DNA from: Candidatus Multivorans sp.
GTDB taxonomy: Bacteria > Acidobacteriota > Thermoanaerobaculia > Multivoradales > Multivoraceae
Direction: 5' to 3'
Assembly: GCA_965205295.1 (NCBI GenBank)
Contig: OZ242167.1
Span: 3,017,390 to 3,081,389, forward strand
Length of the DNA: 64,000 nt
The number at the start of each line of letters is the position of its first letter. The stretch's first letter is position 1. The translations under genes and the position numbers were made by a program. Below, in pieces: positions 1 through 64,000 of the stretch. The notes below the pieces were generated by a model. The model was not told the DNA's origin and ran no database searches. It saw only the letters and a program-made list of their open reading frames with translations.

Positions 1-472
1 CGAGCGAGAGCAGGCGCCGGTCGTGGGTGGCCATCATCACTCGTTGCTTCTCCCCCTTACGCCAGATCGCCACTCCGCGGTGATGGAACCCCATGTTCGC
101 CGGCCGCCCCGCCTCCCAGCTCTGGGGGTCGTAGCTCCACAGCGGCTTGCCCGAGGCGGCGTCGATCGCCGCCACCTGGCCGAGGGAGGTGCTCACGTAC
201 ATACGGCCGTCGATGACCACCGGAATGGCCTTGAGAGACCGCGGCCTGATCGAGTCAGGCAGGTTCGGAATCTGGGTGTCGACCGACTCCCAGGTCCAGA
301 CCACCCGCACACGATCGAAGTTGTCGGCGTCTATCTGGGCCAGCGGCGAGTACTTCGAATTGCCGGCGTCGTTGCCGAAGTTAGGCCAGTCGGTGTCGGC
401 GGCAGTCGCGACAGCGGCGACGAGCAGCGGCGCCGCGCAACAGGAGAGGAGCAGGGTCTTGGCCACGTTCAT
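1..472 (-). CDS. PQQ-dependent dehydrogenase (glucose/quinate type), N-terminal part; runs off the left edge
   Basis: Translated by hand, not in the ORF track: signal peptide, then DWPNFGNDAGNSKYSPLAQIDADNF...PVVIDGRMYVST...AAIDAASGKPLWSYDP...HRGVAIW, typical of PQQ beta-propeller N-termini. Confidence 0.85.
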   Translation of the reverse strand, partial: MNVAKTLLLSCCAAPLLVAAVATAADTDWPNFGNDAGNSKYSPLAQIDADNFDRVRVVWTWESVDTQIPNLPDSIRPRSLKAIPVVIDGRMYVSTSLGQVAAIDAASGKPLWSYDPQSWEAGRPANMGFHHRGVAIWRKGEKQRVMMATHDRRLLSL

Positions 473-612
473 AGAGGGCGCCACTTCCATCACGGTAGAT
501 CCTGCGACCGGAGGATACCGCGCCCCTGACGCAACTCAAAGCGAGTCGCAGCACCTCTGGCAGCCGGAGGCTGCCTGGGTCCAAAGCCCGCTCGGTATCG
601 AGAACGGCCGCG

Positions 613-2364
613 TTACTTGGGCCCGCGGCTCCGATCTTCTGGACTGAGCCGCTCCTCAACCGCCCGCCAGGCGGCATCGATCGCGCCCTGAACGTAGGCC
701 AAAGCCTCCGCGTCCGAGTTCGCGATGCTGACGCGGCCGAACGGCTTGCGCCCCAGTTCGTGCGGCGCTTCTCCCGCCGGCCAGTCGGGGTCGTAGAGGT
801 CCATGTAGCCGTAGGCGTAGCCGTGGGGCCAGCGGTTGACGGTGATCGCTTCGACGTGCCGGTCGGCGTCGAAGCCGAAGTCCCCGAACATCGACGTGAG
901 CTGCCTTTCGATCTGCCTCTCGTACGTCGAGAAGGGCGTTTCGAACAGCTTGCGGCGGCCCTTGCGATAGAGGTCCCTTCCTGTCTGGCCACCGTCGTTC
1001 TCCGGAGCCGGTGCGTTCCCCATGAAGACGACGAGCGGCCCGTCGGGATCGGCCGTGGCGCCATAGTCACCGAGCGTCACCGGGGGCGCCACCGACACCA
1101 GACCGAAGTCGCTCCCGGGACACAGGAACACCGACGCGCCGGACCCACGCACGGGCCGACCGGTCCGAAGGAGCACGTTCACCCAGGCGAACGGCACCTT
1201 CGAGCCGTACTCGAGATGCTCTCTCTGCGCCTCCGGCAACTCGGGGCAAAGGTGCGGGATCATGCTGTTGTAGCACGCAAGGATGCAGTGCCGGGAACGG
1301 ACGCGGCAGGCACGCCCCGCAGCCACGTAGGACACCTCGACCGCGTCGCTTCCGGAGTGTTCGACCTTCACCGCCGTGCTGTTCAGGCGAATCCGTACGG
1401 CTGAGTCTTCGCGGTCCAGGGCGGAGTAGTCGAAGCGCGCGGTGACCACGTCCTGCATCGAGGTCCCCGGCGCGACAGCCGGAATCAGCTTTCGCACGAA
1501 CAACCTCGCCACGGACGCATTGCCATCCGGAAACATGGGGTACCGCGGGGCCGGGTACTGGCCCGGCTCGTAGGCGCCGGCGGGTTGGCCGGTCAGCGGG
1601 TTCGGGCCGGGGGTTCCGGTCAGGACCGCCTCCCTCACGGAGACGCTCTCGAGGCCAACGCCAAAGAGCGCCCGCCGCGTCGGCTCGAACACCGTCGCCG
1701 CGGCGCGGGAGAGGCCGACCCGTTCCGACAGGAAGGTCGCGTAGCTCGTGCTCCGCACGTACTCCAGCCGCTCCTCGGACGAGAGGCCCTCCAGGAAGTC
1801 CCTCTGGCCTCCGGCGAGCTCCCTGAGCTTCCGCGTGTCCCCTTCAGACAGGCCCAGATCGTCGATGAGACCCGCCGAGTCTTCGGCGCCACCCCAGGCC
1901 TTGGACCAGTGGCCCACGACGATCCGATCACGGCCGTACTCCTCCGCGCTGAGGTGGATGCCAGACGGTGCGCCGGAGTTGGAGAGCAGATAGTCGGGAT
2001 GCACGGCCTTCTCGAGCTTCCCGAAGTCAACGCCGATCTCTTCGAGCAGTCCATGAGCCTGCGGACTCATGTAGTCCTGTTCGAGGTTGATGCTCCCCCC
2101 GAAGCCAAGCAGCATCCGGCCGCCGGCGTGGAACTCGTTGCGCTTGGCGTGCCCGCCGAAGTCGTCGTGATTGTCGAGAACCAGGATCTTCGCATCGCTG
2201 CCGGCGCGCTTCCGGTAGAGGTACGCGGCAGCCAGACCGCTGATGCCTCCGCCCACGACCACGAGGTCGTAGTGCTCGTTCAGGGCGTCGTACCGGTCGG
2301 GACGCTCTCCGCGCCAGGCCAGGGCATGGGCCGTCTCGAAGGAACCCTCATGACTGCCGCGCAT
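613..2364 (-). CDS. FAD-dependent oxidoreductase, spermidine dehydrogenase (SpdH)-like
   Basis: YDLVVVGGGISGLAAA Rossmann motif, DNHDDFGGHAKRNEF, FPDGNAS, NRWPHGYAY; the conserved YYPPTLTG lies in frame just upstream of the ORF-track ATG. Confidence 0.85.
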   Translation of the reverse strand: MRGSHEGSFETAHALAWRGERPDRYDALNEHYDLVVVGGGISGLAAAYLYRKRAGSDAKILVLDNHDDFGGHAKRNEFHAGGRMLLGFGGSINLEQDYMSPQAHGLLEEIGVDFGKLEKAVHPDYLLSNSGAPSGIHLSAEEYGRDRIVVGHWSKAWGGAEDSAGLIDDLGLSEGDTRKLRELAGGQRDFLEGLSSEERLEYVRSTSYATFLSERVGLSRAAATVFEPTRRALFGVGLESVSVREAVLTGTPGPNPLTGQPAGAYEPGQYPAPRYPMFPDGNASVARLFVRKLIPAVAPGTSMQDVVTARFDYSALDREDSAVRIRLNSTAVKVEHSGSDAVEVSYVAAGRACRVRSRHCILACYNSMIPHLCPELPEAQREHLEYGSKVPFAWVNVLLRTGRPVRGSGASVFLCPGSDFGLVSVAPPVTLGDYGATADPDGPLVVFMGNAPAPENDGGQTGRDLYRKGRRKLFETPFSTYERQIERQLTSMFGDFGFDADRHVEAITVNRWPHGYAYGYMDLYDPDWPAGEAPHELGRKPFGRVSIANSDAEALAYVQGAIDAAWRAVEERLSPEDRSRGPK

Positions 2365-2460
2365 GCCCGTCAGGGTCGGCGGATAGTAGTCCGGCGCTGC
2401 GTCCGAGACCTGAGCCGCGGCCAGACGAGGACCAGCGTTAGAGATAGCCTCGTTCCTCCA

Positions 2461-2527
2461 ACCCGGGTGGCGCGATCCGCGCCACCCGTGAACCAGTCCG
2501 TGCGCCCGTCAGCGGGCGCACGGATGG
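2461..2527. repeat. Double-hairpin intergenic repeat, copy 1
   Basis: GGGTGGCGCG-ATC-CGCGCCACCC plus TCCGTGCGCCCG-TCAG-CGGGCGCACGGA; near-identical inverted copy at 13251-13317. Confidence 0.8.
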
Positions 2528-2546
2528 CACCGCCAGGAGAACTCCC

Positions 2547-3461
2547 ATGAGCCATCGAGTCGTCCGTGTGTCCGGATCCCTGGGCGCCGAGATCCACGAT
2601 CTGCCACTGGCCGAGGCCGGCCCCGACGAGGCCGCAACGATCCGCGCCCTGCTGCTCGAGCACCAGGTGCTCTTCTTTCCCGACCAGCACCTGACGGTAG
2701 GGCAGCACGTCAGGTTCGGGCAACACTTCGGCGAGCTCGAGGGGCACCCGCACCTCAACAACCCCTTCCTCGACCACCCCGAGGTCTTCGAGCTGGTGGC
2801 AACCCGCGGCGGCGTCGCCGACGAGTGGCACAGCGACATCAGCTTCCAGGAGAGCCCCTCGGTCATGGCGATCCTGAACATGGTCAAGTGCCCCGAGGTC
2901 GGCGGCGACACGATGTGGGCAAACATGTACAAGGCCTACGAGGAACTCTCGCCTCCTCTCCAGGAGCTCTGCGAGGGGCTCACCGCGCTCCATGACGCCA
3001 CGCCGCACGGCAAGCCGGAGAAAATGACGATTCACCCGGTGGTCCGCGTTCACCCGGAGACCGGCCGCAAGTCGCTGTTCGTCAACGAGCACTTCACGCG
3101 CCGCATCGTCGAACTCAGCCATGAGGAGAGCGATCACCTGCTCGCTTACCTGACGCGCTGGGCGACGAACACGCGCTTCACCGTCCGCTACCGCTGGAAC
3201 CAGGGCACCCTCGCCATGTGGGACAACCGCTGCACGCAGCACTTCGTGCTCAACGACTTCAACGAGGAGCGCATCATCCAGCGCGTCACCGTGATGGGCG
3301 ACCGGGTCGAAGGGGCGAGCGAGCCCCGCTGGGAGCCCTACGTGCGCGCTCGTCACGCCGGCGCTACCAGCCGCTACGACCGCCAGCTCAACAAGCACCT
3401 GAAGCGCAAGGTCCAGTCGCTCGAGTCGAACGCCAAGAAGGAAGTCGCGCTGGAGATGTAG
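2547..3461 (+). CDS. TauD/TfdA family Fe(II)/2-oxoglutarate dioxygenase
   Basis: WHSDISF (HxD), GGDTMW, HPVVRVHPETG, WDNRCTQH motifs. Confidence 0.92.
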   Translation: MSHRVVRVSGSLGAEIHDLPLAEAGPDEAATIRALLLEHQVLFFPDQHLTVGQHVRFGQHFGELEGHPHLNNPFLDHPEVFELVATRGGVADEWHSDISFQESPSVMAILNMVKCPEVGGDTMWANMYKAYEELSPPLQELCEGLTALHDATPHGKPEKMTIHPVVRVHPETGRKSLFVNEHFTRRIVELSHEESDHLLAYLTRWATNTRFTVRYRWNQGTLAMWDNRCTQHFVLNDFNEERIIQRVTVMGDRVEGASEPRWEPYVRARHAGATSRYDRQLNKHLKRKVQSLESNAKKEVALEM

Positions 3462-3471
3462 GGGTCGTGGA

Positions 3472-4575
3472 GTGAGCAGCATGGTCCTTCATCGGAGCGG
3501 AAGCCGGCGGGGGCGCCGGCGCACCCAGTGTGTGGCCTTTCTTCTAGCCGTTGCGCTCGGCGGGGGCCAGGCGGAAGGCCAGTCCGCCGAACAGTGCATC
3601 CCCGAAGGCGCAAGCACCCAAATGCCGCGCAGCGCCAGCGCCTACGCGGCGATGTGCCAGCCCCACCTGGGCGTAGCGCCGACGGTCGACTGCAGCCAGG
3701 ACGACCGCATTCGCATCCGGCAGGACGGCAAGGAGATCTTCGAGGACCCGGGTCTCCACGCCTGCGACGACGGCAGTCTCCAGATCGGCGACTGCATGCC
3801 GGGCTCGAGCCTCCAGCGCTACGCGGGCAGGAACGCCGACGGCACGCCCCGCCCTGGGGTTGTCTGGGTGAGTTTCTGCCGCCACGACGGGCGTGACGAC
3901 GTCTTCAACGTCGATATCGGCGACTCGGTCCAGATGATCGGCTACAACTACGAGACCGGCGCCACCTGCTTCTTCGAGTCCGGCGACAACAGCCCCTGGA
4001 CCTCCGTCGGCGAGAACAACCGGCTGCTGGGCGTGTTGCCCGGCCCCGACGACCCGGAGTTCGACGACGCGTACCTCCCCGCCGGAGACATCCAGTGCGT
4101 CCGGTGCCACCAGGCGGACCCGTTCATCCACAATCCCTGGATCAAGACCGCGCGGCTTCCCGAGAATCGGCGCCAGCCCGTGGTCCCGGTTCTTCCCGGC
4201 CCGAACCCGCCCTACTACGTCGTGGGCGCTCCGACCTGGGACATGCGGACGATCCACATCGAGGGCAACGGCTGCCTCGGCTGCCACCGGGCCGGCATGG
4301 AGACGCTGGAGGAGTTCACCGGCGACTTCTGGGAACCCAACGAGCACATGCCGCCCCACGATCCGGGCTCACTGGCCGCGGACCTCGAGGCGCTGGAGCA
4401 GTGCTGGGCCGACGGCCCGGAGAACACTCCCGGCTGCGAGTGGGTCGTTCCACCTGCCGGCGAATGCAGCGGCGGCGTCGTGGGGCCGGACTATCCCCGC
4501 GCGGCCGAGGGCTTCAATCGCGGTCCCAAGAGCAGGGGGCACAGCTCGGGCAAACGCTGGATGACGCGGGACTAG
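3472..4575 (+). CDS. Secreted Cys-rich hypothetical protein with two CxxCH motifs (putative c-type cytochrome)
   Basis: Hydrophobic signal region; CVRCH and CLGCH; host-like codon usage. Confidence 0.65.
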   Translation: MSSMVLHRSGSRRGRRRTQCVAFLLAVALGGGQAEGQSAEQCIPEGASTQMPRSASAYAAMCQPHLGVAPTVDCSQDDRIRIRQDGKEIFEDPGLHACDDGSLQIGDCMPGSSLQRYAGRNADGTPRPGVVWVSFCRHDGRDDVFNVDIGDSVQMIGYNYETGATCFFESGDNSPWTSVGENNRLLGVLPGPDDPEFDDAYLPAGDIQCVRCHQADPFIHNPWIKTARLPENRRQPVVPVLPGPNPPYYVVGAPTWDMRTIHIEGNGCLGCHRAGMETLEEFTGDFWEPNEHMPPHDPGSLAADLEALEQCWADGPENTPGCEWVVPPAGECSGGVVGPDYPRAAEGFNRGPKSRGHSSGKRWMTRD

Positions 4576-4702
4576 CGACAGCTCCTGCTCAGCCATGCTG
4601 ACGGCCAAGAGGAGCGGCCCAACGGCGGATCCTCGACTGGGAGGAACGGGCAGTTCAAAGTGATGCCTTGACACCATTCTCTACTAGCATCATGATGCCT
4701 TC

Positions 4703-4990
4703 ATGCGAACAACCGTAACGCTCGACGCTGACACCGAATCCCTGCTGCGCGAAGCGATGCGGCAACGGGGACAGAACTTCAAGCAGGCCCTGAATGACGC
4801 CGTCCGGCGGGGCCTTGCCGGAGTTGCAGGCGATCCGGAGCGGCCGCCGTTCGTTCAACGGAGCTTTCCCATGGGCCTCAGGGCCGGGTACGACCTCGGG
4901 AAGCTGTCGGCCCTTGAGGCCGAGATGGATACAGAGGCGTTTCGTGGGGTGACCCGTCGCCTGATCGACGAAGGCTCCGGGACGAAGTGA
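4703..4990 (+). CDS. vapB: VapB-type antitoxin (CopG/RHH)
   Basis: MRTTVTLDAD N-terminus; overlaps the downstream PIN toxin (GTGA). Confidence 0.85.
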   Translation: MRTTVTLDADTESLLREAMRQRGQNFKQALNDAVRRGLAGVAGDPERPPFVQRSFPMGLRAGYDLGKLSALEAEMDTEAFRGVTRRLIDEGSGTK

Positions 4991-5421
4991 TCGTCCCCGA
5001 CGCGAACCTTCTCTTGTACTCGGTTGATTCGGCTAGCCCGTTTCACGCGCCTGCGACGAAGTGGTGGAATGCCTGCCTGAGCGGATCCGTTCCGGTCGGG
5101 CTCTGTCAGCCAGTCCTCTTCGCGTTCTTGCGGGTCAGCACGAACCGGCGCGCCTTCCGGGCGCCACTCTCGCTTGCGACCGCGGCCGACCTGGTGGACG
5201 AATGGACCGCCCACCCCGTCACGCGCCTCCTCCTACCGGGTGAAGACCACGTGAGGCACGTCGTGGAGTTGCTCGCCGCCGCGGGATCGGCGGGCGGCGA
5301 CCTCGTCACGGACGCCCAGATCGCGGCGCTCGCTCGCGCCCATCGAGGCGAAGTGCATACCGCGGATCACGACTTCCGGCGCTTCCCCGGAGTGACCTGC
5401 CACTACCCACTCGCGGCCTGA
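4987..5421 (+). CDS. vapC: VapC PIN-domain toxin
   Basis: MIVPDANLLLY...DAQIAALA...HTADHDFRRF. Confidence 0.92.
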   Translation: MIVPDANLLLYSVDSASPFHAPATKWWNACLSGSVPVGLCQPVLFAFLRVSTNRRAFRAPLSLATAADLVDEWTAHPVTRLLLPGEDHVRHVVELLAAAGSAGGDLVTDAQIAALARAHRGEVHTADHDFRRFPGVTCHYPLAA

Positions 5422-5467
5422 CCGAGGGTCGGAAGAGCGGCGACCGGTTCACAGACCGGCGCTTCGC

Positions 5468-5498
5468 GCCGGATGCGGGCAAGATGCCCGCGTTCCCA
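5468..5498 (+). repeat. REP-like palindrome GCGGGCAAGATGCCCGCGTTCCCA
   Basis: Related copies at about 6985-7015, 13224-13254 and, inverted, 32032-32055. Confidence 0.75.
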
Positions 5499-5645
5499 AC
5501 GGGCGCTAGGCTGACAAGCAGTGCTCGAGCCGGTCCCCCAAGTGCTGCTCCAGGTCGCCGCACTGTGGAGCTGCAGACACCGCGTCGCGGGCCACTTGCC
5601 TCCTGTACACTGACTCATTCCGAACTCTTCCACGGGGACGCAGCG

Positions 5646-6938
5646 ATGACGAGTCGACGCTTGGTTGGTTTTCTCCTCTGTCTGGCCCTGGCCGCGGCGG
5701 CGCACGGCGCCGCTGACGCCAGGGGGCCGACATTCTACGAACACGTCCTGCCCATCCTGCAGGAGAACTGCCAGGAGTGTCACCGCCCGTCCGGCGGCAA
5801 GATCTACCGGGGCGGCGTGCCGATGTCGCTCACCACGTACGAGGACGCTCGACCGTGGGCGCGCGCGATCGTCCGCCAGACGGCCTCGAAGGAGATGCCG
5901 CCCTGGGACGCTTCCGAGCACTTCGACGGCGTGTTCAGGAACGAGCGCGGCCTGACCGACGCCGAGATCACGACGCTTCAGCGCTGGGCGGAAGCTGGAG
6001 CTCAGCCCGGCCGGCCGGCGGACGGACCGGCGCCCATCGACTGGGCCGACGACGAGGGCTGGCTGTTCCCCGATCCCGACCTGGTGCTCAAGATGCCCGA
6101 GCCCTACTACGTCGAGGACGACATCAAGGACATCTACACCAAGCACCGCCTGGTCCTCACCGAGGACATCCTGGCCGAAGACAAGTGGGTGCAGGAGATC
6201 GAGTTCCGCCGCGGCAGCGAGCTCGTCCACCACTTCAACATCTTCGTCAAGGGCCCCAACGACGAGGAAACCCGCGGTGACGGCGACTACCTCGGCGGCG
6301 CCACCTCCGGATCGCCGCCCCATGTCTGGCCGGAGGGCTACGGCTCACTGCTCGAGGTGGGCGACACGCTCACCTTCGACCTCCACTACCACAAGGAACC
6401 CGGCCCCGGCAGCGGCGGTTGGGACCAGTCGTCGATCGCGCTGAAGTTCGCGACCAAGCCAGTCGAGCACCCGATCCACTTCTTCCCGATCAGCAACTTC
6501 GAGTTCGAGATTCCGGCCGGCCACGACTACTGGCACGACTCCGCCGAGCGCACCTTCGAGCGGGACGTCACGATCCTCGGCATGCTCCCCCACATGCACA
6601 TGCGCGGCCGCGAGTCGAAGTACACGGCCTTCTACCCGGACGGCAGCGAAGAGCTGATCCTCCACGTGCCGGACTGGAACTTCGACTGGCAGGAGATCTA
6701 CTGGTACTCCGAGCCCAAGGTGCTGCCCAAGGGCACCCGCCTGCGCATCGACATGTGGTTCGACAACTCCCCCGAAGAGGCGGAACGCTGGGGCTTCAAC
6801 CCCGATCGCGACGTAGTGTTCGGCCCGATGTCGACCGACGAGATGCTGATGGGCTTCATCTCCTGCGTCTACAACGACGAGGAGGCGCCGAAGGCGAGAA
6901 CGCCGGGGAGAGCGATCGAGACGACCGGCGGCGAGTAG
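5646..6938 (+). CDS. Secreted protein: N-terminal CxxCH cytochrome-like domain plus copper type II ascorbate-dependent monooxygenase-like domains
   Basis: Signal peptide MTSRRLVGFLLC; CQECH; MPPW; VHH, LHYH, PHMHMRG, WNFDWQ, DEMLMG. Confidence 0.8.
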   Translation: MTSRRLVGFLLCLALAAAAHGAADARGPTFYEHVLPILQENCQECHRPSGGKIYRGGVPMSLTTYEDARPWARAIVRQTASKEMPPWDASEHFDGVFRNERGLTDAEITTLQRWAEAGAQPGRPADGPAPIDWADDEGWLFPDPDLVLKMPEPYYVEDDIKDIYTKHRLVLTEDILAEDKWVQEIEFRRGSELVHHFNIFVKGPNDEETRGDGDYLGGATSGSPPHVWPEGYGSLLEVGDTLTFDLHYHKEPGPGSGGWDQSSIALKFATKPVEHPIHFFPISNFEFEIPAGHDYWHDSAERTFERDVTILGMLPHMHMRGRESKYTAFYPDGSEELILHVPDWNFDWQEIYWYSEPKVLPKGTRLRIDMWFDNSPEEAERWGFNPDRDVVFGPMSTDEMLMGFISCVYNDEEAPKARTPGRAIETTGGE

Positions 6939-6984
6939 CCACTAGCCGCTAGCGCGGCAGAACTCCCAGAGGCCGGCGCTCCGC

Positions 6985-7015
6985 GCCGGATGCGGGCAGG
7001 ATGCCCGGGTTCCCA
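6985..7015 (+). repeat. REP-like palindrome copy
   Basis: GCCGGATGCGGGCAGGATGCCCGGGTTCCCA, intergenic. Confidence 0.7.
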
Positions 7016-7092
7016 GGTCAGATCGTTCTACCGCGCCTACTCCTAGCCACCAGCCACCAGCCGCCAGCCCGCCCCAACCGGAGGTAGCCCCG

Positions 7093-8283
7093 ATGAGAGT
7101 TCGTTTCGCCCTCTGTCTGTTCCTTGCGGCAGGTTTCGCAGCCTGCACCGGTGGCGATGACGCGACGGAGTCTGTCGATCCGCTCGCGCAGGTCGTGTTC
7201 CTGAACAGCGACAACTTCGACGCCGAGGTCTACCAGGCCGACGTTCCGGTGCTGGTGGACTTCACCGCCACGTGGTGCGTCCCCTGCAAGGTCGTGGACC
7301 CGATCGTCGAGAGCCTGGCGCCGGAGATGGCGGGCCGGGCGAAGATCGGCAAGCTGGACATCGATGAGTCGCCGGACATCTACCGCGGCTTGGGGGTCAA
7401 CGGCGTGCCGCACATCCTCTTCTTCAAGGACGGCGAGGAGCAGGACCGGATCGTGGGCGTCCAGAGCCGCGAGACTTACGTTGAGTACCTCGAAGCGATG
7501 ATCGCGGGGAAGTTGGCGTTCGACGCCTCGCTGGCGTTCCTCGACGACGACGCGTTCCGTCGCCACTTCGTGGTCTCAAGGCCCGTCGAGCACCTGAAGA
7601 AGGCGCTCCCGGACCGGCCGGATCTGCTCCTCGAACCGTTCGAGAACGGCCAGACGCCGCTGTCGCTGATCCTGCTGTCGCCCAGTGTGAAGCAGGACGC
7701 CCAGATCGACCTCGCGCTGACGCAGGCGCCGCCCATCTCCACGGCCGACCTCGTCGGCCTGGGCCGCTGCGAAGAACTGCAGGCCGCCCTGGCCGACGAC
7801 CCCGAGGCGGCCAGCCGGCCGGACCCGGACGGCGCGGCGCCGCTGTGGGTGGCGCTGATGCGCTCGCACCGGCTCGAAGACCGTAGCTGCCTCCGCACCC
7901 TGCTGGATGCCGGCGCCGATCCGTCGATGGAACAGGAGGGTCGGTTCCACCTTGCCCGCCCCGTGGTCCTGCGGGAGGATGTCGAGCTACTGCGCGAGTT
8001 CCTCGACCGCGGCATGGATCCGGAATCGACGAACAACGATGGCTACAACGCGCTCCACTGGGCCAGCGTGTACGACATGGTCGACGGCGCCCGCCTGCTC
8101 GTGGAACGCGGGGTCGACACCAGCGCGAAGACGCTGCAGGGCCAGACCGCGCTCGACATCGTCCGCGACCGGCGGCAGAGGCGGATGAAAACCCTCGAAG
8201 AGGTCGAAGACGAGGACTACCGGACCCAACTGGCCGAGACGATCCAGGACATCGACGAGATCATCACGCTGCTGGAGGGCTAG
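7093..8283 (+). CDS. Lipoprotein: thioredoxin domain fused to ankyrin repeats
   Basis: Lipobox FAAC; PVLVDFTATWCVPC; ankyrin-like GQTPL, GYNALHWA, GQTALDI. Confidence 0.85.
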   Translation: MRVRFALCLFLAAGFAACTGGDDATESVDPLAQVVFLNSDNFDAEVYQADVPVLVDFTATWCVPCKVVDPIVESLAPEMAGRAKIGKLDIDESPDIYRGLGVNGVPHILFFKDGEEQDRIVGVQSRETYVEYLEAMIAGKLAFDASLAFLDDDAFRRHFVVSRPVEHLKKALPDRPDLLLEPFENGQTPLSLILLSPSVKQDAQIDLALTQAPPISTADLVGLGRCEELQAALADDPEAASRPDPDGAAPLWVALMRSHRLEDRSCLRTLLDAGADPSMEQEGRFHLARPVVLREDVELLREFLDRGMDPESTNNDGYNALHWASVYDMVDGARLLVERGVDTSAKTLQGQTALDIVRDRRQRRMKTLEEVEDEDYRTQLAETIQDIDEIITLLEG

Positions 8284-8290
8284 TCGTTCC

Positions 8291-9793
8291 ATGAGCATTG
8301 CCGCCTCCGTTGCCCCTCGCACCCCAACGTCCCAACCGCTCCTGGACGACCCCAGCCTGCTGAGGGACCAGGCCTACATCGACGGTCAGTGGGTCGACGC
8401 CGATTCGGGCGAGACCTTCGCCGTCACGAACCCCGCCACCGGCGAAGTCCTGGCCGACGTGGCTTGCTGCGGCGCGGCCGAGACCCGTCGCGCCATCGAA
8501 GCGGCGGCGCGGACCTTCAAGACCTGGCGGCACACCACGGTCAAGGAGCGCGCCGCGCTGCTCAGGCGCTGGTTCGACCTGATGATGGAGAACCAGGAAG
8601 ACCTGGCGCGGATTCTCACTGCGGAGCAGGGCAAGCCCCTGGCCGAATCCCGCGGCGAGATCGCCTACGGCGCCAACTACGTCGAGTGGTTCGCCGAAGA
8701 GGCGAAGCGGGTCTACGGCGACACGATCCCCGGGCCGTCCAACGACAAGCGCATCGTCTGCATCAAGCAGCCGGTCGGCGTGGTGGCCTGCATCACCCCG
8801 TGGAACTTCCCCAACGCCATGCTGGCGCGGAAGATCGGTCCTGCCCTCGCGGCCGGCTGCACGGTGGTGTGCAAGCCCGCCAACGAGACGCCCCTGTCGG
8901 CCCATGCACTGGCCGAGCTGGCGACGCGCGCGGGCATCCCACCTGGAGTGATCAACATCCTCTGCGGCCAGACCATCGAGATCGGCAGGGAGCTGACCTC
9001 CAATCCCACGGTCCGCAAGCTCACGTTCACCGGTTCCACCGCGGTGGGCAAGCTGCTCATGGCCCAGTGCGCCGGCACGATGAAGCGCATGTCCATGGAA
9101 CTGGGCGGCAACGCGCCCTTCATCGTCTTCGACGACGCGGATCTCGACGCGGCGGTCGAGGGCGCGATGATCTGCAAGTTCCGCAACGCGGGCCAGACCT
9201 GCGTCTGCGCCAACCGCATCCTGGTCCAGGAAGGCGTCTACGACGCCTTCGCCGAGAAATTCGCCGCGGCGGTGCGCGGAATCAAGATGGGCGACGGCGC
9301 CGAAGAAGGCGTGACCGTCGGCCCGCTGATCAGCACCGAGGCCGCGGAGAAGGTGACCAGTCGCGTCACCGACGCCGTCGACCGGGGCGCCACGATCGAA
9401 CTCGGTGGCGGGCGTTCAGACCTGGGCGACCGCTTCGTGGAACCCACGATCCTCACCGGCGTGACCGACGACATGCGCGTCTTCCGCGAAGAGATCTTCG
9501 GCCCCGTGGCGCCGCTGATGAAGTTCAGCACCGAAGAGGAAGCCATCGCCATGGCCAACGACACCGAGTTCGGCCTCGCCAGCTACTTCTACTCCCGCGA
9601 CATCGGCCGCATCTGGCGCGTCAGCGAGGCCCTCGAGTACGGGATCGTCGGGATCAACGAAGGCATCATCTCCAACGAAATGGCCCCCTTCGGCGGCGTC
9701 AAGGAATCAGGACAGGGCCGCGAAGGCTCAAAGTACGGGCTCGATGACTACCTGGAGCTCAAGTACATGTGCATCGGGGGGATTGACGGGTAG
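8291..9793 (+). CDS. gabD: NAD(P)-dependent succinate-semialdehyde dehydrogenase
   Basis: ITPWNFP, FTGST, MELGGNAPF, NAGQTCVC, EEIFGP, PFGGVKESG.GREGSKYG. Confidence 0.95.
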   Translation: MSIAASVAPRTPTSQPLLDDPSLLRDQAYIDGQWVDADSGETFAVTNPATGEVLADVACCGAAETRRAIEAAARTFKTWRHTTVKERAALLRRWFDLMMENQEDLARILTAEQGKPLAESRGEIAYGANYVEWFAEEAKRVYGDTIPGPSNDKRIVCIKQPVGVVACITPWNFPNAMLARKIGPALAAGCTVVCKPANETPLSAHALAELATRAGIPPGVINILCGQTIEIGRELTSNPTVRKLTFTGSTAVGKLLMAQCAGTMKRMSMELGGNAPFIVFDDADLDAAVEGAMICKFRNAGQTCVCANRILVQEGVYDAFAEKFAAAVRGIKMGDGAEEGVTVGPLISTEAAEKVTSRVTDAVDRGATIELGGGRSDLGDRFVEPTILTGVTDDMRVFREEIFGPVAPLMKFSTEEEAIAMANDTEFGLASYFYSRDIGRIWRVSEALEYGIVGINEGIISNEMAPFGGVKESGQGREGSKYGLDDYLELKYMCIGGIDG

Positions 9794-9916
9794 GCCTCGG
9801 CTTAGCCCGGTGATCGCCGTCGCCGAGGATCTACCAACTAGTAGGTCCGGGTCGCGGCCCGCCACCCAAGGCAACCCGTCACAGTGCATCGCCGCGCGTC
9901 GGCGAGACCAAGGGGG

Positions 9917-10153
9917 CTAGAGAACGCCCCTCTTGATCTCGACGAAGCGCGCAAGCTTGCAGCCCTTGTTCATCTCCGTGACATCCGACTCCGGCAGCCG
10001 TGCCCTACTCACTCGCGTCGCTGCCGCCATGGCGCACGCCCTGATTTCGTCGGAGTACTTGATTCCGAACAAGTGGATCATGGCCACTTTCTGTCCCGCT
10101 CCAGCGTCCTCATACCTTCGGCGGAGCTCCTTGGCTAGCTCAACGAGATTCAC
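9917..10153 (-). CDS. Small conserved hypothetical protein (HTH-like)
   Basis: KVAMIHLFGIKY...E.NKG.KLARFV pattern recalled from a small conserved family; family name uncertain. Confidence 0.6.
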   Translation of the reverse strand: MNLVELAKELRRRYEDAGAGQKVAMIHLFGIKYSDEIRACAMAAATRVSRARLPESDVTEMNKGCKLARFVEIKRGVL

Positions 10154-10185
10154 TGACGGTCACCTCGATAGTCGGATGGTTAGGT

Positions 10186-10929
10186 TCAGCCCTGAAGGCT
10201 CTGGATTTCTGTCGTGGCAGTGCCATAGCCTGGGGAGGTGAGCTTGAACCCCCTTCTACCATCACCAACGACAAGTCGGTTAGACCGAAGGTCGCTGAGC
10301 CGGGCGCCGACGGTAGTTCCCTTCTTGCCAGTCCACTCGCAAAGCTGCGCGGACGTCACCCCATCGGGGTGTTTGCTGTGAAGCAAGACCAGGATCTCGT
10401 CCCGCAGTGGGATCTTTGCGTGCACCATGCGAATGCCATCGATCTCCTCGACTAGCGTGCCCACTGGCGCATTGACAAGCCTGATCAGTGCCCCAGCCTC
10501 CTCCATCGTAGTGCCCGAGGCGCAACGTATCAGCTCAGCCATGATCCAAGCCGCGCCACGATACGTGAACTCCAAGTCGATGCTGTTCGGGTCCACCTGG
10601 CCCTTGTGAGCGATGTTCCGTTTGCTCCGCATCGTGTAGATCGCTCGCGCGACACGGCCTCCACACAGGCGCAAACCGTCAGGCAGGTCTGTGTCTCCTT
10701 CGACCTGCGTGTTCAGGTAGTGGTCGACCCTCAGTGCCGTGTCGTACGTGCCACTCGATATTCGCTGCAGACACTGAACGAAGGACTCGACGAACTTGCC
10801 GGCTGAGGTTCTCTCTAAAGTGGCAGTAGCGACGTCCTGGCGCAACTTCACGAAGTCAGCCGCGAGATCTCGTGCCAACTTCCTTCCGACGAGCGGCTCG
10901 ATCGCCTGAGTGAGCCTAGCCCGATCCAT
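10186..10929 (-). CDS. Hypothetical protein with HEPN/Abi-like R-x-H motif and C-terminal winged helix
   Basis: GKFVE...MRSKRNIAHKG...WIMAELIR; C-terminal ...GFKLTSPG; visibly lower GC. Confidence 0.55.
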   Translation of the reverse strand: MDRARLTQAIEPLVGRKLARDLAADFVKLRQDVATATLERTSAGKFVESFVQCLQRISSGTYDTALRVDHYLNTQVEGDTDLPDGLRLCGGRVARAIYTMRSKRNIAHKGQVDPNSIDLEFTYRGAAWIMAELIRCASGTTMEEAGALIRLVNAPVGTLVEEIDGIRMVHAKIPLRDEILVLLHSKHPDGVTSAQLCEWTGKKGTTVGARLSDLRSNRLVVGDGRRGFKLTSPGYGTATTEIQSLQG

Positions 10930-11449
10930 CGATCATCTCCTCTAACGCCTCGATCCCAGCCTTCGTGACCTTGTAGGTTTTCCGTGCCTGCTTGCTCTTA
11001 CCGCTCTTCGTCAGCTGATTGACAAAGGCCGGATTCCGGTCCTTCAACCCGTTCATTGCCTGAGTGATGTTGGGAATTCCGTAGCCGAGGTCTTTGAGCG
11101 CCTTGTTGACCGACAGGCTGTGGAAGCTGTCGGCCCCTTGGCAGACTTGGAGCCAGTATCCAACGACTAACGCCTTGATCGGGTGTTTTTCGGGCTTCCC
11201 TGCAGCATCAAACAGCTCCGCCAGTGTCTCGAAGCTCTCCCTACACCCAAGGTCCGGTAGCTGTTCGTTCACTCGGTCCGCTACTGGCGCCGCGTTCACT
11301 CGGTCAGAAAGCACCGGCGAGATATCAAGGCGAGCGACGACGTAACTGACCACGCGTTGACGAGAGTCGGGTTCGAGTGGATTCAGCGCTCCGAAGACCG
11401 TGTGGATCGCGGCCAACTCCGGATCGAGCGCAATTTCTTCAATGCTCAT
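10916..11449 (-). CDS. Hypothetical protein with C-terminal winged-helix-like region, overlapping the downstream gene
   Basis: GGAG RBS, 14-bp overlap, ...KTYKVTKAGIEALEEM; lower GC. Confidence 0.65.
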   Translation of the reverse strand: MSIEEIALDPELAAIHTVFGALNPLEPDSRQRVVSYVVARLDISPVLSDRVNAAPVADRVNEQLPDLGCRESFETLAELFDAAGKPEKHPIKALVVGYWLQVCQGADSFHSLSVNKALKDLGYGIPNITQAMNGLKDRNPAFVNQLTKSGKSKQARKTYKVTKAGIEALEEMIDGSG

Positions 11450-11649
11450 CTACAGCTCCTCGGCGTTTAGTGATTTCGCCTCGACCGTTCAGGATCTCCC
11501 CTAAACGAAGACCTAAAAGTCTACCACAACGAAGAGGTGCCTCTGCCGTTGCGCCTACGCCACTCGGGTCGGCGCGAAGCGGAGCGCGTATCCGCGACGC
11601 TCTATCCGCGCCAAGCTCAGGGAAGTGGCGTCTCGCCACACCCCTCACA

Positions 11650-11761
11650 CTCGCCGCGCACGCTCGGCCCAGCGGTCCCTGGGGACGCCGATGACGGCGG
11701 TGAGGGCGATCTCCCGTATCGCGAGCAGGGCCTGTTCGACCTCAGTCGAGTAGACGTTGAA
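11650..11761 (-). pseudogene. Remnant of an AMP-binding (acyl-CoA synthetase) C-terminal region
   Basis: Hand translation FNVYSTEVEQALLAIREIALTAVIGVPRDRWAE matches the NVYxxEVE...AVIGVPD..WGE motif. Confidence 0.7.
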
Positions 11762-11840
11762 GGCGTCGGCCGGAAGGAGCGGCCGAACCGCCCGCCACCC
11801 CGGCACCCTCTACCGGCGTAGGCGGCGCCGACGCTGACCG

Positions 11841-13199
11841 TCACGCCGACTCGCGCGAACCGGCCAAGAGCCCAGCGAGGTCCCGGACATCCGCCACCGT
11901 CTCAAGCTGCAGCGACAACTCGCGCAGCCGGTCGCTCGCCTCGGTTCCGAGCAACGGCACCGTCAGGCCCGACATCTTGGCCGCCAACTTCTCTCCCTGC
12001 GCCTCCAGGTCCGTGGCCGGGATGCCGGTGTCGTGCAACTGCTCGAGCCTGCTGCCGTTCGCCCTGAGTTCGACCCGGGCCTGAGTGTGGCCGAGGTTGC
12101 GGTCGGTCCGCACCTCGATCTTGTCGACCATGCGGGCGAACGCCGGGTTGTCCAGCGTCTCGTCGACGAACGTGGCGGTGTCCGTGGTGTCGATGCCGAG
12201 CATCGCCAAGGACGTCGTGGCGACCAGGCTGAACTTCGCTTCCAGGCCGGTCTTGGGCTCGGGGATGCCGCAGACGTCGAGCAGGCCCGGATGCACGCTG
12301 ACGATCGCCTTTTCCACCTCTTCCGGCTGAATGTCCCGGGACGCCAGCTCGGCCCGCAGCGAGCCCACCGACTCGATCGCCGCATGGGTCAGGTAGCAGG
12401 CGGCGTGGTACTTGAAGAGCGTGTCCTCGATCAGGAAGCGGTCATCCTGCTCCTCGAGCCGTTGCCACTTGACCGCTTCGTGGCCCGAGGCCGCCGCATC
12501 GGCGTAGCCCTGCCTGCCGTCGACCGCCTCGGGGTTCGAGGTGAAGCCCCGCATCGCGAGGCGCGCCGAGAGCAGGCCGCGCTCGGCGGCGTGGCCGGCG
12601 TGGAACGGCTTGGTCATGGTGCCGAAGTTCGCCTTGAGACCGCTCGACTGGGAAGCGGCGAGTCCGAGGGCGTGGGCGAACTGCTCGTTGCTGGCGCCCA
12701 GGAGGTGGCAGGCGGCGGCGGTGGCGCCGTGGATCCCGATCGTCGAGGTCGAATGCCAGCCCTTGACGTAGGCCGCCGGCCCGACGAGGGCGCCGATCCT
12801 CGACTCCACCTCGACGCCAACGATGAAGGCGACAAGCAGCCGCTCGCCGCTGGTCCGCATCTCCTGCGCCTGGGCCAGGGCCGCCGGGAACACCGGGACG
12901 GTGGGATGGCCGCCCATCATGCTGTGGGTGTCGTCGAAGTCGAGCGCATGGCCGGCGGCGCCGTTGAGCAGCGCGGCGACGCCCGGCGCGCAGTGGAGGT
13001 CGGTGCCCACGATGGAGCACGGGCCGACCTGGGCGCCCAGTTCCGCGCGCAGGATCTCGGACAGCGGTTCGCGGCTGCCGACCAGAGCGCAACCGAACCA
13101 GTCGAGCACGCACTGGCCGGCTACGGTGCGGGCGGACTGGGGAATGTCGTCGAGGCCCAAGGTGCCGAAGCGGTCCCAGAGGTGGTTGGCGAGTCTCAT
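11841..13199 (-). CDS. MmgE/PrpD family protein
   Basis: HALDFDDTH, GHP, GWHST, GTMTKPFHAG, FKYHAACY, AKFS. Confidence 0.93.
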   Translation of the reverse strand: MRLANHLWDRFGTLGLDDIPQSARTVAGQCVLDWFGCALVGSREPLSEILRAELGAQVGPCSIVGTDLHCAPGVAALLNGAAGHALDFDDTHSMMGGHPTVPVFPAALAQAQEMRTSGERLLVAFIVGVEVESRIGALVGPAAYVKGWHSTSTIGIHGATAAACHLLGASNEQFAHALGLAASQSSGLKANFGTMTKPFHAGHAAERGLLSARLAMRGFTSNPEAVDGRQGYADAAASGHEAVKWQRLEEQDDRFLIEDTLFKYHAACYLTHAAIESVGSLRAELASRDIQPEEVEKAIVSVHPGLLDVCGIPEPKTGLEAKFSLVATTSLAMLGIDTTDTATFVDETLDNPAFARMVDKIEVRTDRNLGHTQARVELRANGSRLEQLHDTGIPATDLEAQGEKLAAKMSGLTVPLLGTEASDRLRELSLQLETVADVRDLAGLLAGSRESA

Positions 13200-13223
13200 G
13201 GCGTTTCCTCCTCAACTGCTGGC

Positions 13224-13317
13224 GCCGGATGCGGGCGAGACGCCAGCGTTCCATCCGCGCGCCCGATGACGGGCGCACGGACTGGTTCACGGGTGGCGCG
13301 GATCGCGCCACCCGGGT
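13224..13317. repeat. REP-like copy fused to double-hairpin repeat copy 2
   Basis: GCCGGATGCGGGCGAGACGCCAGCGTTCCA followed by the inverted copy of 2461-2527. Confidence 0.75.
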
Positions 13318-13340
13318 TCCCATGGGCGGAACCCGCGTCA

Positions 13341-14534
13341 CTAGCTCCTCCTCGACGGCTTGCCGAGCAGCGCGTCCGACACGATCTTCAGCATGATCTC
13401 CGACGTGCCCTCGAAGATCTTGGTCAGTCGCGCATCGCGCCAGTAGCGCTCGACCGGGTAGTCCGTGGTGTAGCCGGCGCCGGCCAGGACCTGCAGGGCG
13501 TCCGAAGCCACCCGCTCCGACATCTCGGAGGCGTAGTACTTGACCATCGCCGCTTCCTTGGCGCACGACACCCCGGTGTCGATCTTGGCGCAGACCGAGT
13601 AGTTCAACTGCCGTGCCGCCTCGACCTCGGTCGCCATGTTGGCGATCTTGAAGCGGATCGCCTGGAAGTCGGCGATCGGGCGCCGGAACTGGATGCGCTC
13701 CTTGGAGTACGCGATCGCCTGTTCCAGCGCGCCCTGCGCGAGACCGATCGAGCGCGCCGCGGTGTGAGCCCGGGCGCTCTCCAGCCCGCGCGCCATGCCG
13801 TAGAACGCCTGGCCCTTGGCCTCCTTCTGGCGCTTGGTGATCGGCACCCGCACGTTGTCGAAGTGCAGCTCCCAGGTCTTCCACCCGTGGTAGCCGATCT
13901 TGGGGATCGGCGAGCCGGTGACGCCCTTCGGCAACTCGCCGGGCGGCTTCTCGATCCCGATCCCGGTCAGGCCGCGATGGCGCTTGCCGGACTCATCGCT
14001 GTCGGTCCGCGCGATGACCTGAATGAAGTTGGCGCCGTCCGCGAAGGTGCACCAGTACTTGTTGCCGGTGATCACCCAGTGGTCGTCCTCGACCCGGGCC
14101 CGGCAGGTGATCGACGAAATGTCCGACCCGACCTCGGGCTCCGACATCGCCAGCGCGCCGAGGTACTTGCCCTGCGCCATCAGCTCGATCCGCTTCCTCC
14201 GCTCCTCGCCCTCGAACGGGATCGAGCGGTAGAACCCGTTGCCCCGGGCGATGATGCTCGCCACGCTCATCCAGCCCCGCGCCAACTCCTCGGCCACCAG
14301 GCAGTACTCGAACGCGCCCAGCCCGGCGCCCCCGTACTCCTCCGGAATCGTGATGCCGAAGAAGCCCAACTCCCCCATCTGGTCAATCAGCGACTGCGGG
14401 ATCGGCTCCTTCTTCGGGTCGAGCTCGTTGGCCGCCGGCAGGACCTCCTTGTCCGTGAACTCGCGCGCGATTCGCCTCAGCATCTCGCGCTCGGGGGTCA
14501 TGTAGCCCACGGCGGCCGGTGCAGTGTCGTTCAT
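13341..14534 (-). CDS. Acyl-CoA dehydrogenase
   Basis: ALAMSEPEVGSD, ITGNKYWCT, ERIQF..PI..FQAI, ER.WRDARLTKIFEGTSEI. Confidence 0.95.
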   Translation of the reverse strand: MNDTAPAAVGYMTPEREMLRRIAREFTDKEVLPAANELDPKKEPIPQSLIDQMGELGFFGITIPEEYGGAGLGAFEYCLVAEELARGWMSVASIIARGNGFYRSIPFEGEERRKRIELMAQGKYLGALAMSEPEVGSDISSITCRARVEDDHWVITGNKYWCTFADGANFIQVIARTDSDESGKRHRGLTGIGIEKPPGELPKGVTGSPIPKIGYHGWKTWELHFDNVRVPITKRQKEAKGQAFYGMARGLESARAHTAARSIGLAQGALEQAIAYSKERIQFRRPIADFQAIRFKIANMATEVEAARQLNYSVCAKIDTGVSCAKEAAMVKYYASEMSERVASDALQVLAGAGYTTDYPVERYWRDARLTKIFEGTSEIMLKIVSDALLGKPSRRS

Positions 14535-14612
14535 GGCGTGCTCAACTGACTACCAGCACTTCGGCAGCTCGTACTAGCATCGCGAACCGCGAGACCGATG
14601 GAGCGGAAACCC

Positions 14613-14873
14613 ATGGCAAGCCTGAGTGTACGTCGCCTGGACAGTGAGGTTGTCCACCGCCTGAAGCTTCGTGCGGAGCGGGAGTCCCTGTCCCTGGAGG
14701 AGACCGTTCGGCGCATTCTCCGTAGCGCGGTAGTGGACGAGGAGCCGGTCGGCGCGATGATCCGCCGGATCGTCGGCGACGATCGCTTCGATCTCGACCT
14801 GCCGGCACGCGAAGTGGACGACCCGATCGATTTCACGTCGCCCGCCTCCGGCGAGACCGACTCAGAGTCCTGA
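14613..14873 (+). CDS. FitA-like ribbon-helix-helix antitoxin (orphan)
   Basis: [21 protein letters not shown]...[10 protein letters not shown]...DLDLPARE; no PIN toxin follows. Confidence 0.8.
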
Positions 14874-14905
14874 GACTCCGACGGCGCAGAACTGGAGACG
14901 GCAAC

Positions 14906-15136
14906 ATGACGATGATCAACCCTCCCCATCCCGGCCGCAGCATCCGTGCGAACTGCCTCGAGCCGCTCGGCCTGAACGTAACCGACGCGGCGAAGGTGCT
15001 GGGCGTCGCCCGCCACACGCTGTCGCGGGTCTTGAACGGCCACGCGGCGGTCTCGCCGGAGATGGCTATTCGCCTGGAGGAGGCGGGCTGGTCCAATGCC
15101 GAGTTCTGGCTGCGCCGGCAGGGGACCACGATCTAA
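14906..15136 (+). pseudogene. higA: HigA-family antitoxin with a C-terminal frameshift (orphan)
   Basis: NPPHPG...LGV.R.TLSR..NG...SPEMAIRL...AEFWLR.Q; the usual YDL-type tail appears to continue out of frame. Confidence 0.8.
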
Positions 15137-15202
15137 CGCATGCGCCCAAGCGCGAGAACCGAAGCCACGTCGCTCGGTACCAACCGCAGCCGACCGCCTG
15201 AT

Positions 15203-15433
15203 TCAGAGTCGCAGGTCGAGGACAGCCGAGAGCGGTTCTCGCGGTTCGATTCCATCCTCCTCGCACGACGCCAAGTACTCGTCGACCGAGCGCTTGAACT
15301 CGCGTCGGATGCCGTCCAGATCGGTCGCCTCGAACGTCGCGATGGGATAGGGACCGCAGTTGACGACCCAGCCGTGTAGGCGACCTACCGAATCGTCGTA
15401 CTCGACGGCGGCGATGTAGCCCTTGTGCTTCAT
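15203..15433 (-). CDS. hicB: HicB-family antitoxin N-terminal domain (orphan, truncated)
   Basis: MKHKGYIAAVEYDD...HG.V...ATFEA...EFKRSVDEYL..C...G.EP; no DNA-binding tail and no hicA. Confidence 0.75.
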   Translation of the reverse strand: MKHKGYIAAVEYDDSVGRLHGWVVNCGPYPIATFEATDLDGIRREFKRSVDEYLASCEEDGIEPREPLSAVLDLRL

Positions 15434-15690
15434 ACGGCAGCCTCTGTCGAGCACCCCTGTCCGGCACCGTCAAGGTACTTGCGGGCGAGCGCCTTGTACC
15501 GGACATCGCCTCGTCGTGCCTCTTTGAACTTGCCCCTCCACCGGGACGCGAACGAGGGATCGCTTTCCCGCACCACCTCTCTGAGCGATGCCTCTACGAG
15601 GGACGACAACGAGACGCCGCGAGCCTGAGCGTAGTTTCTGGCTCGGCGAATCAGTTCGTCGTCCACCCTGATCGTCAGCTTCCTCTTCAT
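15430..15690 (-). CDS. DUF6364-like RHH antitoxin (orphan)
   Basis: MKRKLTIRVDDELIRRARNYA...SLSSLVE...RWRGKF...RYKALARKYL. Confidence 0.75.
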   Translation of the reverse strand: MKRKLTIRVDDELIRRARNYAQARGVSLSSLVEASLREVVRESDPSFASRWRGKFKEARRGDVRYKALARKYLDGAGQGCSTEAAV

Positions 15691-15756
15691 CCTCCGGCTT
15701 CCCTACCCGCAATACGCACACGGCATGGGCTATGTTTGGCCCGCGAGGAGGAGACC

Positions 15757-15921
15757 ATGTCGCCGCCGAAACCGCACAAGCCGGCAAAGCCCGAGAAGCG
15801 GCTGGAAGCGCTGGCTCTGCGCAAGATCCTCGAGCTGGGCGACCGACAGATCGAAGCCGGTCAGGTCCAGCCGGCGGCTGATGTGCTTGCGCGGCTCCGT
15901 AAGCGATACCAAGGCAACTGA
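15757..15921 (+). CDS. Phd/YefM antitoxin C-terminal-like small protein (orphan)
   Basis: Strong GAGGAG RBS; ALRKILELGDRQIEAGQVQPAADVLARLR resembles Phd antitoxin C-termini. Confidence 0.55.
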   Translation: MSPPKPHKPAKPEKRLEALALRKILELGDRQIEAGQVQPAADVLARLRKRYQGN

Positions 15922-16068
15922 GGACAGCGCCAGCACGCCCGCAGAGAACCAGCCGTACGAGCAGGCGGCGGCCTAGCCGACGACGACGTTGGTGCGGAGA
16001 CAGGCCGTACAGCGCAATGGCGGGAGTGACCGGCGTACACCGATCCGCTACATTCCGACCCGTCAACC

Positions 16069-18183
16069 ATGAACCACAGCCAGATCGTCAGCTTTCTCTG
16101 GGGCGTCGCGGACCTGATCCGCGACACCTTCAAGCGCGGCAAGTACCAGGACGTGATCCTGCCGCTCACCGTGCTGCGGCGGCTCGACTGCGTGCTGGCG
16201 CCCACCAAGGCGAGGGTGATGGAGGTCCAAGCCCAGTACCGGGGCAAGCTCGACAATCCCGAACGGCTGCTCCGCCGCGCTTCCGGGTTCGCGTTCTACA
16301 ACACGTCCCGGTACGACTTCGGGAAGCTCCTCGCCGATGCGCCCGATATCGCGAAGAACCTGCGCGCCTACATCGCCGGCTTCAGCCCCAACATGCGCGA
16401 GGTGCTGGAGAAGTTCGACTTCGACAACACGATCTCCAAGCTCGACGAGTCGGGCCTGCTGTTCCAGGTCATGCAGCGGTTCGGCGACCCCAGGGTCAAT
16501 CTCCACCCGGACGAGATCGACAACTTCACGATGGGCACGATCTTCGAGGAGCTCATCCGCAAGTTCAACGAGGCTCTGAACGAGAACCCCGGCGAGCACT
16601 TCACGCCCCGCGACGTGGTCCATCTCATGGTGGACCTGATGCTGGCCGGCGACGAAGAAGGGCTGCGGACGAAGGGCGCTGCGCGCAGCATCTACGACCC
16701 TTGCTGCGGCTCGGGCGGCATGCTCACCATCGCCAAGGAGCACACGACCCAGGGCGAACTACGAGACGGCAAGCACCTGGGCGACCCCGTGAACCCGGAC
16801 GCTCACATCCACCTGTTCGGCCAGGAGGTGAACCCCGAGACCTTCGCCCTCTGCAAGTCGGACCTCTTCATGAAGTCGAAGGACGGCGGCGACGCGAACA
16901 ACATCCTGTTCGGGAGCACGCTCTCGAACGACCGGCACGCCGGAAGCGGCTTCGACTACATGATCGCCAATCCGCCCTACGGCAAGGACTGGAAGCGCGA
17001 TCAGGACGCGGTGCGGACCGAGCACGACCGGGGCGCCGCAGGCCGCTTTGCTCCAGGCCTGCCACGGATCAGTGACGGGCAACTCCTGTTCCTGCTCCAC
17101 ATGCTGGCGCACGCGAAGGAACCCGACCAGGGCGGATCGCGGATCGCGATCATCATGAACGGCTCGCCCCTCTTCACCGGCGACGCCGGCAGCGGCGAGA
17201 GCGAGATCCGTCGCTTCATCCTGGAGAACGACCTGCTCGAGGCGCTCATCGCGCTCCCCGAACAGCTCTTCTACAACACCGGCATCGCCACCTACATCTG
17301 GGTGCTTACGAACCGGAAACGGCCCGAACGGCGCGGCAAGGTCCAACTCATCGACGCCACCTCGTTCTGGGTGCTGCTGCGCAAGAGCCTGGGCGCGAAG
17401 CGCCGCGAGATCCCGTTCGAGCGGAAAGCAGACATCCTGCGGCTACTCCGGGAGTACGAGGACGGCGCCACCCGAACGGTCGTCGAGGACGGCGAAGAGC
17501 GCGAAGTCATCGTCAGCCGCATCTACCCGACGACGCACTTCGGCTTCCGCAAGATCACCGTCGAACGGCCGCTCCGGCTCGACTTCCAGGCCAGCCCCGA
17601 GCGCATCGCGCGGCTCCGCGACCAGCGTGCCTTCGCCAACCTGGCCGTGTCGCGCAAGAGGGACAGCGCGGCCAAGGCGAAGGACGAGGAAGCCGGACGG
17701 GAGAAGCAGGAGGCGATCCGCAGCCTGCTGCGGAGCCTGCCCGATCGGTTGTTCCCGGATCGGGCGCTCTTCGAAGCCGAACTCGACCGGGCAATCCAAG
17801 CAGCCGATCTGAAACTCACTGCGCCCGTCAGGAAAGCCGTTCTCGCCGCCCTCTCCGAGCGCAACGAAGAGGCGGAGATCTGCCGAGACCGGGAAGGCCG
17901 CCCCGACCCCGACCCGGATCTCCGCGACACCGAGAACGTGCCCCTTTCGGAGAGCGTCGAGTCGTTCTTCGAGCGCGAGGTGACGCCCCACGTTCCCGAC
18001 GCCTGGATCGACACGAACCGCCAGGATCCCCAAGACGGGAACGTCGGCATGGTGGGCTACGAGATCAACTTCAACCGCTACTTTTACAAGTACCGCCCAC
18101 CGCGCCCGTTGGAAGAGATCGAAGCGGATATTCGGAGGGTGGAGAGGGAGATTGTGGCGATGCTGGGGGAGATGAGGGGGTGA
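16069..18183 (+). CDS. hsdM: Type I R-M methyltransferase subunit
   Basis: VILPLTVLRRLD, GEHFTPR, YDPCCGSGGM, ANPPY, GYEINFNRYFY. Confidence 0.96.
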   Translation: MNHSQIVSFLWGVADLIRDTFKRGKYQDVILPLTVLRRLDCVLAPTKARVMEVQAQYRGKLDNPERLLRRASGFAFYNTSRYDFGKLLADAPDIAKNLRAYIAGFSPNMREVLEKFDFDNTISKLDESGLLFQVMQRFGDPRVNLHPDEIDNFTMGTIFEELIRKFNEALNENPGEHFTPRDVVHLMVDLMLAGDEEGLRTKGAARSIYDPCCGSGGMLTIAKEHTTQGELRDGKHLGDPVNPDAHIHLFGQEVNPETFALCKSDLFMKSKDGGDANNILFGSTLSNDRHAGSGFDYMIANPPYGKDWKRDQDAVRTEHDRGAAGRFAPGLPRISDGQLLFLLHMLAHAKEPDQGGSRIAIIMNGSPLFTGDAGSGESEIRRFILENDLLEALIALPEQLFYNTGIATYIWVLTNRKRPERRGKVQLIDATSFWVLLRKSLGAKRREIPFERKADILRLLREYEDGATRTVVEDGEEREVIVSRIYPTTHFGFRKITVERPLRLDFQASPERIARLRDQRAFANLAVSRKRDSAAKAKDEEAGREKQEAIRSLLRSLPDRLFPDRALFEAELDRAIQAADLKLTAPVRKAVLAALSERNEEAEICRDREGRPDPDPDLRDTENVPLSESVESFFEREVTPHVPDAWIDTNRQDPQDGNVGMVGYEINFNRYFYKYRPPRPLEEIEADIRRVEREIVAMLGEMRG

Positions 18184-18235
18184 CGCCCTTTGAGAGCTGG
18201 ACCATCGAACAAACAGAACGGCTGGAGGAACGACA

Positions 18236-18685
18236 TTGAACGGTCCGCACGAGATCTGGCTGAGGATGTATGAGAACGAGACTGCCCATGCCAGACACCA
18301 CGAGAGTCTACGCACTCATTCGACGCACATAGTCATCGCCTTATCGGCGGCACTTCTTGCGTTTTCGTCCTCAGAGCGCCAAACCATCCTCCTGTGTGCA
18401 GTCTTTCTGATGATCGCGAACGTGTATGGGATCCTAGCGAGCCTCAAGCACTACGAGAGGAGTCGCCGGCATCTATTGATTGCAAGGCGCTACAGAGCAA
18501 TCATCTCAGAGCGGTTCGCAAATGGCACACTGAACGAAGTACGGCACCACGCGACGGAGGCGCACCGTCGCGGGTTCAGGGGGTTCTCAGGGATCAGGGC
18601 CTACTGGCTCTGGTGTGGACTGCATGTCGTCCTCTGCGTCGTTGGTGTCGGTCTGGTGTGCCTGTTCTTGAGGAGCGTTGCGTAG
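18236..18685 (+). CDS. Small hypothetical membrane protein (about 3 TM) nested in the R-M operon
   Basis: Three hydrophobic stretches; lower GC; start uncertain (TTG 18236 or a downstream ATG). Confidence 0.65.
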   Translation: MNGPHEIWLRMYENETAHARHHESLRTHSTHIVIALSAALLAFSSSERQTILLCAVFLMIANVYGILASLKHYERSRRHLLIARRYRAIISERFANGTLNEVRHHATEAHRRGFRGFSGIRAYWLWCGLHVVLCVVGVGLVCLFLRSVA

Positions 18686-18728
18686 GTTTCCGGATAGGGG
18701 GGAGCCATGAGAACCGGTTGTCGGCAGG

Positions 18729-19409
18729 TTGCCCCAGAGTTCACTATGGGGTTACTCTCGGAGCGTGGCAACTCTGAAACGACGGCAGTTCGCCGCATCT
18801 GCCGACATTACAACGGGGCTGGACCTGCCTGACCCACCGCTCGGAGCGAAGACCTTCTTCCGCTCACGCGACGCGACTGCGCTAGGAATCGACTCGCGTC
18901 GGCTACGGCACCTAGTGGACAATGGGTCGGTCGAGCGCGTGGCGCGCGGTCTCTATCGCCTCGCCGGCGTCGAACCCACCGAGCACTACACCCTCGCCGC
19001 CGTTTGTGCGCGGGTCCCGGGCGCCATCGTCTGCCTGCTGTCTGCGCTAAGCGTCCACGGCCTTGGGACCCAACTCCCGTGGCAGGTCTGGATCGCCATT
19101 CCCCACAAGGCTCGTATGCCGCGCCTTCCCGAACTGCCGGCCAAGGTGGTCCGTTTCTCGGGCGCCTCGCTGCACTACGGGGTCGAAGGAGTTGCGTTCG
19201 AGGGCGTTCCCACACGCATCACGAGTCCGGCCCGTACGGTGGTCGATTGCTTCCGCTTCCGCAGGCTGGTTGGCAAAGACGTAGCGATCGAGGCGCTGCG
19301 CGACGCCCTGCGCGAGCGCAAGGCAAGCGTCGGCGAGATCTGGCGAGCGGCGGAAGTTTGCCGCGCCAAGTCGCTCGTCGGCCCAGTGCTGGAGGCGCTG
19401 TCGGCATGA
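18729..19409 (+). CDS. abiEi: AbiEi type IV antitoxin
   Basis: ERVARGLYRL, CLLSALSVHGL, ARTVVDCF; start uncertain. Confidence 0.9.
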   Translation: MPQSSLWGYSRSVATLKRRQFAASADITTGLDLPDPPLGAKTFFRSRDATALGIDSRRLRHLVDNGSVERVARGLYRLAGVEPTEHYTLAAVCARVPGAIVCLLSALSVHGLGTQLPWQVWIAIPHKARMPRLPELPAKVVRFSGASLHYGVEGVAFEGVPTRITSPARTVVDCFRFRRLVGKDVAIEALRDALRERKASVGEIWRAAEVCRAKSLVGPVLEALSA

Positions 19410-20365
19410 CGCCGGCAAGGGAGATCCGGGACGTACCCACGTCCGTTCGTCAGCGACTCCTGAACCTCGCCCGCGCCCAGAACGTCGACTTCAATCTCAT
19501 GCTGCAGCGCTTCGCGGCTGAGCGCTTTCTCTATCGCCTCTCGGTGTCCGACGAGGTCGACCGATTCACTCTGAAAGGCGCGGCTCTCTTCCGGGTCTGG
19601 ACCGAACAGGAACTGCGACCCACCCGGGACATGGACTTTCTCGCGTCCGGACCCGAAGACCATGCGACCCTACGGACCTCCTTTCAAGCAATCTGCGCAG
19701 TGCCGTGCCTCCAGGACGGCGTCGTCCTTGACCCAGCGACGATCCGGATGCACGACATCCGTGGCGACCAGCCTTACGGCGGTGTGCGCGTGCGGATGGA
19801 GGGCGGTCTCGGCCAAGCGCGACTCCACCTCCAAGTGGACATCGGCTTTGGCGACGTCATCACGCCCGAGCGTGAGGAGCGGGACTATCCCACCCTTCTG
19901 GACCTGCCCGCCCCGCGTCTCTGGACCTACCCACGGGAGACTCTTGTGGCCGAGAAGCTCGACGCAATGGTGCGCCTCGGTACGACGAACACCCGCGTGA
20001 AGGATCTCTGGGACATCGCCTGTCTCGCTCGCCTTTTCGCGTTCGACGGCGAGACGGTGCGAGCCGCGGTTGAGGCGACCTTCCGGCAGCGGCGAACATC
20101 GTTCGCGGGTGAGAGGCCGGTGGCGCTGCTGCCTGAGTACTACGAGGACACCGGGCGAGACCAGAGGTGGCAGGTGCTGCGGAGGCGGATAGGGCCGCAG
20201 GCCGATGGCCCGGCTCACCTCGTTGACGCTGGCGAGGAGCTGCGGACCTTCCTGGGTCCGGTCTGCGACAGCCTGATCGAGGACAGACCGTTCACGCAGG
20301 TCTGGCCCCCCGGCGGGCCGTGGCGAGCGGGAATTCAGGCTCTGACCGGAGGCGAAAAGCCATGA
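19406..20365 (+). CDS. abiEii: AbiEii/AbiGii nucleotidyltransferase toxin
   Basis: SVRQRLLN, LKGA, RPTRDMD, VDIGFGD, AEKL, NTRVKDLWD; ATGA coupling on both sides. Confidence 0.92.
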   Translation: MTPAREIRDVPTSVRQRLLNLARAQNVDFNLMLQRFAAERFLYRLSVSDEVDRFTLKGAALFRVWTEQELRPTRDMDFLASGPEDHATLRTSFQAICAVPCLQDGVVLDPATIRMHDIRGDQPYGGVRVRMEGGLGQARLHLQVDIGFGDVITPEREERDYPTLLDLPAPRLWTYPRETLVAEKLDAMVRLGTTNTRVKDLWDIACLARLFAFDGETVRAAVEATFRQRRTSFAGERPVALLPEYYEDTGRDQRWQVLRRRIGPQADGPAHLVDAGEELRTFLGPVCDSLIEDRPFTQVWPPGGPWRAGIQALTGGEKP

Positions 20366-21669
20366 CCGAGACTACCCACTGGACCGAGGAAGAAGCCCGG
20401 CGACGCTTTCAGCGGTACCCAGAATACAGGGACTCCGACATCGAGTGGCTGCCGGAGATTCCGGCGCACTGGAACTCTACGCGGCTCCGCTTCGTCGTTG
20501 AAACGAGACTCACCAAGAAAGAAATAAGCACCCTCAATCCCGAGACCGAGGTCTCTTTTGTTCCGATGGAAGCGATCCGCGAGTACGGCGGCCTGAGCCT
20601 CGATTCGACCAAACCGCTCTCAGAGGTCCTCGACGCCTACACGTACTTCCGCGACGGAGACGTCATCGTTGCCAAGATCACGCCGTGCTTCGAGAACGGT
20701 AAGGGCGCTCTAGCCAAAGGCCTCTCCAGTAGCGTCGGCTTCGGAACGACCGAGCTCCACGTGCTACGTCCGTCCTCCGAGGTGGAAGCTCGTTTCCTTC
20801 TCTACCTGACTTTCGGCAACCACTTCCGCCTCATCGGAGAGGCCTCCATGTATGGCGCGGGCGGCCAGAAGCGAATCTCTGGTGACTTTGTTCGCAACTT
20901 CCGCCATCCTCTACCCTCCTTCTCCGAGCAACAAGCAATCGCTGATTTCCTCGACCGCGAGACAGCGAAGATCGATGCGCTGGTAGAGAAGAAGGAGCGC
21001 CTGATCGAGTTGCTTCAGGAGAAACGCACCGCCCTCATCACCCGCGTCGTCACGCGGGGCCTCGACCCCAAAGTCCCAATGAAGGACTCCGGCGTCGAGT
21101 GGCTACGTGAGATCCCTGCCCACTGGGATGTGAAGCGGCTCAGGTGGGCGATCAAGTTCCAACGCGGTCACGACCTCCCAAGTCACGAGCGTCAAGAAGG
21201 CGATATTCCTGTCGTCTCGTCATCAGGCGTGTCGTCGACTCATTCCCGCGCCGTAGCCGGCGCCCCGGGAATCGTCACCGGCCGCTACGGCACTATTGGC
21301 CACTTCCACCTGATTACAGAGGACTACTGGCCTCTAAACACGACGCTGTACAGCATAGATCTACGGAACAATAGCCCGAGGTTTCTCAGGTACATGCTTG
21401 GCAATCTGTCGTCGTTGTTCGTCGCCAACGCGCAGAAATCCGCCGTACCGGGGGTAGACAGAAACGACATCCATCCTATTGAAACGGCCATCCCTGCACC
21501 GCCGGAACAGCGGGCCATCGCCGATTTCCTGGATCGCGAGACTCGCAAGGTGGATGCCCTCGTTGCAAGGGTCGGTGAGGCCATCGGAAGGCTCAACGAG
21601 CTACGCACCGCCCTGATCTCTGCGGCCGTCACCGGCAAGATCGACGTACGGGAGGCAACACCTCGATGA
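20362..21669 (+). CDS. hsdS: Type I R-M specificity subunit
   Basis: Two TRDs separated by [17 protein letters not shown]...MKDSGVEW; ends [13 protein letters not shown]. Confidence 0.95.
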
Positions 21670-22331
21670 CCTTCGAGCCCCACTTCACCGTCACCCACAG
21701 GATCACCGCCGATCTCACGCGCATCGAGCGGGCACGCGGGTTCCTGGAAGCCGCGAGACTTTCCGAGGAGTGGATCCGCCAGATGGGCGCTGGTGCACTC
21801 ATTCTCGAAGCGCACCACACGACCCACATCGAGGGAACGAAGCTCTCGCTGCACGAATCCGAGCGGCTTCTGGCTGGCGAGTCCGTACCCGGGGCGGAGC
21901 CCGAGGACGTACGCGAACTCCTGAACTACCGCGACGCGTTCGATTTCGTCTCAGCCTGGCTCGGCAGCGGTGGACCGATCACCGAAGGACTGGTCCGGGA
22001 GATCCACAAGCGCCTCGTCGACGGCGTCCGTGGCGGGGCCGCCGCGCCTGGAGATTACCGGCGCCTCCAGAACTACGTAGTGAACTCGGCTACCGGAGCG
22101 GTGATCTACACGCCGCCACCGGCACACGACGTACCCATCCTGATGCGAGAACTGGTGGACTGGCTGAACCGAGAGACGATTCAGGACTTCACGGGACTTT
22201 GCCCCGAGACGAACCGCCGGACACTCCAGCGGGATTTGAAGGCGCTTGTGGATAAGGGCTTGCTCGTCGGAGGGGGAACCGCCCCGACGGATCCAACGCG
22301 GCACTACCGGCCGGCACCCGGCCTGATGTGA
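21666..22331 (+). pseudogene. Fic family protein with an in-frame deletion of the catalytic core; keeps the C-terminal wHTH
   Basis: [25 protein letters not shown]...LVDWLN, then directly RRTLQRDLK; no HPFxxGNGR. Confidence 0.8.
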
Positions 22332-22338
22332 CCGGGCG

Positions 22339-22416
22339 AGCTGCGACAAGCTGTGACACCGAGCTACGACAAGCTGCGACACCAGCTACGACAAGCTGTG
22401 ACATCGAGCTGTGACA
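22339..22416 (+). repeat. Array of seven 10-bp AGCTRYGACA units
   Basis: Units start at 22339, 22349, 22362, 22372, 22384, 22394, 22407. Confidence 0.9.
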
Positions 22417-22459
22417 CGGCACCGCGCCCAGACCGCGTCCTTCAAGCCCACCGCCCAAC

Positions 22460-25400
22460 ATGACCCCCGACATCTCCGAACACGCCTTCGAGCACGCCAT
22501 CGAGCGGGCGCTCCTCCGGCACGGCCCCGACGCCTACCCGCTCGATTCCGCCGAACTGCGGGAGCCCGCCGCGTCGTACGCCGACGAGCCCCTGCCGGGC
22601 AGCTACCAGAAGCGCCGGCCCGAGGACTACGACCGCAACCTCTGCCTCGTCCCTGCCGATGTCCTCGACTTCCTCCTGGCCACCCAGCCAAAGGAGTGGA
22701 CGAGGCTCAAGCAGCACTACGGCGCCGACGTGAAGCCGCGCTTCCTGGGCCGCCTGTCACGCGAGATCGCCCGGCGTGGCGCCCTCGACGTACTGCGAAA
22801 CGGCGTCAAGGACTCCGGCTGCAACTTCCGGCTCGCGTACTTCCAGCCGGCAAGCGGCCTCAACGAGGAACTCCAACGCCTGCACGCAGCCAACCTCTTC
22901 GCCGTGGTACGCCAGCTCCACTTCAGCGACAAGACCGAAGAAAGCGTCGACCTCGGGCTCTTCCTGAACGGCATTCCCATCTTCACGGCAGAGCTCAAGA
23001 ACCCGCTCACCGGGCAGACCGTCGAGGACGCCATCCGGCAGTACAAGAACGACCGGGATCCGCGGGAACCTCTCTTCGGCTACGGGCGCTGCCTGGCCCA
23101 CTTCGCCGTGGACCCGGAACAGGTGTTCGTGACCACGCAGCTCGCGGGGCCGAAGACCCGGTTCCTGCCGTTCAACCGGGGCCGTTTCGGCGGCGCGGGG
23201 AATCCACCGGTCCCGCCCACCCGCGAGGGCTACGCGACCGATTACCTCTGGGAGCGGATTTGGGCCCGCGACAGTGCCCTCGACCTCATTCGGCAGTTCA
23301 TCCAGGAGGTCACGGAGGAGGATGATCGCGGGCGCAGGACTGGCAAGCGCTTCCTGATCTTCCCCCGCTACCAGCAGCTCGACTGCGTGCGCCGGCTCGT
23401 CAACCACGCGCGCAACCACGGCCCCGGCGAGCGATACCTGATCCAGCATTCCGCCGGCAGCGGCAAGAGCTACACGATCGCCTGGCTCGCCCACCAGCTC
23501 TCGGTGCTGCATGACCTCGACGACCGGCGCGTCTTCGACTCGGTGGTCGTGGTGACCGACCGGCGAGTGCTCGACCGCCAGCTCCAGCAAACCGTCCGGC
23601 AGTTCGAGCAGACCCTCGGTGTGGTCGAGAACATCGACCACACCTCGCGCCAACTCCGCGAGGCCCTGGAAGCCGGCCGGACGATCATCGTCACCACGTT
23701 GCAGAAGTTCCCGGTCATCGCCGATGAGATCGGCCAGCTCCCCGGCAAGCGCTTCGCGGTGATCGCGGACGAAGCGCACTCCTCGCAGTCCGGTGAGAGC
23801 ACCAAGAGCCTCAAGGCCGTCCTCGACGCGGAGAGCCTGGAGGAGGCCGAGCAGGCAGAGGCAGGCGCACTCACTCCCGAGGAGGAGCTCGAAGACCGCG
23901 TCCACGAGGAGATCCGCCTCCGCGGGCCACTCCCGAACCTCTCGACGTTCGCCTTCACGGCCACGCCGAAGCCCAAGACCCTCGAGCTCTTCGGCGAGAA
24001 GCAGCCGGACGGCAAGTTCAAGCCCTTCCACCTCTACACCATGCTCCAGGCGATCGAGGAGGGGTTCATTCTCGACGTGCTCAGCAGCTACACCACCTAC
24101 AAGGCCTACTGGCGCCTGAAGAAGAGGATCGAGGACGACCCGCGCTACGACAAACGGAAGGCAGAGCATCTGCTCAAGTCCTTCGTGGAGCTCCACTCGC
24201 ATGCCATCCGCGAGAAGATCGCCATCTGCGTGGAGCACTTCGCCAAGCTGGTCGCGCATGAGATCGGCGGCCGCGCCAAGGCGATGATCGTCACGCGTTC
24301 GCGCCTGCACGCGGTGCGCACCAGGCTCGCCCTGGATCGCTACCTGGAGGAAAAGGGCCACCCTTGGAAGGCGCTCGTCGCCTTCTCCGGAACCGTCAAG
24401 GACGGCGGCGAGTCCTACACGGAGTCCGGCATGAACTCGGCCGGGCAGGGACGGGTGATCGGCGAGCGGCAGACGGCCGCCGAGTTCGACAAGCCCGAGT
24501 ACCGCTTCCTGGTGGTCGCCAACAAGTTCCAGACCGGCTTCGACCAGCCGTTGCTCCACACCATGTACGTGGACAAGAAGCTCGGCGGGGTGAACGCGGT
24601 TCAGACGCTGTCCCGCCTGAACCGCACCCACCCCGACAAGCACGGCACGATGGTCCTCGACTTCGCCAACGAGCCCGATGAGATCCAGAAGGCCTTCGAG
24701 CTGTACTACGAGACCACCCTCCTCTCCGAAGAGACCGACCCCAACCTGCTTTACGAAGTCCAGGGACGGTTGCTCGACTTCGGCGTGTTCGCGGCCGCCG
24801 ACATCGACACCTTCGCACGGGCGTACTTCGCTCCGAAGGCGACCCAGGACCGGCTCTACGCCGCACTCGAAACCGCCCGCCAGCGTTTCGCCGAGCTAGT
24901 CGACGAAGAAGGCCGGGACTTCCTCGGCCAACTCACCGACTACACCCGCCTCTACGCCTTCCTCTCCCAGGTCCTGACCTTTGCCGACACCGACCTCGAG
25001 AAGCTCCACCAGTTCGCCAGACACCTCCGCCGCCTGCTATCCGTCGGCCGAGAGGCGCTGCCGCTCGAGGTGCAGCAGAACATCGACATGGAGTCCTTCC
25101 GCATTCAGCGGACAAGCCGCGGCCGGATTGCGCTCGAACGGCAGGTTCGGCCGCTTGAGCCCGCCGGAAGCAAACCCGGAGGCGGTGCCGGCGGCGAGCA
25201 ACTGGAAGCCCTGTCCAGGATCATCGAAGCCCTGAACGAGCGCTTCGGCCTGAACCTCGGCGACGAGCACCGCGTCACGCTCGAGCAAATCCGATCCGCC
25301 CTCGACCAGGACGCAGGCCTCAACGCGAGTGCCCGCGTGAACACCCGCGAGAACGTCCGCCTGACCTTCGACCCCAAGGTCGAGGACAAGATCCAGGAGA

Positions 25401-26020
25401 TCGTCGAGACCAACTTCGACCTCTACAAGCGCATCACCGACGACCCCGACTTCGGCCAGACCCTCAAGGACTTCCTGTTCGAGGACTACATCAAGCGCCA
25501 CCGGCGAGCCGAGGAACTCCTCAAGCTCCAGGAATCCAAGACGCTCGAGTTCAAGTCGAGCCTGCGCTGGAGCCTGAAGGAGGGCCGCAAGGACGACAAG
25601 CACGTCACCCACGCGGCCCTCAAGACCATCGCCGCGTTCCTCAACACCGACGGCGGCGACCTTCTGATCGGCGTCGACGACGACCGCAAGGTCCTCGGTA
25701 TCGACCACGACCGCCTGGAGACCGACGACAAGTTCATGCGACACTTGGCCCAAGTCGTGCGAAACGGCCTAGGCGACCGCGCCGGTACATGCATCGATCC
25801 CGAGACTCAGATCGTCGAGGGAAAGACGGTCTGTCTCGTTAGCTGCCAGAGAAGCCCGGAGCCCGTGTATCTGCGGTGGAAGGGTCTGGAGGCGGCGGAG
25901 GAGGGCGATCTCTACGTCCGAAGCGGCCCCGGCACGGTGCGGCTTGGTGGGAAGGATGCCAAGAAGTACGTAGCCACCCGGTTCGACCCGAACTGGTCGA
26001 CTTCTGATCACCCAGCCTGA
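22460..26020 (+). CDS. hsdR: Type I R-M restriction subunit with C-terminal Schlafen/AlbA_2 domain
   Basis: D..LFLNGIP...ELK, HSAGSGKS, DEAHSSQ, TATPK, QTLSRLNR; tail ESKTLEFKSS...KTIAAFLNTDGGDLLIGVDD. Confidence 0.95.
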   Translation: MTPDISEHAFEHAIERALLRHGPDAYPLDSAELREPAASYADEPLPGSYQKRRPEDYDRNLCLVPADVLDFLLATQPKEWTRLKQHYGADVKPRFLGRLSREIARRGALDVLRNGVKDSGCNFRLAYFQPASGLNEELQRLHAANLFAVVRQLHFSDKTEESVDLGLFLNGIPIFTAELKNPLTGQTVEDAIRQYKNDRDPREPLFGYGRCLAHFAVDPEQVFVTTQLAGPKTRFLPFNRGRFGGAGNPPVPPTREGYATDYLWERIWARDSALDLIRQFIQEVTEEDDRGRRTGKRFLIFPRYQQLDCVRRLVNHARNHGPGERYLIQHSAGSGKSYTIAWLAHQLSVLHDLDDRRVFDSVVVVTDRRVLDRQLQQTVRQFEQTLGVVENIDHTSRQLREALEAGRTIIVTTLQKFPVIADEIGQLPGKRFAVIADEAHSSQSGESTKSLKAVLDAESLEEAEQAEAGALTPEEELEDRVHEEIRLRGPLPNLSTFAFTATPKPKTLELFGEKQPDGKFKPFHLYTMLQAIEEGFILDVLSSYTTYKAYWRLKKRIEDDPRYDKRKAEHLLKSFVELHSHAIREKIAICVEHFAKLVAHEIGGRAKAMIVTRSRLHAVRTRLALDRYLEEKGHPWKALVAFSGTVKDGGESYTESGMNSAGQGRVIGERQTAAEFDKPEYRFLVVANKFQTGFDQPLLHTMYVDKKLGGVNAVQTLSRLNRTHPDKHGTMVLDFANEPDEIQKAFELYYETTLLSEETDPNLLYEVQGRLLDFGVFAAADIDTFARAYFAPKATQDRLYAALETARQRFAELVDEEGRDFLGQLTDYTRLYAFLSQVLTFADTDLEKLHQFARHLRRLLSVGREALPLEVQQNIDMESFRIQRTSRGRIALERQVRPLEPAGSKPGGGAGGEQLEALSRIIEALNERFGLNLGDEHRVTLEQIRSALDQDAGLNASARVNTRENVRLTFDPKVEDKIQEIVETNFDLYKRITDDPDFGQTLKDFLFEDYIKRHRRAEELLKLQESKTLEFKSSLRWSLKEGRKDDKHVTHAALKTIAAFLNTDGGDLLIGVDDDRKVLGIDHDRLETDDKFMRHLAQVVRNGLGDRAGTCIDPETQIVEGKTVCLVSCQRSPEPVYLRWKGLEAAEEGDLYVRSGPGTVRLGGKDAKKYVATRFDPNWSTSDHPA

Positions 26021-26192
26021 ACGAACGCGTCGGCGGCCTCTCCATTGAAAAGCACCTTCTCTGCACTGTCACGGCGTCTCCCCTACGCACAGCCTTACCA
26101 CGTTTGCCTCCGCTCTAACCGGCTGTCGTCTCCCTGAGCGCCCACGTCGTATTCCCGTCCCTTACCACTCGTCTCACCTTAGGACCAGACCT

Positions 26193-27494
26193 ATGACCTC
26201 CACCGCCCCCGTTTCGTCCTCGTCCTCGGCTAGAACCCTCTGTGCTCGACGCGGAAGTCAGTGGCTCACCCACCACGAACTTGAAGCCCACCTTGCGACC
26301 GCCGTACGACTCGAGAACGTCGGCGTGTTCCTCGGTGCCGGCAGCTCCTTGAAGCCCTTGGGCGGCATGACCGTCTCGGGCCTGTGGAGTCACTTTCGAC
26401 AGCAGTACACCACAAGCGTAGCTTGGCTGCGCGATGAGAACTTCATTCCCTCCGAAGACCAGGAGCAGGAAGACCAGGTGGACCTCGAGCAGCTCCTCGA
26501 CGCTCTCGATGTCACACGCCTGGAATGGAAGCGCGTTCATCGGCCGCGCAAACTCGCACAGCTGTCCCGCGTCCGCGCCAACCTCTTGCGGACTGTCATT
26601 CGGGGCTCCCTGCTAGAACCCGATTGGTGGCGCAGGCCCGGTGCCCTGGACGCTGACCCCAGACCGCTCGCCAACCACCGAGGCTTGCTGCAGAAATTGA
26701 CAGCAGCCCGCCAACCTGGCCAGCCAAGTCCCTGGCTCTTCACGAGCAACTATGACCTGGCCATCGAGTGGGCTTCCGAGACACTCGGACTCAAAGTCAC
26801 CAACGGGTTCGATGGCCTTCATCGGCGAGTCTTCTCACCCCACAACTTTCACCTCGGCTACCGGAATACACTGGCGCGCGGTGAAGCTCGCTTCGGTACC
26901 TACAACATCTACCTCGCCAAACTGCACGGCTCTCTCAGTTGGCAGGTGGCACGAGACGGCACGGTAGAAGAGTTTCCAGCACACGCTCTATGGGCACAAG
27001 TCGATAGCTTCCTCAGGGGATCCTCGGGCGATCTTGACACTCACATCGTCTATCCCAGCGCCGCCAAGTACGTCGCGACTGTAGGCTTCGTGCTCGGTGA
27101 GTTGCTGCGCCGCTTCACCGAGTTTCTTGCTCGTCCTCAGACCTGCCTAATCGTGAGCGGTTACTCCTTCGCCGACGAGCATCTGAACCGCGTCCTTGCA
27201 AGCGCACTTCAGAACCCCACTTTGCAACTTATTGTGTACTTCCCGCGTGCGTCGCGGACGGGCGAAGCGCTCGCATTCGAAGGCGGTAGTCGCTGGATCC
27301 GACGTGTAGCTGACCTCGAATCTCCGCAGGTTACCGTCGTCGGCGGCGGATCGGCGGCTCATTTCGGGTCCATGGTAAGCCACTTGCCGGATCCTGCGAT
27401 CTACGACGAGCAGGCTGCCCAGATACGAGCGATGCTCAAGGAGTACTCCGAGTTCTCGAAAGAAAGAAACGTGAACGAAGGCACCAGCCCATGA
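26193..27494 (+). CDS. SIR2 family protein (SIR2-HerA defence system)
   Basis: FLGAGSS, FTSNYD, KLHGS, GYSFADEH. Confidence 0.92.
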   Translation: MTSTAPVSSSSSARTLCARRGSQWLTHHELEAHLATAVRLENVGVFLGAGSSLKPLGGMTVSGLWSHFRQQYTTSVAWLRDENFIPSEDQEQEDQVDLEQLLDALDVTRLEWKRVHRPRKLAQLSRVRANLLRTVIRGSLLEPDWWRRPGALDADPRPLANHRGLLQKLTAARQPGQPSPWLFTSNYDLAIEWASETLGLKVTNGFDGLHRRVFSPHNFHLGYRNTLARGEARFGTYNIYLAKLHGSLSWQVARDGTVEEFPAHALWAQVDSFLRGSSGDLDTHIVYPSAAKYVATVGFVLGELLRRFTEFLARPQTCLIVSGYSFADEHLNRVLASALQNPTLQLIVYFPRASRTGEALAFEGGSRWIRRVADLESPQVTVVGGGSAAHFGSMVSHLPDPAIYDEQAAQIRAMLKEYSEFSKERNVNEGTSP

Positions 27495-29389
27495 ATGGGC
27501 GAGAGCCCTTTGCTTACGTCGTCGCGATCTCCGGCGCAAGAGTCACTCTGAACCTCCTCGACGCCTACAAGGGCCACTTCGCCTCCCATCGCGGTGGTAT
27601 TTCCCCCGTGACGGAGGTCGGCCAACTGTTCGGTTTGGACGACGGCGCGAGAACCTTAGTACTGCGTGTCCGTTCTCTCTCCTTCTTGGAGCCCCGTGAA
27701 GCACATCAGGCCGGTGTCGGCTCCACATCTCTGCGTGGGCAGCCGTTGCGACACCTCGAAGCCATTGTGCTCGGCGCGATTTCCCGCACCCGCGATGGGC
27801 TCCGATTCGAAGCCGACTCACTTCTTTCGCCCGCTCTAGGCGCCGCAGCGACGGCACTCCGGCCCGAAGAACACGGAGCAATTCTTCGGCGGTCGGAAGA
27901 AGCAGGCCAGACTCTTAGTATGGGGACCGATGTCCGCGGCGGCTGCGAGTTGAGGGTTCCCATCTCAACGATCTTGGCACGGCACGTCGCCGTGCTAGGG
28001 AGCACGGGACAAGGCAAGAGTTGTCTCACGGCAGCAGTTATGCAGCAGTTGTTGCGGCTTCCGAGGGCCCGCATTGTGGTCTTCGACATAAACGGCGAGT
28101 ACGAAAGGGCCATTGAACCGCACACTGACGACGGGGAACTCAAGATCTCCGTGCTTGGAGGCCCAAAACCGAATCTGACGATTCCCTACGTCGCATTGGG
28201 CCGGCATGGCCTGGAACGCCTCCTACTTCCCAGCGAGAGGACGCAACGGCCGGCGCTCACCTTTGCGCTCGAGAGCCTGCGGTATGTACGGTGGTTCCCG
28301 GAAGAAGAAGGCGCCGGTCTAGGGCGTGACAACGCTGCTTGCCTATTCGACGATTGTAGGCCGGACCCAGACAGCCGCGCGGGAGAGGCAATTCAGACGT
28401 TGCGTATGCGACAGGCAACCCCCTCACCAGCGTGGCCCCATATGCGCGCATTGGCTTGTCTGGCGGCCGAGAGCTACTGCCTACAGCGGGGGCGCTACGG
28501 CCTGGAGAGGAACGCCTTTCAATACGGTCACGTTTCCCCGCTAGTCACACGCATCAGGCGCTACACAGAGGACCCATTGTTCCGAGCTGTAGTCGATGTC
28601 GACGGCGGCCCGCCTCAAACGTCGGAGGGCATGTCTTGGCAGAGCGAGGCTACGCACCTTGTTGACCAGGTCTTCGGTGCCAGGGCAGACAAGTGGAAGG
28701 TCCACATAGTGAATCTCCGCAACGTCGCGCATGACCTGCTGCCCATGCTACTCGGGGCACTGCTTGAGCTGCTTGCGTTTGAGATGTTTCGACGAGGACA
28801 GGGGGCCACCCATCCGACGCTGCTCGTGCTTGAGGAGGCCCACCACTATCTTCGGCAGATTGCGACTGGCGAGGATGGCGCTCATCAGATGTTGGCATAC
28901 GAGCGTTTAGCTAAAGAGGGCCGGAAGTTCGGCGTTTCTCTCTGGCTGGGCACCCAGCGACCCGCGGAGGTGTCTCCGACGGTGCTAGCGCAGTGTGGCA
29001 CATGGGCCGTCTTTCGCTTGACTTCCGAGCAGGATCTGCGGGCGGTCGCGGCTGCGGGAGAGTGGTTCGACCGGCAGGAGCTTGATCGGATTGCCGGCTT
29101 GCCCAGGCAGCACGCTGTTGTCTTCGGGGACAGTGTGCACATGCCAGTGCGGGTTCTCGCGCCTACGGCAGATCCGGTTCCCGAGTCGCAGGACCCAGAC
29201 TTCCGCATCTGGGAAGAGCCGGTCGGGACGGCAGAGCGGAGCGCGGAACAGGATGAACCCTCGCCCGCGGGCGGAGGGGCTGAGGCAGGAGCAACCGTGG
29301 TTCGGGAACGGGAGGCCGAGCGTCGAGCTACCGGACCCACACCGGGAGCAACTGCGGCAACTGATGACTCGGACGACATACCCTTCTAA
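27491..29389 (+). CDS. herA: HerA/DUF87 ATPase (SIR2-HerA defence system)
   Basis: HVAVLGSTGQGKS, FDINGEY, LEEAHHY, KEGRKFG, TQRP.E; ATGA coupling with SIR2. Confidence 0.93.
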   Translation: MNGREPFAYVVAISGARVTLNLLDAYKGHFASHRGGISPVTEVGQLFGLDDGARTLVLRVRSLSFLEPREAHQAGVGSTSLRGQPLRHLEAIVLGAISRTRDGLRFEADSLLSPALGAAATALRPEEHGAILRRSEEAGQTLSMGTDVRGGCELRVPISTILARHVAVLGSTGQGKSCLTAAVMQQLLRLPRARIVVFDINGEYERAIEPHTDDGELKISVLGGPKPNLTIPYVALGRHGLERLLLPSERTQRPALTFALESLRYVRWFPEEEGAGLGRDNAACLFDDCRPDPDSRAGEAIQTLRMRQATPSPAWPHMRALACLAAESYCLQRGRYGLERNAFQYGHVSPLVTRIRRYTEDPLFRAVVDVDGGPPQTSEGMSWQSEATHLVDQVFGARADKWKVHIVNLRNVAHDLLPMLLGALLELLAFEMFRRGQGATHPTLLVLEEAHHYLRQIATGEDGAHQMLAYERLAKEGRKFGVSLWLGTQRPAEVSPTVLAQCGTWAVFRLTSEQDLRAVAAAGEWFDRQELDRIAGLPRQHAVVFGDSVHMPVRVLAPTADPVPESQDPDFRIWEEPVGTAERSAEQDEPSPAGGGAEAGATVVREREAERRATGPTPGATAATDDSDDIPF

Positions 29390-29454
29390 GCATCGGGCCG
29401 GACTTGCACGCGAGTCGTTGCGGCAGCACCAAGTTGTCCGACCGGCAAGCAGCC

Positions 29455-29600
29455 GCGCTAAAGGGCTGTTCGATGAAGCGAAACGCACCGGCGGACCGGC
29501 GCGCCACTACCGGTTGGCCGACGGCCTCACGGGGCCCGGGCAAGAGCTGTGACGAGCTGCGACACCGAGCTGTGACATGGTGTGACAGTCGGCTGTGACG
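29455..29600 (+). repeat. Degenerate copy of the Fic gene 3' end plus five AGCTGTGAC-like units
   Basis: CGCCACTACCGGTTGGCCGACGGCCT resembles CGGCACTACCGGCCGGCACCCGGCCT near 22300; repeat units from 29545. Confidence 0.75.
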
Positions 29601-29627
29601 CCAACTCGCCCTAGCCGTAGGTATAGC

Positions 29628-30599
29628 TTACTTCCGGGCAAGCGCGTCGTACCGGGAACCGTCCCCCTCTGGCGCACGGAACTTGCCCCTCCAGCGGGAT
29701 GCAAACGACGGATCGTCCTTCACTCCGCTCGCCACACTAGCCCGCTCACCGACAATCTCCCCCAGCACCGGCTCGATGTAGCCGAAGAACCGCTCCGGGT
29801 CCTCCGACATCGGGAAGTGCCCGAGGCCCTGCATCGTCTGGTACGTCGCGCCCGCGATCTGGCCGGCGACTTCCTTGGAAAGCTCGGGCGGCGTGGCGGC
29901 GTCGTACTCGCCGGTCAGCAGGAACACGCGGGTCTGCGAGGTATCGATCTCCGGGGCGCGCTCGCCCAGGTCGTGGTCGGCGCCCCAGTAGTTGAGGTCG
30001 CCCCGGAACACTGGCGGCGCGCCCTGGCTGTAGCACCAGCCGACCTCGCGGCGGAGCGCCTCGGGCGCCAGGGGCGAGGTGAGGCCGACCATCAGGTCGC
30101 CCTTGAAGCTGTTGCTGACCTCGGGGTGGTCGAGCATGTCGATGTCGCCGGGATCCGACTTGATCGCCGCCTCAAGCCCGATCACGGCCTGGAACAGGCC
30201 CGGACGGTGCAGGGCGAGGTCGAGCGCGAGGTGGCCGCCGATCGAGCTGCCCATGTAGACCGGATCCTTGAGCCCGAGTTCGCGCACGAAGGCGGTGACG
30301 AAGTCGAGCAGGAAGCTCTTGGTCAGCTTGTACTCCTGCTTCCACCACTCGACGCCCGTGGGCGGCACCGACTTGGCGTGGTAGGGCAGGTCGTAGGCCA
30401 GCAGGTGGAAGTCCCGGCCGATCCGATCGTCTTCGAGCAGGTGCCGCCACTGGCGGCCGTCGGAGCCGGCGGTGTGCTGGAGCACCAGCGGGATGCCGTC
30501 CGGGTTCCCCGCCGACTCGAAGTAGACCTCGTAGGAGACGCCCTGAACTTCGAGGTCCAGGTAGCGGCCGACGCGCCGCGCGAACCTAGGGCTAGGCAC
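29628..30599 (-). CDS. Alpha/beta hydrolase with a chimeric antitoxin-derived C-terminal tail
   Basis: LQHTAG, YDLPYH, MGSSIGG nucleophile elbow, GEYD, GHFPMSE. Confidence 0.9.
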   Translation of the reverse strand: MPSPRFARRVGRYLDLEVQGVSYEVYFESAGNPDGIPLVLQHTAGSDGRQWRHLLEDDRIGRDFHLLAYDLPYHAKSVPPTGVEWWKQEYKLTKSFLLDFVTAFVRELGLKDPVYMGSSIGGHLALDLALHRPGLFQAVIGLEAAIKSDPGDIDMLDHPEVSNSFKGDLMVGLTSPLAPEALRREVGWCYSQGAPPVFRGDLNYWGADHDLGERAPEIDTSQTRVFLLTGEYDAATPPELSKEVAGQIAGATYQTMQGLGHFPMSEDPERFFGYIEPVLGEIVGERASVASGVKDDPSFASRWRGKFRAPEGDGSRYDALARK

Positions 30600-30936
30600 T
30601 TGCCCGCTTGTCCCCGAGGAGCATCCTCGCCACGTCGCCGTTCGTCTGCTGGCTCACGATCCAGAGGTAGAGCGCGAGCATTGGCGCGCCGAGGAAGACG
30701 CCCGCCACGCCAAGCACGAGGCCGCCCGGCGTGAAGTTGTTGCGCCAGGCCATCCAGAACCCGGAGAGGAGCAGCATCCCTAAGAAGTCCAGGTTGAACT
30801 GGCCCGGCCAAGTCCCCTCGGCGATGTCGCCGAAGAAGATCGGGAACAGGCCCATGCCGTGTTCCATGGCGACGTACACGGTGTAGGCGCCGATCGTCCC
30901 GAAGATGAGGCCGAGCAGCAGGCGGAAAGCGTTCAT
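30592..30936 (-). CDS. Small membrane protein
   Basis: MNAFRLLLGLIFG...WPGQFNLDF; three TM segments; GGGAG RBS. Confidence 0.75.
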   Translation of the reverse strand: MNAFRLLLGLIFGTIGAYTVYVAMEHGMGLFPIFFGDIAEGTWPGQFNLDFLGMLLLSGFWMAWRNNFTPGGLVLGVAGVFLGAPMLALYLWIVSQQTNGDVARMLLGDKRASA

Positions 30937-30979
30937 GCGGGAGCTCCCTTCGTTGGTGGTGGGGGCATGAGCGGCCGGC

Positions 30980-31345
30980 TCAGTCGGCGATCTCCCGCAA
31001 CACCTCGACCAGGCGCCGCAGCGCGGGGTAGTAGGCGGCGTACGCGAGCTGATCCCGGTTGATCTCGATGCCGTGGTGCACGCTGGCGAAGAAGGGGTCC
31101 TGGTAGAAGGGACGCGGCTCCGCGCAAAGGAGTTCGCGCCACTCGTCTTCGGGACCGGCCAGGAAGACATCGCACGGACTGTCGGCATCGCACGGTTCGA
31201 GCGCGGCCAACGCGCCGTCCTGGAAGCGGATCGCATGGTGCCGGTCTCCCACACTCAGCCGCACATTGGCGGTCCAATGGCGGATCGTGTGCCGAAACTC
31301 CGGATCCTGTTCGAGGGTCGACTTCAGGTCGTGCCAGGGGATCAT
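30980..31345 (-). CDS. Hypothetical protein (SCP2-like fold possible)
   Basis: Host-like codon usage; co-oriented with the hydrolase cluster. Confidence 0.6.
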   Translation of the reverse strand: MIPWHDLKSTLEQDPEFRHTIRHWTANVRLSVGDRHHAIRFQDGALAALEPCDADSPCDVFLAGPEDEWRELLCAEPRPFYQDPFFASVHHGIEINRDQLAYAAYYPALRRLVEVLREIAD

Positions 31346-31516
31346 CCAGGAATCGTAGCGTGGTAGCGCCCCGAAACCCCCCGTAGACTCGGTGTTTCGG
31401 CCCAGCCCGTCCTCATCCAGGAACTTGCGCCCCGGAACTCGCTTTCGCTACGTTTGGCGGCACAATCTCCTGGAACACCCAACCGCCTTCAGCATCAAGC
31501 CAAGAGGTTTTGCCGC

Positions 31517-32011
31517 ATGGCCGATCCAGACTTCTCCACCTTTCCGCTCCAGAAGAAGGGCAACCGCTACCAGGACTTCGAAGAGGGCCGGGTCTTCGAG
31601 CATCACTGGGGCCGCACCCTGAGCGAGGCGGACAACGCGCTCTTCGCCACCGCGACGATGCGGTTCACGCCGCTCTACTTCAACGCCGAGTACGCGCGCG
31701 CTCACGGGCACGACTCGGTGGTCGTCGACCCGCTGCTCGTGCTGTGCACCGTGGTCGGCATGTCGGTCGAGGATCTCTCCGAGGGCGGCGGGCCCTTTCT
31801 CGGCGTGAATCAGGTGAAGTTCCACCGGCCGGTCTACCCGGGGGACACGATCACGGGCAAGAGCCGGGTGGTCAACCGCCGCGAGTCGGGCTCCAGGCCC
31901 CACTTCGGCATCGTCACCTGGCAGACCGAGGCCTTCAACCAGAATGGCGAGATGGTCGTGAGCTACCAGCGCACCAACCTGGTCGCGAAGCGGCGGGAGG
32001 CCGCGTCGTGA
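31517..32011 (+). CDS. MaoC family dehydratase
   Basis: YQDFEEG, GRTLSEADNALF, PLYFN, FHRPVYPGDT. Confidence 0.9.
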   Translation: MADPDFSTFPLQKKGNRYQDFEEGRVFEHHWGRTLSEADNALFATATMRFTPLYFNAEYARAHGHDSVVVDPLLVLCTVVGMSVEDLSEGGGPFLGVNQVKFHRPVYPGDTITGKSRVVNRRESGSRPHFGIVTWQTEAFNQNGEMVVSYQRTNLVAKRREAAS

Positions 32012-32031
32012 CGGCCCACAGCTTTCCGCCC

Positions 32032-32055
32032 TGGGAACGCGGGCATCCTGCCCGC
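32032..32055 (-). repeat. REP-like palindrome copy (inverted)
   Basis: TGGGAACGCGGGCATCCTGCCCGC between the two maoC genes. Confidence 0.75.
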
Positions 32056-32096
32056 TCTGGGAACCGGGCCACCGCGGCTGGGCAGGAGGCAGCGCC

Positions 32097-32573
32097 ATGA
32101 CCGCAGCGCTCACCTCCTCCTCCACCTACTTCGAGGACTTCGCCGCCGGCCAGAAGATGCGCCACGCCCGCGGCACCACGATCGAAGAGGTCGAGAGCCA
32201 GCTCCTCACCAAGCTGGTCATGAACACCGCCGACGGTCACTTCGACGAGCACAAGATGAAGGCGTCCCCCTTCGGCCAGCGTCTCGTCTTCGGCCTGGTC
32301 ACCGGCTCGACCGTCATCGGCCTGGCAACTCAGGACACGGCCGAGAACGCGCTCGCCGAACTCGGCCTCGACAAGATGCGCTTCCGCGCGCCCGTCTTCC
32401 TCGGCGACTCGCTGACCGCCTACACCGAGGTGCTTGAGACCCGCGCCGCCGACCGCGACGACGCCGGCATCGTGCGCTTCAAGCACTGGGGCGTGAAGCA
32501 GGACGGCACGATCGTCTTCGAAGGCGAACGCGAGGTCCTCATCAAGCGCCGCTCGCACTGGGGGTTGCCGTGA
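32097..32573 (+). CDS. MaoC family dehydratase
   Basis: YFEDF, NT...HFD, FGQRLVFG, FRAPVFLGD. Confidence 0.9.
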   Translation: MTAALTSSSTYFEDFAAGQKMRHARGTTIEEVESQLLTKLVMNTADGHFDEHKMKASPFGQRLVFGLVTGSTVIGLATQDTAENALAELGLDKMRFRAPVFLGDSLTAYTEVLETRAADRDDAGIVRFKHWGVKQDGTIVFEGEREVLIKRRSHWGLP

Positions 32574-33832
32574 GCGAAGGCCCAGGCCCCCTCAGCGACC
32601 TCGTCATCCTCGACTGCACGATGGCGCTCGCCGGGCCCTTCGGCTCGGCGATCCTCGCCGACCTCGGCGCCGACGTGATCAAGGTGGAGCCGCCGACCGG
32701 CGACATGTCGCGCCCCTCGCCTCCGATCCCCGAAGACTTCATCCACGCCGCCGAGGGCAAGGCGGGCGTCGACGGAGGCTGCGACTTCGGCGGCTACTTC
32801 GGCAGCATCAACCGCAACAAGCGCAGCATCGCGCTCGACCTGAAGGACGAGGGCGACCGCGAGACGTTCCTCAGCCTGGCCGAGCACGCCGACGCCGTGC
32901 TCGAGAACATGCGCGCCGGCGTGATGGACCGGCTTGGGCTGAGCTACGAAGTGATCCGGGAGCGCAACCCGAAGATCGTCTACGCGGCGCTTCGCGGCTT
33001 CGGCGATCCCAGGACCGGCGAGAGTCCCTACGCCGACTGGCCCGCCTTCGACATCGTGGCGCAGGCGATGGGCGGTTTCGCCCACATCAACGGCCCCGAC
33101 GGCGCCAGCGGCTATCCCGGCGGCGCCTCCGTCGGCGACCTCTTCCCCGGCGCTCTCATGGCGCTCGGCGTCGTCGCCGGGGTCCATCACGCGCGGCGGA
33201 CCGGCAAGGGCCAGTTCATGGACGTCGCGATGGTCGACGGAGTCAACTTCCTGTGCGAGTCGGTGTTCGCGAACTACGGCGCCGCCAAGAGCAACCAGCT
33301 CGGGCCGCGCGGCAAGCACCATCACAGCCTGTGCCCGTTCGGCATCTACGACGCGAAGGACGGCGGCGTGGCGATCGCAGCGCCGCTGCCGGCACAGTGG
33401 AAGATCCTCTGCCAGGCGATGGGGCGGCCCGACCTCGTGTCGGACGAGCGCACGAAGGACTTCGGGGCGCGGCGCAAGAACCGGGAGTTCGTGGAAGGCG
33501 TCGTCGCGGACTGGACCGGCTCGCTCACCCGCGACCAGGTCGTCGAAACGCTCGGCGGCAAGGTGCCCTGCGGCCCGGTGCAGACCGCGGCCGACATCTT
33601 CGAGAGCCCCCACACCGCGGTCCGCGAGATGGTCGCCGAAGTCGAGCTGCCGGGCGACAACGAGCCGGTCAAGATCGTCGGCAGCCCGATCAAGTACACC
33701 GTAACGAAGACCGGCGTGCGACACCGCGCGCCCCTGCTCGACGAGCACCGCGACGAGATCCTCGCCCAGTTCGGGATCAACGCCGGGCTGGACCAGGAAG
33801 ACCCACCCAAGGAGCAGGAGCCATGCGACTAA
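32570..33832 (+). CDS. Family III CoA-transferase (CaiB/BaiF)
   Basis: AGPF..ILADLGADVIKVEPP.GD, NRNKRSIALDLK, ENMRAG, AFD...QAMGG, APLLDEH. Confidence 0.95.
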   Translation: MSEGPGPLSDLVILDCTMALAGPFGSAILADLGADVIKVEPPTGDMSRPSPPIPEDFIHAAEGKAGVDGGCDFGGYFGSINRNKRSIALDLKDEGDRETFLSLAEHADAVLENMRAGVMDRLGLSYEVIRERNPKIVYAALRGFGDPRTGESPYADWPAFDIVAQAMGGFAHINGPDGASGYPGGASVGDLFPGALMALGVVAGVHHARRTGKGQFMDVAMVDGVNFLCESVFANYGAAKSNQLGPRGKHHHSLCPFGIYDAKDGGVAIAAPLPAQWKILCQAMGRPDLVSDERTKDFGARRKNREFVEGVVADWTGSLTRDQVVETLGGKVPCGPVQTAADIFESPHTAVREMVAEVELPGDNEPVKIVGSPIKYTVTKTGVRHRAPLLDEHRDEILAQFGINAGLDQEDPPKEQEPCD

Positions 33833-34725
33833 GACGTTCCGAGCTGGCGGTGCCGGCCAGCAACCCCAGGATGGTCGAGAAGTCGGCCGGAAGCGACGCC
33901 GACCTCGTCTTCCTCGACCTGGAAGACGCCGTCTCCCCCGAGAAGAAGGAGGGCGCGCGCCAGATCGCCATCGACGGCCTGAACGATCTCGACTGGGGCA
34001 ACAAGGTGCGCTCCGTGCGCGTCAACGACCACACCACCCGCTGGGCCGCCGAGGACATGATCAGCGTCGTCGAAGGCGCCGGCGAGAACCTCGACATCAT
34101 CATCCTGCCCAAGGTCAAACAGCCGCGCGACATCTGGTTCTTCGAGACCATGCTCGACGGCCTCGAGCTCAAGCTCGGGCTCACCCGCAAGATCGGCCTG
34201 GAGGCGCTGATCGAGGAGGCCGAGGGCCTCGCCAACGTCGAGGCGATCGCCACCTCCTCGCCCCGGCTGGAGGCGCTCATCCTCGGCTTCGGCGACCTCT
34301 CCGGCAGCATGGGCATGCGCTTCGGCCACGAACTCGACAAGGACTACCGCTACCCCGGCGACATGTGGTCCGCCCACCGCGTCCGCATGATCGCCGCCTG
34401 CCGCGCCGCCGGCATCGACGCCATCGACGGCCCATTCGGCGACTTCAAGAACGACAGGGCCTACATGAAGCAGGCCACCTGGGCCGCCACCCTCGGCGCC
34501 GTCGGCAAGTGGTGCATCCACCCCAACCAGATCCCGCTCGCCAACGACGTCTTCGCGCCGTCGCCCAGGGAGATCAAGCAGGCGCAGAAGATGGTCGATC
34601 TGTACAACGAGTCCGTGGCGAAGGGGGCCGGGGCTGGTGGTAAGGGCGGGCAGTTGGTGGATGCGGCGACGTTGCGGATCTATGAGCCGGTGTTGAAGCG
34701 GGCGAGGGCTACTGGGAGGTTGTAG
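33823..34725 (+). CDS. CitE-like CoA-ester lyase (citrate lyase beta / malyl- or citramalyl-CoA lyase family)
   Basis: RSELAVP, FLDLEDAV, ILPKV, LIE..EG, GFGDLS, IDGP, GKWCIHPNQI. Confidence 0.93.
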   Translation: MRLRRSELAVPASNPRMVEKSAGSDADLVFLDLEDAVSPEKKEGARQIAIDGLNDLDWGNKVRSVRVNDHTTRWAAEDMISVVEGAGENLDIIILPKVKQPRDIWFFETMLDGLELKLGLTRKIGLEALIEEAEGLANVEAIATSSPRLEALILGFGDLSGSMGMRFGHELDKDYRYPGDMWSAHRVRMIAACRAAGIDAIDGPFGDFKNDRAYMKQATWAATLGAVGKWCIHPNQIPLANDVFAPSPREIKQAQKMVDLYNESVAKGAGAGGKGGQLVDAATLRIYEPVLKRARATGRL

Positions 34726-35009
34726 GGAGTGGAAACCGGACCTAGGAGAATGTGGGATGGCAGAGGAACAACGCGAGCAGGAAGTGGCGGCACCATCGTC
34801 CTCCGCAAGGGTACGAGTTCGTAACTGCACCGCCCACGCGAAAGGGCAGGAGCCTCGAACGCCTGCAAAGACGGTGACAATGGCCCGACGCCAACCTCTA
34901 AGTGTCGTCGGTCAAACCGTGATAGACGGCATCGTCGAGATGCCCGCGTCGTGAATCGAGACAGTCGACGAGAGCGGACGCACGGACAGAAAGGAGGCGC
35001 CAAGACCGA

Positions 35010-35303
35010 ATGAGCCTGTACATCACACCGCAGTGCGACCCAAACGACCCTGGGTGCCGAAGCCACAAGACCCTGGAAGAAGCGTTGGAGTGCGCAATTG
35101 ACAGACTCCGGAAGAAGCTGGGCCGTGAGCCGATGTTCCGCGCACCGCTTCCCGGCGAAACACCGCAAGTAGGGGTCACCGGACTAGATGGCAGAAGGCT
35201 GTCTGACGAAGAACGACGGAAGTACAAAAGGCTCGTAGCGAAGTATGAGCCCAACACGGTGGATGACGAGGCTTCTGGAAGCAGTCATCCGTCCGATCCT
35301 TGA
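35010..35303 (+). CDS. Small hypothetical protein
   Basis: AGGAGG RBS upstream; no recognisable family. Confidence 0.4.
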   Translation: MSLYITPQCDPNDPGCRSHKTLEEALECAIDRLRKKLGREPMFRAPLPGETPQVGVTGLDGRRLSDEERRKYKRLVAKYEPNTVDDEASGSSHPSDP

Positions 35304-35373
35304 CGACGAACAGAGGGAAGTAGGTTCGCGCCGCAACATCGCACCTTCATCTACACGTTCTGCCTTACATAGC

Positions 35374-36192
35374 GTGGGATTACACATACAACACCAAGTG
35401 TACTTGGGCCATTTCTCCTGTCCGAGCCGGCCCAGTCATATCTGGATCTTCGACAAGAAGGTTGGTCAGTGGCTAGGCAATCGGGAGATTCCCATTCGTG
35501 GTGCTATGCAAGCTCCTGGTTTCTACGCGGACCAAGACGAGAAGTTCCTTGCGGGAGTGGAGGGAAACGGGATCGGCCCACTCCAGAAGCTCTGCCGCGA
35601 AGAGGCCCTGACTCCGGAGGACCGGGAAGCTGTCGCCAACTACGTAGTGGCCGCGTTCACTCGGTCCCCATGGGTCAGGCGCGCTGTCATACCCGTCGCC
35701 CAGAAGCACAAGGAAGAGCTGAAGCAGAACCTCTCGTCCTACTTGGCCGAGCGGGGCTTGCCCGATACCGCAGCGTACAGGGGAGCAGCCGCCGAGTGGC
35801 TCGATGTTCAGAACGAGGAGTTGGACAAAGGTGCCTACCGGTCACGCCACGAGAACGTGACGACCGCACCAAGTGAGTACTTTCGACACACGTTCTTCCA
35901 CTCCGCTGTTCGAGGAATGGGCTGGAGAGTGCTGCGGCGGCCAGACAGTACCGGTTTCGCCACCAGCGATAGCCCTAGCCTCCCACGGGGCCGGGAGGAG
36001 TTCCAGTTTCCACTGTCGACGAGACTGTGTCTCGTCGGTGCTAGCCAGTGGCCTAAGGGTAGTCTGAACTTCGAAGACTGCCCGGGGCGAGCTGCCCGGA
36101 TCATCAATACCAATACAGTGACCATGGCTGAGCGGTTCATCGGTTTCCACCGTAAAGCGGAATGGATACCAAGGGCCGTAGGCGGCGCTTGA
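35374..36192 (+). CDS. DUF4238-like protein
   Basis: H.QHQVYL..F N-terminus and FATSDSP...FPLSTRLCL resemble DUF4238 motifs; start uncertain. Confidence 0.65.
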   Translation: MGLHIQHQVYLGHFSCPSRPSHIWIFDKKVGQWLGNREIPIRGAMQAPGFYADQDEKFLAGVEGNGIGPLQKLCREEALTPEDREAVANYVVAAFTRSPWVRRAVIPVAQKHKEELKQNLSSYLAERGLPDTAAYRGAAAEWLDVQNEELDKGAYRSRHENVTTAPSEYFRHTFFHSAVRGMGWRVLRRPDSTGFATSDSPSLPRGREEFQFPLSTRLCLVGASQWPKGSLNFEDCPGRAARIINTNTVTMAERFIGFHRKAEWIPRAVGGA

Positions 36193-36914
36193 GCGCCGCC
36201 AATCGGGGCGGATTGGGACGCGATTGCCTCGTCGGCGCGAAGAGATTCCCCCACCGCTAGCCAGCGTATCGTCGGGGTTGACCGCGACGAGCTTCAAGGA
36301 GCGAATGCGCCACACTGCCGTTCGTCGATGTCTCGGTCCTAGGGAAGCGCGGCTACAACGCCAGCCGCTGAATGGCGCCCGCGTCGACATACCGTCCTCA
36401 TTCCTCGTTTGATCCCGAGCCTTTCGAGCCATCGGTCTCCGGGTCCCGCGCCCTCTCTTCATCTCCCCCTACATCCAACGCCTACTCGACACGGTCAACC
36501 GGCGGCCTGGACGAAGCGCGTGACCCCTTCGGGGTCGCGGGCGCGAGCGAGGTGCACGCCGTGGACGCCCTGCGCCAGGGCCTGCCTGGGTCATCCAGCT
36601 GCCGGCCGTGACGGTCGGTTCGTCCAGGCCTAGCAGGGGCAGGGGGACGATGAGGGTGGGCGTGCGGTGGCCGCTCGGCGTGGGGCCCGCGTGGACGAGG
36701 ACGCGCATGAACTCGGGGAGCGCCGCAAAGTCGAGCGCCATGTCCTAGCGCTACTGCTTCGCGGCAGTTGAAACTCCCACAGTCTGAGCGCCGTAACGGC
36801 TAGCCATACAGGGAGAGTGATGCCTCGCCGGGACGCGGGAGCGCTGCAATTGGCAGGCGAACCCAACAGCCGTGGAGCTCCCTATCCCTCCCATCGGTCT
36901 CAAGAGGACAAGAC

Positions 36915-37907
36915 ATGAACGGGAGATCCCGCGGCATTCTCGCGACAACTGTCATCTTCCTCGGACAGATCGTCGCCCCGGCGGTGTTCCACGGTCTCAA
37001 CCCGGAACAACCCACTTTCGTGGACGACATCGCGCCGATCCTCCACGAGAACTGTGCCTCCTGTCACCAGCCCGGCGAGATAGGCCCGATGGCGCTGCGC
37101 ACCTACAGTGAGGTCCGCCCTTGGGCGCGATCGATCGCTCGCGCGGTGGAGAACCGTGACATGCCTCCCTGGGACGCCGATCCCGGCTACGGGCCGTGGA
37201 AGAACGACATCAGTCTTGAGGAAGACCAGATCTCCGCGATCCTGCGTTGGGTTTCCTCCGGCGCGCCCCGAGGAGACGGCGAAGAGCCGTTGTTCGAGAG
37301 TGAGGAACGCGGCGGCGAGTGGGCGCTTGGCGAGCCCGACTGGGTCTATGAGTTCGAGCCCTACGAAGTCGCCGCGGACGGCCCTGACTCGTTCGCCGTC
37401 ATCCCGATTGAGGCGAGTTTCGAGGAGGACCGCTGGATCCGCGCCGTTGAAGTCCAGCCCGGCAACCGCGATGTGCTTCACCACTTCATCCTTTGGCGCG
37501 CCGCCCCCGGCGGCACGGTCCAGGACGCCTGGATCGATGGCTGGGCGGCCGGTGTCGCGCCGAGGGAGCTGCCGGCGGGCACCGCCCGTTTGCTGCCGAA
37601 AGGCCGCAACCTCCTCGGCGACTTCCACTACCACCCGAGCGGCACGGCATCTACCGACCAAACGAGGGTCGGGATCTGGTTCGCCGAACCGGACGAGGTC
37701 GAGAAGGAGCTGGTCAACCTCTGGATCATGAACTCAGCTTTCACGATCCCCGCTGGCGACCCGAACCACGAAGCCCGCGCCCACCACGTCTTCACCGAGG
37801 ATGTCCTCGTCCGTTCCCTGGCGCCGCACATGCACTACCGGGGCAAGGACATGAGGTACACGGCGTACCTCCCGGACGGGACCGAGCGCGAGCTCCTCAG
37901 TGTCTGA
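36915..37907 (+). pseudogene. CxxCH plus Cu monooxygenase-like paralog, truncated at the IS3 element
   Basis: CASCH, MPPW, LHH, HYH, PHMHYRGK; ends ELLSV at the IS end, whose TGA is the stop; C-terminal FNWQ/EM part missing. Confidence 0.85.
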
Positions 37908-39160
37908 GGTGGTCCCGGAAAACTGGACAGGTGGCTAAGGTGTACTCCTATCCGAGAGGAGGAGTACAGGATGAGGAAGCGCCGGAAGTTCACGGCGTCG
38001 TTCAAGTCGAAGGTGGCGCTCGAGGCTCTTCGGGAGGACCGGCCGCTGTCGGAGATCGCTGCCCGTCACAAGATCCACCCGAATCAGGTGGGCAGTTGGA
38101 AGCGGCAGGCGATCGAGGGGATGACGGAGACGTTCACGGGCAAGTCGGATGGTCGCCCGCGCGCCCACGAGGAGGAGATTCGGGACCTTCACGCGAAGAT
38201 CGGGGAGTTGACGATCGAGCGGGATTTCTTGTCCAGGGGGCTCGGGCACTAAGCCGGCCCGAGCGCCTGAAGATGATCGGCCGCGAGGACTTGGAGTTGA
38301 GCCTGAGCCGGCAGTGCCGTCTGCTCGAGGTCAGCCGTTCTTCGTTGTACTACCGGCTGAAGGGAGAGAGCGCGGAGACGCTGGGCCTGATGCGGCGGCT
38401 CGACGAGCTGTTCCTGAAGTACCCGTTCTACGGCTCTCGTCAGATGGTCCGGCACCTTCGCCGCGAAGGCGTTCGTGTCGGTCGTCACCGGGTGCGGCGT
38501 CTAATGCGTCTGATGGGCATTCAGGCGATCTACCAGGCGCCGCGGACGAGCAAGCCGCATCCGGATCACCGGAGGTACCCGTATCTGCTCAAGGGCCTTG
38601 CGATCGAGCGTCCGAACCAGGTCTGGTGCGCCGACATCACCTACATCCCGGTGCGAGGCGGCTTCCTGTACCTGGCGGCGGTCATGGACTGGGCGAGCCG
38701 GCGGGTGCTGTCGTGGCGCCTGTCGAACACGTTGGACGCTTCGTTCTGCGTCGAGGCCCTCGAAGAAGCCCTGGCCCGGTACGGCAAGCCCGAGATCTTC
38801 AACACGGACCAGGGCAGCCAGTTCACCAGCTCGGACTTCATCGAGCGTCTCTGGCGTTCACTCAAGTACGAGGCGGTCTACCTGCACGAACTCCGCGACG
38901 GCCTCGAGGCCCGCAGGATCCTCGGCGAGTGGATCACCTTCTACAAACGCCGAGCGCCCGCACTCGGCGCTCGGCGGCAGTACGCCGATCGAGGCGCACC
39001 GCGAAGGCCGTCCGGACGCGGCCGTCAGGCACGAGCCGACGGCCGCGGACGATCCGCAGAATCCACGTTTTCCACAGCCCCGGCGGCGGGCTGCTTGATC
39101 AACCATGGAAGTACACCTTAGCCAGGCCGCCATGCTGTCCAACGAACCGGGACCACCTCA
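37905..39160 (+). mobile_element. IS3-family element with an internally deleted orfB
   Basis: IRs TGAGGTGGTCCCGGAAAACTGGACAG / rc TGAGGTGGTCCCGGTTCGTTGGACAG; GTC on both flanks; orfA 37971-38252; orfB WCADITYI...NTDQGSQF...IERLWRSLKYE. Confidence 0.93.
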
Positions 39161-40008
39161 GTCTGCCTGCTCGGGCGAATCCGACTCTTGGGCTTCAGCG
39201 GGGAGTATAGCGAGAACGAAGGTGCGCCAACTTGCCCCCGCACCACCTCCCGAGGCTCCGGTTGGGAGCCGAAGGGAGTAGTTCGACTCCTTGGAGGGAG
39301 GCGACGGTACACGATTCCCCAAGACGGTATGCCTGCCGGAAGAGCGGCGCACCGATCGGGCTGGGTGGCGACTCGGCGGGGCAGTCGGCTCGGAGGAACC
39401 TGGAGTCGAGTCGCAGTGGGCGGGTCGGCTGGCGTCCGTGTTCGGCGAAGGCGAGGGCGGGGTCGGAGACCGCTCACCAGCTCGGTCGAGGACCTGTCGG
39501 TCTTCGCGCTTGGTGCCGAGCATGACCTCCCCGCAGGGCTTGAGGGGCCAGACGTCGGCTCTCTGGAGGCCGCTCAGTAGTCGAGTGGCGAAGGAGGGGC
39601 ACCGGTTCTAGGCACAGCGACCCACGCCGCGACATATCTCCTGCGCGCTTCCCTAACTGTCTGGCTCGCCGGGTCGTCAGGCTGGTCGGGCTCAGGTGCT
39701 CCGAGTTCCCTGGCGTCAGAGCGTGCGATCTCGGCCTAGGCAGCCCCTATCTCGTCCGTGACCACGGCCGTTAGCTCGCGCTCGTCCTCCTGGGCCAGCC
39801 TCGGTTCTCGCTCGACCAGCCAACCCCTCATGAGCGCAGCCAAATGCTGGATCGGTTTGGAGCAACTCCTGTTGTAGGTCCTCCACTCGTGCCTCCTCCC
39901 CTTTTGGGTGTGCCGAATCGTCATCGTACGTCGTTTGCTGCCCACACTGCCGTGAGCCCGCCCACCTATACCGGCAGGCTTTCTGCATCGAGCCGCCGCG
40001 CGACGGCG

Positions 40009-40530
40009 CTAGTCGCGGCCTCCAGTCAGCGATTCGACACTGAAGCTCTCTTCGATCTCTCGCACTTGGTCGGCCACCTCCTCCAGGTCCGCCTGCCATA
40101 CCTCGCCGTCCTCGAACCGGACCTTCGAGACATAGGCCACGCCGGTGTAGAAGGATGACTCCGCTAGTGCACTTGCCAGCCACGATCCTTCCTCGATGCT
40201 GGCGGGAGCGACATCCTCAATCGAGTAACCCCCAAGACGGTCCTGGAACTCGTTGAAGATGTTGAACGACAGCAATCCGAGTTGGTAGGCGACGATCTTC
40301 CGGTCCGTCACGTTCTCTACGACGACTTCGTGACGTATGCCCTCGCGCGAGTACCGGCCGCCCGACCGGTAGGCCGCCGAATAGGGGCCGATCTTGAGTG
40401 GTGCGCCTTCTTGTGCTAGCACTCTGTGTTGCGCCGGCGGTGGCACCGCAGCCACGTGGCCAGCGCCGGCCATCAGCATGGCCACAGTGATCATCGACGC
40501 CGCGATCTTCATCTGCTTCATTGAATCCAC
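40009..40530 (-). CDS. Secreted hypothetical protein
   Basis: Signal peptide; ...VSKVRFEDGEVW. Confidence 0.7.
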   Translation of the reverse strand: MDSMKQMKIAASMITVAMLMAGAGHVAAVPPPAQHRVLAQEGAPLKIGPYSAAYRSGGRYSREGIRHEVVVENVTDRKIVAYQLGLLSFNIFNEFQDRLGGYSIEDVAPASIEEGSWLASALAESSFYTGVAYVSKVRFEDGEVWQADLEEVADQVREIEESFSVESLTGGRD

Positions 40531-40633
40531 CGTTCTGCTTCTTCGTCCTACAGACCACGCCCGCCCCGAAGCGGTGGCGGGCGCGGCGACTCTCGGACCG
40601 CGAACCTTAGGCGCTACGACCCAGTTTGGCTAG

Positions 40634-42139
40634 CCCTGATTTGCGAGAAACTTCACGCACGGATGGCGTTTGCGATGGCAAGGAAATGGGTGGCGACGGC
40701 AGGCGAGTTGCCGAGATGTAGCGTGGTCTTCCCGGCGGGTCTCAGGAGGAGGGCGGCTCGGCCGAGCAGTTTGAAGCGGAGCGTGTGGATGCTCTCGAAA
40801 CGTCTGAGACTTCGGCGCTTGCGGTTGGTGTTGCGGGCCGGGGCGAGGGTGTGGGCCTGAAAGGCTCGGGAGAGGTTGAAGGCGAGCACGCTGAGCATCT
40901 GCCAGGCGGCGTTGGCCTGCTCCTCGAGGCTCGGCACACAGTCGAAGGCGAAGCCTCCCTTGAGTTCGGCGTAGGCCTTCTCATGGCTGCCGCGGCCGTT
41001 GTAGAAGTGCCACAGGGTACGGCCTTGGACGCGCTTGTTGGTGGTGATGGCCGAGTACTCGTAGTGGCCGTCGGCCGGGTCAAAGAGGTCGAGTTGGAAG
41101 TTCTTCCGGGTCTTGTGCGCGACCTTGCGCCGGTAGAGCACGATGCGACGGACCCGGCCCCAGACCGGGAGCCGGATCTGGTAGCAGCTGGTGCGGTCAT
41201 CGATGCGCATCCAGGAAGCTCTGGCCGCCACCTGCTTGAGGTGGAGCCAGGGATAGAAGGGGACCTTGATCGCGTACTCGACGCCCGCGGCGTCGAGGAC
41301 CTTCAGCACGTCGTTGCGGAAGAAGGCCCCATCCATGCGGAGTTCCAGGGTGCGGCGCCTGCCCACCGCAGCGTGGACCTGCCGGATCAGGGCCTTGAGG
41401 AAACCGACGGCCGCCTTGCCGTCGTGGATGTTGCCGGGACGGTTCAAGAGCCGCACGATCTGCCCCTCCTGGGCCTCGTAAGCGGTGATCGGGTAGTAGC
41501 TGGGGACCTTTCGGCGGTGGGGATTGAAGCCCCGGCGCGCCCCCTTCACCTTCAGCCCGGTGCTGACCACCGAACCGTCGACGTCGAGAGTCAGTCGACG
41601 CCCGCCGGTCCGTCGCAAGGCGTCCCCGACCAGCTCCTCGTTGAGCTTCGAGAGCCGTTCGACGTCCTCCTTGCGGATCTTGTGCATCCAGGCGCTCGCC
41701 GTTCGGGTCGACGGCAACCTCGAAAGCCCGCCGAAACGGGCCAGGATGGGGTCGGCCTGCTCGTAGCGCAAGTGCCAGATCCGCCTGCCGCCGACCAGGA
41801 TCAGGCCCAGCAAAGTCAAGAGCATGGGCACGGCGCCGAAGTCGGTGGCGGGGAATCCCGAACCCACGGCGCGGCGGAGCATGGCCGGGAAACCGCTTCG
41901 TTTCAGGTACTCCCGAACCAGCTCGAGTCCGGCATGCGACGTGACTTCCTGCCGCCCGGTTCTGTAGTCCACGTTGCCGTTGACACGCCGCTTCAAATCT
42001 GCTCTTCTAGATCGCACTGGGAGTGGCCTTTCGTCGATGGGTCTTGTGATCGATTCCAACCACGAGAATATCCCATCCCGCAAGGCCCTCCCGGCCTTCA
42101 CCTCAGGTCAAACTAACGCATTGTTCCTGCAAATCAGGG
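40634..42139 (-). mobile_element. IS1380-family element (transposase about 40653-42017)
   Basis: IRs CCCTGATTTGC / GCAAATCAGGG; TSHAGL, LDVDGS, GFNPH, RMDGAF, YNGRG..E...ELK. Confidence 0.92.
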
Positions 42140-42167
42140 CTAACTAGCTAAATCGAAAGAAGGCTCT

Positions 42168-42983
42168 ATGGCACTCTTCACGTCAGTCCAGACACTTCTT
42201 CTGCTCTTTCCTCTGGCCACCAACACCACGGACGATGTTTCTCAACTGTGTGCCAGCGAGCAGGCGCTTGTGGGTCAGTACAAGCGGCCCTCTAGACGCA
42301 CCGTCGCAGCGTACGACCGTCTTCTCGAATGTCTCATGCGTGAACAGACACTCGCAGATCAGCGCGCAGTCTCGATACAGAAGTTCGCGCCCCCTTCTCC
42401 GGCCGCTAGCAGGAGTTTCGATGCAGCCGACAACGCTGTCGTTTCCCTTGAGAAGCGGATTGTTGAGACCGAAATCGGCAAGAAGGATGCGAAACTCTAC
42501 GTGGACCTCTCAGGCTGGGGGTTCGGGATGGCGGCTGTCCATGGCAGCGGCCGTGTTACGGCTGCCGAGATCGGATCGGATCGCATCGTCCGGGCAACCG
42601 AGACCGCAGACCGGGAACTACGGCCCACCGCGGTATATGCCCCCTTCTTCCATGCAGGAAAGGACAGCAAGAGGAACTTCGGGGTAGGACCACTCGTAGT
42701 CGCGAGCGCCGATCTCAACGCGCCATTCGAGGACAACCTTCTTGAGTCAGCAAGTCTCGGCATTGGCCTGATGTTGAATTTCCGTGTATCTGAAGTCACA
42801 GGATCCACTTTGGGAATCGGCGTCGCCTACGCCCTAGACGGGAAGAAGGAGCTTCTGCGTGAGGACTTTGAGGTTGGGATGCCAGCGCCACCAGGCTACA
42901 CCGAGCCGGTCTTTGTTGAGAGGTCTACCAACGTGTGGATGTTCGTTGTTACGTTCTCGAAGGGCAATGCTAACAAGCCCTGA
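42168..42983 (+). CDS. Secreted / outer-membrane hypothetical protein
   Basis: Signal-like N-terminus, beta-strand-rich C-half, lower GC. Confidence 0.65.
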   Translation: MALFTSVQTLLLLFPLATNTTDDVSQLCASEQALVGQYKRPSRRTVAAYDRLLECLMREQTLADQRAVSIQKFAPPSPAASRSFDAADNAVVSLEKRIVETEIGKKDAKLYVDLSGWGFGMAAVHGSGRVTAAEIGSDRIVRATETADRELRPTAVYAPFFHAGKDSKRNFGVGPLVVASADLNAPFEDNLLESASLGIGLMLNFRVSEVTGSTLGIGVAYALDGKKELLREDFEVGMPAPPGYTEPVFVERSTNVWMFVVTFSKGNANKP

Positions 42984-43199
42984 AGTTGACTTCAGAGCTA
43001 TCCGTGAGGAGGACGACTAGAAGAAGCGCCACCGCGGTCGCCCGGCCACCCGAGGAGACGAGCTGGGCGTCGCTAGCTGGCCACGTTATCCTCATTCAAT
43101 TCTGGGACACCAGGCTGCCTGATCGAATGGCCAATCCACAACTTTCGGCAATACCTCCCGCCGCCGTTTCAGTAACCGCTACCCCGGCCATCCCATCGG

Positions 43200-43350
43200 C
43201 CGGGAACGGGTGTGCCGGCTCAACCCGGCCGCGCTCCGGGACGCCCAGGACTGGCTGGAGTTCCACACGCGCTTCTGGACGGAGCGCCTTGATGCGCTTG
43301 GCGCACTGGTCGAGGCCGGCACCGACGAGGAGGGCGAACGGCGATGACGG
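43200..43350 (+). pseudogene. C-terminal remnant of an ArsR/SmtB regulator
   Basis: DWLEFHTRFWTERLDALGALVE directly upstream of the SRPBCC gene, a common pairing. Confidence 0.65.
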
Positions 43351-43766
43351 ACCTGACGCTGCGACGCGTGATCGACGCACCGGTTCAGCGGGTCTACGCG
43401 GCATGGACCGACCCGGAGTTGCTGAGGCAGTGGCTGGCGCCGGGCAATGCCGTGGCCTCGCGCGCGGTCGCCGACGTCGCGGTCGGCGGGGCTTTCCTCA
43501 TCGAGATGCGCGGAACCAACGGGCAGCGCTGGCTCGCCCGCGGCGTGTACCGGGAAGTCGCGCCGCTACGTCGTCTGGTGCACACCTGGCGCTGGGAAGG
43601 CAGCGACACCGAGACGCTGATCACCATCGAGTTCGAACCGGAATCGGCCGACAGGACGCGCCTCACGCTCACTCATGCCCGGTTCACCCAGGACGAGGCC
43701 CGCGACGAGCACGAGCGTAGCTGGGCGGAGTGTCTCGAGAAGCTCAGGGAGCTGTGCGCCGCATGA
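43344..43766 (+). CDS. SRPBCC/AHSA1 domain protein
   Basis: RVIDAPVQRVYAAWTDPELL.QW, RLVHTW, TRLTLTH. Confidence 0.9.
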   Translation: MTDLTLRRVIDAPVQRVYAAWTDPELLRQWLAPGNAVASRAVADVAVGGAFLIEMRGTNGQRWLARGVYREVAPLRRLVHTWRWEGSDTETLITIEFEPESADRTRLTLTHARFTQDEARDEHERSWAECLEKLRELCAA

Positions 43767-44640
43767 CCGGGGTCGCATCGACCGCCCGTCCCGATTGGGT
43801 TTCGGGCCACCTGCTTCCCTTCGAGAGCCGCTTTCTCGCCCTCCCGCCCGATCACCCCGATCACCGGATGCACTACATCGACGAAGGCAAGGGCGAGCCG
43901 CTCGTGTTCGTCCACGGCAACCCCGCATGGTCGTTCGAGTTCCGGCATCCGGTCCAGGAACTGCGCTCGGAGTCCGCTGTGTCCCGCTCGACCACATCGG
44001 CTTCGGCCTCTCGTCACGGAGCGCACGGCGCGAGGACCATCGTCCCGAGAGTCACGCGCACCGCCTGGCCACTCTGCTCGACCATCTCGACCTTCGCGAG
44101 ATCACCCTGTTCATGACCGACTGGGGTGGGCCGATCGGCCTCGACTTCGCACGCAAGCACCCGGAGCGCGTCAAGCGTCTCGTCATCGCGAACACCTGGT
44201 GCTGGCCGGTCCGAGACGACTTCCACTTCAAGTCGTTCAGCTTCCTGATGTCGAGCTGGATCGGCCAGTACCTGCTGCGGCATCACAACATCCTCGTGAA
44301 CGGAGTGATGCCGAAAGCGGTCGGCGACCGGAGCGCCCTGACGCCGGAGATCATGGCTCACTACCGCAGTGCACAGCCGTCGCCCCCAGCACGGGCCGCG
44401 AGCGCCGCGCTGCCGGGCTACATCGTGGGCGCGAGCGACTGGCTGCGCTCGATCTGGCAGGACCGCGCCGCCTTCGCGGACAAGCCGGCGCTCATTCTCT
44501 GGGGCATGAAGGACATCGCGTTCCGGAGGAAGGAACTGAGCGATGGAAGTCGGCACTTCGGGACGTCGAGATCCGCGAGTTCGAGGATTGCGGGCACTTC
44601 CTCTGGCAGAAGAGGCGCCGGGCGAGCTCGCAGCAGCGCT
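43763..44640 (+). pseudogene. Haloalkane dehalogenase-like alpha/beta hydrolase, frameshifted
   Basis: HYIDEG.G...HGNP.WSF in one frame, DHIGFGLS...DWGG...WGMKD.AF in another; further shifts near 44540. Confidence 0.85.
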
Positions 44641-44689
44641 GCGGACGTTCATGGGGCGCTCGTAGGGCCTTCGTTACACCGAACTCGTG

Positions 44690-44905
44690 GTGGTTCCTAC
44701 TGCGGGGAACACCAGGCCTCCACTCCGATCCCGCAGCAGCCGCGCGCGCTCCAGCACCATGAGCGGCGGGCTGGAGATGGGACCCTGCGCTCCCAGCGGG
44801 GTTTCATCCACGAAGCCGGAACCACCACGTCGCCGGCTTCATGTCGATTCGGACGACCTTGCTCCCCGACCCTCACCGCCGGGTGCTGCCGTTAGCGCAT
44901 GGAAC
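44690..44905 (-). pseudogene. Degenerate tyrosine integrase remnant
   Basis: Across frameshifts: FHALTAAPGGEGRGAR.SE.ID...TW..VPASWMK...RRVP...VLERARLLRD..GGLVFP, resembling LTAARSGEVRGARW.EID...W.IP..RMK..REHRVPL. Confidence 0.6.
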
Positions 44906-45343
44906 CGGACCACTAGCCGCGTTCCCCCCGCGCTGACCTTACCCTCCCACCCCGGCGCGAGCCGCACCAATCCGGGCGGCCAAGCGTCTGGTACTGGCTG
45001 CATCGCCTCTGCCGCGACCGCCAGCGTTCGGATATGCTCTTCACAAAACCCTGCCCACGATTAGACACGTCCTCATAGATCACCGAGACGGAGAAGACTA
45101 GAAGAGACCGAAGCCTGGGGGGGGGACAAGCACGGCTAGCCCATTCCTGCCCCAAGCCACGCCCACCGATGTCTGTGCCGCCCTAGCTCCACAAGGGCTG
45201 CTCCGCACGCTCACTCTGGAGCACCGGGCCATCTCCGCCGCCTTTCGTAACGGCGGCTGAGCCGTAACGCTTCGGCGCAACGCAGCGAGAGCGGTTCGTG
45301 GGTGATGGTACCGGTGACGGATGAACTTGTGGAGTCAAACCTC

Positions 45344-46213
45344 ATGAAGAACTACGCGCCCGCCAAGCTCATCTCGATGAAGACAGAGCCGACAATCACC
45401 GAGAAGTGGATCCAGGATCAAATCGAGAACGACCCATCGATTCTCGGTCTCGGTGACGATCTGCAGTTCCGCGACCGCGAGCGACGCCAGCCGCGTGCGG
45501 GCCGCCTCGACCTACTCCTTGAAGACGAGGACAGGCGCCGCTACGAAGTCGAGATCCAGCTTGGAGCGACGGACGAGTCCCACATCATTCGCACGATCGA
45601 GTACTGGGACATCGAGCGACGGCGCTACCCACAGTACGACCACTGCGCGGTCATCGTGGCCGAAGACATCACGAGCCGTTTCCTCAACGTCATCTCTCTC
45701 TTCAACGGCCACATTCCTCTTGTCGCGATCAAGATGCAGGCGTTTGAAGTCGGTACGGCATCCACACTCGTCTTCACCAAGGTCCTCGACGAGATCAAGC
45801 TAGGGTTCGACGAAGAGGACCAGCCGGGAGAACCCACGGATCGCTCCTACTGGGAGAAGACGGCCACGAAGGACACGGTCAAGCTGGTGGACCGGCTGCT
45901 CAAGCACATCAACGGACTGCTGGCAACCTTTCTGGAGTTGAATTTCAACAAGCAATACATCGGTATCTATCGAGACAAACAGCCGTTCAACTTCGTCATC
46001 TTCCGGCCAAAGAAAACGTTCGTCAACCTGGAGATCAGGCTAGATCGAAGCGAGGAAATCGATCAGGAGTTAGACAACTCGGACTTCGACGTCATGCCTT
46101 ACGACAAGCAGTTTGGCAACTACCGACTTCGCCTCACGCGGGCCGATGTGGAGCAGTTCGACGACCTTCTCCAACGGCTCCTCAAGGAGGCCTACCAGCG
46201 ACGTGGTGGCTGA
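45344..46213 (+). CDS. PD-(D/E)XK nuclease-like (NucS-like) protein with a DUF5655-like C-terminus
   Basis: EKWIQD.I..DP..LG, GRLDLL, YEVEIQLG.TDESHIIRTIEYWD. Confidence 0.75.
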   Translation: MKNYAPAKLISMKTEPTITEKWIQDQIENDPSILGLGDDLQFRDRERRQPRAGRLDLLLEDEDRRRYEVEIQLGATDESHIIRTIEYWDIERRRYPQYDHCAVIVAEDITSRFLNVISLFNGHIPLVAIKMQAFEVGTASTLVFTKVLDEIKLGFDEEDQPGEPTDRSYWEKTATKDTVKLVDRLLKHINGLLATFLELNFNKQYIGIYRDKQPFNFVIFRPKKTFVNLEIRLDRSEEIDQELDNSDFDVMPYDKQFGNYRLRLTRADVEQFDDLLQRLLKEAYQRRGG

Positions 46214-46352
46214 TCTCCGCTCACGCGCCTCCCGCAGCGTCGACGAACCGGACCTTCATGCCGACACACTCAGTGACTCCCTGGTCGAGGCAAGCTGCAC
46301 CGGGGCGAAGGTCGGCCGGGGAGATGATTTCCAGTACCTCGATTTCGGAACC

Positions 46353-47937
46353 TGTCAACGACATTGACACAGCGGTGTTCTGGATTTACTGAGTCGTCTC
46401 TGCAGTCTCGTTGTCGGGCTTGTTGATCCAGACGGCCTGGGGCAGTGGCGTGCGCATCGGTTGGCCGCCGACGAATCGTTCGGGGGAGCTTTCCCAGGCG
46501 GCGCTCAGCGTGCGTTGGCGCTGCTCGATCACGGCTTGCGCCCGGCCGTAGTGGACGGTCTCGGGGGTCAGCATGGCGATGCCGGCATGGCGGTGTTCCG
46601 TGTTGTACCAGGGGAAGAAGGACCTGCAGTAGTCGGTCGCGGCGTCCTGGTTGGGGAAGCGGCTGGGGAAGTCGGGGTGGTACTTGAGGGTCTTGAACTG
46701 TGCTTCGGAGTAGGGGTTGTCGTCGCTGACCCGCGGGCGGCCGAGGGACCGGTTCACGCCGAGGCGGGCGAGCAGTTGGGCGGTACCCTGGCTGGTCATG
46801 GGGGCGCCTCGATCGGAATGCAGGGTCAGGACATGGGGCTTGACGCCGTGCTTGAGGCAGGTCTCCTCGATGAGCCTTTGGGCGAGCGCGGAGTTCTCGC
46901 GGTCGGCGACCATCCAGCCGACCGCGTAGCGGCTGAAGAGGTCAAGCAGGACGTAGAGGTAGTAGTAGGTCCAGGTCTGCGGTCCGAGCAGCCTGGTGAT
47001 GTCCCACGACCAGACCTGGTTGGGCGCGACAGCGACCAGCTCCGGCTTGGCGTACGACGGATGGACGCGCTGATTGCGGCGGTCCCTCACGGGGTGGTTC
47101 GCTTCGAGGATGCGGTACATCGTGCGCTCCGAGCACAGGTAGCGGCCCTCGTCGAGCAGGGTGGCCACCACTTCTCCCGGCGAACGATCGACGAAACGCG
47201 GCGACGCAAGCGTGGCCTCGACCCGTTTCCGCTCGATCTGGCTCAGTGCCCGGGCAGGCGTGGGGCGGGGCTGCCGTCGCCCGGGAGCGGGCCTCGCACG
47301 ACGATAGAAGGTCGATCGCGACACGCCCAGCGCCCGGCACGCCGGCGCGATGCCGACCTGCCGGGCCAGGGACCTTGCCGCCATCAGCAGTCCTTCCCGT
47401 CTTCGAGGCTGAATCCCAGCAGCCCTGCAACTTTTCCCTGGACGTCCAGGATCGTGTGCGCGGCGGCGACTTCCCTCTCGAGACGCTTGACCTTCGCTTC
47501 CAGCCGCTTCACCTTCGGCATCAGAGGGTTGGCCTCGTTCGGCTTGCGGCCCCGCTTCTTCGGCCTCAGACCGGAAAGCGCGCCCTCTCGCCGCGCCTTG
47601 CGCCAGTTGGCCAGATGGGAGCTGTACAGACCCTCTCGCCGCAGCAGCCGACCCACCTCGCCGCGGGACGTGCATCGGTCCGCTTCCGCCAGAATCCGCA
47701 GCCGGTACTCCGCCGTGAACTGCCGCCTGGTCGGTCTCGCCAGCACTTCCGGGTCGGGAACCGCCCCGGCGGGCGCCGCGCCGGCCGCGGGGGCCTCGTC
47801 GCTACGCTCCTCAACCCCCGCGGCCGGGAGCTCCGAGCCGCCGCCAAACCTCTGCTCTCGTCTTGACATTGATCCTCCTTGCCAACGTGTGCCCTCCACT
47901 ATTCAACGGGATGGCCGCTGTGTCACGTACGTTGGCA
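46353..47937 (-). mobile_element. IS3-family element (orfA 47384-47869, orfB 46386-47384)
   Basis: IRs TGTCAACGACATTGACACAGCGG / rc TGCCAACGTACGTGACACAGCGG; WSWDIT, HSDRG, DNPYSE..FKTLKY. Confidence 0.93.
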
Positions 47938-48808
47938 GAGAGGGGACCGAGTTGGTCCGTTTCGACCGCAAGCGCAAGAAGAAGCTGTCGAACGCGGAGT
48001 GGGAGAATCCGCACGACCCGGAGGCGGAGATCACGAAGATGAAGGACGGCCGCACGCACTTCGCGTACAAGGCGGAGCAGTCGGTGGACCTCGAATCCGG
48101 GACGATCCTGGGCGTGACGGTTCAGGGCGGATCGAAGGGGGACACGGAGTCGTTCGGCGAGACGCTGGAGGAGACCTTCGAGCAGGTGGAATCGGCGATC
48201 GGGGACGATGCCGCGATCCAGGAGATCGTTGCCGACAAGGGCTACCACAGCAACGCCGTTCTCGCCTCCATCGACGAGTTGGGCCTTCGCAGCTACATCG
48301 CGGAGCCGGACCGTGGTCGTCGTCGTTGGAAGGGCAAGAAGGACCTGCAGGCCATCGTGTACGCGAACCGTCGGCGGATCCGGGGGAATCGGGGCAAGCG
48401 GATGCAGCGCCAGCGAGGGGAACGGCTTGAACGGCCTTTCGCTCACCAGTACGAGACCGGCGGCATGCGGCGGCTGCACCTGCGCGGTCGCTCGAACGTC
48501 CTCAAGCGCGTCTACATTCATGCCTGCGGCTGCAACCTCGGGCTCCTGATGCGCGAGCTTGTGGGAGTCGGCACGCCGCGGAGCCTCCAGGGCCGCGCTT
48601 CGGCAGCCCGCAACGCCCTCGCCGGTCAACATGGAGGGGTCTGGCCGCGACTCGTCGCGCTATACCGGCGGATCTTTGTGAGCCGGCCCGCAAACCCGAT
48701 CCACTTGCTATCCAACATCTACCGCCGCGGCTGGTCCCCTCCAGAACCACACATCTGATTGGTCCGCCTCCTCGGGCCACGAAGCCACTTCTGCCACGGG
48801 CTGCTAGA
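47938..48808 (+). mobile_element. 5'-truncated IS1182/IS5-like transposase
   Basis: DPEA..TKMKDGRTHFAYK, VADKGYHS, ERPFAH...GGMRR; cut off by the adjacent IS3. Confidence 0.8.
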
Positions 48809-48897
48809 GCATCGAGCGGAGCCTCGACTTCGCTTGGTTCGCACGAGTCGAACGAGAGGCTACGCTTCTGCTTCACCGCGTTCTCCGTTTCGGACGA

Positions 48898-49192
48898 CCT
48901 GTTTCCCTTCGAGAGCCGGTTTCTCGCCCTCCCGCCCGATCACTGGATGCACTACATCGACGAAGGCAAGGGCGAGCCGCTCGTGTTCGCCCACGGAAAC
49001 CCCGCATGGTCGTTCCTGTTCCGGCATCCGGTCCGCGAACTGCGATCGGAGTTCCGCTGTGTCGCGCTCGACCACATCGGCTTCGGGCTCTCGTCACGGA
49101 GCGCACGGCGCGAGGACCATCATCCCGAGGGTCACGCGCGCCGCCTGGCCGCTCTGCTCGACCATCTCGATCGTCGCGAGATCACCCTGTTC
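48898..49192 (+). pseudogene. Duplicate 5' fragment of the haloalkane-dehalogenase-like gene
   Basis: Closely matches 43810-44112. Confidence 0.88.
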
Positions 49193-49194
49193 TC

Positions 49195-49459
49195 AAGCAG
49201 GCCGCCCCCGCCGCCAGCGTCGGCGCCGTCGGCACACGGTGCATCCACCCGAACCAGATTTCGCTCGCCAACGACGTTTTCGCGCCGTCGCCCAGGGAGA
49301 TCGAGCAGGCGCAGAAAGATGGCCGGTCCCTACACCGAGTCTGTCGCGAAGGGCGCTGGGGCTGGGGCTGGAGGCAAGGGCGGGCAGTTGGTGGCTGCGG
49401 CGACTTTGCGGATTCATGCGCCGGTGTTGGAGAGGGCGCGAACTACTGGGAGGTTGTAG
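49195..49459 (+). repeat. citE 3'-end copy 2
   Basis: Degenerate match to about 34468-34725, ending ACTGGGAGGTTGTAG. Confidence 0.9.
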
Positions 49460-49722
49460 GTGTCGGCAGATGCCACCGAGAGATCGTCAAGGACGAGCGG
49501 CCCCCGGACTCCACGAGGGTCGGCAGCTCGAGGAGTAGAGCCAGCCTGATCGGTCCCTTCTCGTGGATCGCCGACCTCTTCTAGCCCGAGAAATGAGGCT
49601 GCCCAAGCAGGTAGTATCGTCCGCCGTGGCGAGTCGCTTTCGGCTTGCTGCGCTACGGTGGCTCGGCCCTTGGACCTAGTCGCACTTGCATTTCAGCGCT
49701 TGGACTGACGAGGGAAGGACCT

Positions 49723-51444
49723 GTGACCGACATTGCGCTCGACGACTTCGCGCGTCGATTCTCGCTCCGGGGGAAGAACCTGATGTGGTTTCTTGGCGCC
49801 GGAGCTTCAGCGTCGGCAGGCGTCCCGACCGCGATGGATCTCATCTGGGAGTTCAAGAGAAGTCTCTTCGTCAGCCAAAACCCAGGCGCTGGATTGGCGT
49901 CGGTCGATCTTTCCCAACCAAGCGTACGCAACCGAATCGACGCGCACATCGAGTCGATTCCGGGTATTCCGGCGCCCGGGTCAGAGAGTGAGTACGCAGC
50001 GCTGTTCGAGACTGCTTACCCAGCCGAGGCGGATCGGCGAGCTTTCTTGGACGCGAAGCTGAGCGGTGCAAAGCCATCGTACGGCCACATAGCTCTTGCA
50101 ACATTGATGCGCCACGGACATGCCCGTGTCCTATGGACGACCAACTTCGACGCTCTCGTGGCAGACTCTTGCGCCCACGTCTATGACACCACCAGCGCGC
50201 TGACCACAGTTGACCTTAACTCGGCGGATCAAGTGAGGTCGGTTCTGGCCGACGAGAGATGGCCAATCGAGATCAAGCTCCATGGGGACTTCCGCTTCCG
50301 GCGGCTGCGAAACACCGGCGACGAACTACGTCATCAGGACGCCAGTATGCGTCGGGCATTGGTCGACATGAGTAGTCGTTTCGGCCTCGTCGTGTGCGGC
50401 TACAGCGGAAGAGACGACTCCGTCATGGAGGCCCTCAACCAGGCCGTTTCGACCGAGGGCGCCTTTCCTGCAGGTCTGTTCTGGCTGTTGCGGCGAAATG
50501 ACTACCGCGCCCCTGCTGTGCAGCGACTGATAGACCGCGCGGCGGGACGTGGCGTGGAAGCGGCTGCAGTGACAGTGGAGAACTTCGATGAGACCTTGCG
50601 CGACCTAGTGAGCCTCGTCGAAGGCATGGATTTGACCAAGCTCCAAGAGTTCGCTCGCCAACGAGAGCCCTGGAGCCCTGCGCCCCTCCTGAGTTCTCGC
50701 CGTCCAGATGGCTGGCCGGTGGTTCGGCTCAACGCTGTACCCGTTCTGGCTATGCCAGCACAGTGCCGACGCGTGGTCTGTAACATCGGCGGCACGCGCG
50801 AAGTGCGTGACGCCATAGAGGCAGCGGGCGTCGATGTACTTGCAGTGCGCTCTAGAGGCGGTGTCCTAGCATTCGGAGCAGACTCTGAAGTGAGAAAGGC
50901 GTTCCACGCCTACGAGATCGAGGACTTCGATCTTCATTCCTTCTATCGCGGAAGATTGCGGTACGAATCTATGGATCGGGGACTCCTCGGTGACGCCCTC
51001 AGGCGTGCGATCTGCAGACGTCACGGCCTGAAGCTTGTCACTAGGGATCGCGTAGCACCCACGGATCCGAACGCCACCCCATGGGCCAGCCTTCGCCCGA
51101 CGGTGGGACAGTTACACGGGGTCGTCAAGGGTGCATCAGACCTACGGTGGTATGAAGGCGCTAGGTTGCGGCTCGACTGGGCAAGCGATCAGCTGTGCCT
51201 ATTGGTGGAACCGCTGACCGTCTTTGAGGGAATCGCCGAAGCGAACAGACACCTAGCTTCCGACTTCGGACGACAGAGAACCGTTCGACGGTACAACCGC
51301 GAACTCAATCAACTACTCGAGTTCTGGACGCAGCTTCTCGCAGCGCAAGGGGAAGAGATGACGGCGCTCGATACAGCTCTCGGCGTCGACGCGGCCTTCA
51401 CGCTTTCGGCCAACACATGCTTCTCTAGGAGAATATCGCCATGA
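49723..51444 (+). CDS. SIR2-APAZ protein (SPARSA effector)
   Basis: WFLGAGAS, WTTNFD, KLHGDF, GYSGRD; long C-terminal region consistent with APAZ; coupled to pAgo. Confidence 0.9.
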   Translation: MTDIALDDFARRFSLRGKNLMWFLGAGASASAGVPTAMDLIWEFKRSLFVSQNPGAGLASVDLSQPSVRNRIDAHIESIPGIPAPGSESEYAALFETAYPAEADRRAFLDAKLSGAKPSYGHIALATLMRHGHARVLWTTNFDALVADSCAHVYDTTSALTTVDLNSADQVRSVLADERWPIEIKLHGDFRFRRLRNTGDELRHQDASMRRALVDMSSRFGLVVCGYSGRDDSVMEALNQAVSTEGAFPAGLFWLLRRNDYRAPAVQRLIDRAAGRGVEAAAVTVENFDETLRDLVSLVEGMDLTKLQEFARQREPWSPAPLLSSRRPDGWPVVRLNAVPVLAMPAQCRRVVCNIGGTREVRDAIEAAGVDVLAVRSRGGVLAFGADSEVRKAFHAYEIEDFDLHSFYRGRLRYESMDRGLLGDALRRAICRRHGLKLVTRDRVAPTDPNATPWASLRPTVGQLHGVVKGASDLRWYEGARLRLDWASDQLCLLVEPLTVFEGIAEANRHLASDFGRQRTVRRYNRELNQLLEFWTQLLAAQGEEMTALDTALGVDAAFTLSANTCFSRRISP

Positions 51445-52856
51445 CCTCGCAGATGGCGCCGCATTCTCTGCTGTCGGAGCCTAAGCTGGCGTTTCATACA
51501 GAACGGCCCGGCCACCTGCACCTCCATCCGCTCAGGGGGCTATTGGAGTACGGTCCGCACTCCGCCAACTTCGTTCCTGACCCGATCCGGGTCGCTACAC
51601 TTGCGCCATCTGGCGGCAGTGGAAGGCTCTATGGCTTTATGAGAGAACTGAGGCAGGAGTTCCGCCCGACAGAAAGAAGGGACTATCTTCCTAGCTGGCC
51701 CGGTTTCGCAACAGTCTTTGGGCTTCGCATGGAGGGCGCCGGGGGTGCCTGCCATGCGGAGACCGCCGACGACCTCGAAGCGCAGCTACGTACCACGTCC
51801 CAGCCGCACGTCATGCTGGCGCAGCACCTAGTAAGGGCGATCGGTCGACTCGAAGCACACCGAAGCGAGTTCGACGTACTCTTCGTTCTTCTGCCTCGGC
51901 GCTGGGAGGCCGGCTTCGTGGGTGAGGACGACGATTTCGACTTGCACGATCACCTGAAGGCATACACTGCAGCCCGTGGAATTCCCGTTCAGTTCGTGCG
52001 AGAAGACCGTGCACTCGCCTATCCCTGCCGGGCGAGTGTCATGTGGCGAATCGGCCTTGCCATGTATGCGAAGGCAGGTGGAGTGCCGTGGAAACTGGCT
52101 GAGTCCGACCCGGAAACAGCCTACATTGGCATATCTTACGCCCTACGGCCCGTCGACTCGGGTGGCCCGCGGTTCGTGACGTGTTGCAGTCAAGTCTTCG
52201 ACGCCGACGGAGCGGGTCTCGAGTTCGTGGCCTACGACGCTCACGAAGTAGAAGTCCGCAGGAAGAACCCTTTTCTCTCCCGAGCCGAGATGTTCCGTGT
52301 CATGACGAGATCTATGGACCTCTACCGGCGGAGACATGCCGGTCGGTCGCCTCGCCGTGTCATGGTTCACAAGACGACAGAGTTCAAGCCGGATGAAGTC
52401 GACGGTTGTCTTGACGCGCTACATCTTTGTGAGACCGTGGACCTTGTGCAAGTCGTGGAGCACGTTGGGTGGCGTGGCGCCCGAATCAACCCGCCGGCTG
52501 GGACGGGCAAAGGAACTCCTGCCAACTATCCGGTTGAACGCGGCACGGTCATTGGCTTGGGCCCCCGCGAGGCGCTGCTTTGGACACACGGTAACGTGCC
52601 TCGCGTGACAAACCGGTCCTACTTTCAGGGCGCACGGAGCACACCCCGCCCGATACGATTGGTGCGGTACGCGGGCCACGGACCCTGGGACGACACTGCG
52701 CGTGCGATCCTGGGCTTGTCCAAGATGAACTGGAACAACGACGCACTCTACGATCACTTGCCCGTGACCCTCTCCTACGCGAAGGTGCTGGCAAGAGTCG
52801 TCAAGCGGATTCCGGCGTTGGGATCGGCTCCATATCAGTTCCGGTTCTTCATGTAA
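51441..52856 (+). CDS. Short prokaryotic Argonaute (MID-PIWI, catalytically inactive)
   Basis: EPKLAF, PLRGLLEYGP, DLHDHLK...Q, YAKAGGVPWKL, AYIGISY, VHKTTEF, LSKMNWN, PVTL.YA. Confidence 0.93.
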   Translation: MTSQMAPHSLLSEPKLAFHTERPGHLHLHPLRGLLEYGPHSANFVPDPIRVATLAPSGGSGRLYGFMRELRQEFRPTERRDYLPSWPGFATVFGLRMEGAGGACHAETADDLEAQLRTTSQPHVMLAQHLVRAIGRLEAHRSEFDVLFVLLPRRWEAGFVGEDDDFDLHDHLKAYTAARGIPVQFVREDRALAYPCRASVMWRIGLAMYAKAGGVPWKLAESDPETAYIGISYALRPVDSGGPRFVTCCSQVFDADGAGLEFVAYDAHEVEVRRKNPFLSRAEMFRVMTRSMDLYRRRHAGRSPRRVMVHKTTEFKPDEVDGCLDALHLCETVDLVQVVEHVGWRGARINPPAGTGKGTPANYPVERGTVIGLGPREALLWTHGNVPRVTNRSYFQGARSTPRPIRLVRYAGHGPWDDTARAILGLSKMNWNNDALYDHLPVTLSYAKVLARVVKRIPALGSAPYQFRFFM

Positions 52857-53420
52857 GTACTCCTCTGAATTGGCCGCGCTTTATGGCGATCAACCGGAAC
52901 GGCCGCAGACTCCCCACCATCAAGTACGGGCACGGCACGGGTGGTACGAGCCCCCGTTTCGACCTCCCACTGGGCGAGGCCTGCTGCTCGAGTTTGAGGA
53001 TGAGGCTCTAGTATATGATCTCCCTTCGCCCACCCGGCCAAGGGGGCGCGCGTTGATCCCGTAGGCATCACCCTGCAAGCACCCTAGTGCCTACCTTGAC
53101 CAGCGGTCCACAGTCTTTAGAGCGAGTGAGAAGGAGCGTGAGGTGTTGGCAACGCTCGGAAACTGAGCCACCCAACGTTTGGAAAGTGAGCCACCGCGGC
53201 CGTGTTGAGTGTACGCGAATCTTCTCTCGTCGGTCCCCTTTGAGTCAGTGGCCGTAGTGGCTGCGGTAGCTGTGGGAAACCGGTCTGCCGGTTTTCCAAG
53301 GCGGTGCGGGAAACGGTCTGCCGTTTTCCGCGGCGCCGGCAGCTTCCGCAGCCGGCCGGCGGTGCGGTCCGCTCAGCGGCGGCGCCGCGGCGGTTCGGTT
53401 GCGGGTGTTGGGGTCCGTAT

Positions 53421-54173
53421 TCACGAGGTGCTTCTCGACAGCCGTGTCCGATAGGAGGACCCCTTGGTGGCAAGGATGTGGGCGTGGTGGGAGAGGCGGT
53501 CGAGCAGAGCGGTGGTCAGCTTCTCGTCGCCGAAGACCCGGACCCATTCGGAGAAGGCGAGGTTGGAGGTGACGATGGTCGAGCGGCGCTCGTAGCGGTC
53601 GGCGAAGACGTTGAAGAGCAGCTCGCCGCCGGCGCGGTCGAAGGGCACGAAGCCGAGCTCGTCGCAGATCAGGAGATCCACCCGCTGAAGCCGCTGCTGC
53701 AGGCGCCCCAGCTCCCGCTGATCGCGGGCTTCGATCAGATCGCGGACGAGATCGGAGGCCTTGCGAAACCAGACCCGGTAGCGGCGCTTCGCGGCCTCGA
53801 TACCGAGGGCGATCGCGAGATGCGTCTTGCCGGTGCCGATGGGTCCGACCAGGACGACATCGTCGCCGCGGTCGATGTAGTCGCAGGAGGCCAGCTCGCG
53901 CAGCTTCGGTTTGGAGACGCCTTGCAAGGCCTCGAAGTCGATCTGTTCGAGCGTCTTGTGGTCGGGGAAGCGGGCCGCTCGCAACCGGCGCTCGACGGTG
54001 CGGGCCTCACGATCCCGGATCTCGGCCTCGAGCAGTTGCCAGAGGTAGTCCTCGTAGTCCCACTGTGCGTCCTGGGCCTGACGGGCCCTCTGCTCGTAGT
54101 CGCGCAGCACGGAAGGCATCTTGAGCGTCTTGAGGCCCTCGGCGATGACGGCTCTGCGTGCGGCCCGGCTCAC
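53421..54173 (-). CDS. istB: IS21 helper ATPase
   Basis: [30 protein letters not shown]. Confidence 0.93.
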
Positions 54174-55612
54174 GATGCCGCCTCCTGAAGCAGCACGTCG
54201 AAGTCGGCGGCTCTGGCGCTCTCGACCTCGTGGCGCCGGAGCGGCTCCGGCACCTCGATCACGGCGGCAGGACGCCGCTCGACGAGCCCCAGCAGGTCGA
54301 AGCGGCCGGCGGTCAGGGCCTCCTCCAGTGCGGCGGCGACCTCCTCGCTGCCGTGGTCTGTGACCACACTCAACAGCTTGGCGAAGAGCCGCGCCGTCTC
54401 CAGGGCACCGTGCCGCAACTCCAGCATTCTCCATAGCTTGCGGTACGCAGGACCGAGCTCTGCGAGCAACTCCGGGGCCACCTGGCGCACCGCCTGAGGC
54501 TTCCTGGACAGCTCCTCGAAGTAGTGCGCGTAGCGCACCAGGCGCTGTCCCGGCCGCACAAGGTCGCAGCGGTACTCCTCGTCGCGGCAGGTGAAGGTGA
54601 TGTCGCTGGCGCCGACGAGGGCGTGGATATCGAGGCTCTTCCAGCGCGAGGGAACCGAGTAGGTCGCACCGCCCAACTGCACCGTCGCCTGGCGCGACGC
54701 CCGCACGATCTTGAGCTTCCTTGCCTCGAAGCCGGCCGCCGGCAGCTCTCGCAGTGCCTCCTGCTCCTCCTCCCACCGGGCGCGCTCACTGTGCGCGGCG
54801 TCGACCAAAGCCAGCACCTCGCCTGCGATCTGCTCCAGAGTGCGCCCTTGGGGCACCGGACTCATGTGCGCCAGGCGGATCCCCTTGCCCCGCGACTCCA
54901 CACTGCCCTTGTCGTGGCCCTCGCCGGGGCGGGCGAAGCACGGCTCGAACAGATAATGGCTCACCAGCGCCTGGAATCGAGCCGTCAACTGACGCTCGCC
55001 GCCGACCCGACGACGCACCGCCGCGCTCAGATTGTCGTAGACCAGCCGCAGCGGCACGCCGCCGAAGTGAGCGAACGCCCGCACATGGCCGTCGAGAAAC
55101 GCCACCTGGTCGCACCGGTCGTACAGCCACACGAACGAACGGCCCGAGTACGGCAGGTGCAGCAGAAACTTCCACACCCGGTGCGCCACGCCGTCCTCCT
55201 CCACCGTCACCTCGAAGAAGTCCACTTGGCCGCACTCGCCGGCACGGTGCACCAGCGGGATGAACGTCTCCTGCCGCTGACGCTTCCACTCCCGCACGTA
55301 GCTGCGCACCGTCGTGACCCCGGCCTCGTACCCCTCCTCCAGCAACTGGCGATGCAGACGAGTAGCCGTCAGACGCTGCTTCGCCGTCGTCCGCCGAGAC
55401 CACCTGCGCAGCAGCTCCTCCAGACGCGGCGCCACACGCTCCGTCACCCAGCGGCGCCGCGGCTTGCTCTCCACCCGCCGCGGCTCGCTCTGATCCCTGT
55501 ACTTGCGCACCGTATTGCGGCTCACACCGTGCCCGCAGGCCACCGAGCGCTGGCTCCGACCCTCCACCAGCACCTGGTACCGAATAACATGAACCTGATC
55601 CATCCTCAGCAA
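54170..55612 (-). CDS. istA: IS21 transposase
   Basis: N-terminal HTH, QVDF, YDNL, KGSVE. Confidence 0.93.
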
Positions 55613-55750
55613 GTCCTTCCTCCGATCGCGTTGGTCTACTGAACAAGACCAAGCTACCGGTGTCAGGGCCGAGGGTGGATCACTTTCTGCCCGTTGAGTG
55701 GTTCAGTTTCCGAGCGATGCCTCCACCGAACTCGTGTCCCTGGCCCTTGT

Positions 55751-56072
55751 CCCGGCGAGACGTGGTCCGCCCACCGGGTCCGCATGATCGCCGCCTGCCG
55801 CCCCCGCCGGCATCGACACCATCGACCGCCTCTTCGGCGACCTCCGCAACGACAAGGCCTACCTGACCCAGGCCACCTACGCCGCCACCCTCGGCGCCAT
55901 CGGCAAGTGGTGCACCCATCCCGACCATGTCTTCGCGCCGCCGCCGAGAGATCAAGCAAGCTCAGAGGACGGTCGATCTGTGCACGACGCCTCATGGCGC
56001 AGGGGGCTGGGGTTGCCGGCAGGGTGGCAGTTCGTCGAGGTGCTGGCTGGAATGCCCGGGGCCGGCGGCTAG
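55751..56072 (+). repeat. citE 3'-end copy 3 (most degraded)
   Basis: TGGTCCGCCCACCGGGTCCGCATGATCGCCGCCTGCCG matches about 34365 onward, with indels. Confidence 0.88.
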
Positions 56073-56109
56073 AGCCGCCGGTGGCCCGCGCCCGTTCTGT
56101 CAATGGAGC

Positions 56110-56940
56110 CTAGAATTCAATCTCTAACAGTACGTTGGCAGAGGCTTCGCCTGCATCTACTGTAAACTCATTCATTCCCTTGCGAAAATGTTTAGAAAGC
56201 CCCTTGAAGTCAACTTGACCTATGTCCTCTGTGAGAGGAACAGGGATAGGCTGAATGTCCTTCCCGTTCACAGCGGAGACGTAGGCGCTGTCGGTTCCTT
56301 CGGGCGAATTCTCGAACAACAGAGGCAACGTCTTTATCTTTCCTTCTGTGTTAATGGCGTCGTAGAGGACGGTTACGGTGAACTGTGGCTCACTTAGGCG
56401 TAGCGCCGGAGCCTTGCGGCTCTCTACCTCTATGTCTACAGGTATTGACGCCTGCGCGTCAAAGACCACTCCGCGATCAAGAAACGCTTGTTTACCTTTG
56501 ATAAAGATGAGAGGCCATGCAACGACAGCCGCTAGAGCGATAGAAACCGATTTTCGACCCTTACCAGACCGGTCATATCCACCGCGTAGGTTTACCGTAG
56601 TGCCGTCGACGGCCTCGACAGTGGTTGACTCCACTTCTAGCTTGCCTTTGATTCCGGCCATTTTTGCTCTCTTCGCTTTGCTGATCTTTGACCAAACTAC
56701 GGTTCCTGCTTCGATTACAATGCGTCCGTCTACGACGACGTCATCAGCGACTAGCGCTCTAACGTTCTCGCCTTCTTGTACGAATGAACTCAGCTTTCGC
56801 TTGGTGGACAAGTCTTGATCGAGCACGCAATAGATAGTGGTTCCCGCAGGAATGCGTACCGTCTCGGCAGTCAAGACGAACGGAACGAGGGCGATCATCA
56901 GAGCGGCAATCGCTGTCCGCGCTGGCTGTCTGTGGTGCAT
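56110..56940 (-). CDS. Secreted hypothetical protein, AT-richer
   Basis: Signal peptide; IPAGT, V.EG..V...V..DV.VDG...I.AGT, GKLE; TrbI-like beta pattern. Confidence 0.7.
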   Translation of the reverse strand: MHHRQPARTAIAALMIALVPFVLTAETVRIPAGTTIYCVLDQDLSTKRKLSSFVQEGENVRALVADDVVVDGRIVIEAGTVVWSKISKAKRAKMAGIKGKLEVESTTVEAVDGTTVNLRGGYDRSGKGRKSVSIALAAVVAWPLIFIKGKQAFLDRGVVFDAQASIPVDIEVESRKAPALRLSEPQFTVTVLYDAINTEGKIKTLPLLFENSPEGTDSAYVSAVNGKDIQPIPVPLTEDIGQVDFKGLSKHFRKGMNEFTVDAGEASANVLLEIEF

Positions 56941-57149
56941 TGTGGTTGCTCCTGTGGGTGGCCCGGCGTGCCGGGTGGTTGCTCGGCTGGAACGGTAGCA
57001 CAGGAGGCTTGAAGATGAACGAGGAACAGCTAGCGAAAATCCGGGGCCTGTTCGACCCCCCCGGCCTAGACGAGGGGATCGAGGGCGCGGTGCCGCTTCG
57101 TGTGTTGACACGCTCGGAGCCACAGTGAGCGCAGCCCGGAGCGGAAGTC

Positions 57150-57452
57150 TTCACTGACGAGCACAGTTCCTATACGCGCATGGATCGCTACCGGCATGAT
57201 GCGGTGGCTCACGGCGTGGGCGAGTTCGTGCGGGGGAAGGTGCATACCAACAGCGTAGAGAACGCTTGGAGCCTGCCAAAGCGGACCTACCACGGCACGT
57301 ACCACAAGATGAGTCCCATGCACCTTCACAGGTACATCACGGAGTTCGAGGGCCGGTACAACGACCGACAGCTTGTTACGATTGAGCAAATGGAGAGCAT
57401 GGCCCGAGGAATGATCGGCAAGCGCCTCCAGTACAAGGAGCTAGTGGCATGA
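57150..57452 (+). mobile_element. IS1595-family transposase C-terminal remnant
   Basis: H..V.H...E.VRG.VHTNSVEN.WS..KR...GTYH.MS..HL.RY..EF. Confidence 0.85.
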
Positions 57453-57749
57453 GTGAAGTGAGTGTGGATAACGCCACCTTCTTGGCTGTAGTCGGTTTGC
57501 TTCTGGTCGCACTTTCAATGGTGTGGTCAGAGTTGTGGCCCGACCTAGAGCGCCTGTATCTGTTTCTCCTTCTGTTTCCAAAAGCCATAGGAATAGAGCG
57601 TTCTTATCTCTATCTCGCCTATTGTACAGGCAAGCTCACGCGAAGGCGGCTCAGGCTCCAGACCCAAGCGGCGAACGTGAGGCTGCCCAAGCCCCGCAAC
57701 CCTTCGCCGACGAGGTCGATGGCCCGCTACTACGGCTCGCCCGCAAACC

Positions 57750-58686
57750 GCCCACAATCGCACGCCCCGGCGCAACCCCCTCCACCGTCTCGCCGTCACG
57801 CACCACGAACACGCCATTCACCATCGTGTGGCGGATCCCCTCCGAGAAGGAGAGCCCGCCTTCGAACGTGGCGGTGTCGATCACCGTGTCCGGGTCGAAG
57901 ACGACGATGTCCGCGTCGGCGCCGACCTGGATCTTCCCCTTGTTTCTCATCTGATCGGACATCGACGCCACGCGCCGCGCCGGGAGGAAGCTCATCTTCA
58001 GGAGCGCGGTCATCAGGTCGAGCGTGCCCCGCTCGCGGACGTAGCGCCCCAGAACCCGTGAGTAGGTGCCGGCCGTTCGAGGGTGAGCCTTCGGGGCATA
58101 CGGCATGCCGTCGGACGCGACGATCACCCAGTCGTTCGCGAGCGCCATCTCGATCCACTCTTCCTGCATGAAGTGGAGGATCACCGTTCCCCGCTCGCGG
58201 CGATACCGCTCGAAGGTCTCCTTCGTCAGCCTCTCTCCCGTTGCCTCCCACTGCAGGTCGCCGTAGCCGATGCCCAGGCGGTCCTGCCAGCCTTCGTCGA
58301 AGATCGACGAGTGAAGGGAGGTAGATCCGGCCGTGTAGGGATACGCCTCCGTCGTCACGTCGAGCCCCAAGCGGCGCGCGCCGCCGATCAGGTCGAGCAC
58401 CGTGTCGATCTCGCCGAGCGCCATGCTGTTGACGTGCACGATGTGCAGGGGCGCCCCGGTACCGACCGCGTTGGCGAGGACTTCCTGCATCGCATCGATC
58501 GTCATCGAACGCACGTGCGTGTGGATGGTGGCGCGCTTCTCGCCGGCGAAGCGGAACACTTCGACGATCTCCCGGCGGCTCGCGCCCGGGTGGTACTGGA
58601 CGGCGAGGCCGATCCCCAGGGCGCCTTCCTCGAGTCCCTGGTCCAGATGCTCCAGCATGGCCGGGAAACGTTCGGGCGGCAGTTCC
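57750..58686 (-). pseudogene. Duplicate 3' portion of the amidohydrolase gene
   Basis: Matches about 61380-62317; 5' part missing and replaced by the citE fragment. Confidence 0.92.
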
Positions 58687-58687
58687 T

Positions 58688-59011
58688 CGCCGCCGGCATC
58701 GACGCCATCGACGGCCCGTTCGGCGACTTCCGCAACGACAAGGCCTACATGAAGCAGGCCACCTGGGCCGCCTCCCTCGGCGCCGTCGGCAAATGGTGCA
58801 TCCACCCCAACCAGATCCCGCTCGCCAAGGATGTTTTCGCGCCGTCGCCCAGGGAGATCGAGCGGGCACAGAAGATGGTTGACACCTATACAATGAATCG
58901 CTCAAGGCGGGCGCCGGCGCCGGCGGCAAGGGCGGCCAGCTCGTCGACGCGGCGACGCTGCGGGTTTTTCAACCAGTGCTCGACAGGGCGCGGGCGACGG
59001 GGAGGTTGTAG
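58688..59011 (+). repeat. citE 3'-end copy 4
   Basis: AAGIDAIDGPFGDFRNDKAYMKQATWAASLGAVGKWCIHPNQIPLAKDVFAPSPREI...GGGAGGTTGTAG. Confidence 0.93.
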
Positions 59012-59016
59012 TTCCT

Positions 59017-60543
59017 ATGCGCCACGTAATTGTTCCCATGGCTGGATTTCTCGGCTTGGCGGTTTCCGGCTGCGTCTCCACACAGTCCACACAGAGTGCG
59101 GATCTGCCCGAGGCGGAGAACCACGCGGCCCATGATGCCGGCGTCGGCGCCGTTCAGACCATCTACTACCGGGCCGGCGAGGGGTTCGTCCCGGCTCGCC
59201 TCGACGTGGAGACCGGAACCCGCGTGGTCCTGGTCAACGAGTCCGCCGACCAACTCGCACCCCAGTTCGGCGTCGCCCAGGGCGATTCACCCTCGGGAGG
59301 AGAGACGGATCATCACGGTGCACACGGCGCGCACGGCTCGGGCCACCACTCCGATGCCCCTGCCTGGAACTCGGACGATCCGCATCCGGACAGCCACGGC
59401 CGCGAGTGGGCTCACGCGTTCAACGTCAGCGGCTACTGGCGCTTCCACAACGATCTGAACCCGAGCCACACCGGCCTGATTGTGGCGCTGGCCCCGGCCG
59501 GCACGAAGCTCGAGCCCCTGGTGGTCGAAGGACAGGCTCTCTCGTTCCCCGAGGCGCCGGCGCTGACGCCTGACGAGTACCGTGAGCTGCTGCAAAATAC
59601 CGAAGCCGTACGAGAGTTCATGAAGGCGTACGGCCCGCACAACACTCTGGGGGTGCTGCGGCAAGCCGAAGTCGAAACCGGTCTCGACTGCCATCAGAGT
59701 GCGCACCACCTGGGGCGGATGACGTTCGCGGAGTACGGCGCCGCGGCTTCCATCAGCGTCGAGGAGGTCTGCAGGTCGGGTATGCGCCACGGCATGATGG
59801 AGCAGCTCTTCGTCACTCGTGGCATTACCAACCTGGCCGAAGACGTCGAGGTGTTGTGTCCCTCGGAAGTCGACTCCTTTTCCCGGCACCAGTGCCTTCA
59901 CGGAGTCGGTCACGGCGTGATGGCCTGGACGGCCTATGAGATCGAGGATGCCCTGCAGCTCTGCGACCTCATGAGCGATGAGTCGAGCCAGCGTTCGTGC
60001 TACACCGGAATCTTCATGGAGAACGTGGTGAGCGGGCTGTCCGGTGAAGTCGGCCAGAGCTCCGCATACGTCGATCACAACGACCCTCACTATCCCTGCA
60101 ACATCCTGGACGAGCGTTACGTCGACGACTGCTACTGGTACCAGACGTCGCAGATGCTCGTCGTCTTCAATCGTGACCTGGAACTCGTGGCCCAAGCCTG
60201 CCAGGAGGCGCCGCCTGTTGCCCGCAGGTCGTGTTTCGGAAGTTACGGCCGCGACCTGAGCGGCATCCACGGCAGGAGTCCCCTCACCATCGCCCACTAC
60301 TGCGGTCTGGCGCCCAGCGTTCAGTATCGCGGCGCCTGCATCGATGGCGCCGCGCGAACGCTCTTCTGGGAAGAGACCCAGCAGGATGCAGGCCTCGTCC
60401 TCTGTGCAGCAGTGGAGGATCCACTGCTCTCGGAGAGCTGCTACGAGTCGATCGTCGGGCAAGCTCACATGGTCGTAACCGACCTGGAGCCGTTCTGCGC
60501 CAAGGTCCCCGACCGGTGGCGGGATTGGTGCAGGAGGCGGTAG
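59017..60543 (+). CDS. Lipoprotein with a cupredoxin-like, His-rich N-domain and Cys/His-repeat C-domain
   Basis: Lipobox VSGC; GF.P..L.VE.GT.V..VN, G.WRFHN; CH..AH..G, C.SG..HG, C.HG.GHG, CYTGIFMEN. Confidence 0.75.
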   Translation: MRHVIVPMAGFLGLAVSGCVSTQSTQSADLPEAENHAAHDAGVGAVQTIYYRAGEGFVPARLDVETGTRVVLVNESADQLAPQFGVAQGDSPSGGETDHHGAHGAHGSGHHSDAPAWNSDDPHPDSHGREWAHAFNVSGYWRFHNDLNPSHTGLIVALAPAGTKLEPLVVEGQALSFPEAPALTPDEYRELLQNTEAVREFMKAYGPHNTLGVLRQAEVETGLDCHQSAHHLGRMTFAEYGAAASISVEEVCRSGMRHGMMEQLFVTRGITNLAEDVEVLCPSEVDSFSRHQCLHGVGHGVMAWTAYEIEDALQLCDLMSDESSQRSCYTGIFMENVVSGLSGEVGQSSAYVDHNDPHYPCNILDERYVDDCYWYQTSQMLVVFNRDLELVAQACQEAPPVARRSCFGSYGRDLSGIHGRSPLTIAHYCGLAPSVQYRGACIDGAARTLFWEETQQDAGLVLCAAVEDPLLSESCYESIVGQAHMVVTDLEPFCAKVPDRWRDWCRRR

Positions 60544-60551
60544 CCGGCCAG

Positions 60552-60589
60552 CCGGTCCTGGACGGGCGCGGGCGACCGGGAAGCTGTAG
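60552..60589 (+). repeat. citE extreme 3'-end copy 5 (about 38 bp)
   Basis: CCGGTCCTGGACGGGCGCGGGCGACCGGGAAGCTGTAG versus CCGGTGTTGAAGCGGGCGAGGGCTACTGGGAGGTTGTAG. Confidence 0.7.
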
Positions 60590-60668
60590 GCGGGACGCCC
60601 GGGAACCGATCGCGAAGCCCGCCGATCGGGTTTGACTTAGTCAAAGACTTAGTCTAGTTTCCGTTGCC

Positions 60669-60902
60669 ATGAAGCAGGTGACTGTCCATGCAGCAAAGAC
60701 CCACCTCTCCCGGCTCCTGCGAGAGATAGCGGCTGGCGAAGACATCGTGATCACCCGCTCGGGCCGACCCGTCGCAAAGCTCGTCACGCTGGAGGAAGAG
60801 CGACCGATCTTCGGCATCGACAAGGGTCGGTTCGTGGTGCCCGATGACTTCGACGCTCCTCTCGATGAGGACCTGCTGCGCGCGTTCGAAGGCCGGACCT
60901 GA
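60669..60902 (+). CDS. Phd/YefM antitoxin
   Basis: V.VH.AKTHLSRLL...GE.IVITR.GRPVAKL, VPDDFDAPL. Confidence 0.92.
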   Translation: MKQVTVHAAKTHLSRLLREIAAGEDIVITRSGRPVAKLVTLEEERPIFGIDKGRFVVPDDFDAPLDEDLLRAFEGRT

Positions 60903-60920
60903 GAAGCCGGCACGTCGCCC

Positions 60921-61325
60921 GTGGATTACCTCCTGGACACCCACTGCTGGCTCTGGATGCAGACAGAACCGGAGCGCTTCGATTCGCACCTCCTGGCCGC
61001 CCTGGAGTCGTCCGCGACGTCGAAGTTCCTGTCTGCAGCGAGCGCTTGGGAAATCGCGATCAAGTACGCAATCGGAAAACTGCCGTTGCCGGAACCACCC
61101 GCCGCCTACGTTCCGGAACGCATGCGCCTGAACCAGGTGAAACCTCTCTCCATCAGCCCGGCCCACGCCCTGGCCGTCGCTGACCTCCCCCAGCACCACC
61201 GGGATCCGTTCGACCGCATCCTCGTCGTTCAGGCCCGGATCGAGGGCCTGACTCTGGTTACTGCCGACAAGATCCTCGAACTGTACGATGCGCCGGTTCT
61301 TCGCGTGGGGGCGTCACGCGCGTAA
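60921..61325 (+). CDS. vapC: VapC PIN toxin
   Basis: LLDTHCWLW, SAASAWEIAIK, HHRDPFDRIL, LVTAD. Confidence 0.93.
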   Translation: MDYLLDTHCWLWMQTEPERFDSHLLAALESSATSKFLSAASAWEIAIKYAIGKLPLPEPPAAYVPERMRLNQVKPLSISPAHALAVADLPQHHRDPFDRILVVQARIEGLTLVTADKILELYDAPVLRVGASRA

Positions 61326-61360
61326 GCGCCGTGGCGCGAATCGTATCCTCTCAGCAATCG

Positions 61361-62878
61361 CTAGGGCCCGGCCGCGAAACGGCCGACGATCGCTCGGCCC
61401 GGAGCGACCCCCGGAACGGTCTCACCGTCGCGTACCACGAACACCCCGTTGACCATCGTGTGGTGGATTCCCTCCGAGAAGGAGAGCCCGTCCTCGAAGG
61501 TGGCGGTGTCCATCACCGTGTCCGGGTCGAAGACGACGAGGTCGGCGTCGGCGCCAACCTGGATCCGACCCTTGTTCCTCATCTGATCGGACATCGACGC
61601 CACGCGCCGCGCCGGGAGGTAGCTCATCTTCAACAGGGCGGTCATCAGGTCGAGCGTGCCCCGTTCGCGCACGTAGCGGCCCAGGACTCGTGAGTAGGTG
61701 CCGGCTGTTCGAGGGTGCGCCTTCGGGGCGTAGGGCATGCCGTCGGATGCGACGATCACCCAGTCGTTCCCGAGCGCCGTCTCGATCCACTCCTCCTGCA
61801 TGAAGTGGAGGATCACCGTTCCCCGCTCGCGGCGATACCGCTCGAAGGTCTCCTTCGTCAGCCTCTCTCCCGTTGCCTCCCACTGCAGGTCGCCGTAGCC
61901 GATGCTCAGGCGGTCCTGCCAGCCGTCGTCGAAGATCGACGAGTGAAGGGAGGTAGATCCGGCCGTGTAGGGATACGCCTCCGTCGTCACGTCGAGCCCC
62001 AAGCGGCGCGCGCCGCCGATCAGGTCGAGCACCGTGTCGATCTCGCCGAGCGCCATGCTGTTGACGTGCACGATGTGCAGGGGCGCCCCGGTACCGACCG
62101 CGTTGGCGAGGACTTCCTGCATCGCATCGATCGTCATCGAACGCACGTGCGTGTGGATGGTGGCGCGCTTCTCGCCGGCGAAGCGGAACACTTCGACGAT
62201 CTCCCGGCGGGTCGCCCCGGGGTAGTACTGAACCGCCAGCCCGATCCCCAGGGCGCCTTCCTCGAGTCCCTGGTCCAGAAGCTCCAGCATGGCGGGGAAC
62301 CGATCGGGCGGTAGTTCCAAGTAGTACGTCCTGTCCGCGGCATCGCGCTCGGCACCGAGTGGTTCGTCCTCGGAGCTGGCCGCCGTGAAGGCCGCCTCGA
62401 GCTCCGCCCGTTCCTCCTGCGGGACGATCTCCAGGCCCCTCAACGCGCCGTGATTGACCGTGGCGCCATAGTTCACGAGCGACCTTCCCCGCCGGGAATC
62501 CAGGAACGCCTGCACGTCGGCTACGCCCCACTCCAACTCGAGTGCGGTGGTGACGCCGTCCCTTGCCTGGTACTCGTGCGACGCCGGGCCCTGGCCGTGG
62601 GCGTGGAGGTCCACGAAGCCCGGCGCGAGGACCAGTCCGGCAGCGTCGATCAGGACGCCTCCGTCGACGAGGGACTCGGCGAGGGGCCCGGTGGTCAAGG
62701 CGGCGATGACATCGCCGCGGATTCCCACGCTCCTGACCTCATCGAGCCTTCTCTCAGGGTCGATGACGCGCGCGCCCTCGAAGACGACGTCGAACTCCTG
62801 CGTCGGCGCTTCGTTCGTCCCGTCAGTCGCTCCGTTGCAACCTGCGAGGAGGAGAGCCGCGACGAGCCCCAACACCAT
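61361..62878 (-). CDS. Amidohydrolase (N-acyl-D-amino-acid deacylase-like) lipoprotein
   Basis: Lipobox LAGC; APGFVDLHAH, DGVTT, EAYPY, ASDG, HPR.AGTY, GADADLVVFDP; start approximate. Confidence 0.9.
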   Translation of the reverse strand: MVLGLVAALLLAGCNGATDGTNEAPTQEFDVVFEGARVIDPERRLDEVRSVGIRGDVIAALTTGPLAESLVDGGVLIDAAGLVLAPGFVDLHAHGQGPASHEYQARDGVTTALELEWGVADVQAFLDSRRGRSLVNYGATVNHGALRGLEIVPQEERAELEAAFTAASSEDEPLGAERDAADRTYYLELPPDRFPAMLELLDQGLEEGALGIGLAVQYYPGATRREIVEVFRFAGEKRATIHTHVRSMTIDAMQEVLANAVGTGAPLHIVHVNSMALGEIDTVLDLIGGARRLGLDVTTEAYPYTAGSTSLHSSIFDDGWQDRLSIGYGDLQWEATGERLTKETFERYRRERGTVILHFMQEEWIETALGNDWVIVASDGMPYAPKAHPRTAGTYSRVLGRYVRERGTLDLMTALLKMSYLPARRVASMSDQMRNKGRIQVGADADLVVFDPDTVMDTATFEDGLSFSEGIHHTMVNGVFVVRDGETVPGVAPGRAIVGRFAAGP

Positions 62879-62944
62879 GAAACCACCCCTCAGCACGTCC
62901 ACACCCCCCATCGGCCCGATGGTATACACCCGTGCACCGCACCC

Positions 62945-63008
62945 CCGCCGTATTCGAGGCATCCTGGGCGGCAACTTCCGCCGCGTCCTGGAGGAGATCT
63001 GGGGATGA
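62945..63008 (+). pseudogene. 3' remnant of a membrane dipeptidase (M19)-like gene
   Basis: RIRGILGGNFRRVLEEIWG*; its stop overlaps the ATG of the next gene (ATGA). Confidence 0.6.
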
Positions 63009-64000
63009 GACATCTACGCATCCAGCTTGCCACCGTCGCCCTCGCCCTCACCTTCACCACCACCCCCCTCTCCGCCCAAACCGTCGACGAGCGGCTCCAA
63101 GGCTTCGACCAGTGGGTCGAATCGGTGATGGCGGAATGGAAGGTCCCCGGCCTCGGCGTGGCGATCGTCGAGGACGGCGAGATCGTCTTCGCCAAGGGCT
63201 ACGGCTGGCGCAACGTCGAGCAGGAACTGCCCGCAACCCCCGACACCCTCTTCGCCATCGGCTCCAACACGAAGTCCTTCACCGCCACCCTGCTTGCGAT
63301 GCAGGTGGATGAAGGCGCTCTCGCCTGGGACGCGCCGATCCGCACGGTGCTACCCGAGTTCCGTCTCCACGACCCGGTGGCGACGGCCGAGATGACCGCC
63401 GTCGACCTGCTGAGCCATCGCTCGGGCCTGCCCAGGCACGACCTGTTCTGGCTGGCGACAGGCAAGGACCGCACCGAGCTGATCGCCGGGCTGCACCACC
63501 TGGAGCCCTCCGCCTCCTTCAGAAGCAGGTTCCAGTACCAGAACCTGATGTTCCTCACCGCCGGCGTGGTCGCTGAACGGATCGGCGGCAAGTCCTGGGA
63601 GGAACTCGTCGAGGAGCGGATCTTCCGCCCCCTCGGCATGGAGCGGGCCAACTTCTCCGTAGCCCAGATGCAGCAGGACGACGACTTCTCCTACGGCTAC
63701 GGCGCGGAGCAGGAGATCGAGCGGGTGCAACGAGTACCCTTTCGCAACATCGACGCCATCGGGCCCGCCGGTTCGATCAACACATCGGCCCGGGAGCTCG
63801 CCCGCTACGTGCAGTTCCATCTCGCCTACGGCAAGGTCGGCGACACGCAGCTCCTCAAGGAGGACTCGGCGAGGCTCATGCAGCTACCCCAGATGGTGAT
63901 GACCGGCCCGCTCCAGGAGAGACTGCAGAACGGTCCGGAGATCAGCGATCCCACCTACGGACTGGGCCTCATGGTGGGCGGCTACCGGGGCCGCAAGCAC
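63005..64000 (+). CDS. Serine hydrolase, beta-lactamase/AmpC-like; runs off the right edge
   Basis: Hand translation: signal peptide, VPGLGVAIV..G...FAKGYG, FAIGSNTKSF (SxxK), LLSHRSG, FQYQN. Confidence 0.9.
   Translation, partial: MRHLRIQLATVALALTFTTTPLSAQTVDERLQGFDQWVESVMAEWKVPGLGVAIVEDGEIVFAKGYGWRNVEQELPATPDTLFAIGSNTKSFTATLLAMQVDEGALAWDAPIRTVLPEFRLHDPVATAEMTAVDLLSHRSGLPRHDLFWLATGKDRTELIAGLHHLEPSASFRSRFQYQNLMFLTAGVVAERIGGKSWEELVEERIFRPLGMERANFSVAQMQQDDDFSYGYGAEQEIERVQRVPFRNIDAIGPAGSINTSARELARYVQFHLAYGKVGDTQLLKEDSARLMQLPQMVMTGPLQERLQNGPEISDPTYGLGLMVGGYRGRKH

Follow-up and report, generated by a model that had tools for sequence, protein, structure and literature searches.

Rhs C-terminal displacement arrays and the orphan modules of CdiA-CT/CdiI, of MafB and of Vibrio T6SS effector–immunity clusters share one class of architecture, in which 5'-truncated fragments of the conserved part of a gene, varying in length, line up behind the intact gene on its own strand. 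Every fragment bears its own, different variable module, conserved and variable parts meet at a sharp boundary, and an integrase is absent. In these systems, what varies is an in-frame toxin tip together with its immunity gene, and selection acts on toxin/immunity diversity. Passages of PMC2935791 and PMC5361080 explain such loci by homologous recombination through a circular intermediate and by homology-facilitated illegitimate recombination, respectively. The locus described here, which lies behind a citE-like gene in a genome (G000) of the sponge-symbiont genus 'Candidatus Multivorans', belongs to the same class. However, its conserved part is a complete metabolic gene, its boundary is a stop codon, its cargo consists of free-standing unrelated genes, and the opposite flank gene also contributes repeated fragments.

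The locus also resembles core defence hotspots (such as cDHS1 of Pseudomonas aeruginosa) and integrase-poor hotspots in its conserved core flanks and highly variable, defence-rich content. According to the parts of PMC10250203 that treat them, many occupied defence hotspots carry no mobility gene, and exchange via homologous flanks has been proposed. What sets citE apart is that fragments of the flank genes are repeated (the string 'duplicat' occurs 0 times in the available text of PMC10250203); these fragments record single events and give a nucleotide-sharp left boundary. With integrons the locus shares the arrangement of cargo units, most of them small, in an array on one strand behind a fixed point, but it has neither intI nor attC-like folded sites, its repeats are very unequal in length, and there is no age gradient from the array head.

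Islands that insert themselves at a gene's 3' end and supply a replacement for that end, such as the tRNA/tmRNA islands, phage 21 and e14 at icd, and SCC at rlmH, have a recombinase and one fixed crossover point. As in those islands, the direct repeats at citE reach the end of the target gene, accrete in tandem and are diverged alleles; unlike them, the locus has no recombinase, and the left ends of its repeats lie at scattered points, fused to pieces of chromosomal genes.

The citE array and its cargo

The window, i.e. the whole stretch of 64,000 nucleotides analysed, contains an intact citE-like gene of the HpcH/HpaI aldolase/citrate-lyase beta family (33829..34725, + strand; Pfam PF03328, E 4e-35), which is full-length in relatives (identity 86-96 %). 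Its upstream operon partner is a CoA-transferase family III gene (32570..33832, +; PF02515, E 6e-107; identity in relatives 88-92 %). The variable region begins at the citE stop codon (34725). The right core flank is formed by a full amidohydrolase gene (61361..63013, −; PF07969, PF01979), convergent with citE and located downstream of it in most relatives, and by a beta-lactamase-family gene (63014..64000, continuing beyond the window, +; PF00144, E 2e-57), also present in relatives.

Between these flanks, four partial copies of the citE 3' end (tails A-D) lie on the same strand as the gene. An earlier note on this DNA had claimed four further + strand copies, and self-BLASTN, a repeat finder and alignment bear it out; its statement that all of them run to the stop codon holds for tails A, C and D, but not for the copy at 55751 (tail B). 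Self-BLASTN of positions 33801-34800 against the window gave three extra + strand matches. Tail A (49195..49459, +; match 49195-49460, 266 nt, 84.6 %, E 3e-81) is a decayed pseudogene copy of citE nt 640-897 to the stop, differing from its own citE by 11/9/14 at the three codon positions and by seven indel columns. Tail B (55685..56040, +; match 55751-56038, 311 nt, 77.8 %, E 4e-67), corresponding to citE nt ~460/526 to ~861, is cut at both ends: protein-level homology begins at 55685 (citE aa 154), DNA homology stops at about citE nt 861 (window ~56038), and the last ~36 nt and the stop are missing. It is also the most decayed tail (14/15/18, many indels). Tail C (58685..59011, +; match of 327 nt, 83.8 %, E 4e-98) comprises citE nt 573-897 to the stop with a single 2-nt frameshift. 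Tail D was found by the repeat finder (family D8) as a 26-nt copy at 60564-60589 (88 %), which lengthens to ~45 nt (60545..60589, +) when aligned with the citE ends of relatives, and represents the end, including the stop, of a tail-C-type allele. Across the whole 4.81-Mb genome there were five matches, the fifth an unrelated 45-nt match, and no citE-tail copies beyond those of the window.

The cargo is heterogeneous. Block 1 (34726..49194, +; Pfam) mixes genes with IS elements: a DUF4238 gene (35245-36192), a cytochrome-c-like gene (36915-37907), an IS3-type HTH transposase (37971-38252), a DDE_Tnp_1_4 transposase (40653-42101, −), an SRPBCC/AHSA1 gene (43344-43766), an alpha/beta-hydrolase gene (from 43675, with homology to relatives stopping at ~44690), a DUF5655 gene (45302-46213), a 1.6-kb rve IS (46346-47945, −) and a DDE_Tnp_1 IS fragment (47946-48807). 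The SRPBCC-abhydrolase module (43198-44690) occurs near citE in most relatives, and the IS of block 1 recurs at other places in the genome in copies that are 100 % identical. Block 2 (49460..53206, +) is a SPARSA-type defence pair, composed of a SIR2-APAZ gene (49645-51444; PADLOC Aga_SIR2-PNTD1-PNTD2, E 2e-168; Pfam SIR2_2) and a short pAgo gene (51441-52856; PADLOC pAgo_I, E 1e-197; Pfam Piwi). It is followed by a secondary insertion (53207..55615, −), which we take to be IS21-like, with a transposase at 54170-55612 that has rve and Mu-transposase-C domains (Pfam); a related copy is present in G048, and a contig from another study's run joins 53206 directly to 55616.

Block 3 (56110..57452, −) holds a low-GC gene (56110-57123, −) and an IS1595-type transposase fragment (57180-57452, +; Pfam). 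The product of the former, which had been described as an AT-rich secreted protein, is probably secreted and contains an internal signal-like hydrophobic stretch; GC across 56001-58000 is 0.579. Block 4 (59017..60543, +) is a Cys/His-rich lipoprotein gene that begins 5 nt past the tail C stop; its translation contains the lipobox LAVSGC and gave no Pfam or PADLOC matches, and homologues (72-91 %) adjoin the amidohydrolase gene in G016, G052 and G024. Block 5 (60632..61333, +) consists of a Phd antitoxin gene (60669-60902) and a VapC/PIN toxin gene (60921-61325), and the left edge of this module is identical in five relatives (G016, G049, G053, G054 and G009). The previous assignments of the DUF4238, SPARSA, lipoprotein and Phd-VapC genes thus agree with Pfam, PADLOC or the translation.

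It might be supposed that the array is spurious and that the assembly strung together strain variants from a single metagenome, considering that this genome, like all those compared, is metagenome-assembled, and that related strains in the same runs show up as a rise in depth at 59-63 kb. Such an artefact is extremely improbable. Identity among the copies is just 78-85 %, much lower than between strains; at least 16 of 42 species genomes, which were assembled independently and many of which are closed, carry extra citE tails; and the unique cargo blocks are evenly covered (depth ~45 in the best run). Error-free public contigs extend across tail B (55672-57843) and tail D (660 nt, 60174-60833) into the sequence on either side, and from the end of tail A into SPARSA (49277-53173); this last stretch is also found in another study's run at ~98.6 % identity. 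The public contigs are short, and none among the 32 pieces listed (of 1873) bridges the junction of tail A or C.

Foreign alleles and head-to-tail junctions

When a tree was built with the citE alleles of relatives, as the earlier note had proposed, tail A fell in a 100/99 clade with the alleles of G010, G021, G048, G020, G005 and G018, and tail C in a clade with G055 copy 1, G011, G004 copy 2 and L072; the resident citE belongs to a different clade from that of tail C. The differences of tail C are concentrated at third codon positions (14/7/30 relative to its own citE, 5/6/23 relative to the nearest sampled allele), as in functional orthologues, which points to purifying selection. By phylogenetic placement, tails A and C are thus alleles from other lineages rather than local copies, and tail C derives from a functional allele of another clade that diverged under purifying selection. 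The earlier claim that incoming DNA carried its own allele of the citE tail is in line with these positions.

The array does not repeat citE alone, as the earlier note had assumed: pieces of two downstream locus genes recur in it and abut the tails head-to-tail. The first is a 3' fragment of an amidohydrolase gene (57716..58684, −), still open in frame, which is a diverged second allele of the gene at 61361-63013 (sequence comparison) and is closer to the copies of G016, G056 and G049 (92 %) than to its own full gene (88 %, from 61361). An inner point of the amidohydrolase gene is here fused directly to citE nt 573 of tail C, with microhomology of at most 2 nt. The second is a 5' fragment of the alpha/beta-hydrolase gene (48887-49192, within block 1; 93 % identical to 43799-44112), fused to citE nt 640 of tail A. 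Each of these two junctions was found in G000 only (1 of 42 genomes). Elsewhere, the abhydrolase 3' end is fused to citE nt 516-555 in seven relatives, and in G047 cargo position 1782 is fused to citE nt 861. Extra amidohydrolase copies are frequent in relatives; they are 5'-truncated with varying 5' ends and retain the 3' end.

Head-to-tail junctions would also be produced by a purely local history, in which ancient tandem duplications of the citE-to-amidohydrolase segment were followed by divergence, partial deletions and IS activity, with no foreign import; the whole operon is indeed duplicated in G055, and IS elements are many. We consider this very unlikely, since tail A is nested inside the primary alleles of other species instead of outside all primary genes, the purifying-selection pattern of tail C persists against its nearest sampled allele, and the amidohydrolase fragment is nearer to the copies of other species than to its own gene. 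Moreover, the SPARSA block was absent from every other genome of the genus searched (G000 only, 1 of 42), and the low-GC block had no counterpart at the citE locus of the other genomes. Finally, primary citE genes are mosaic: in successive thirds, identity to G000 is 96.3, 94.3 and 84.5 % for G055 copy 1 and 96.0, 90.0 and 84.5 % for G047.

Distribution in the genus and the stop-codon boundary

The window and the loci from 27 relatives yielded 19 full citE copies and 35 true fragments, not counting 11 primary genes truncated by the locus ends; none of the 54 is inverted. The 5' ends of the fragments are scattered from citE nt 177 to 861, while most copies retain the 3' end. Behind 50 copy ends, 31 unrelated classes of downstream sequence begin 1-3 bases past the stop, which agrees with the earlier expectation that the gene downstream of citE would vary among relatives. 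The cargo of the genus includes SPARSA, CBASS parts, TIR/HEPN proteins, reverse transcriptase, TA pairs and metabolic genes, and ~60 % of the first cargo genes point in the same direction as the upstream operon (manual count). That the site just past citE is a genus-wide hotspot for unrelated genes, including phage-defence systems, as the earlier note had suggested for this locus, is supported by these sequence comparisons.

No recombinase was found to account for this traffic. The window gave no six-frame match to tyrosine (PF00589) or serine (PF00239) recombinases, in agreement with the previous remark that it lacks an intact integrase, though several DDE/rve transposases of IS elements are present. 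PF00589 was absent from the arrays of G000 and 10 relatives (11/11), the 8, 48 and 38 genome-wide matches all lying elsewhere; PF00239 was absent from the whole G000 genome; none of 30 first cargo ORFs encodes a recombinase; and the scanned cargo held no phage or conjugation genes. Folding z-scores of the tails (+1.3, -0.6, +0.2, -1.9) revealed no common folded site. With no integrase in 11 arrays, no common fold and such scattered 5' ends, the array is integron-like, as it had been called, only in a loose sense.

The tails could be read as attachment-site scars of islands or prophages that targeted the citE 3' end and whose integrases have since been deleted. Direct repeats that reach the end of the target gene are typical of such elements, phage 21 and e14 bring a replacement tail for the 3' end of icd, and the tails are diverged alleles. 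Nevertheless, this history appears quite unlikely in view of the missing tyrosine recombinases and of cargo free of phage and conjugation genes; in addition, the left ends of the tails do not mark one crossover point, and what they are fused to is pieces of downstream chromosomal genes instead of element ends.

The sharpness of the boundary could instead reflect a site-specific system acting in trans, for which the last 35-45 nt of citE would be the attachment site and which would insert cassettes exactly at the stop; short citE-end repeats would then be cassette borders, and long tails separate recombination accidents. The 31 cargo classes starting at the stop fit this idea, as do 60 extra bases in G044, relative to G007, exactly at the stop-codon boundary, and minimal tails, 33-57 nt long and starting on the left at citE nt 841-861, that occur in G000 (tail D), G047 and locus L058 of G012, G050 and G021. 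On the amidohydrolase side many copies retain a shared spacer and the boundary is not sharp, an asymmetry that hints at a possible site-specific component. Staphylococcal SCC arrays behind rlmH provide a precedent for cassettes without a recombinase of their own. Even so, we regard such a system as unlikely. The arrays and the genome offered no candidate enzyme in the searches above, and within the genome a 19-nt citE end motif (up to 3 mismatches) is confined to citE and tails A and C. Apart from a mild preference for G as the first base (20/34), no motif recurs among the cargo starts, the tails have no common fold, and two of the short tails represent a single inherited event.

Proposed displacement by general recombination

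The explanation we favour, with a probability of roughly 60 %, is that the citE-to-amidohydrolase stretch is an integrase-free recombination hotspot, where cargo would be exchanged and stacked by the general recombination machinery. DNA of the same locus from another lineage would enter the cell, bringing part of the donor citE, the cargo that follows its stop and, in many cases, part of a gene farther down the locus, and the resident citE would pair with it by homology. The other end might then be sealed by an illegitimate joining event, within the resident citE or past it (homology-facilitated illegitimate recombination, for which Ku may be needed). Alternatively, the piece might first be closed into a circle, whether because two tails of a donor array recombined or because its ends were joined, and then be inserted by a single Campbell-type crossover. 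In both cases an intact citE would continue to work with a now partly foreign 3' end, and the older 3' end would be displaced downstream as a 5'-truncated tail with its own cargo still attached. Repeated rounds would build a same-strand array of tail and cargo units, whose tails could serve as portable homology for later loop-out, exchange and insertion; IS elements would insert into the array later.

The head-to-tail junctions with downstream-gene fragments fit both of the mechanisms that had been proposed earlier, Campbell-type integration and homology-facilitated illegitimate recombination, and an abhydrolase-citE junction common to several species with differing cargo behind the tail is what circle-mediated spread predicts. 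The mechanism itself, including the succession of events, the path by which DNA entered and the use of circles, linear pieces or both, is what we infer from these traces. G000 encodes Ku (the Ku search matched only 1 of 14 control genomes), as well as ComEC and DprA, but competence genes are near-universal and prove nothing.

Two observations sit less easily with displacement. How decayed a tail is does not follow its distance from citE (C is the freshest, B the most decayed), so that simple head-first stacking fails, and one has to assume either that ready-made arrays were imported or that crossovers involved internal tails. Furthermore, displacement makes no new junctions between stop codon and cargo, yet 31 unrelated sequences start there, which speaks against it. 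On the reading favoured here, the citE array would represent the Rhs/T6SS 'orphan' array pattern applied to free-standing cargo.

Copies of the citE 3' end and their cargo

The genome of 'Candidatus Multivorans' (G000), which belongs to an Acidobacteriota group known from sponge metagenome-assembled genomes, is closed on a single contig of 4.81 Mb. The window (G000:C1:3017390-3081389) contains one intact citE-like gene (33829-34725; HpcH_HpaI, E 4e-35) downstream of a family III CoA-transferase gene. Self-BLASTN bore out the earlier note's report that the 3' end of this gene recurs on the same strand: three further copies were recovered with E-values of 4e-98 to 4e-67, and a fourth, short copy ends at 60589. 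These partial copies are referred to as tails A (49195-49460, 84.6 % identity over 266 nt), B (from 55685 or 55751 to about 56040; BLASTN match 55751-56038, 77.8 % over 311 nt), C (58685-59011, 83.8 % over 327 nt) and D (about 60545-60589, some 45 nt). All copies were said to end at about the citE stop codon; this holds for tails A, C and D, but not for tail B, which lacks the last ~36 nt. The decay of the tails is not ordered by their position in the array (i.e. the tails and cargo lying between the convergent core genes citE and amidohydrolase), and a whole-genome search found no further citE copy elsewhere in G000.

The cargo behind each copy matches what had been called from the sequence alone: a DUF4238 gene behind citE itself, SPARSA (SIR2-APAZ and short pAgo; PADLOC E 2e-168 and 1e-197) behind tail A, a low-GC gene whose product is probably secreted behind tail B, a Cys/His-rich lipoprotein gene behind tail C and Phd-VapC behind tail D. 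PADLOC assigned no known defence family to the DUF4238, DUF5655, lipoprotein or low-GC proteins, nor to either ORF at 42168-43720. Neither the SPARSA nor the low-GC block was present in any other species among the genus genomes searched.

The Phd-VapC module (60632-61333) has a common left edge at a palindromic operator in five relatives, where the contexts differ; in one relative (G049, locus L111) an internal citE piece (nt 177-251) lies ahead of it. The variable region goes on to the right of the window (G000:C1:3083179-3089814), where a further Phd-like copy (81 % identical to 60645-60902) is found alongside copies of two short pieces of the cargo behind citE, 36501-36746 and 39436-39569. 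The two pieces are adjacent there and in ~30 relatives, and lie in swapped order, 2.7 kb apart, in the window.

Two gene fragments accompanying the tails had been missed by the earlier note. A 970-nt 3' fragment of the amidohydrolase gene (57716-58684, minus strand) abuts tail C on its left, with no more than 2 nt of microhomology at the joint; the full gene (61361-63013) borders the locus on the right and is convergent with it. On the left of tail A, the joint is with 306 nt from the 5' part of the alpha/beta-hydrolase (abhydrolase) gene, whose full copy starts from 43675. Both joints are head-to-tail, fusing a point normally downstream of citE to a point within citE. These junctions, A and C, are each private to G000 (1 of 42 genus genomes), and a 32-nt string across junction C had no exact match in metagenome contigs, a result of little weight given that inexact matches would not register.

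Several IS elements lie inside the cargo blocks, one of them with 100 %-identical copies elsewhere in G000, and the IS at 53207-55615 is missing from a related strain present in a run of another study (joint 53206->55616). On these grounds, IS elements were treated as late arrivals and not as builders of the array. The ~65 nt left of this insertion (53140-53206) are a multi-copy repeat (84-97 % identity), scattered across G000 and at least 10 relatives, and could represent either the end of an IS or a mobile repeat of small size.

That the array is a misassembly appears extremely improbable, and fits worse than the displacement model discussed below. The citE copies differ too much for strain variants, many independent assemblies contain arrays, and depth is even, about 45, over unique blocks. 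In addition, error-free public contigs cross tails B and D, both flanks included, and one links the end of tail A to SPARSA, while no bridging of junction A (49195) or C (58685) was seen among 32 of 1873 public contig pieces. The public contigs are short, and joints with short sides of 20-30 nt may stem from repeats or other strains; only the IS-free joint 53206->55616 was used.

The locus across the genus and the origin of the tails

The survey covered 42 species genomes of the genus; the loci of 27 relatives were fetched, and the window genes were mapped onto them. A citE tail was found in 39 of the 42 genomes, and additional citE copies, among the matches listed, in at least 16 (G000 counted; two others ambiguous). 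G056 has seven citE matches, and G052 has three full tails ~10 kb apart. The recurring core comprises citE, the amidohydrolase gene, a beta-lactamase-family gene and the SRPBCC+abhydrolase pair. The core flanks are kept in most of the 27 mapped relatives, and the content between them varies by genome. As had been predicted, the DNA downstream of citE is variable in relatives: the 400 nt behind 50 citE copy ends fell into 31 unrelated classes. Defence cargo in the genus includes SPARSA, Cap15, ThiF/JAB, TIR+HEPN, reverse transcriptase and Phd-VapC. With shared core flanks, unrelated content between them and defence systems in that content, the locus is a core hotspot.

The 65 citE matches consisted of 19 full and 46 partial ones; 11 partials were primary genes cut by locus ends and were left out, so that 35 true fragments remain. 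All 54 copies (19 full, 35 fragments) lie on the citE strand, none being inverted, and the left ends of the fragments are scattered over citE nt 177-861. Amidohydrolase and abhydrolase fragments also recur in relatives, the amidohydrolase ones retaining their 3' end. Seven relatives have a citE fragment beginning at nt 516-555 directly behind the abhydrolase 3' end; where this junction is shared between genomes, the left cargo is constant and the right cargo is different.

Several observations on relatives stand beside this survey. The SRPBCC/AHSA1 gene (43198-43766), which lies upstream of the abhydrolase gene, is 94-96 % identical over most of the genus, its neighbours 87-92 %, and the SRPBCC+abhydrolase module is sharply delimited, at 43198 and about 44690. 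G055 (loci L030, L035, L114 and L115) has the entire four-gene operon in two full copies separated by ~23 kb. In the copy that lies in the conserved context, the last third of citE is foreign and a truncated amidohydrolase gene begins only 64 nt beyond; it looks like an 'empty' site. In G047 (L123), an 18-kb stretch of the array contains at least six same-strand copies of a ~540-nt segment (equivalent to G045 locus 1565-2105). 'Candidatus Azophilus' and Pseudomonadales metagenome-assembled genomes (L061-L068), which are gammaproteobacterial sponge symbionts, encode a citE protein 70-72 % identical to that of G000, the next protein hits being only 44-47 %; this may reflect gene transfer between phyla sharing the sponge habitat. 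No extra citE tails were present in loci L061-L068.

Tails A and C were placed in a maximum-likelihood tree (citE nt 573-897) with the alleles of relatives. In agreement with the earlier proposal that incoming DNA carries its own citE allele, tails A and C group apart from the citE of G000, which groups with G016, G052 and G056. Tail A falls among the alleles of G010, G021, G048, G020, G005 and G018 (support 100/99), and tail C in a third clade with copy 1 of G055, G011 and second copies of G004 and L072. By codon position, tail C has 14, 7 and 30 differences from the G000 citE, and 5, 6 and 23 from the nearest sampled allele, with one 2-nt indel; this pattern and the single indel show that it recently left a working gene. 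The corresponding differences are 11/9/14 with 7 indel columns for tail A, and 14/15/18 with many indels for tail B; tails A and B are older relics than tail C. Identity of the amidohydrolase fragment is higher to copies of other species (92 %) than to the G000 gene (88 %). Primary citE genes can be mosaic as well: in successive thirds, identity to G000 is 96.3, 94.3 and 84.5 % for the conserved-context gene of G055, and 96.0, 90.0 and 84.5 % for that of G047. Purely local duplication as the source of the tails fits worse than displacement, and is very improbable.

Proposed recombination mechanism

An intact integrase is absent, as first noted: a six-frame search gave no PF00589 hit in the G000 array. 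Genome-wide, PF00589 was matched 8 times in G000 and, counting the matches listed, 48 and 38 times in two sets of five relatives; none of the hits listed lay within the arrays of G000 or of the 10 relatives with arrays. The serine recombinase family PF00239 had no hit in G000. There was no recombinase among 30 first cargo ORFs from 26 classes, which include Cap15, ThiF/JAB, TIR plus HEPN, a reverse transcriptase, a NucS-like nuclease, a weak SMODS match, metabolic and transport genes and one IS transposase. Elsewhere, G000:C1:3576188-3600625 and 2995010-3014677, the latter just upstream of the window and with repeats of 88-93 %, contain same-strand diverged repeats; in the former, the repeated modules include three genes for tyrosine recombinases and probably represent tandem integrative elements. 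In a whole-genome self-comparison, any signal of tail arrays of other genes was swamped by giant repeat-protein genes and tandem paralogues, and the comparison yielded no more than leads.

The description of the array as integron-like fits only loosely. Integrons have intI beside the array and attC sites that are imperfect palindromes folding single-stranded, whereas the citE array has neither: the four tail ends share no common fold (DNA-fold z-scores +1.30, -0.62, +0.20 and -1.94), and the repeats are about 45 to 327 nt long. A Tn7-like reading, considered for the rve/Mu-C transposase near tail B, was rejected, that element being the IS missing from the related strain. Tn7-like sites have a TnsB-type transposase and shared element ends at the gene end; here, the only rve/Mu-C transposase is that of the IS and sits away from the citE stop, and cargo starts lack a shared end motif. 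Ordinary islands whose integrases were lost would leave direct repeats of the 3' end of their target gene, and tails A, C and D, which reach the stop, are of this kind. However, no tyrosine recombinase is present in the arrays of G000 and 10 relatives, no serine recombinase in G000, and the crossover position is not constant, with 35 left ends over nt 177-861; this explanation fits worse than displacement and is quite improbable.

The closest parallel is with the orphan arrays of Rhs, CDI and T6SS loci, in which an intact gene is followed by same-strand, 5'-truncated fragments of variable length, each with a different module. There, the variable part encodes a C-terminal toxin domain, in frame, together with an immunity gene, whereas here homology stops at the citE stop codon and the cargo genes are free-standing and come from many families; the citE locus is therefore outside that class. 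The displacement model, proposed for Rhs loci (PMC2935791) and Vibrio T6SS clusters (PMC5361080), is nevertheless the most likely working of the array, with a probability of roughly 60 %. Incoming DNA, derived from the corresponding locus in another lineage, would pair with the resident citE, and its far end would close by illegitimate joining; alternatively, the piece would be inserted as a circle through a single crossover. citE would remain intact with a new 3' end, while the old 3' end and its cargo would be shunted downstream. The model accounts for the uniform strand of the copies, for the scatter of their 5' ends, for their fusion to genes from further down the locus and for the absence of recombinases. 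It also accounts for the shared abhydrolase|citE junction having the same left and different right cargo. G000 encodes Ku (rare among control genomes), ComEC and DprA, which makes end-joining and DNA uptake plausible from gene content. The Ku domain (G000:C1:2650320-2650862) lies in an 896-aa open frame, far longer than usual bacterial Ku; a fusion, to parts of a ligase or polymerase for instance, is possible.

The stop-codon boundary and the significance of the locus

In related downstream pairs, similarity begins at base 1-3 after the citE stop, so that homologous intergenic DNA is alignable. The amidohydrolase side has no such sharp edge, a spacer of 20-70 nt being common to many copies. 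No motif is common to the cargo starts beyond a first-base G in 20 of 34 class representatives, and, with Xer/dif-type modules in mind, no palindrome was apparent by eye at the citE end. Known recombination models do not account for a stop-codon boundary that is sharp to the nucleotide across 31 cargo classes.

Displacement relocates existing 'stop codon | cargo' junctions and creates no new ones, although 31 exist. Nor does it explain the 60 bases that G044 has in addition to G007 exactly at this boundary, the short tails (33-57 nt) with left ends at citE nt 841-861 in several genomes, or the unordered decay along the array. It is therefore conceivable, if unlikely, that some site-specific component acts in trans at the citE end. 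In its specific form, the last 35-45 nt of citE would be the landing site of a cassette-capture system with no integrase in cis, which we regard as rather unlikely. If true, new DNA would enter precisely at the stop codon, the long tails would arise as by-products, and read-through expression from the citE operon might be permitted; an integron-like function would then arise from a housekeeping gene and an enzyme not yet recognised.

No published account of the locus or of the genus feature was found in the literature searched, and the name 'Candidatus Multivorans' occurred in no paper among the matches listed. The locus resembles cDHS1 of P. aeruginosa, as described in PMC10250203, in being a core hotspot with abundant defence genes, to which it adds readable scars. 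It bears on how defence islands at core-gene hotspots assemble without mobile-element genes. Each event leaves a dated, allele-typed piece of a flanking gene and a precise junction, and the history of the hotspot can thus be read directly and compared over about 40 species. The displacement logic of polymorphic toxin loci extends to free-standing cargo such as SPARSA, CBASS parts, TIR/HEPN and toxin-antitoxin pairs, which suggests that any conserved gene end can serve as portable homology for cassette traffic. The sharp stop-codon boundary is a concrete lead toward a new mechanism.
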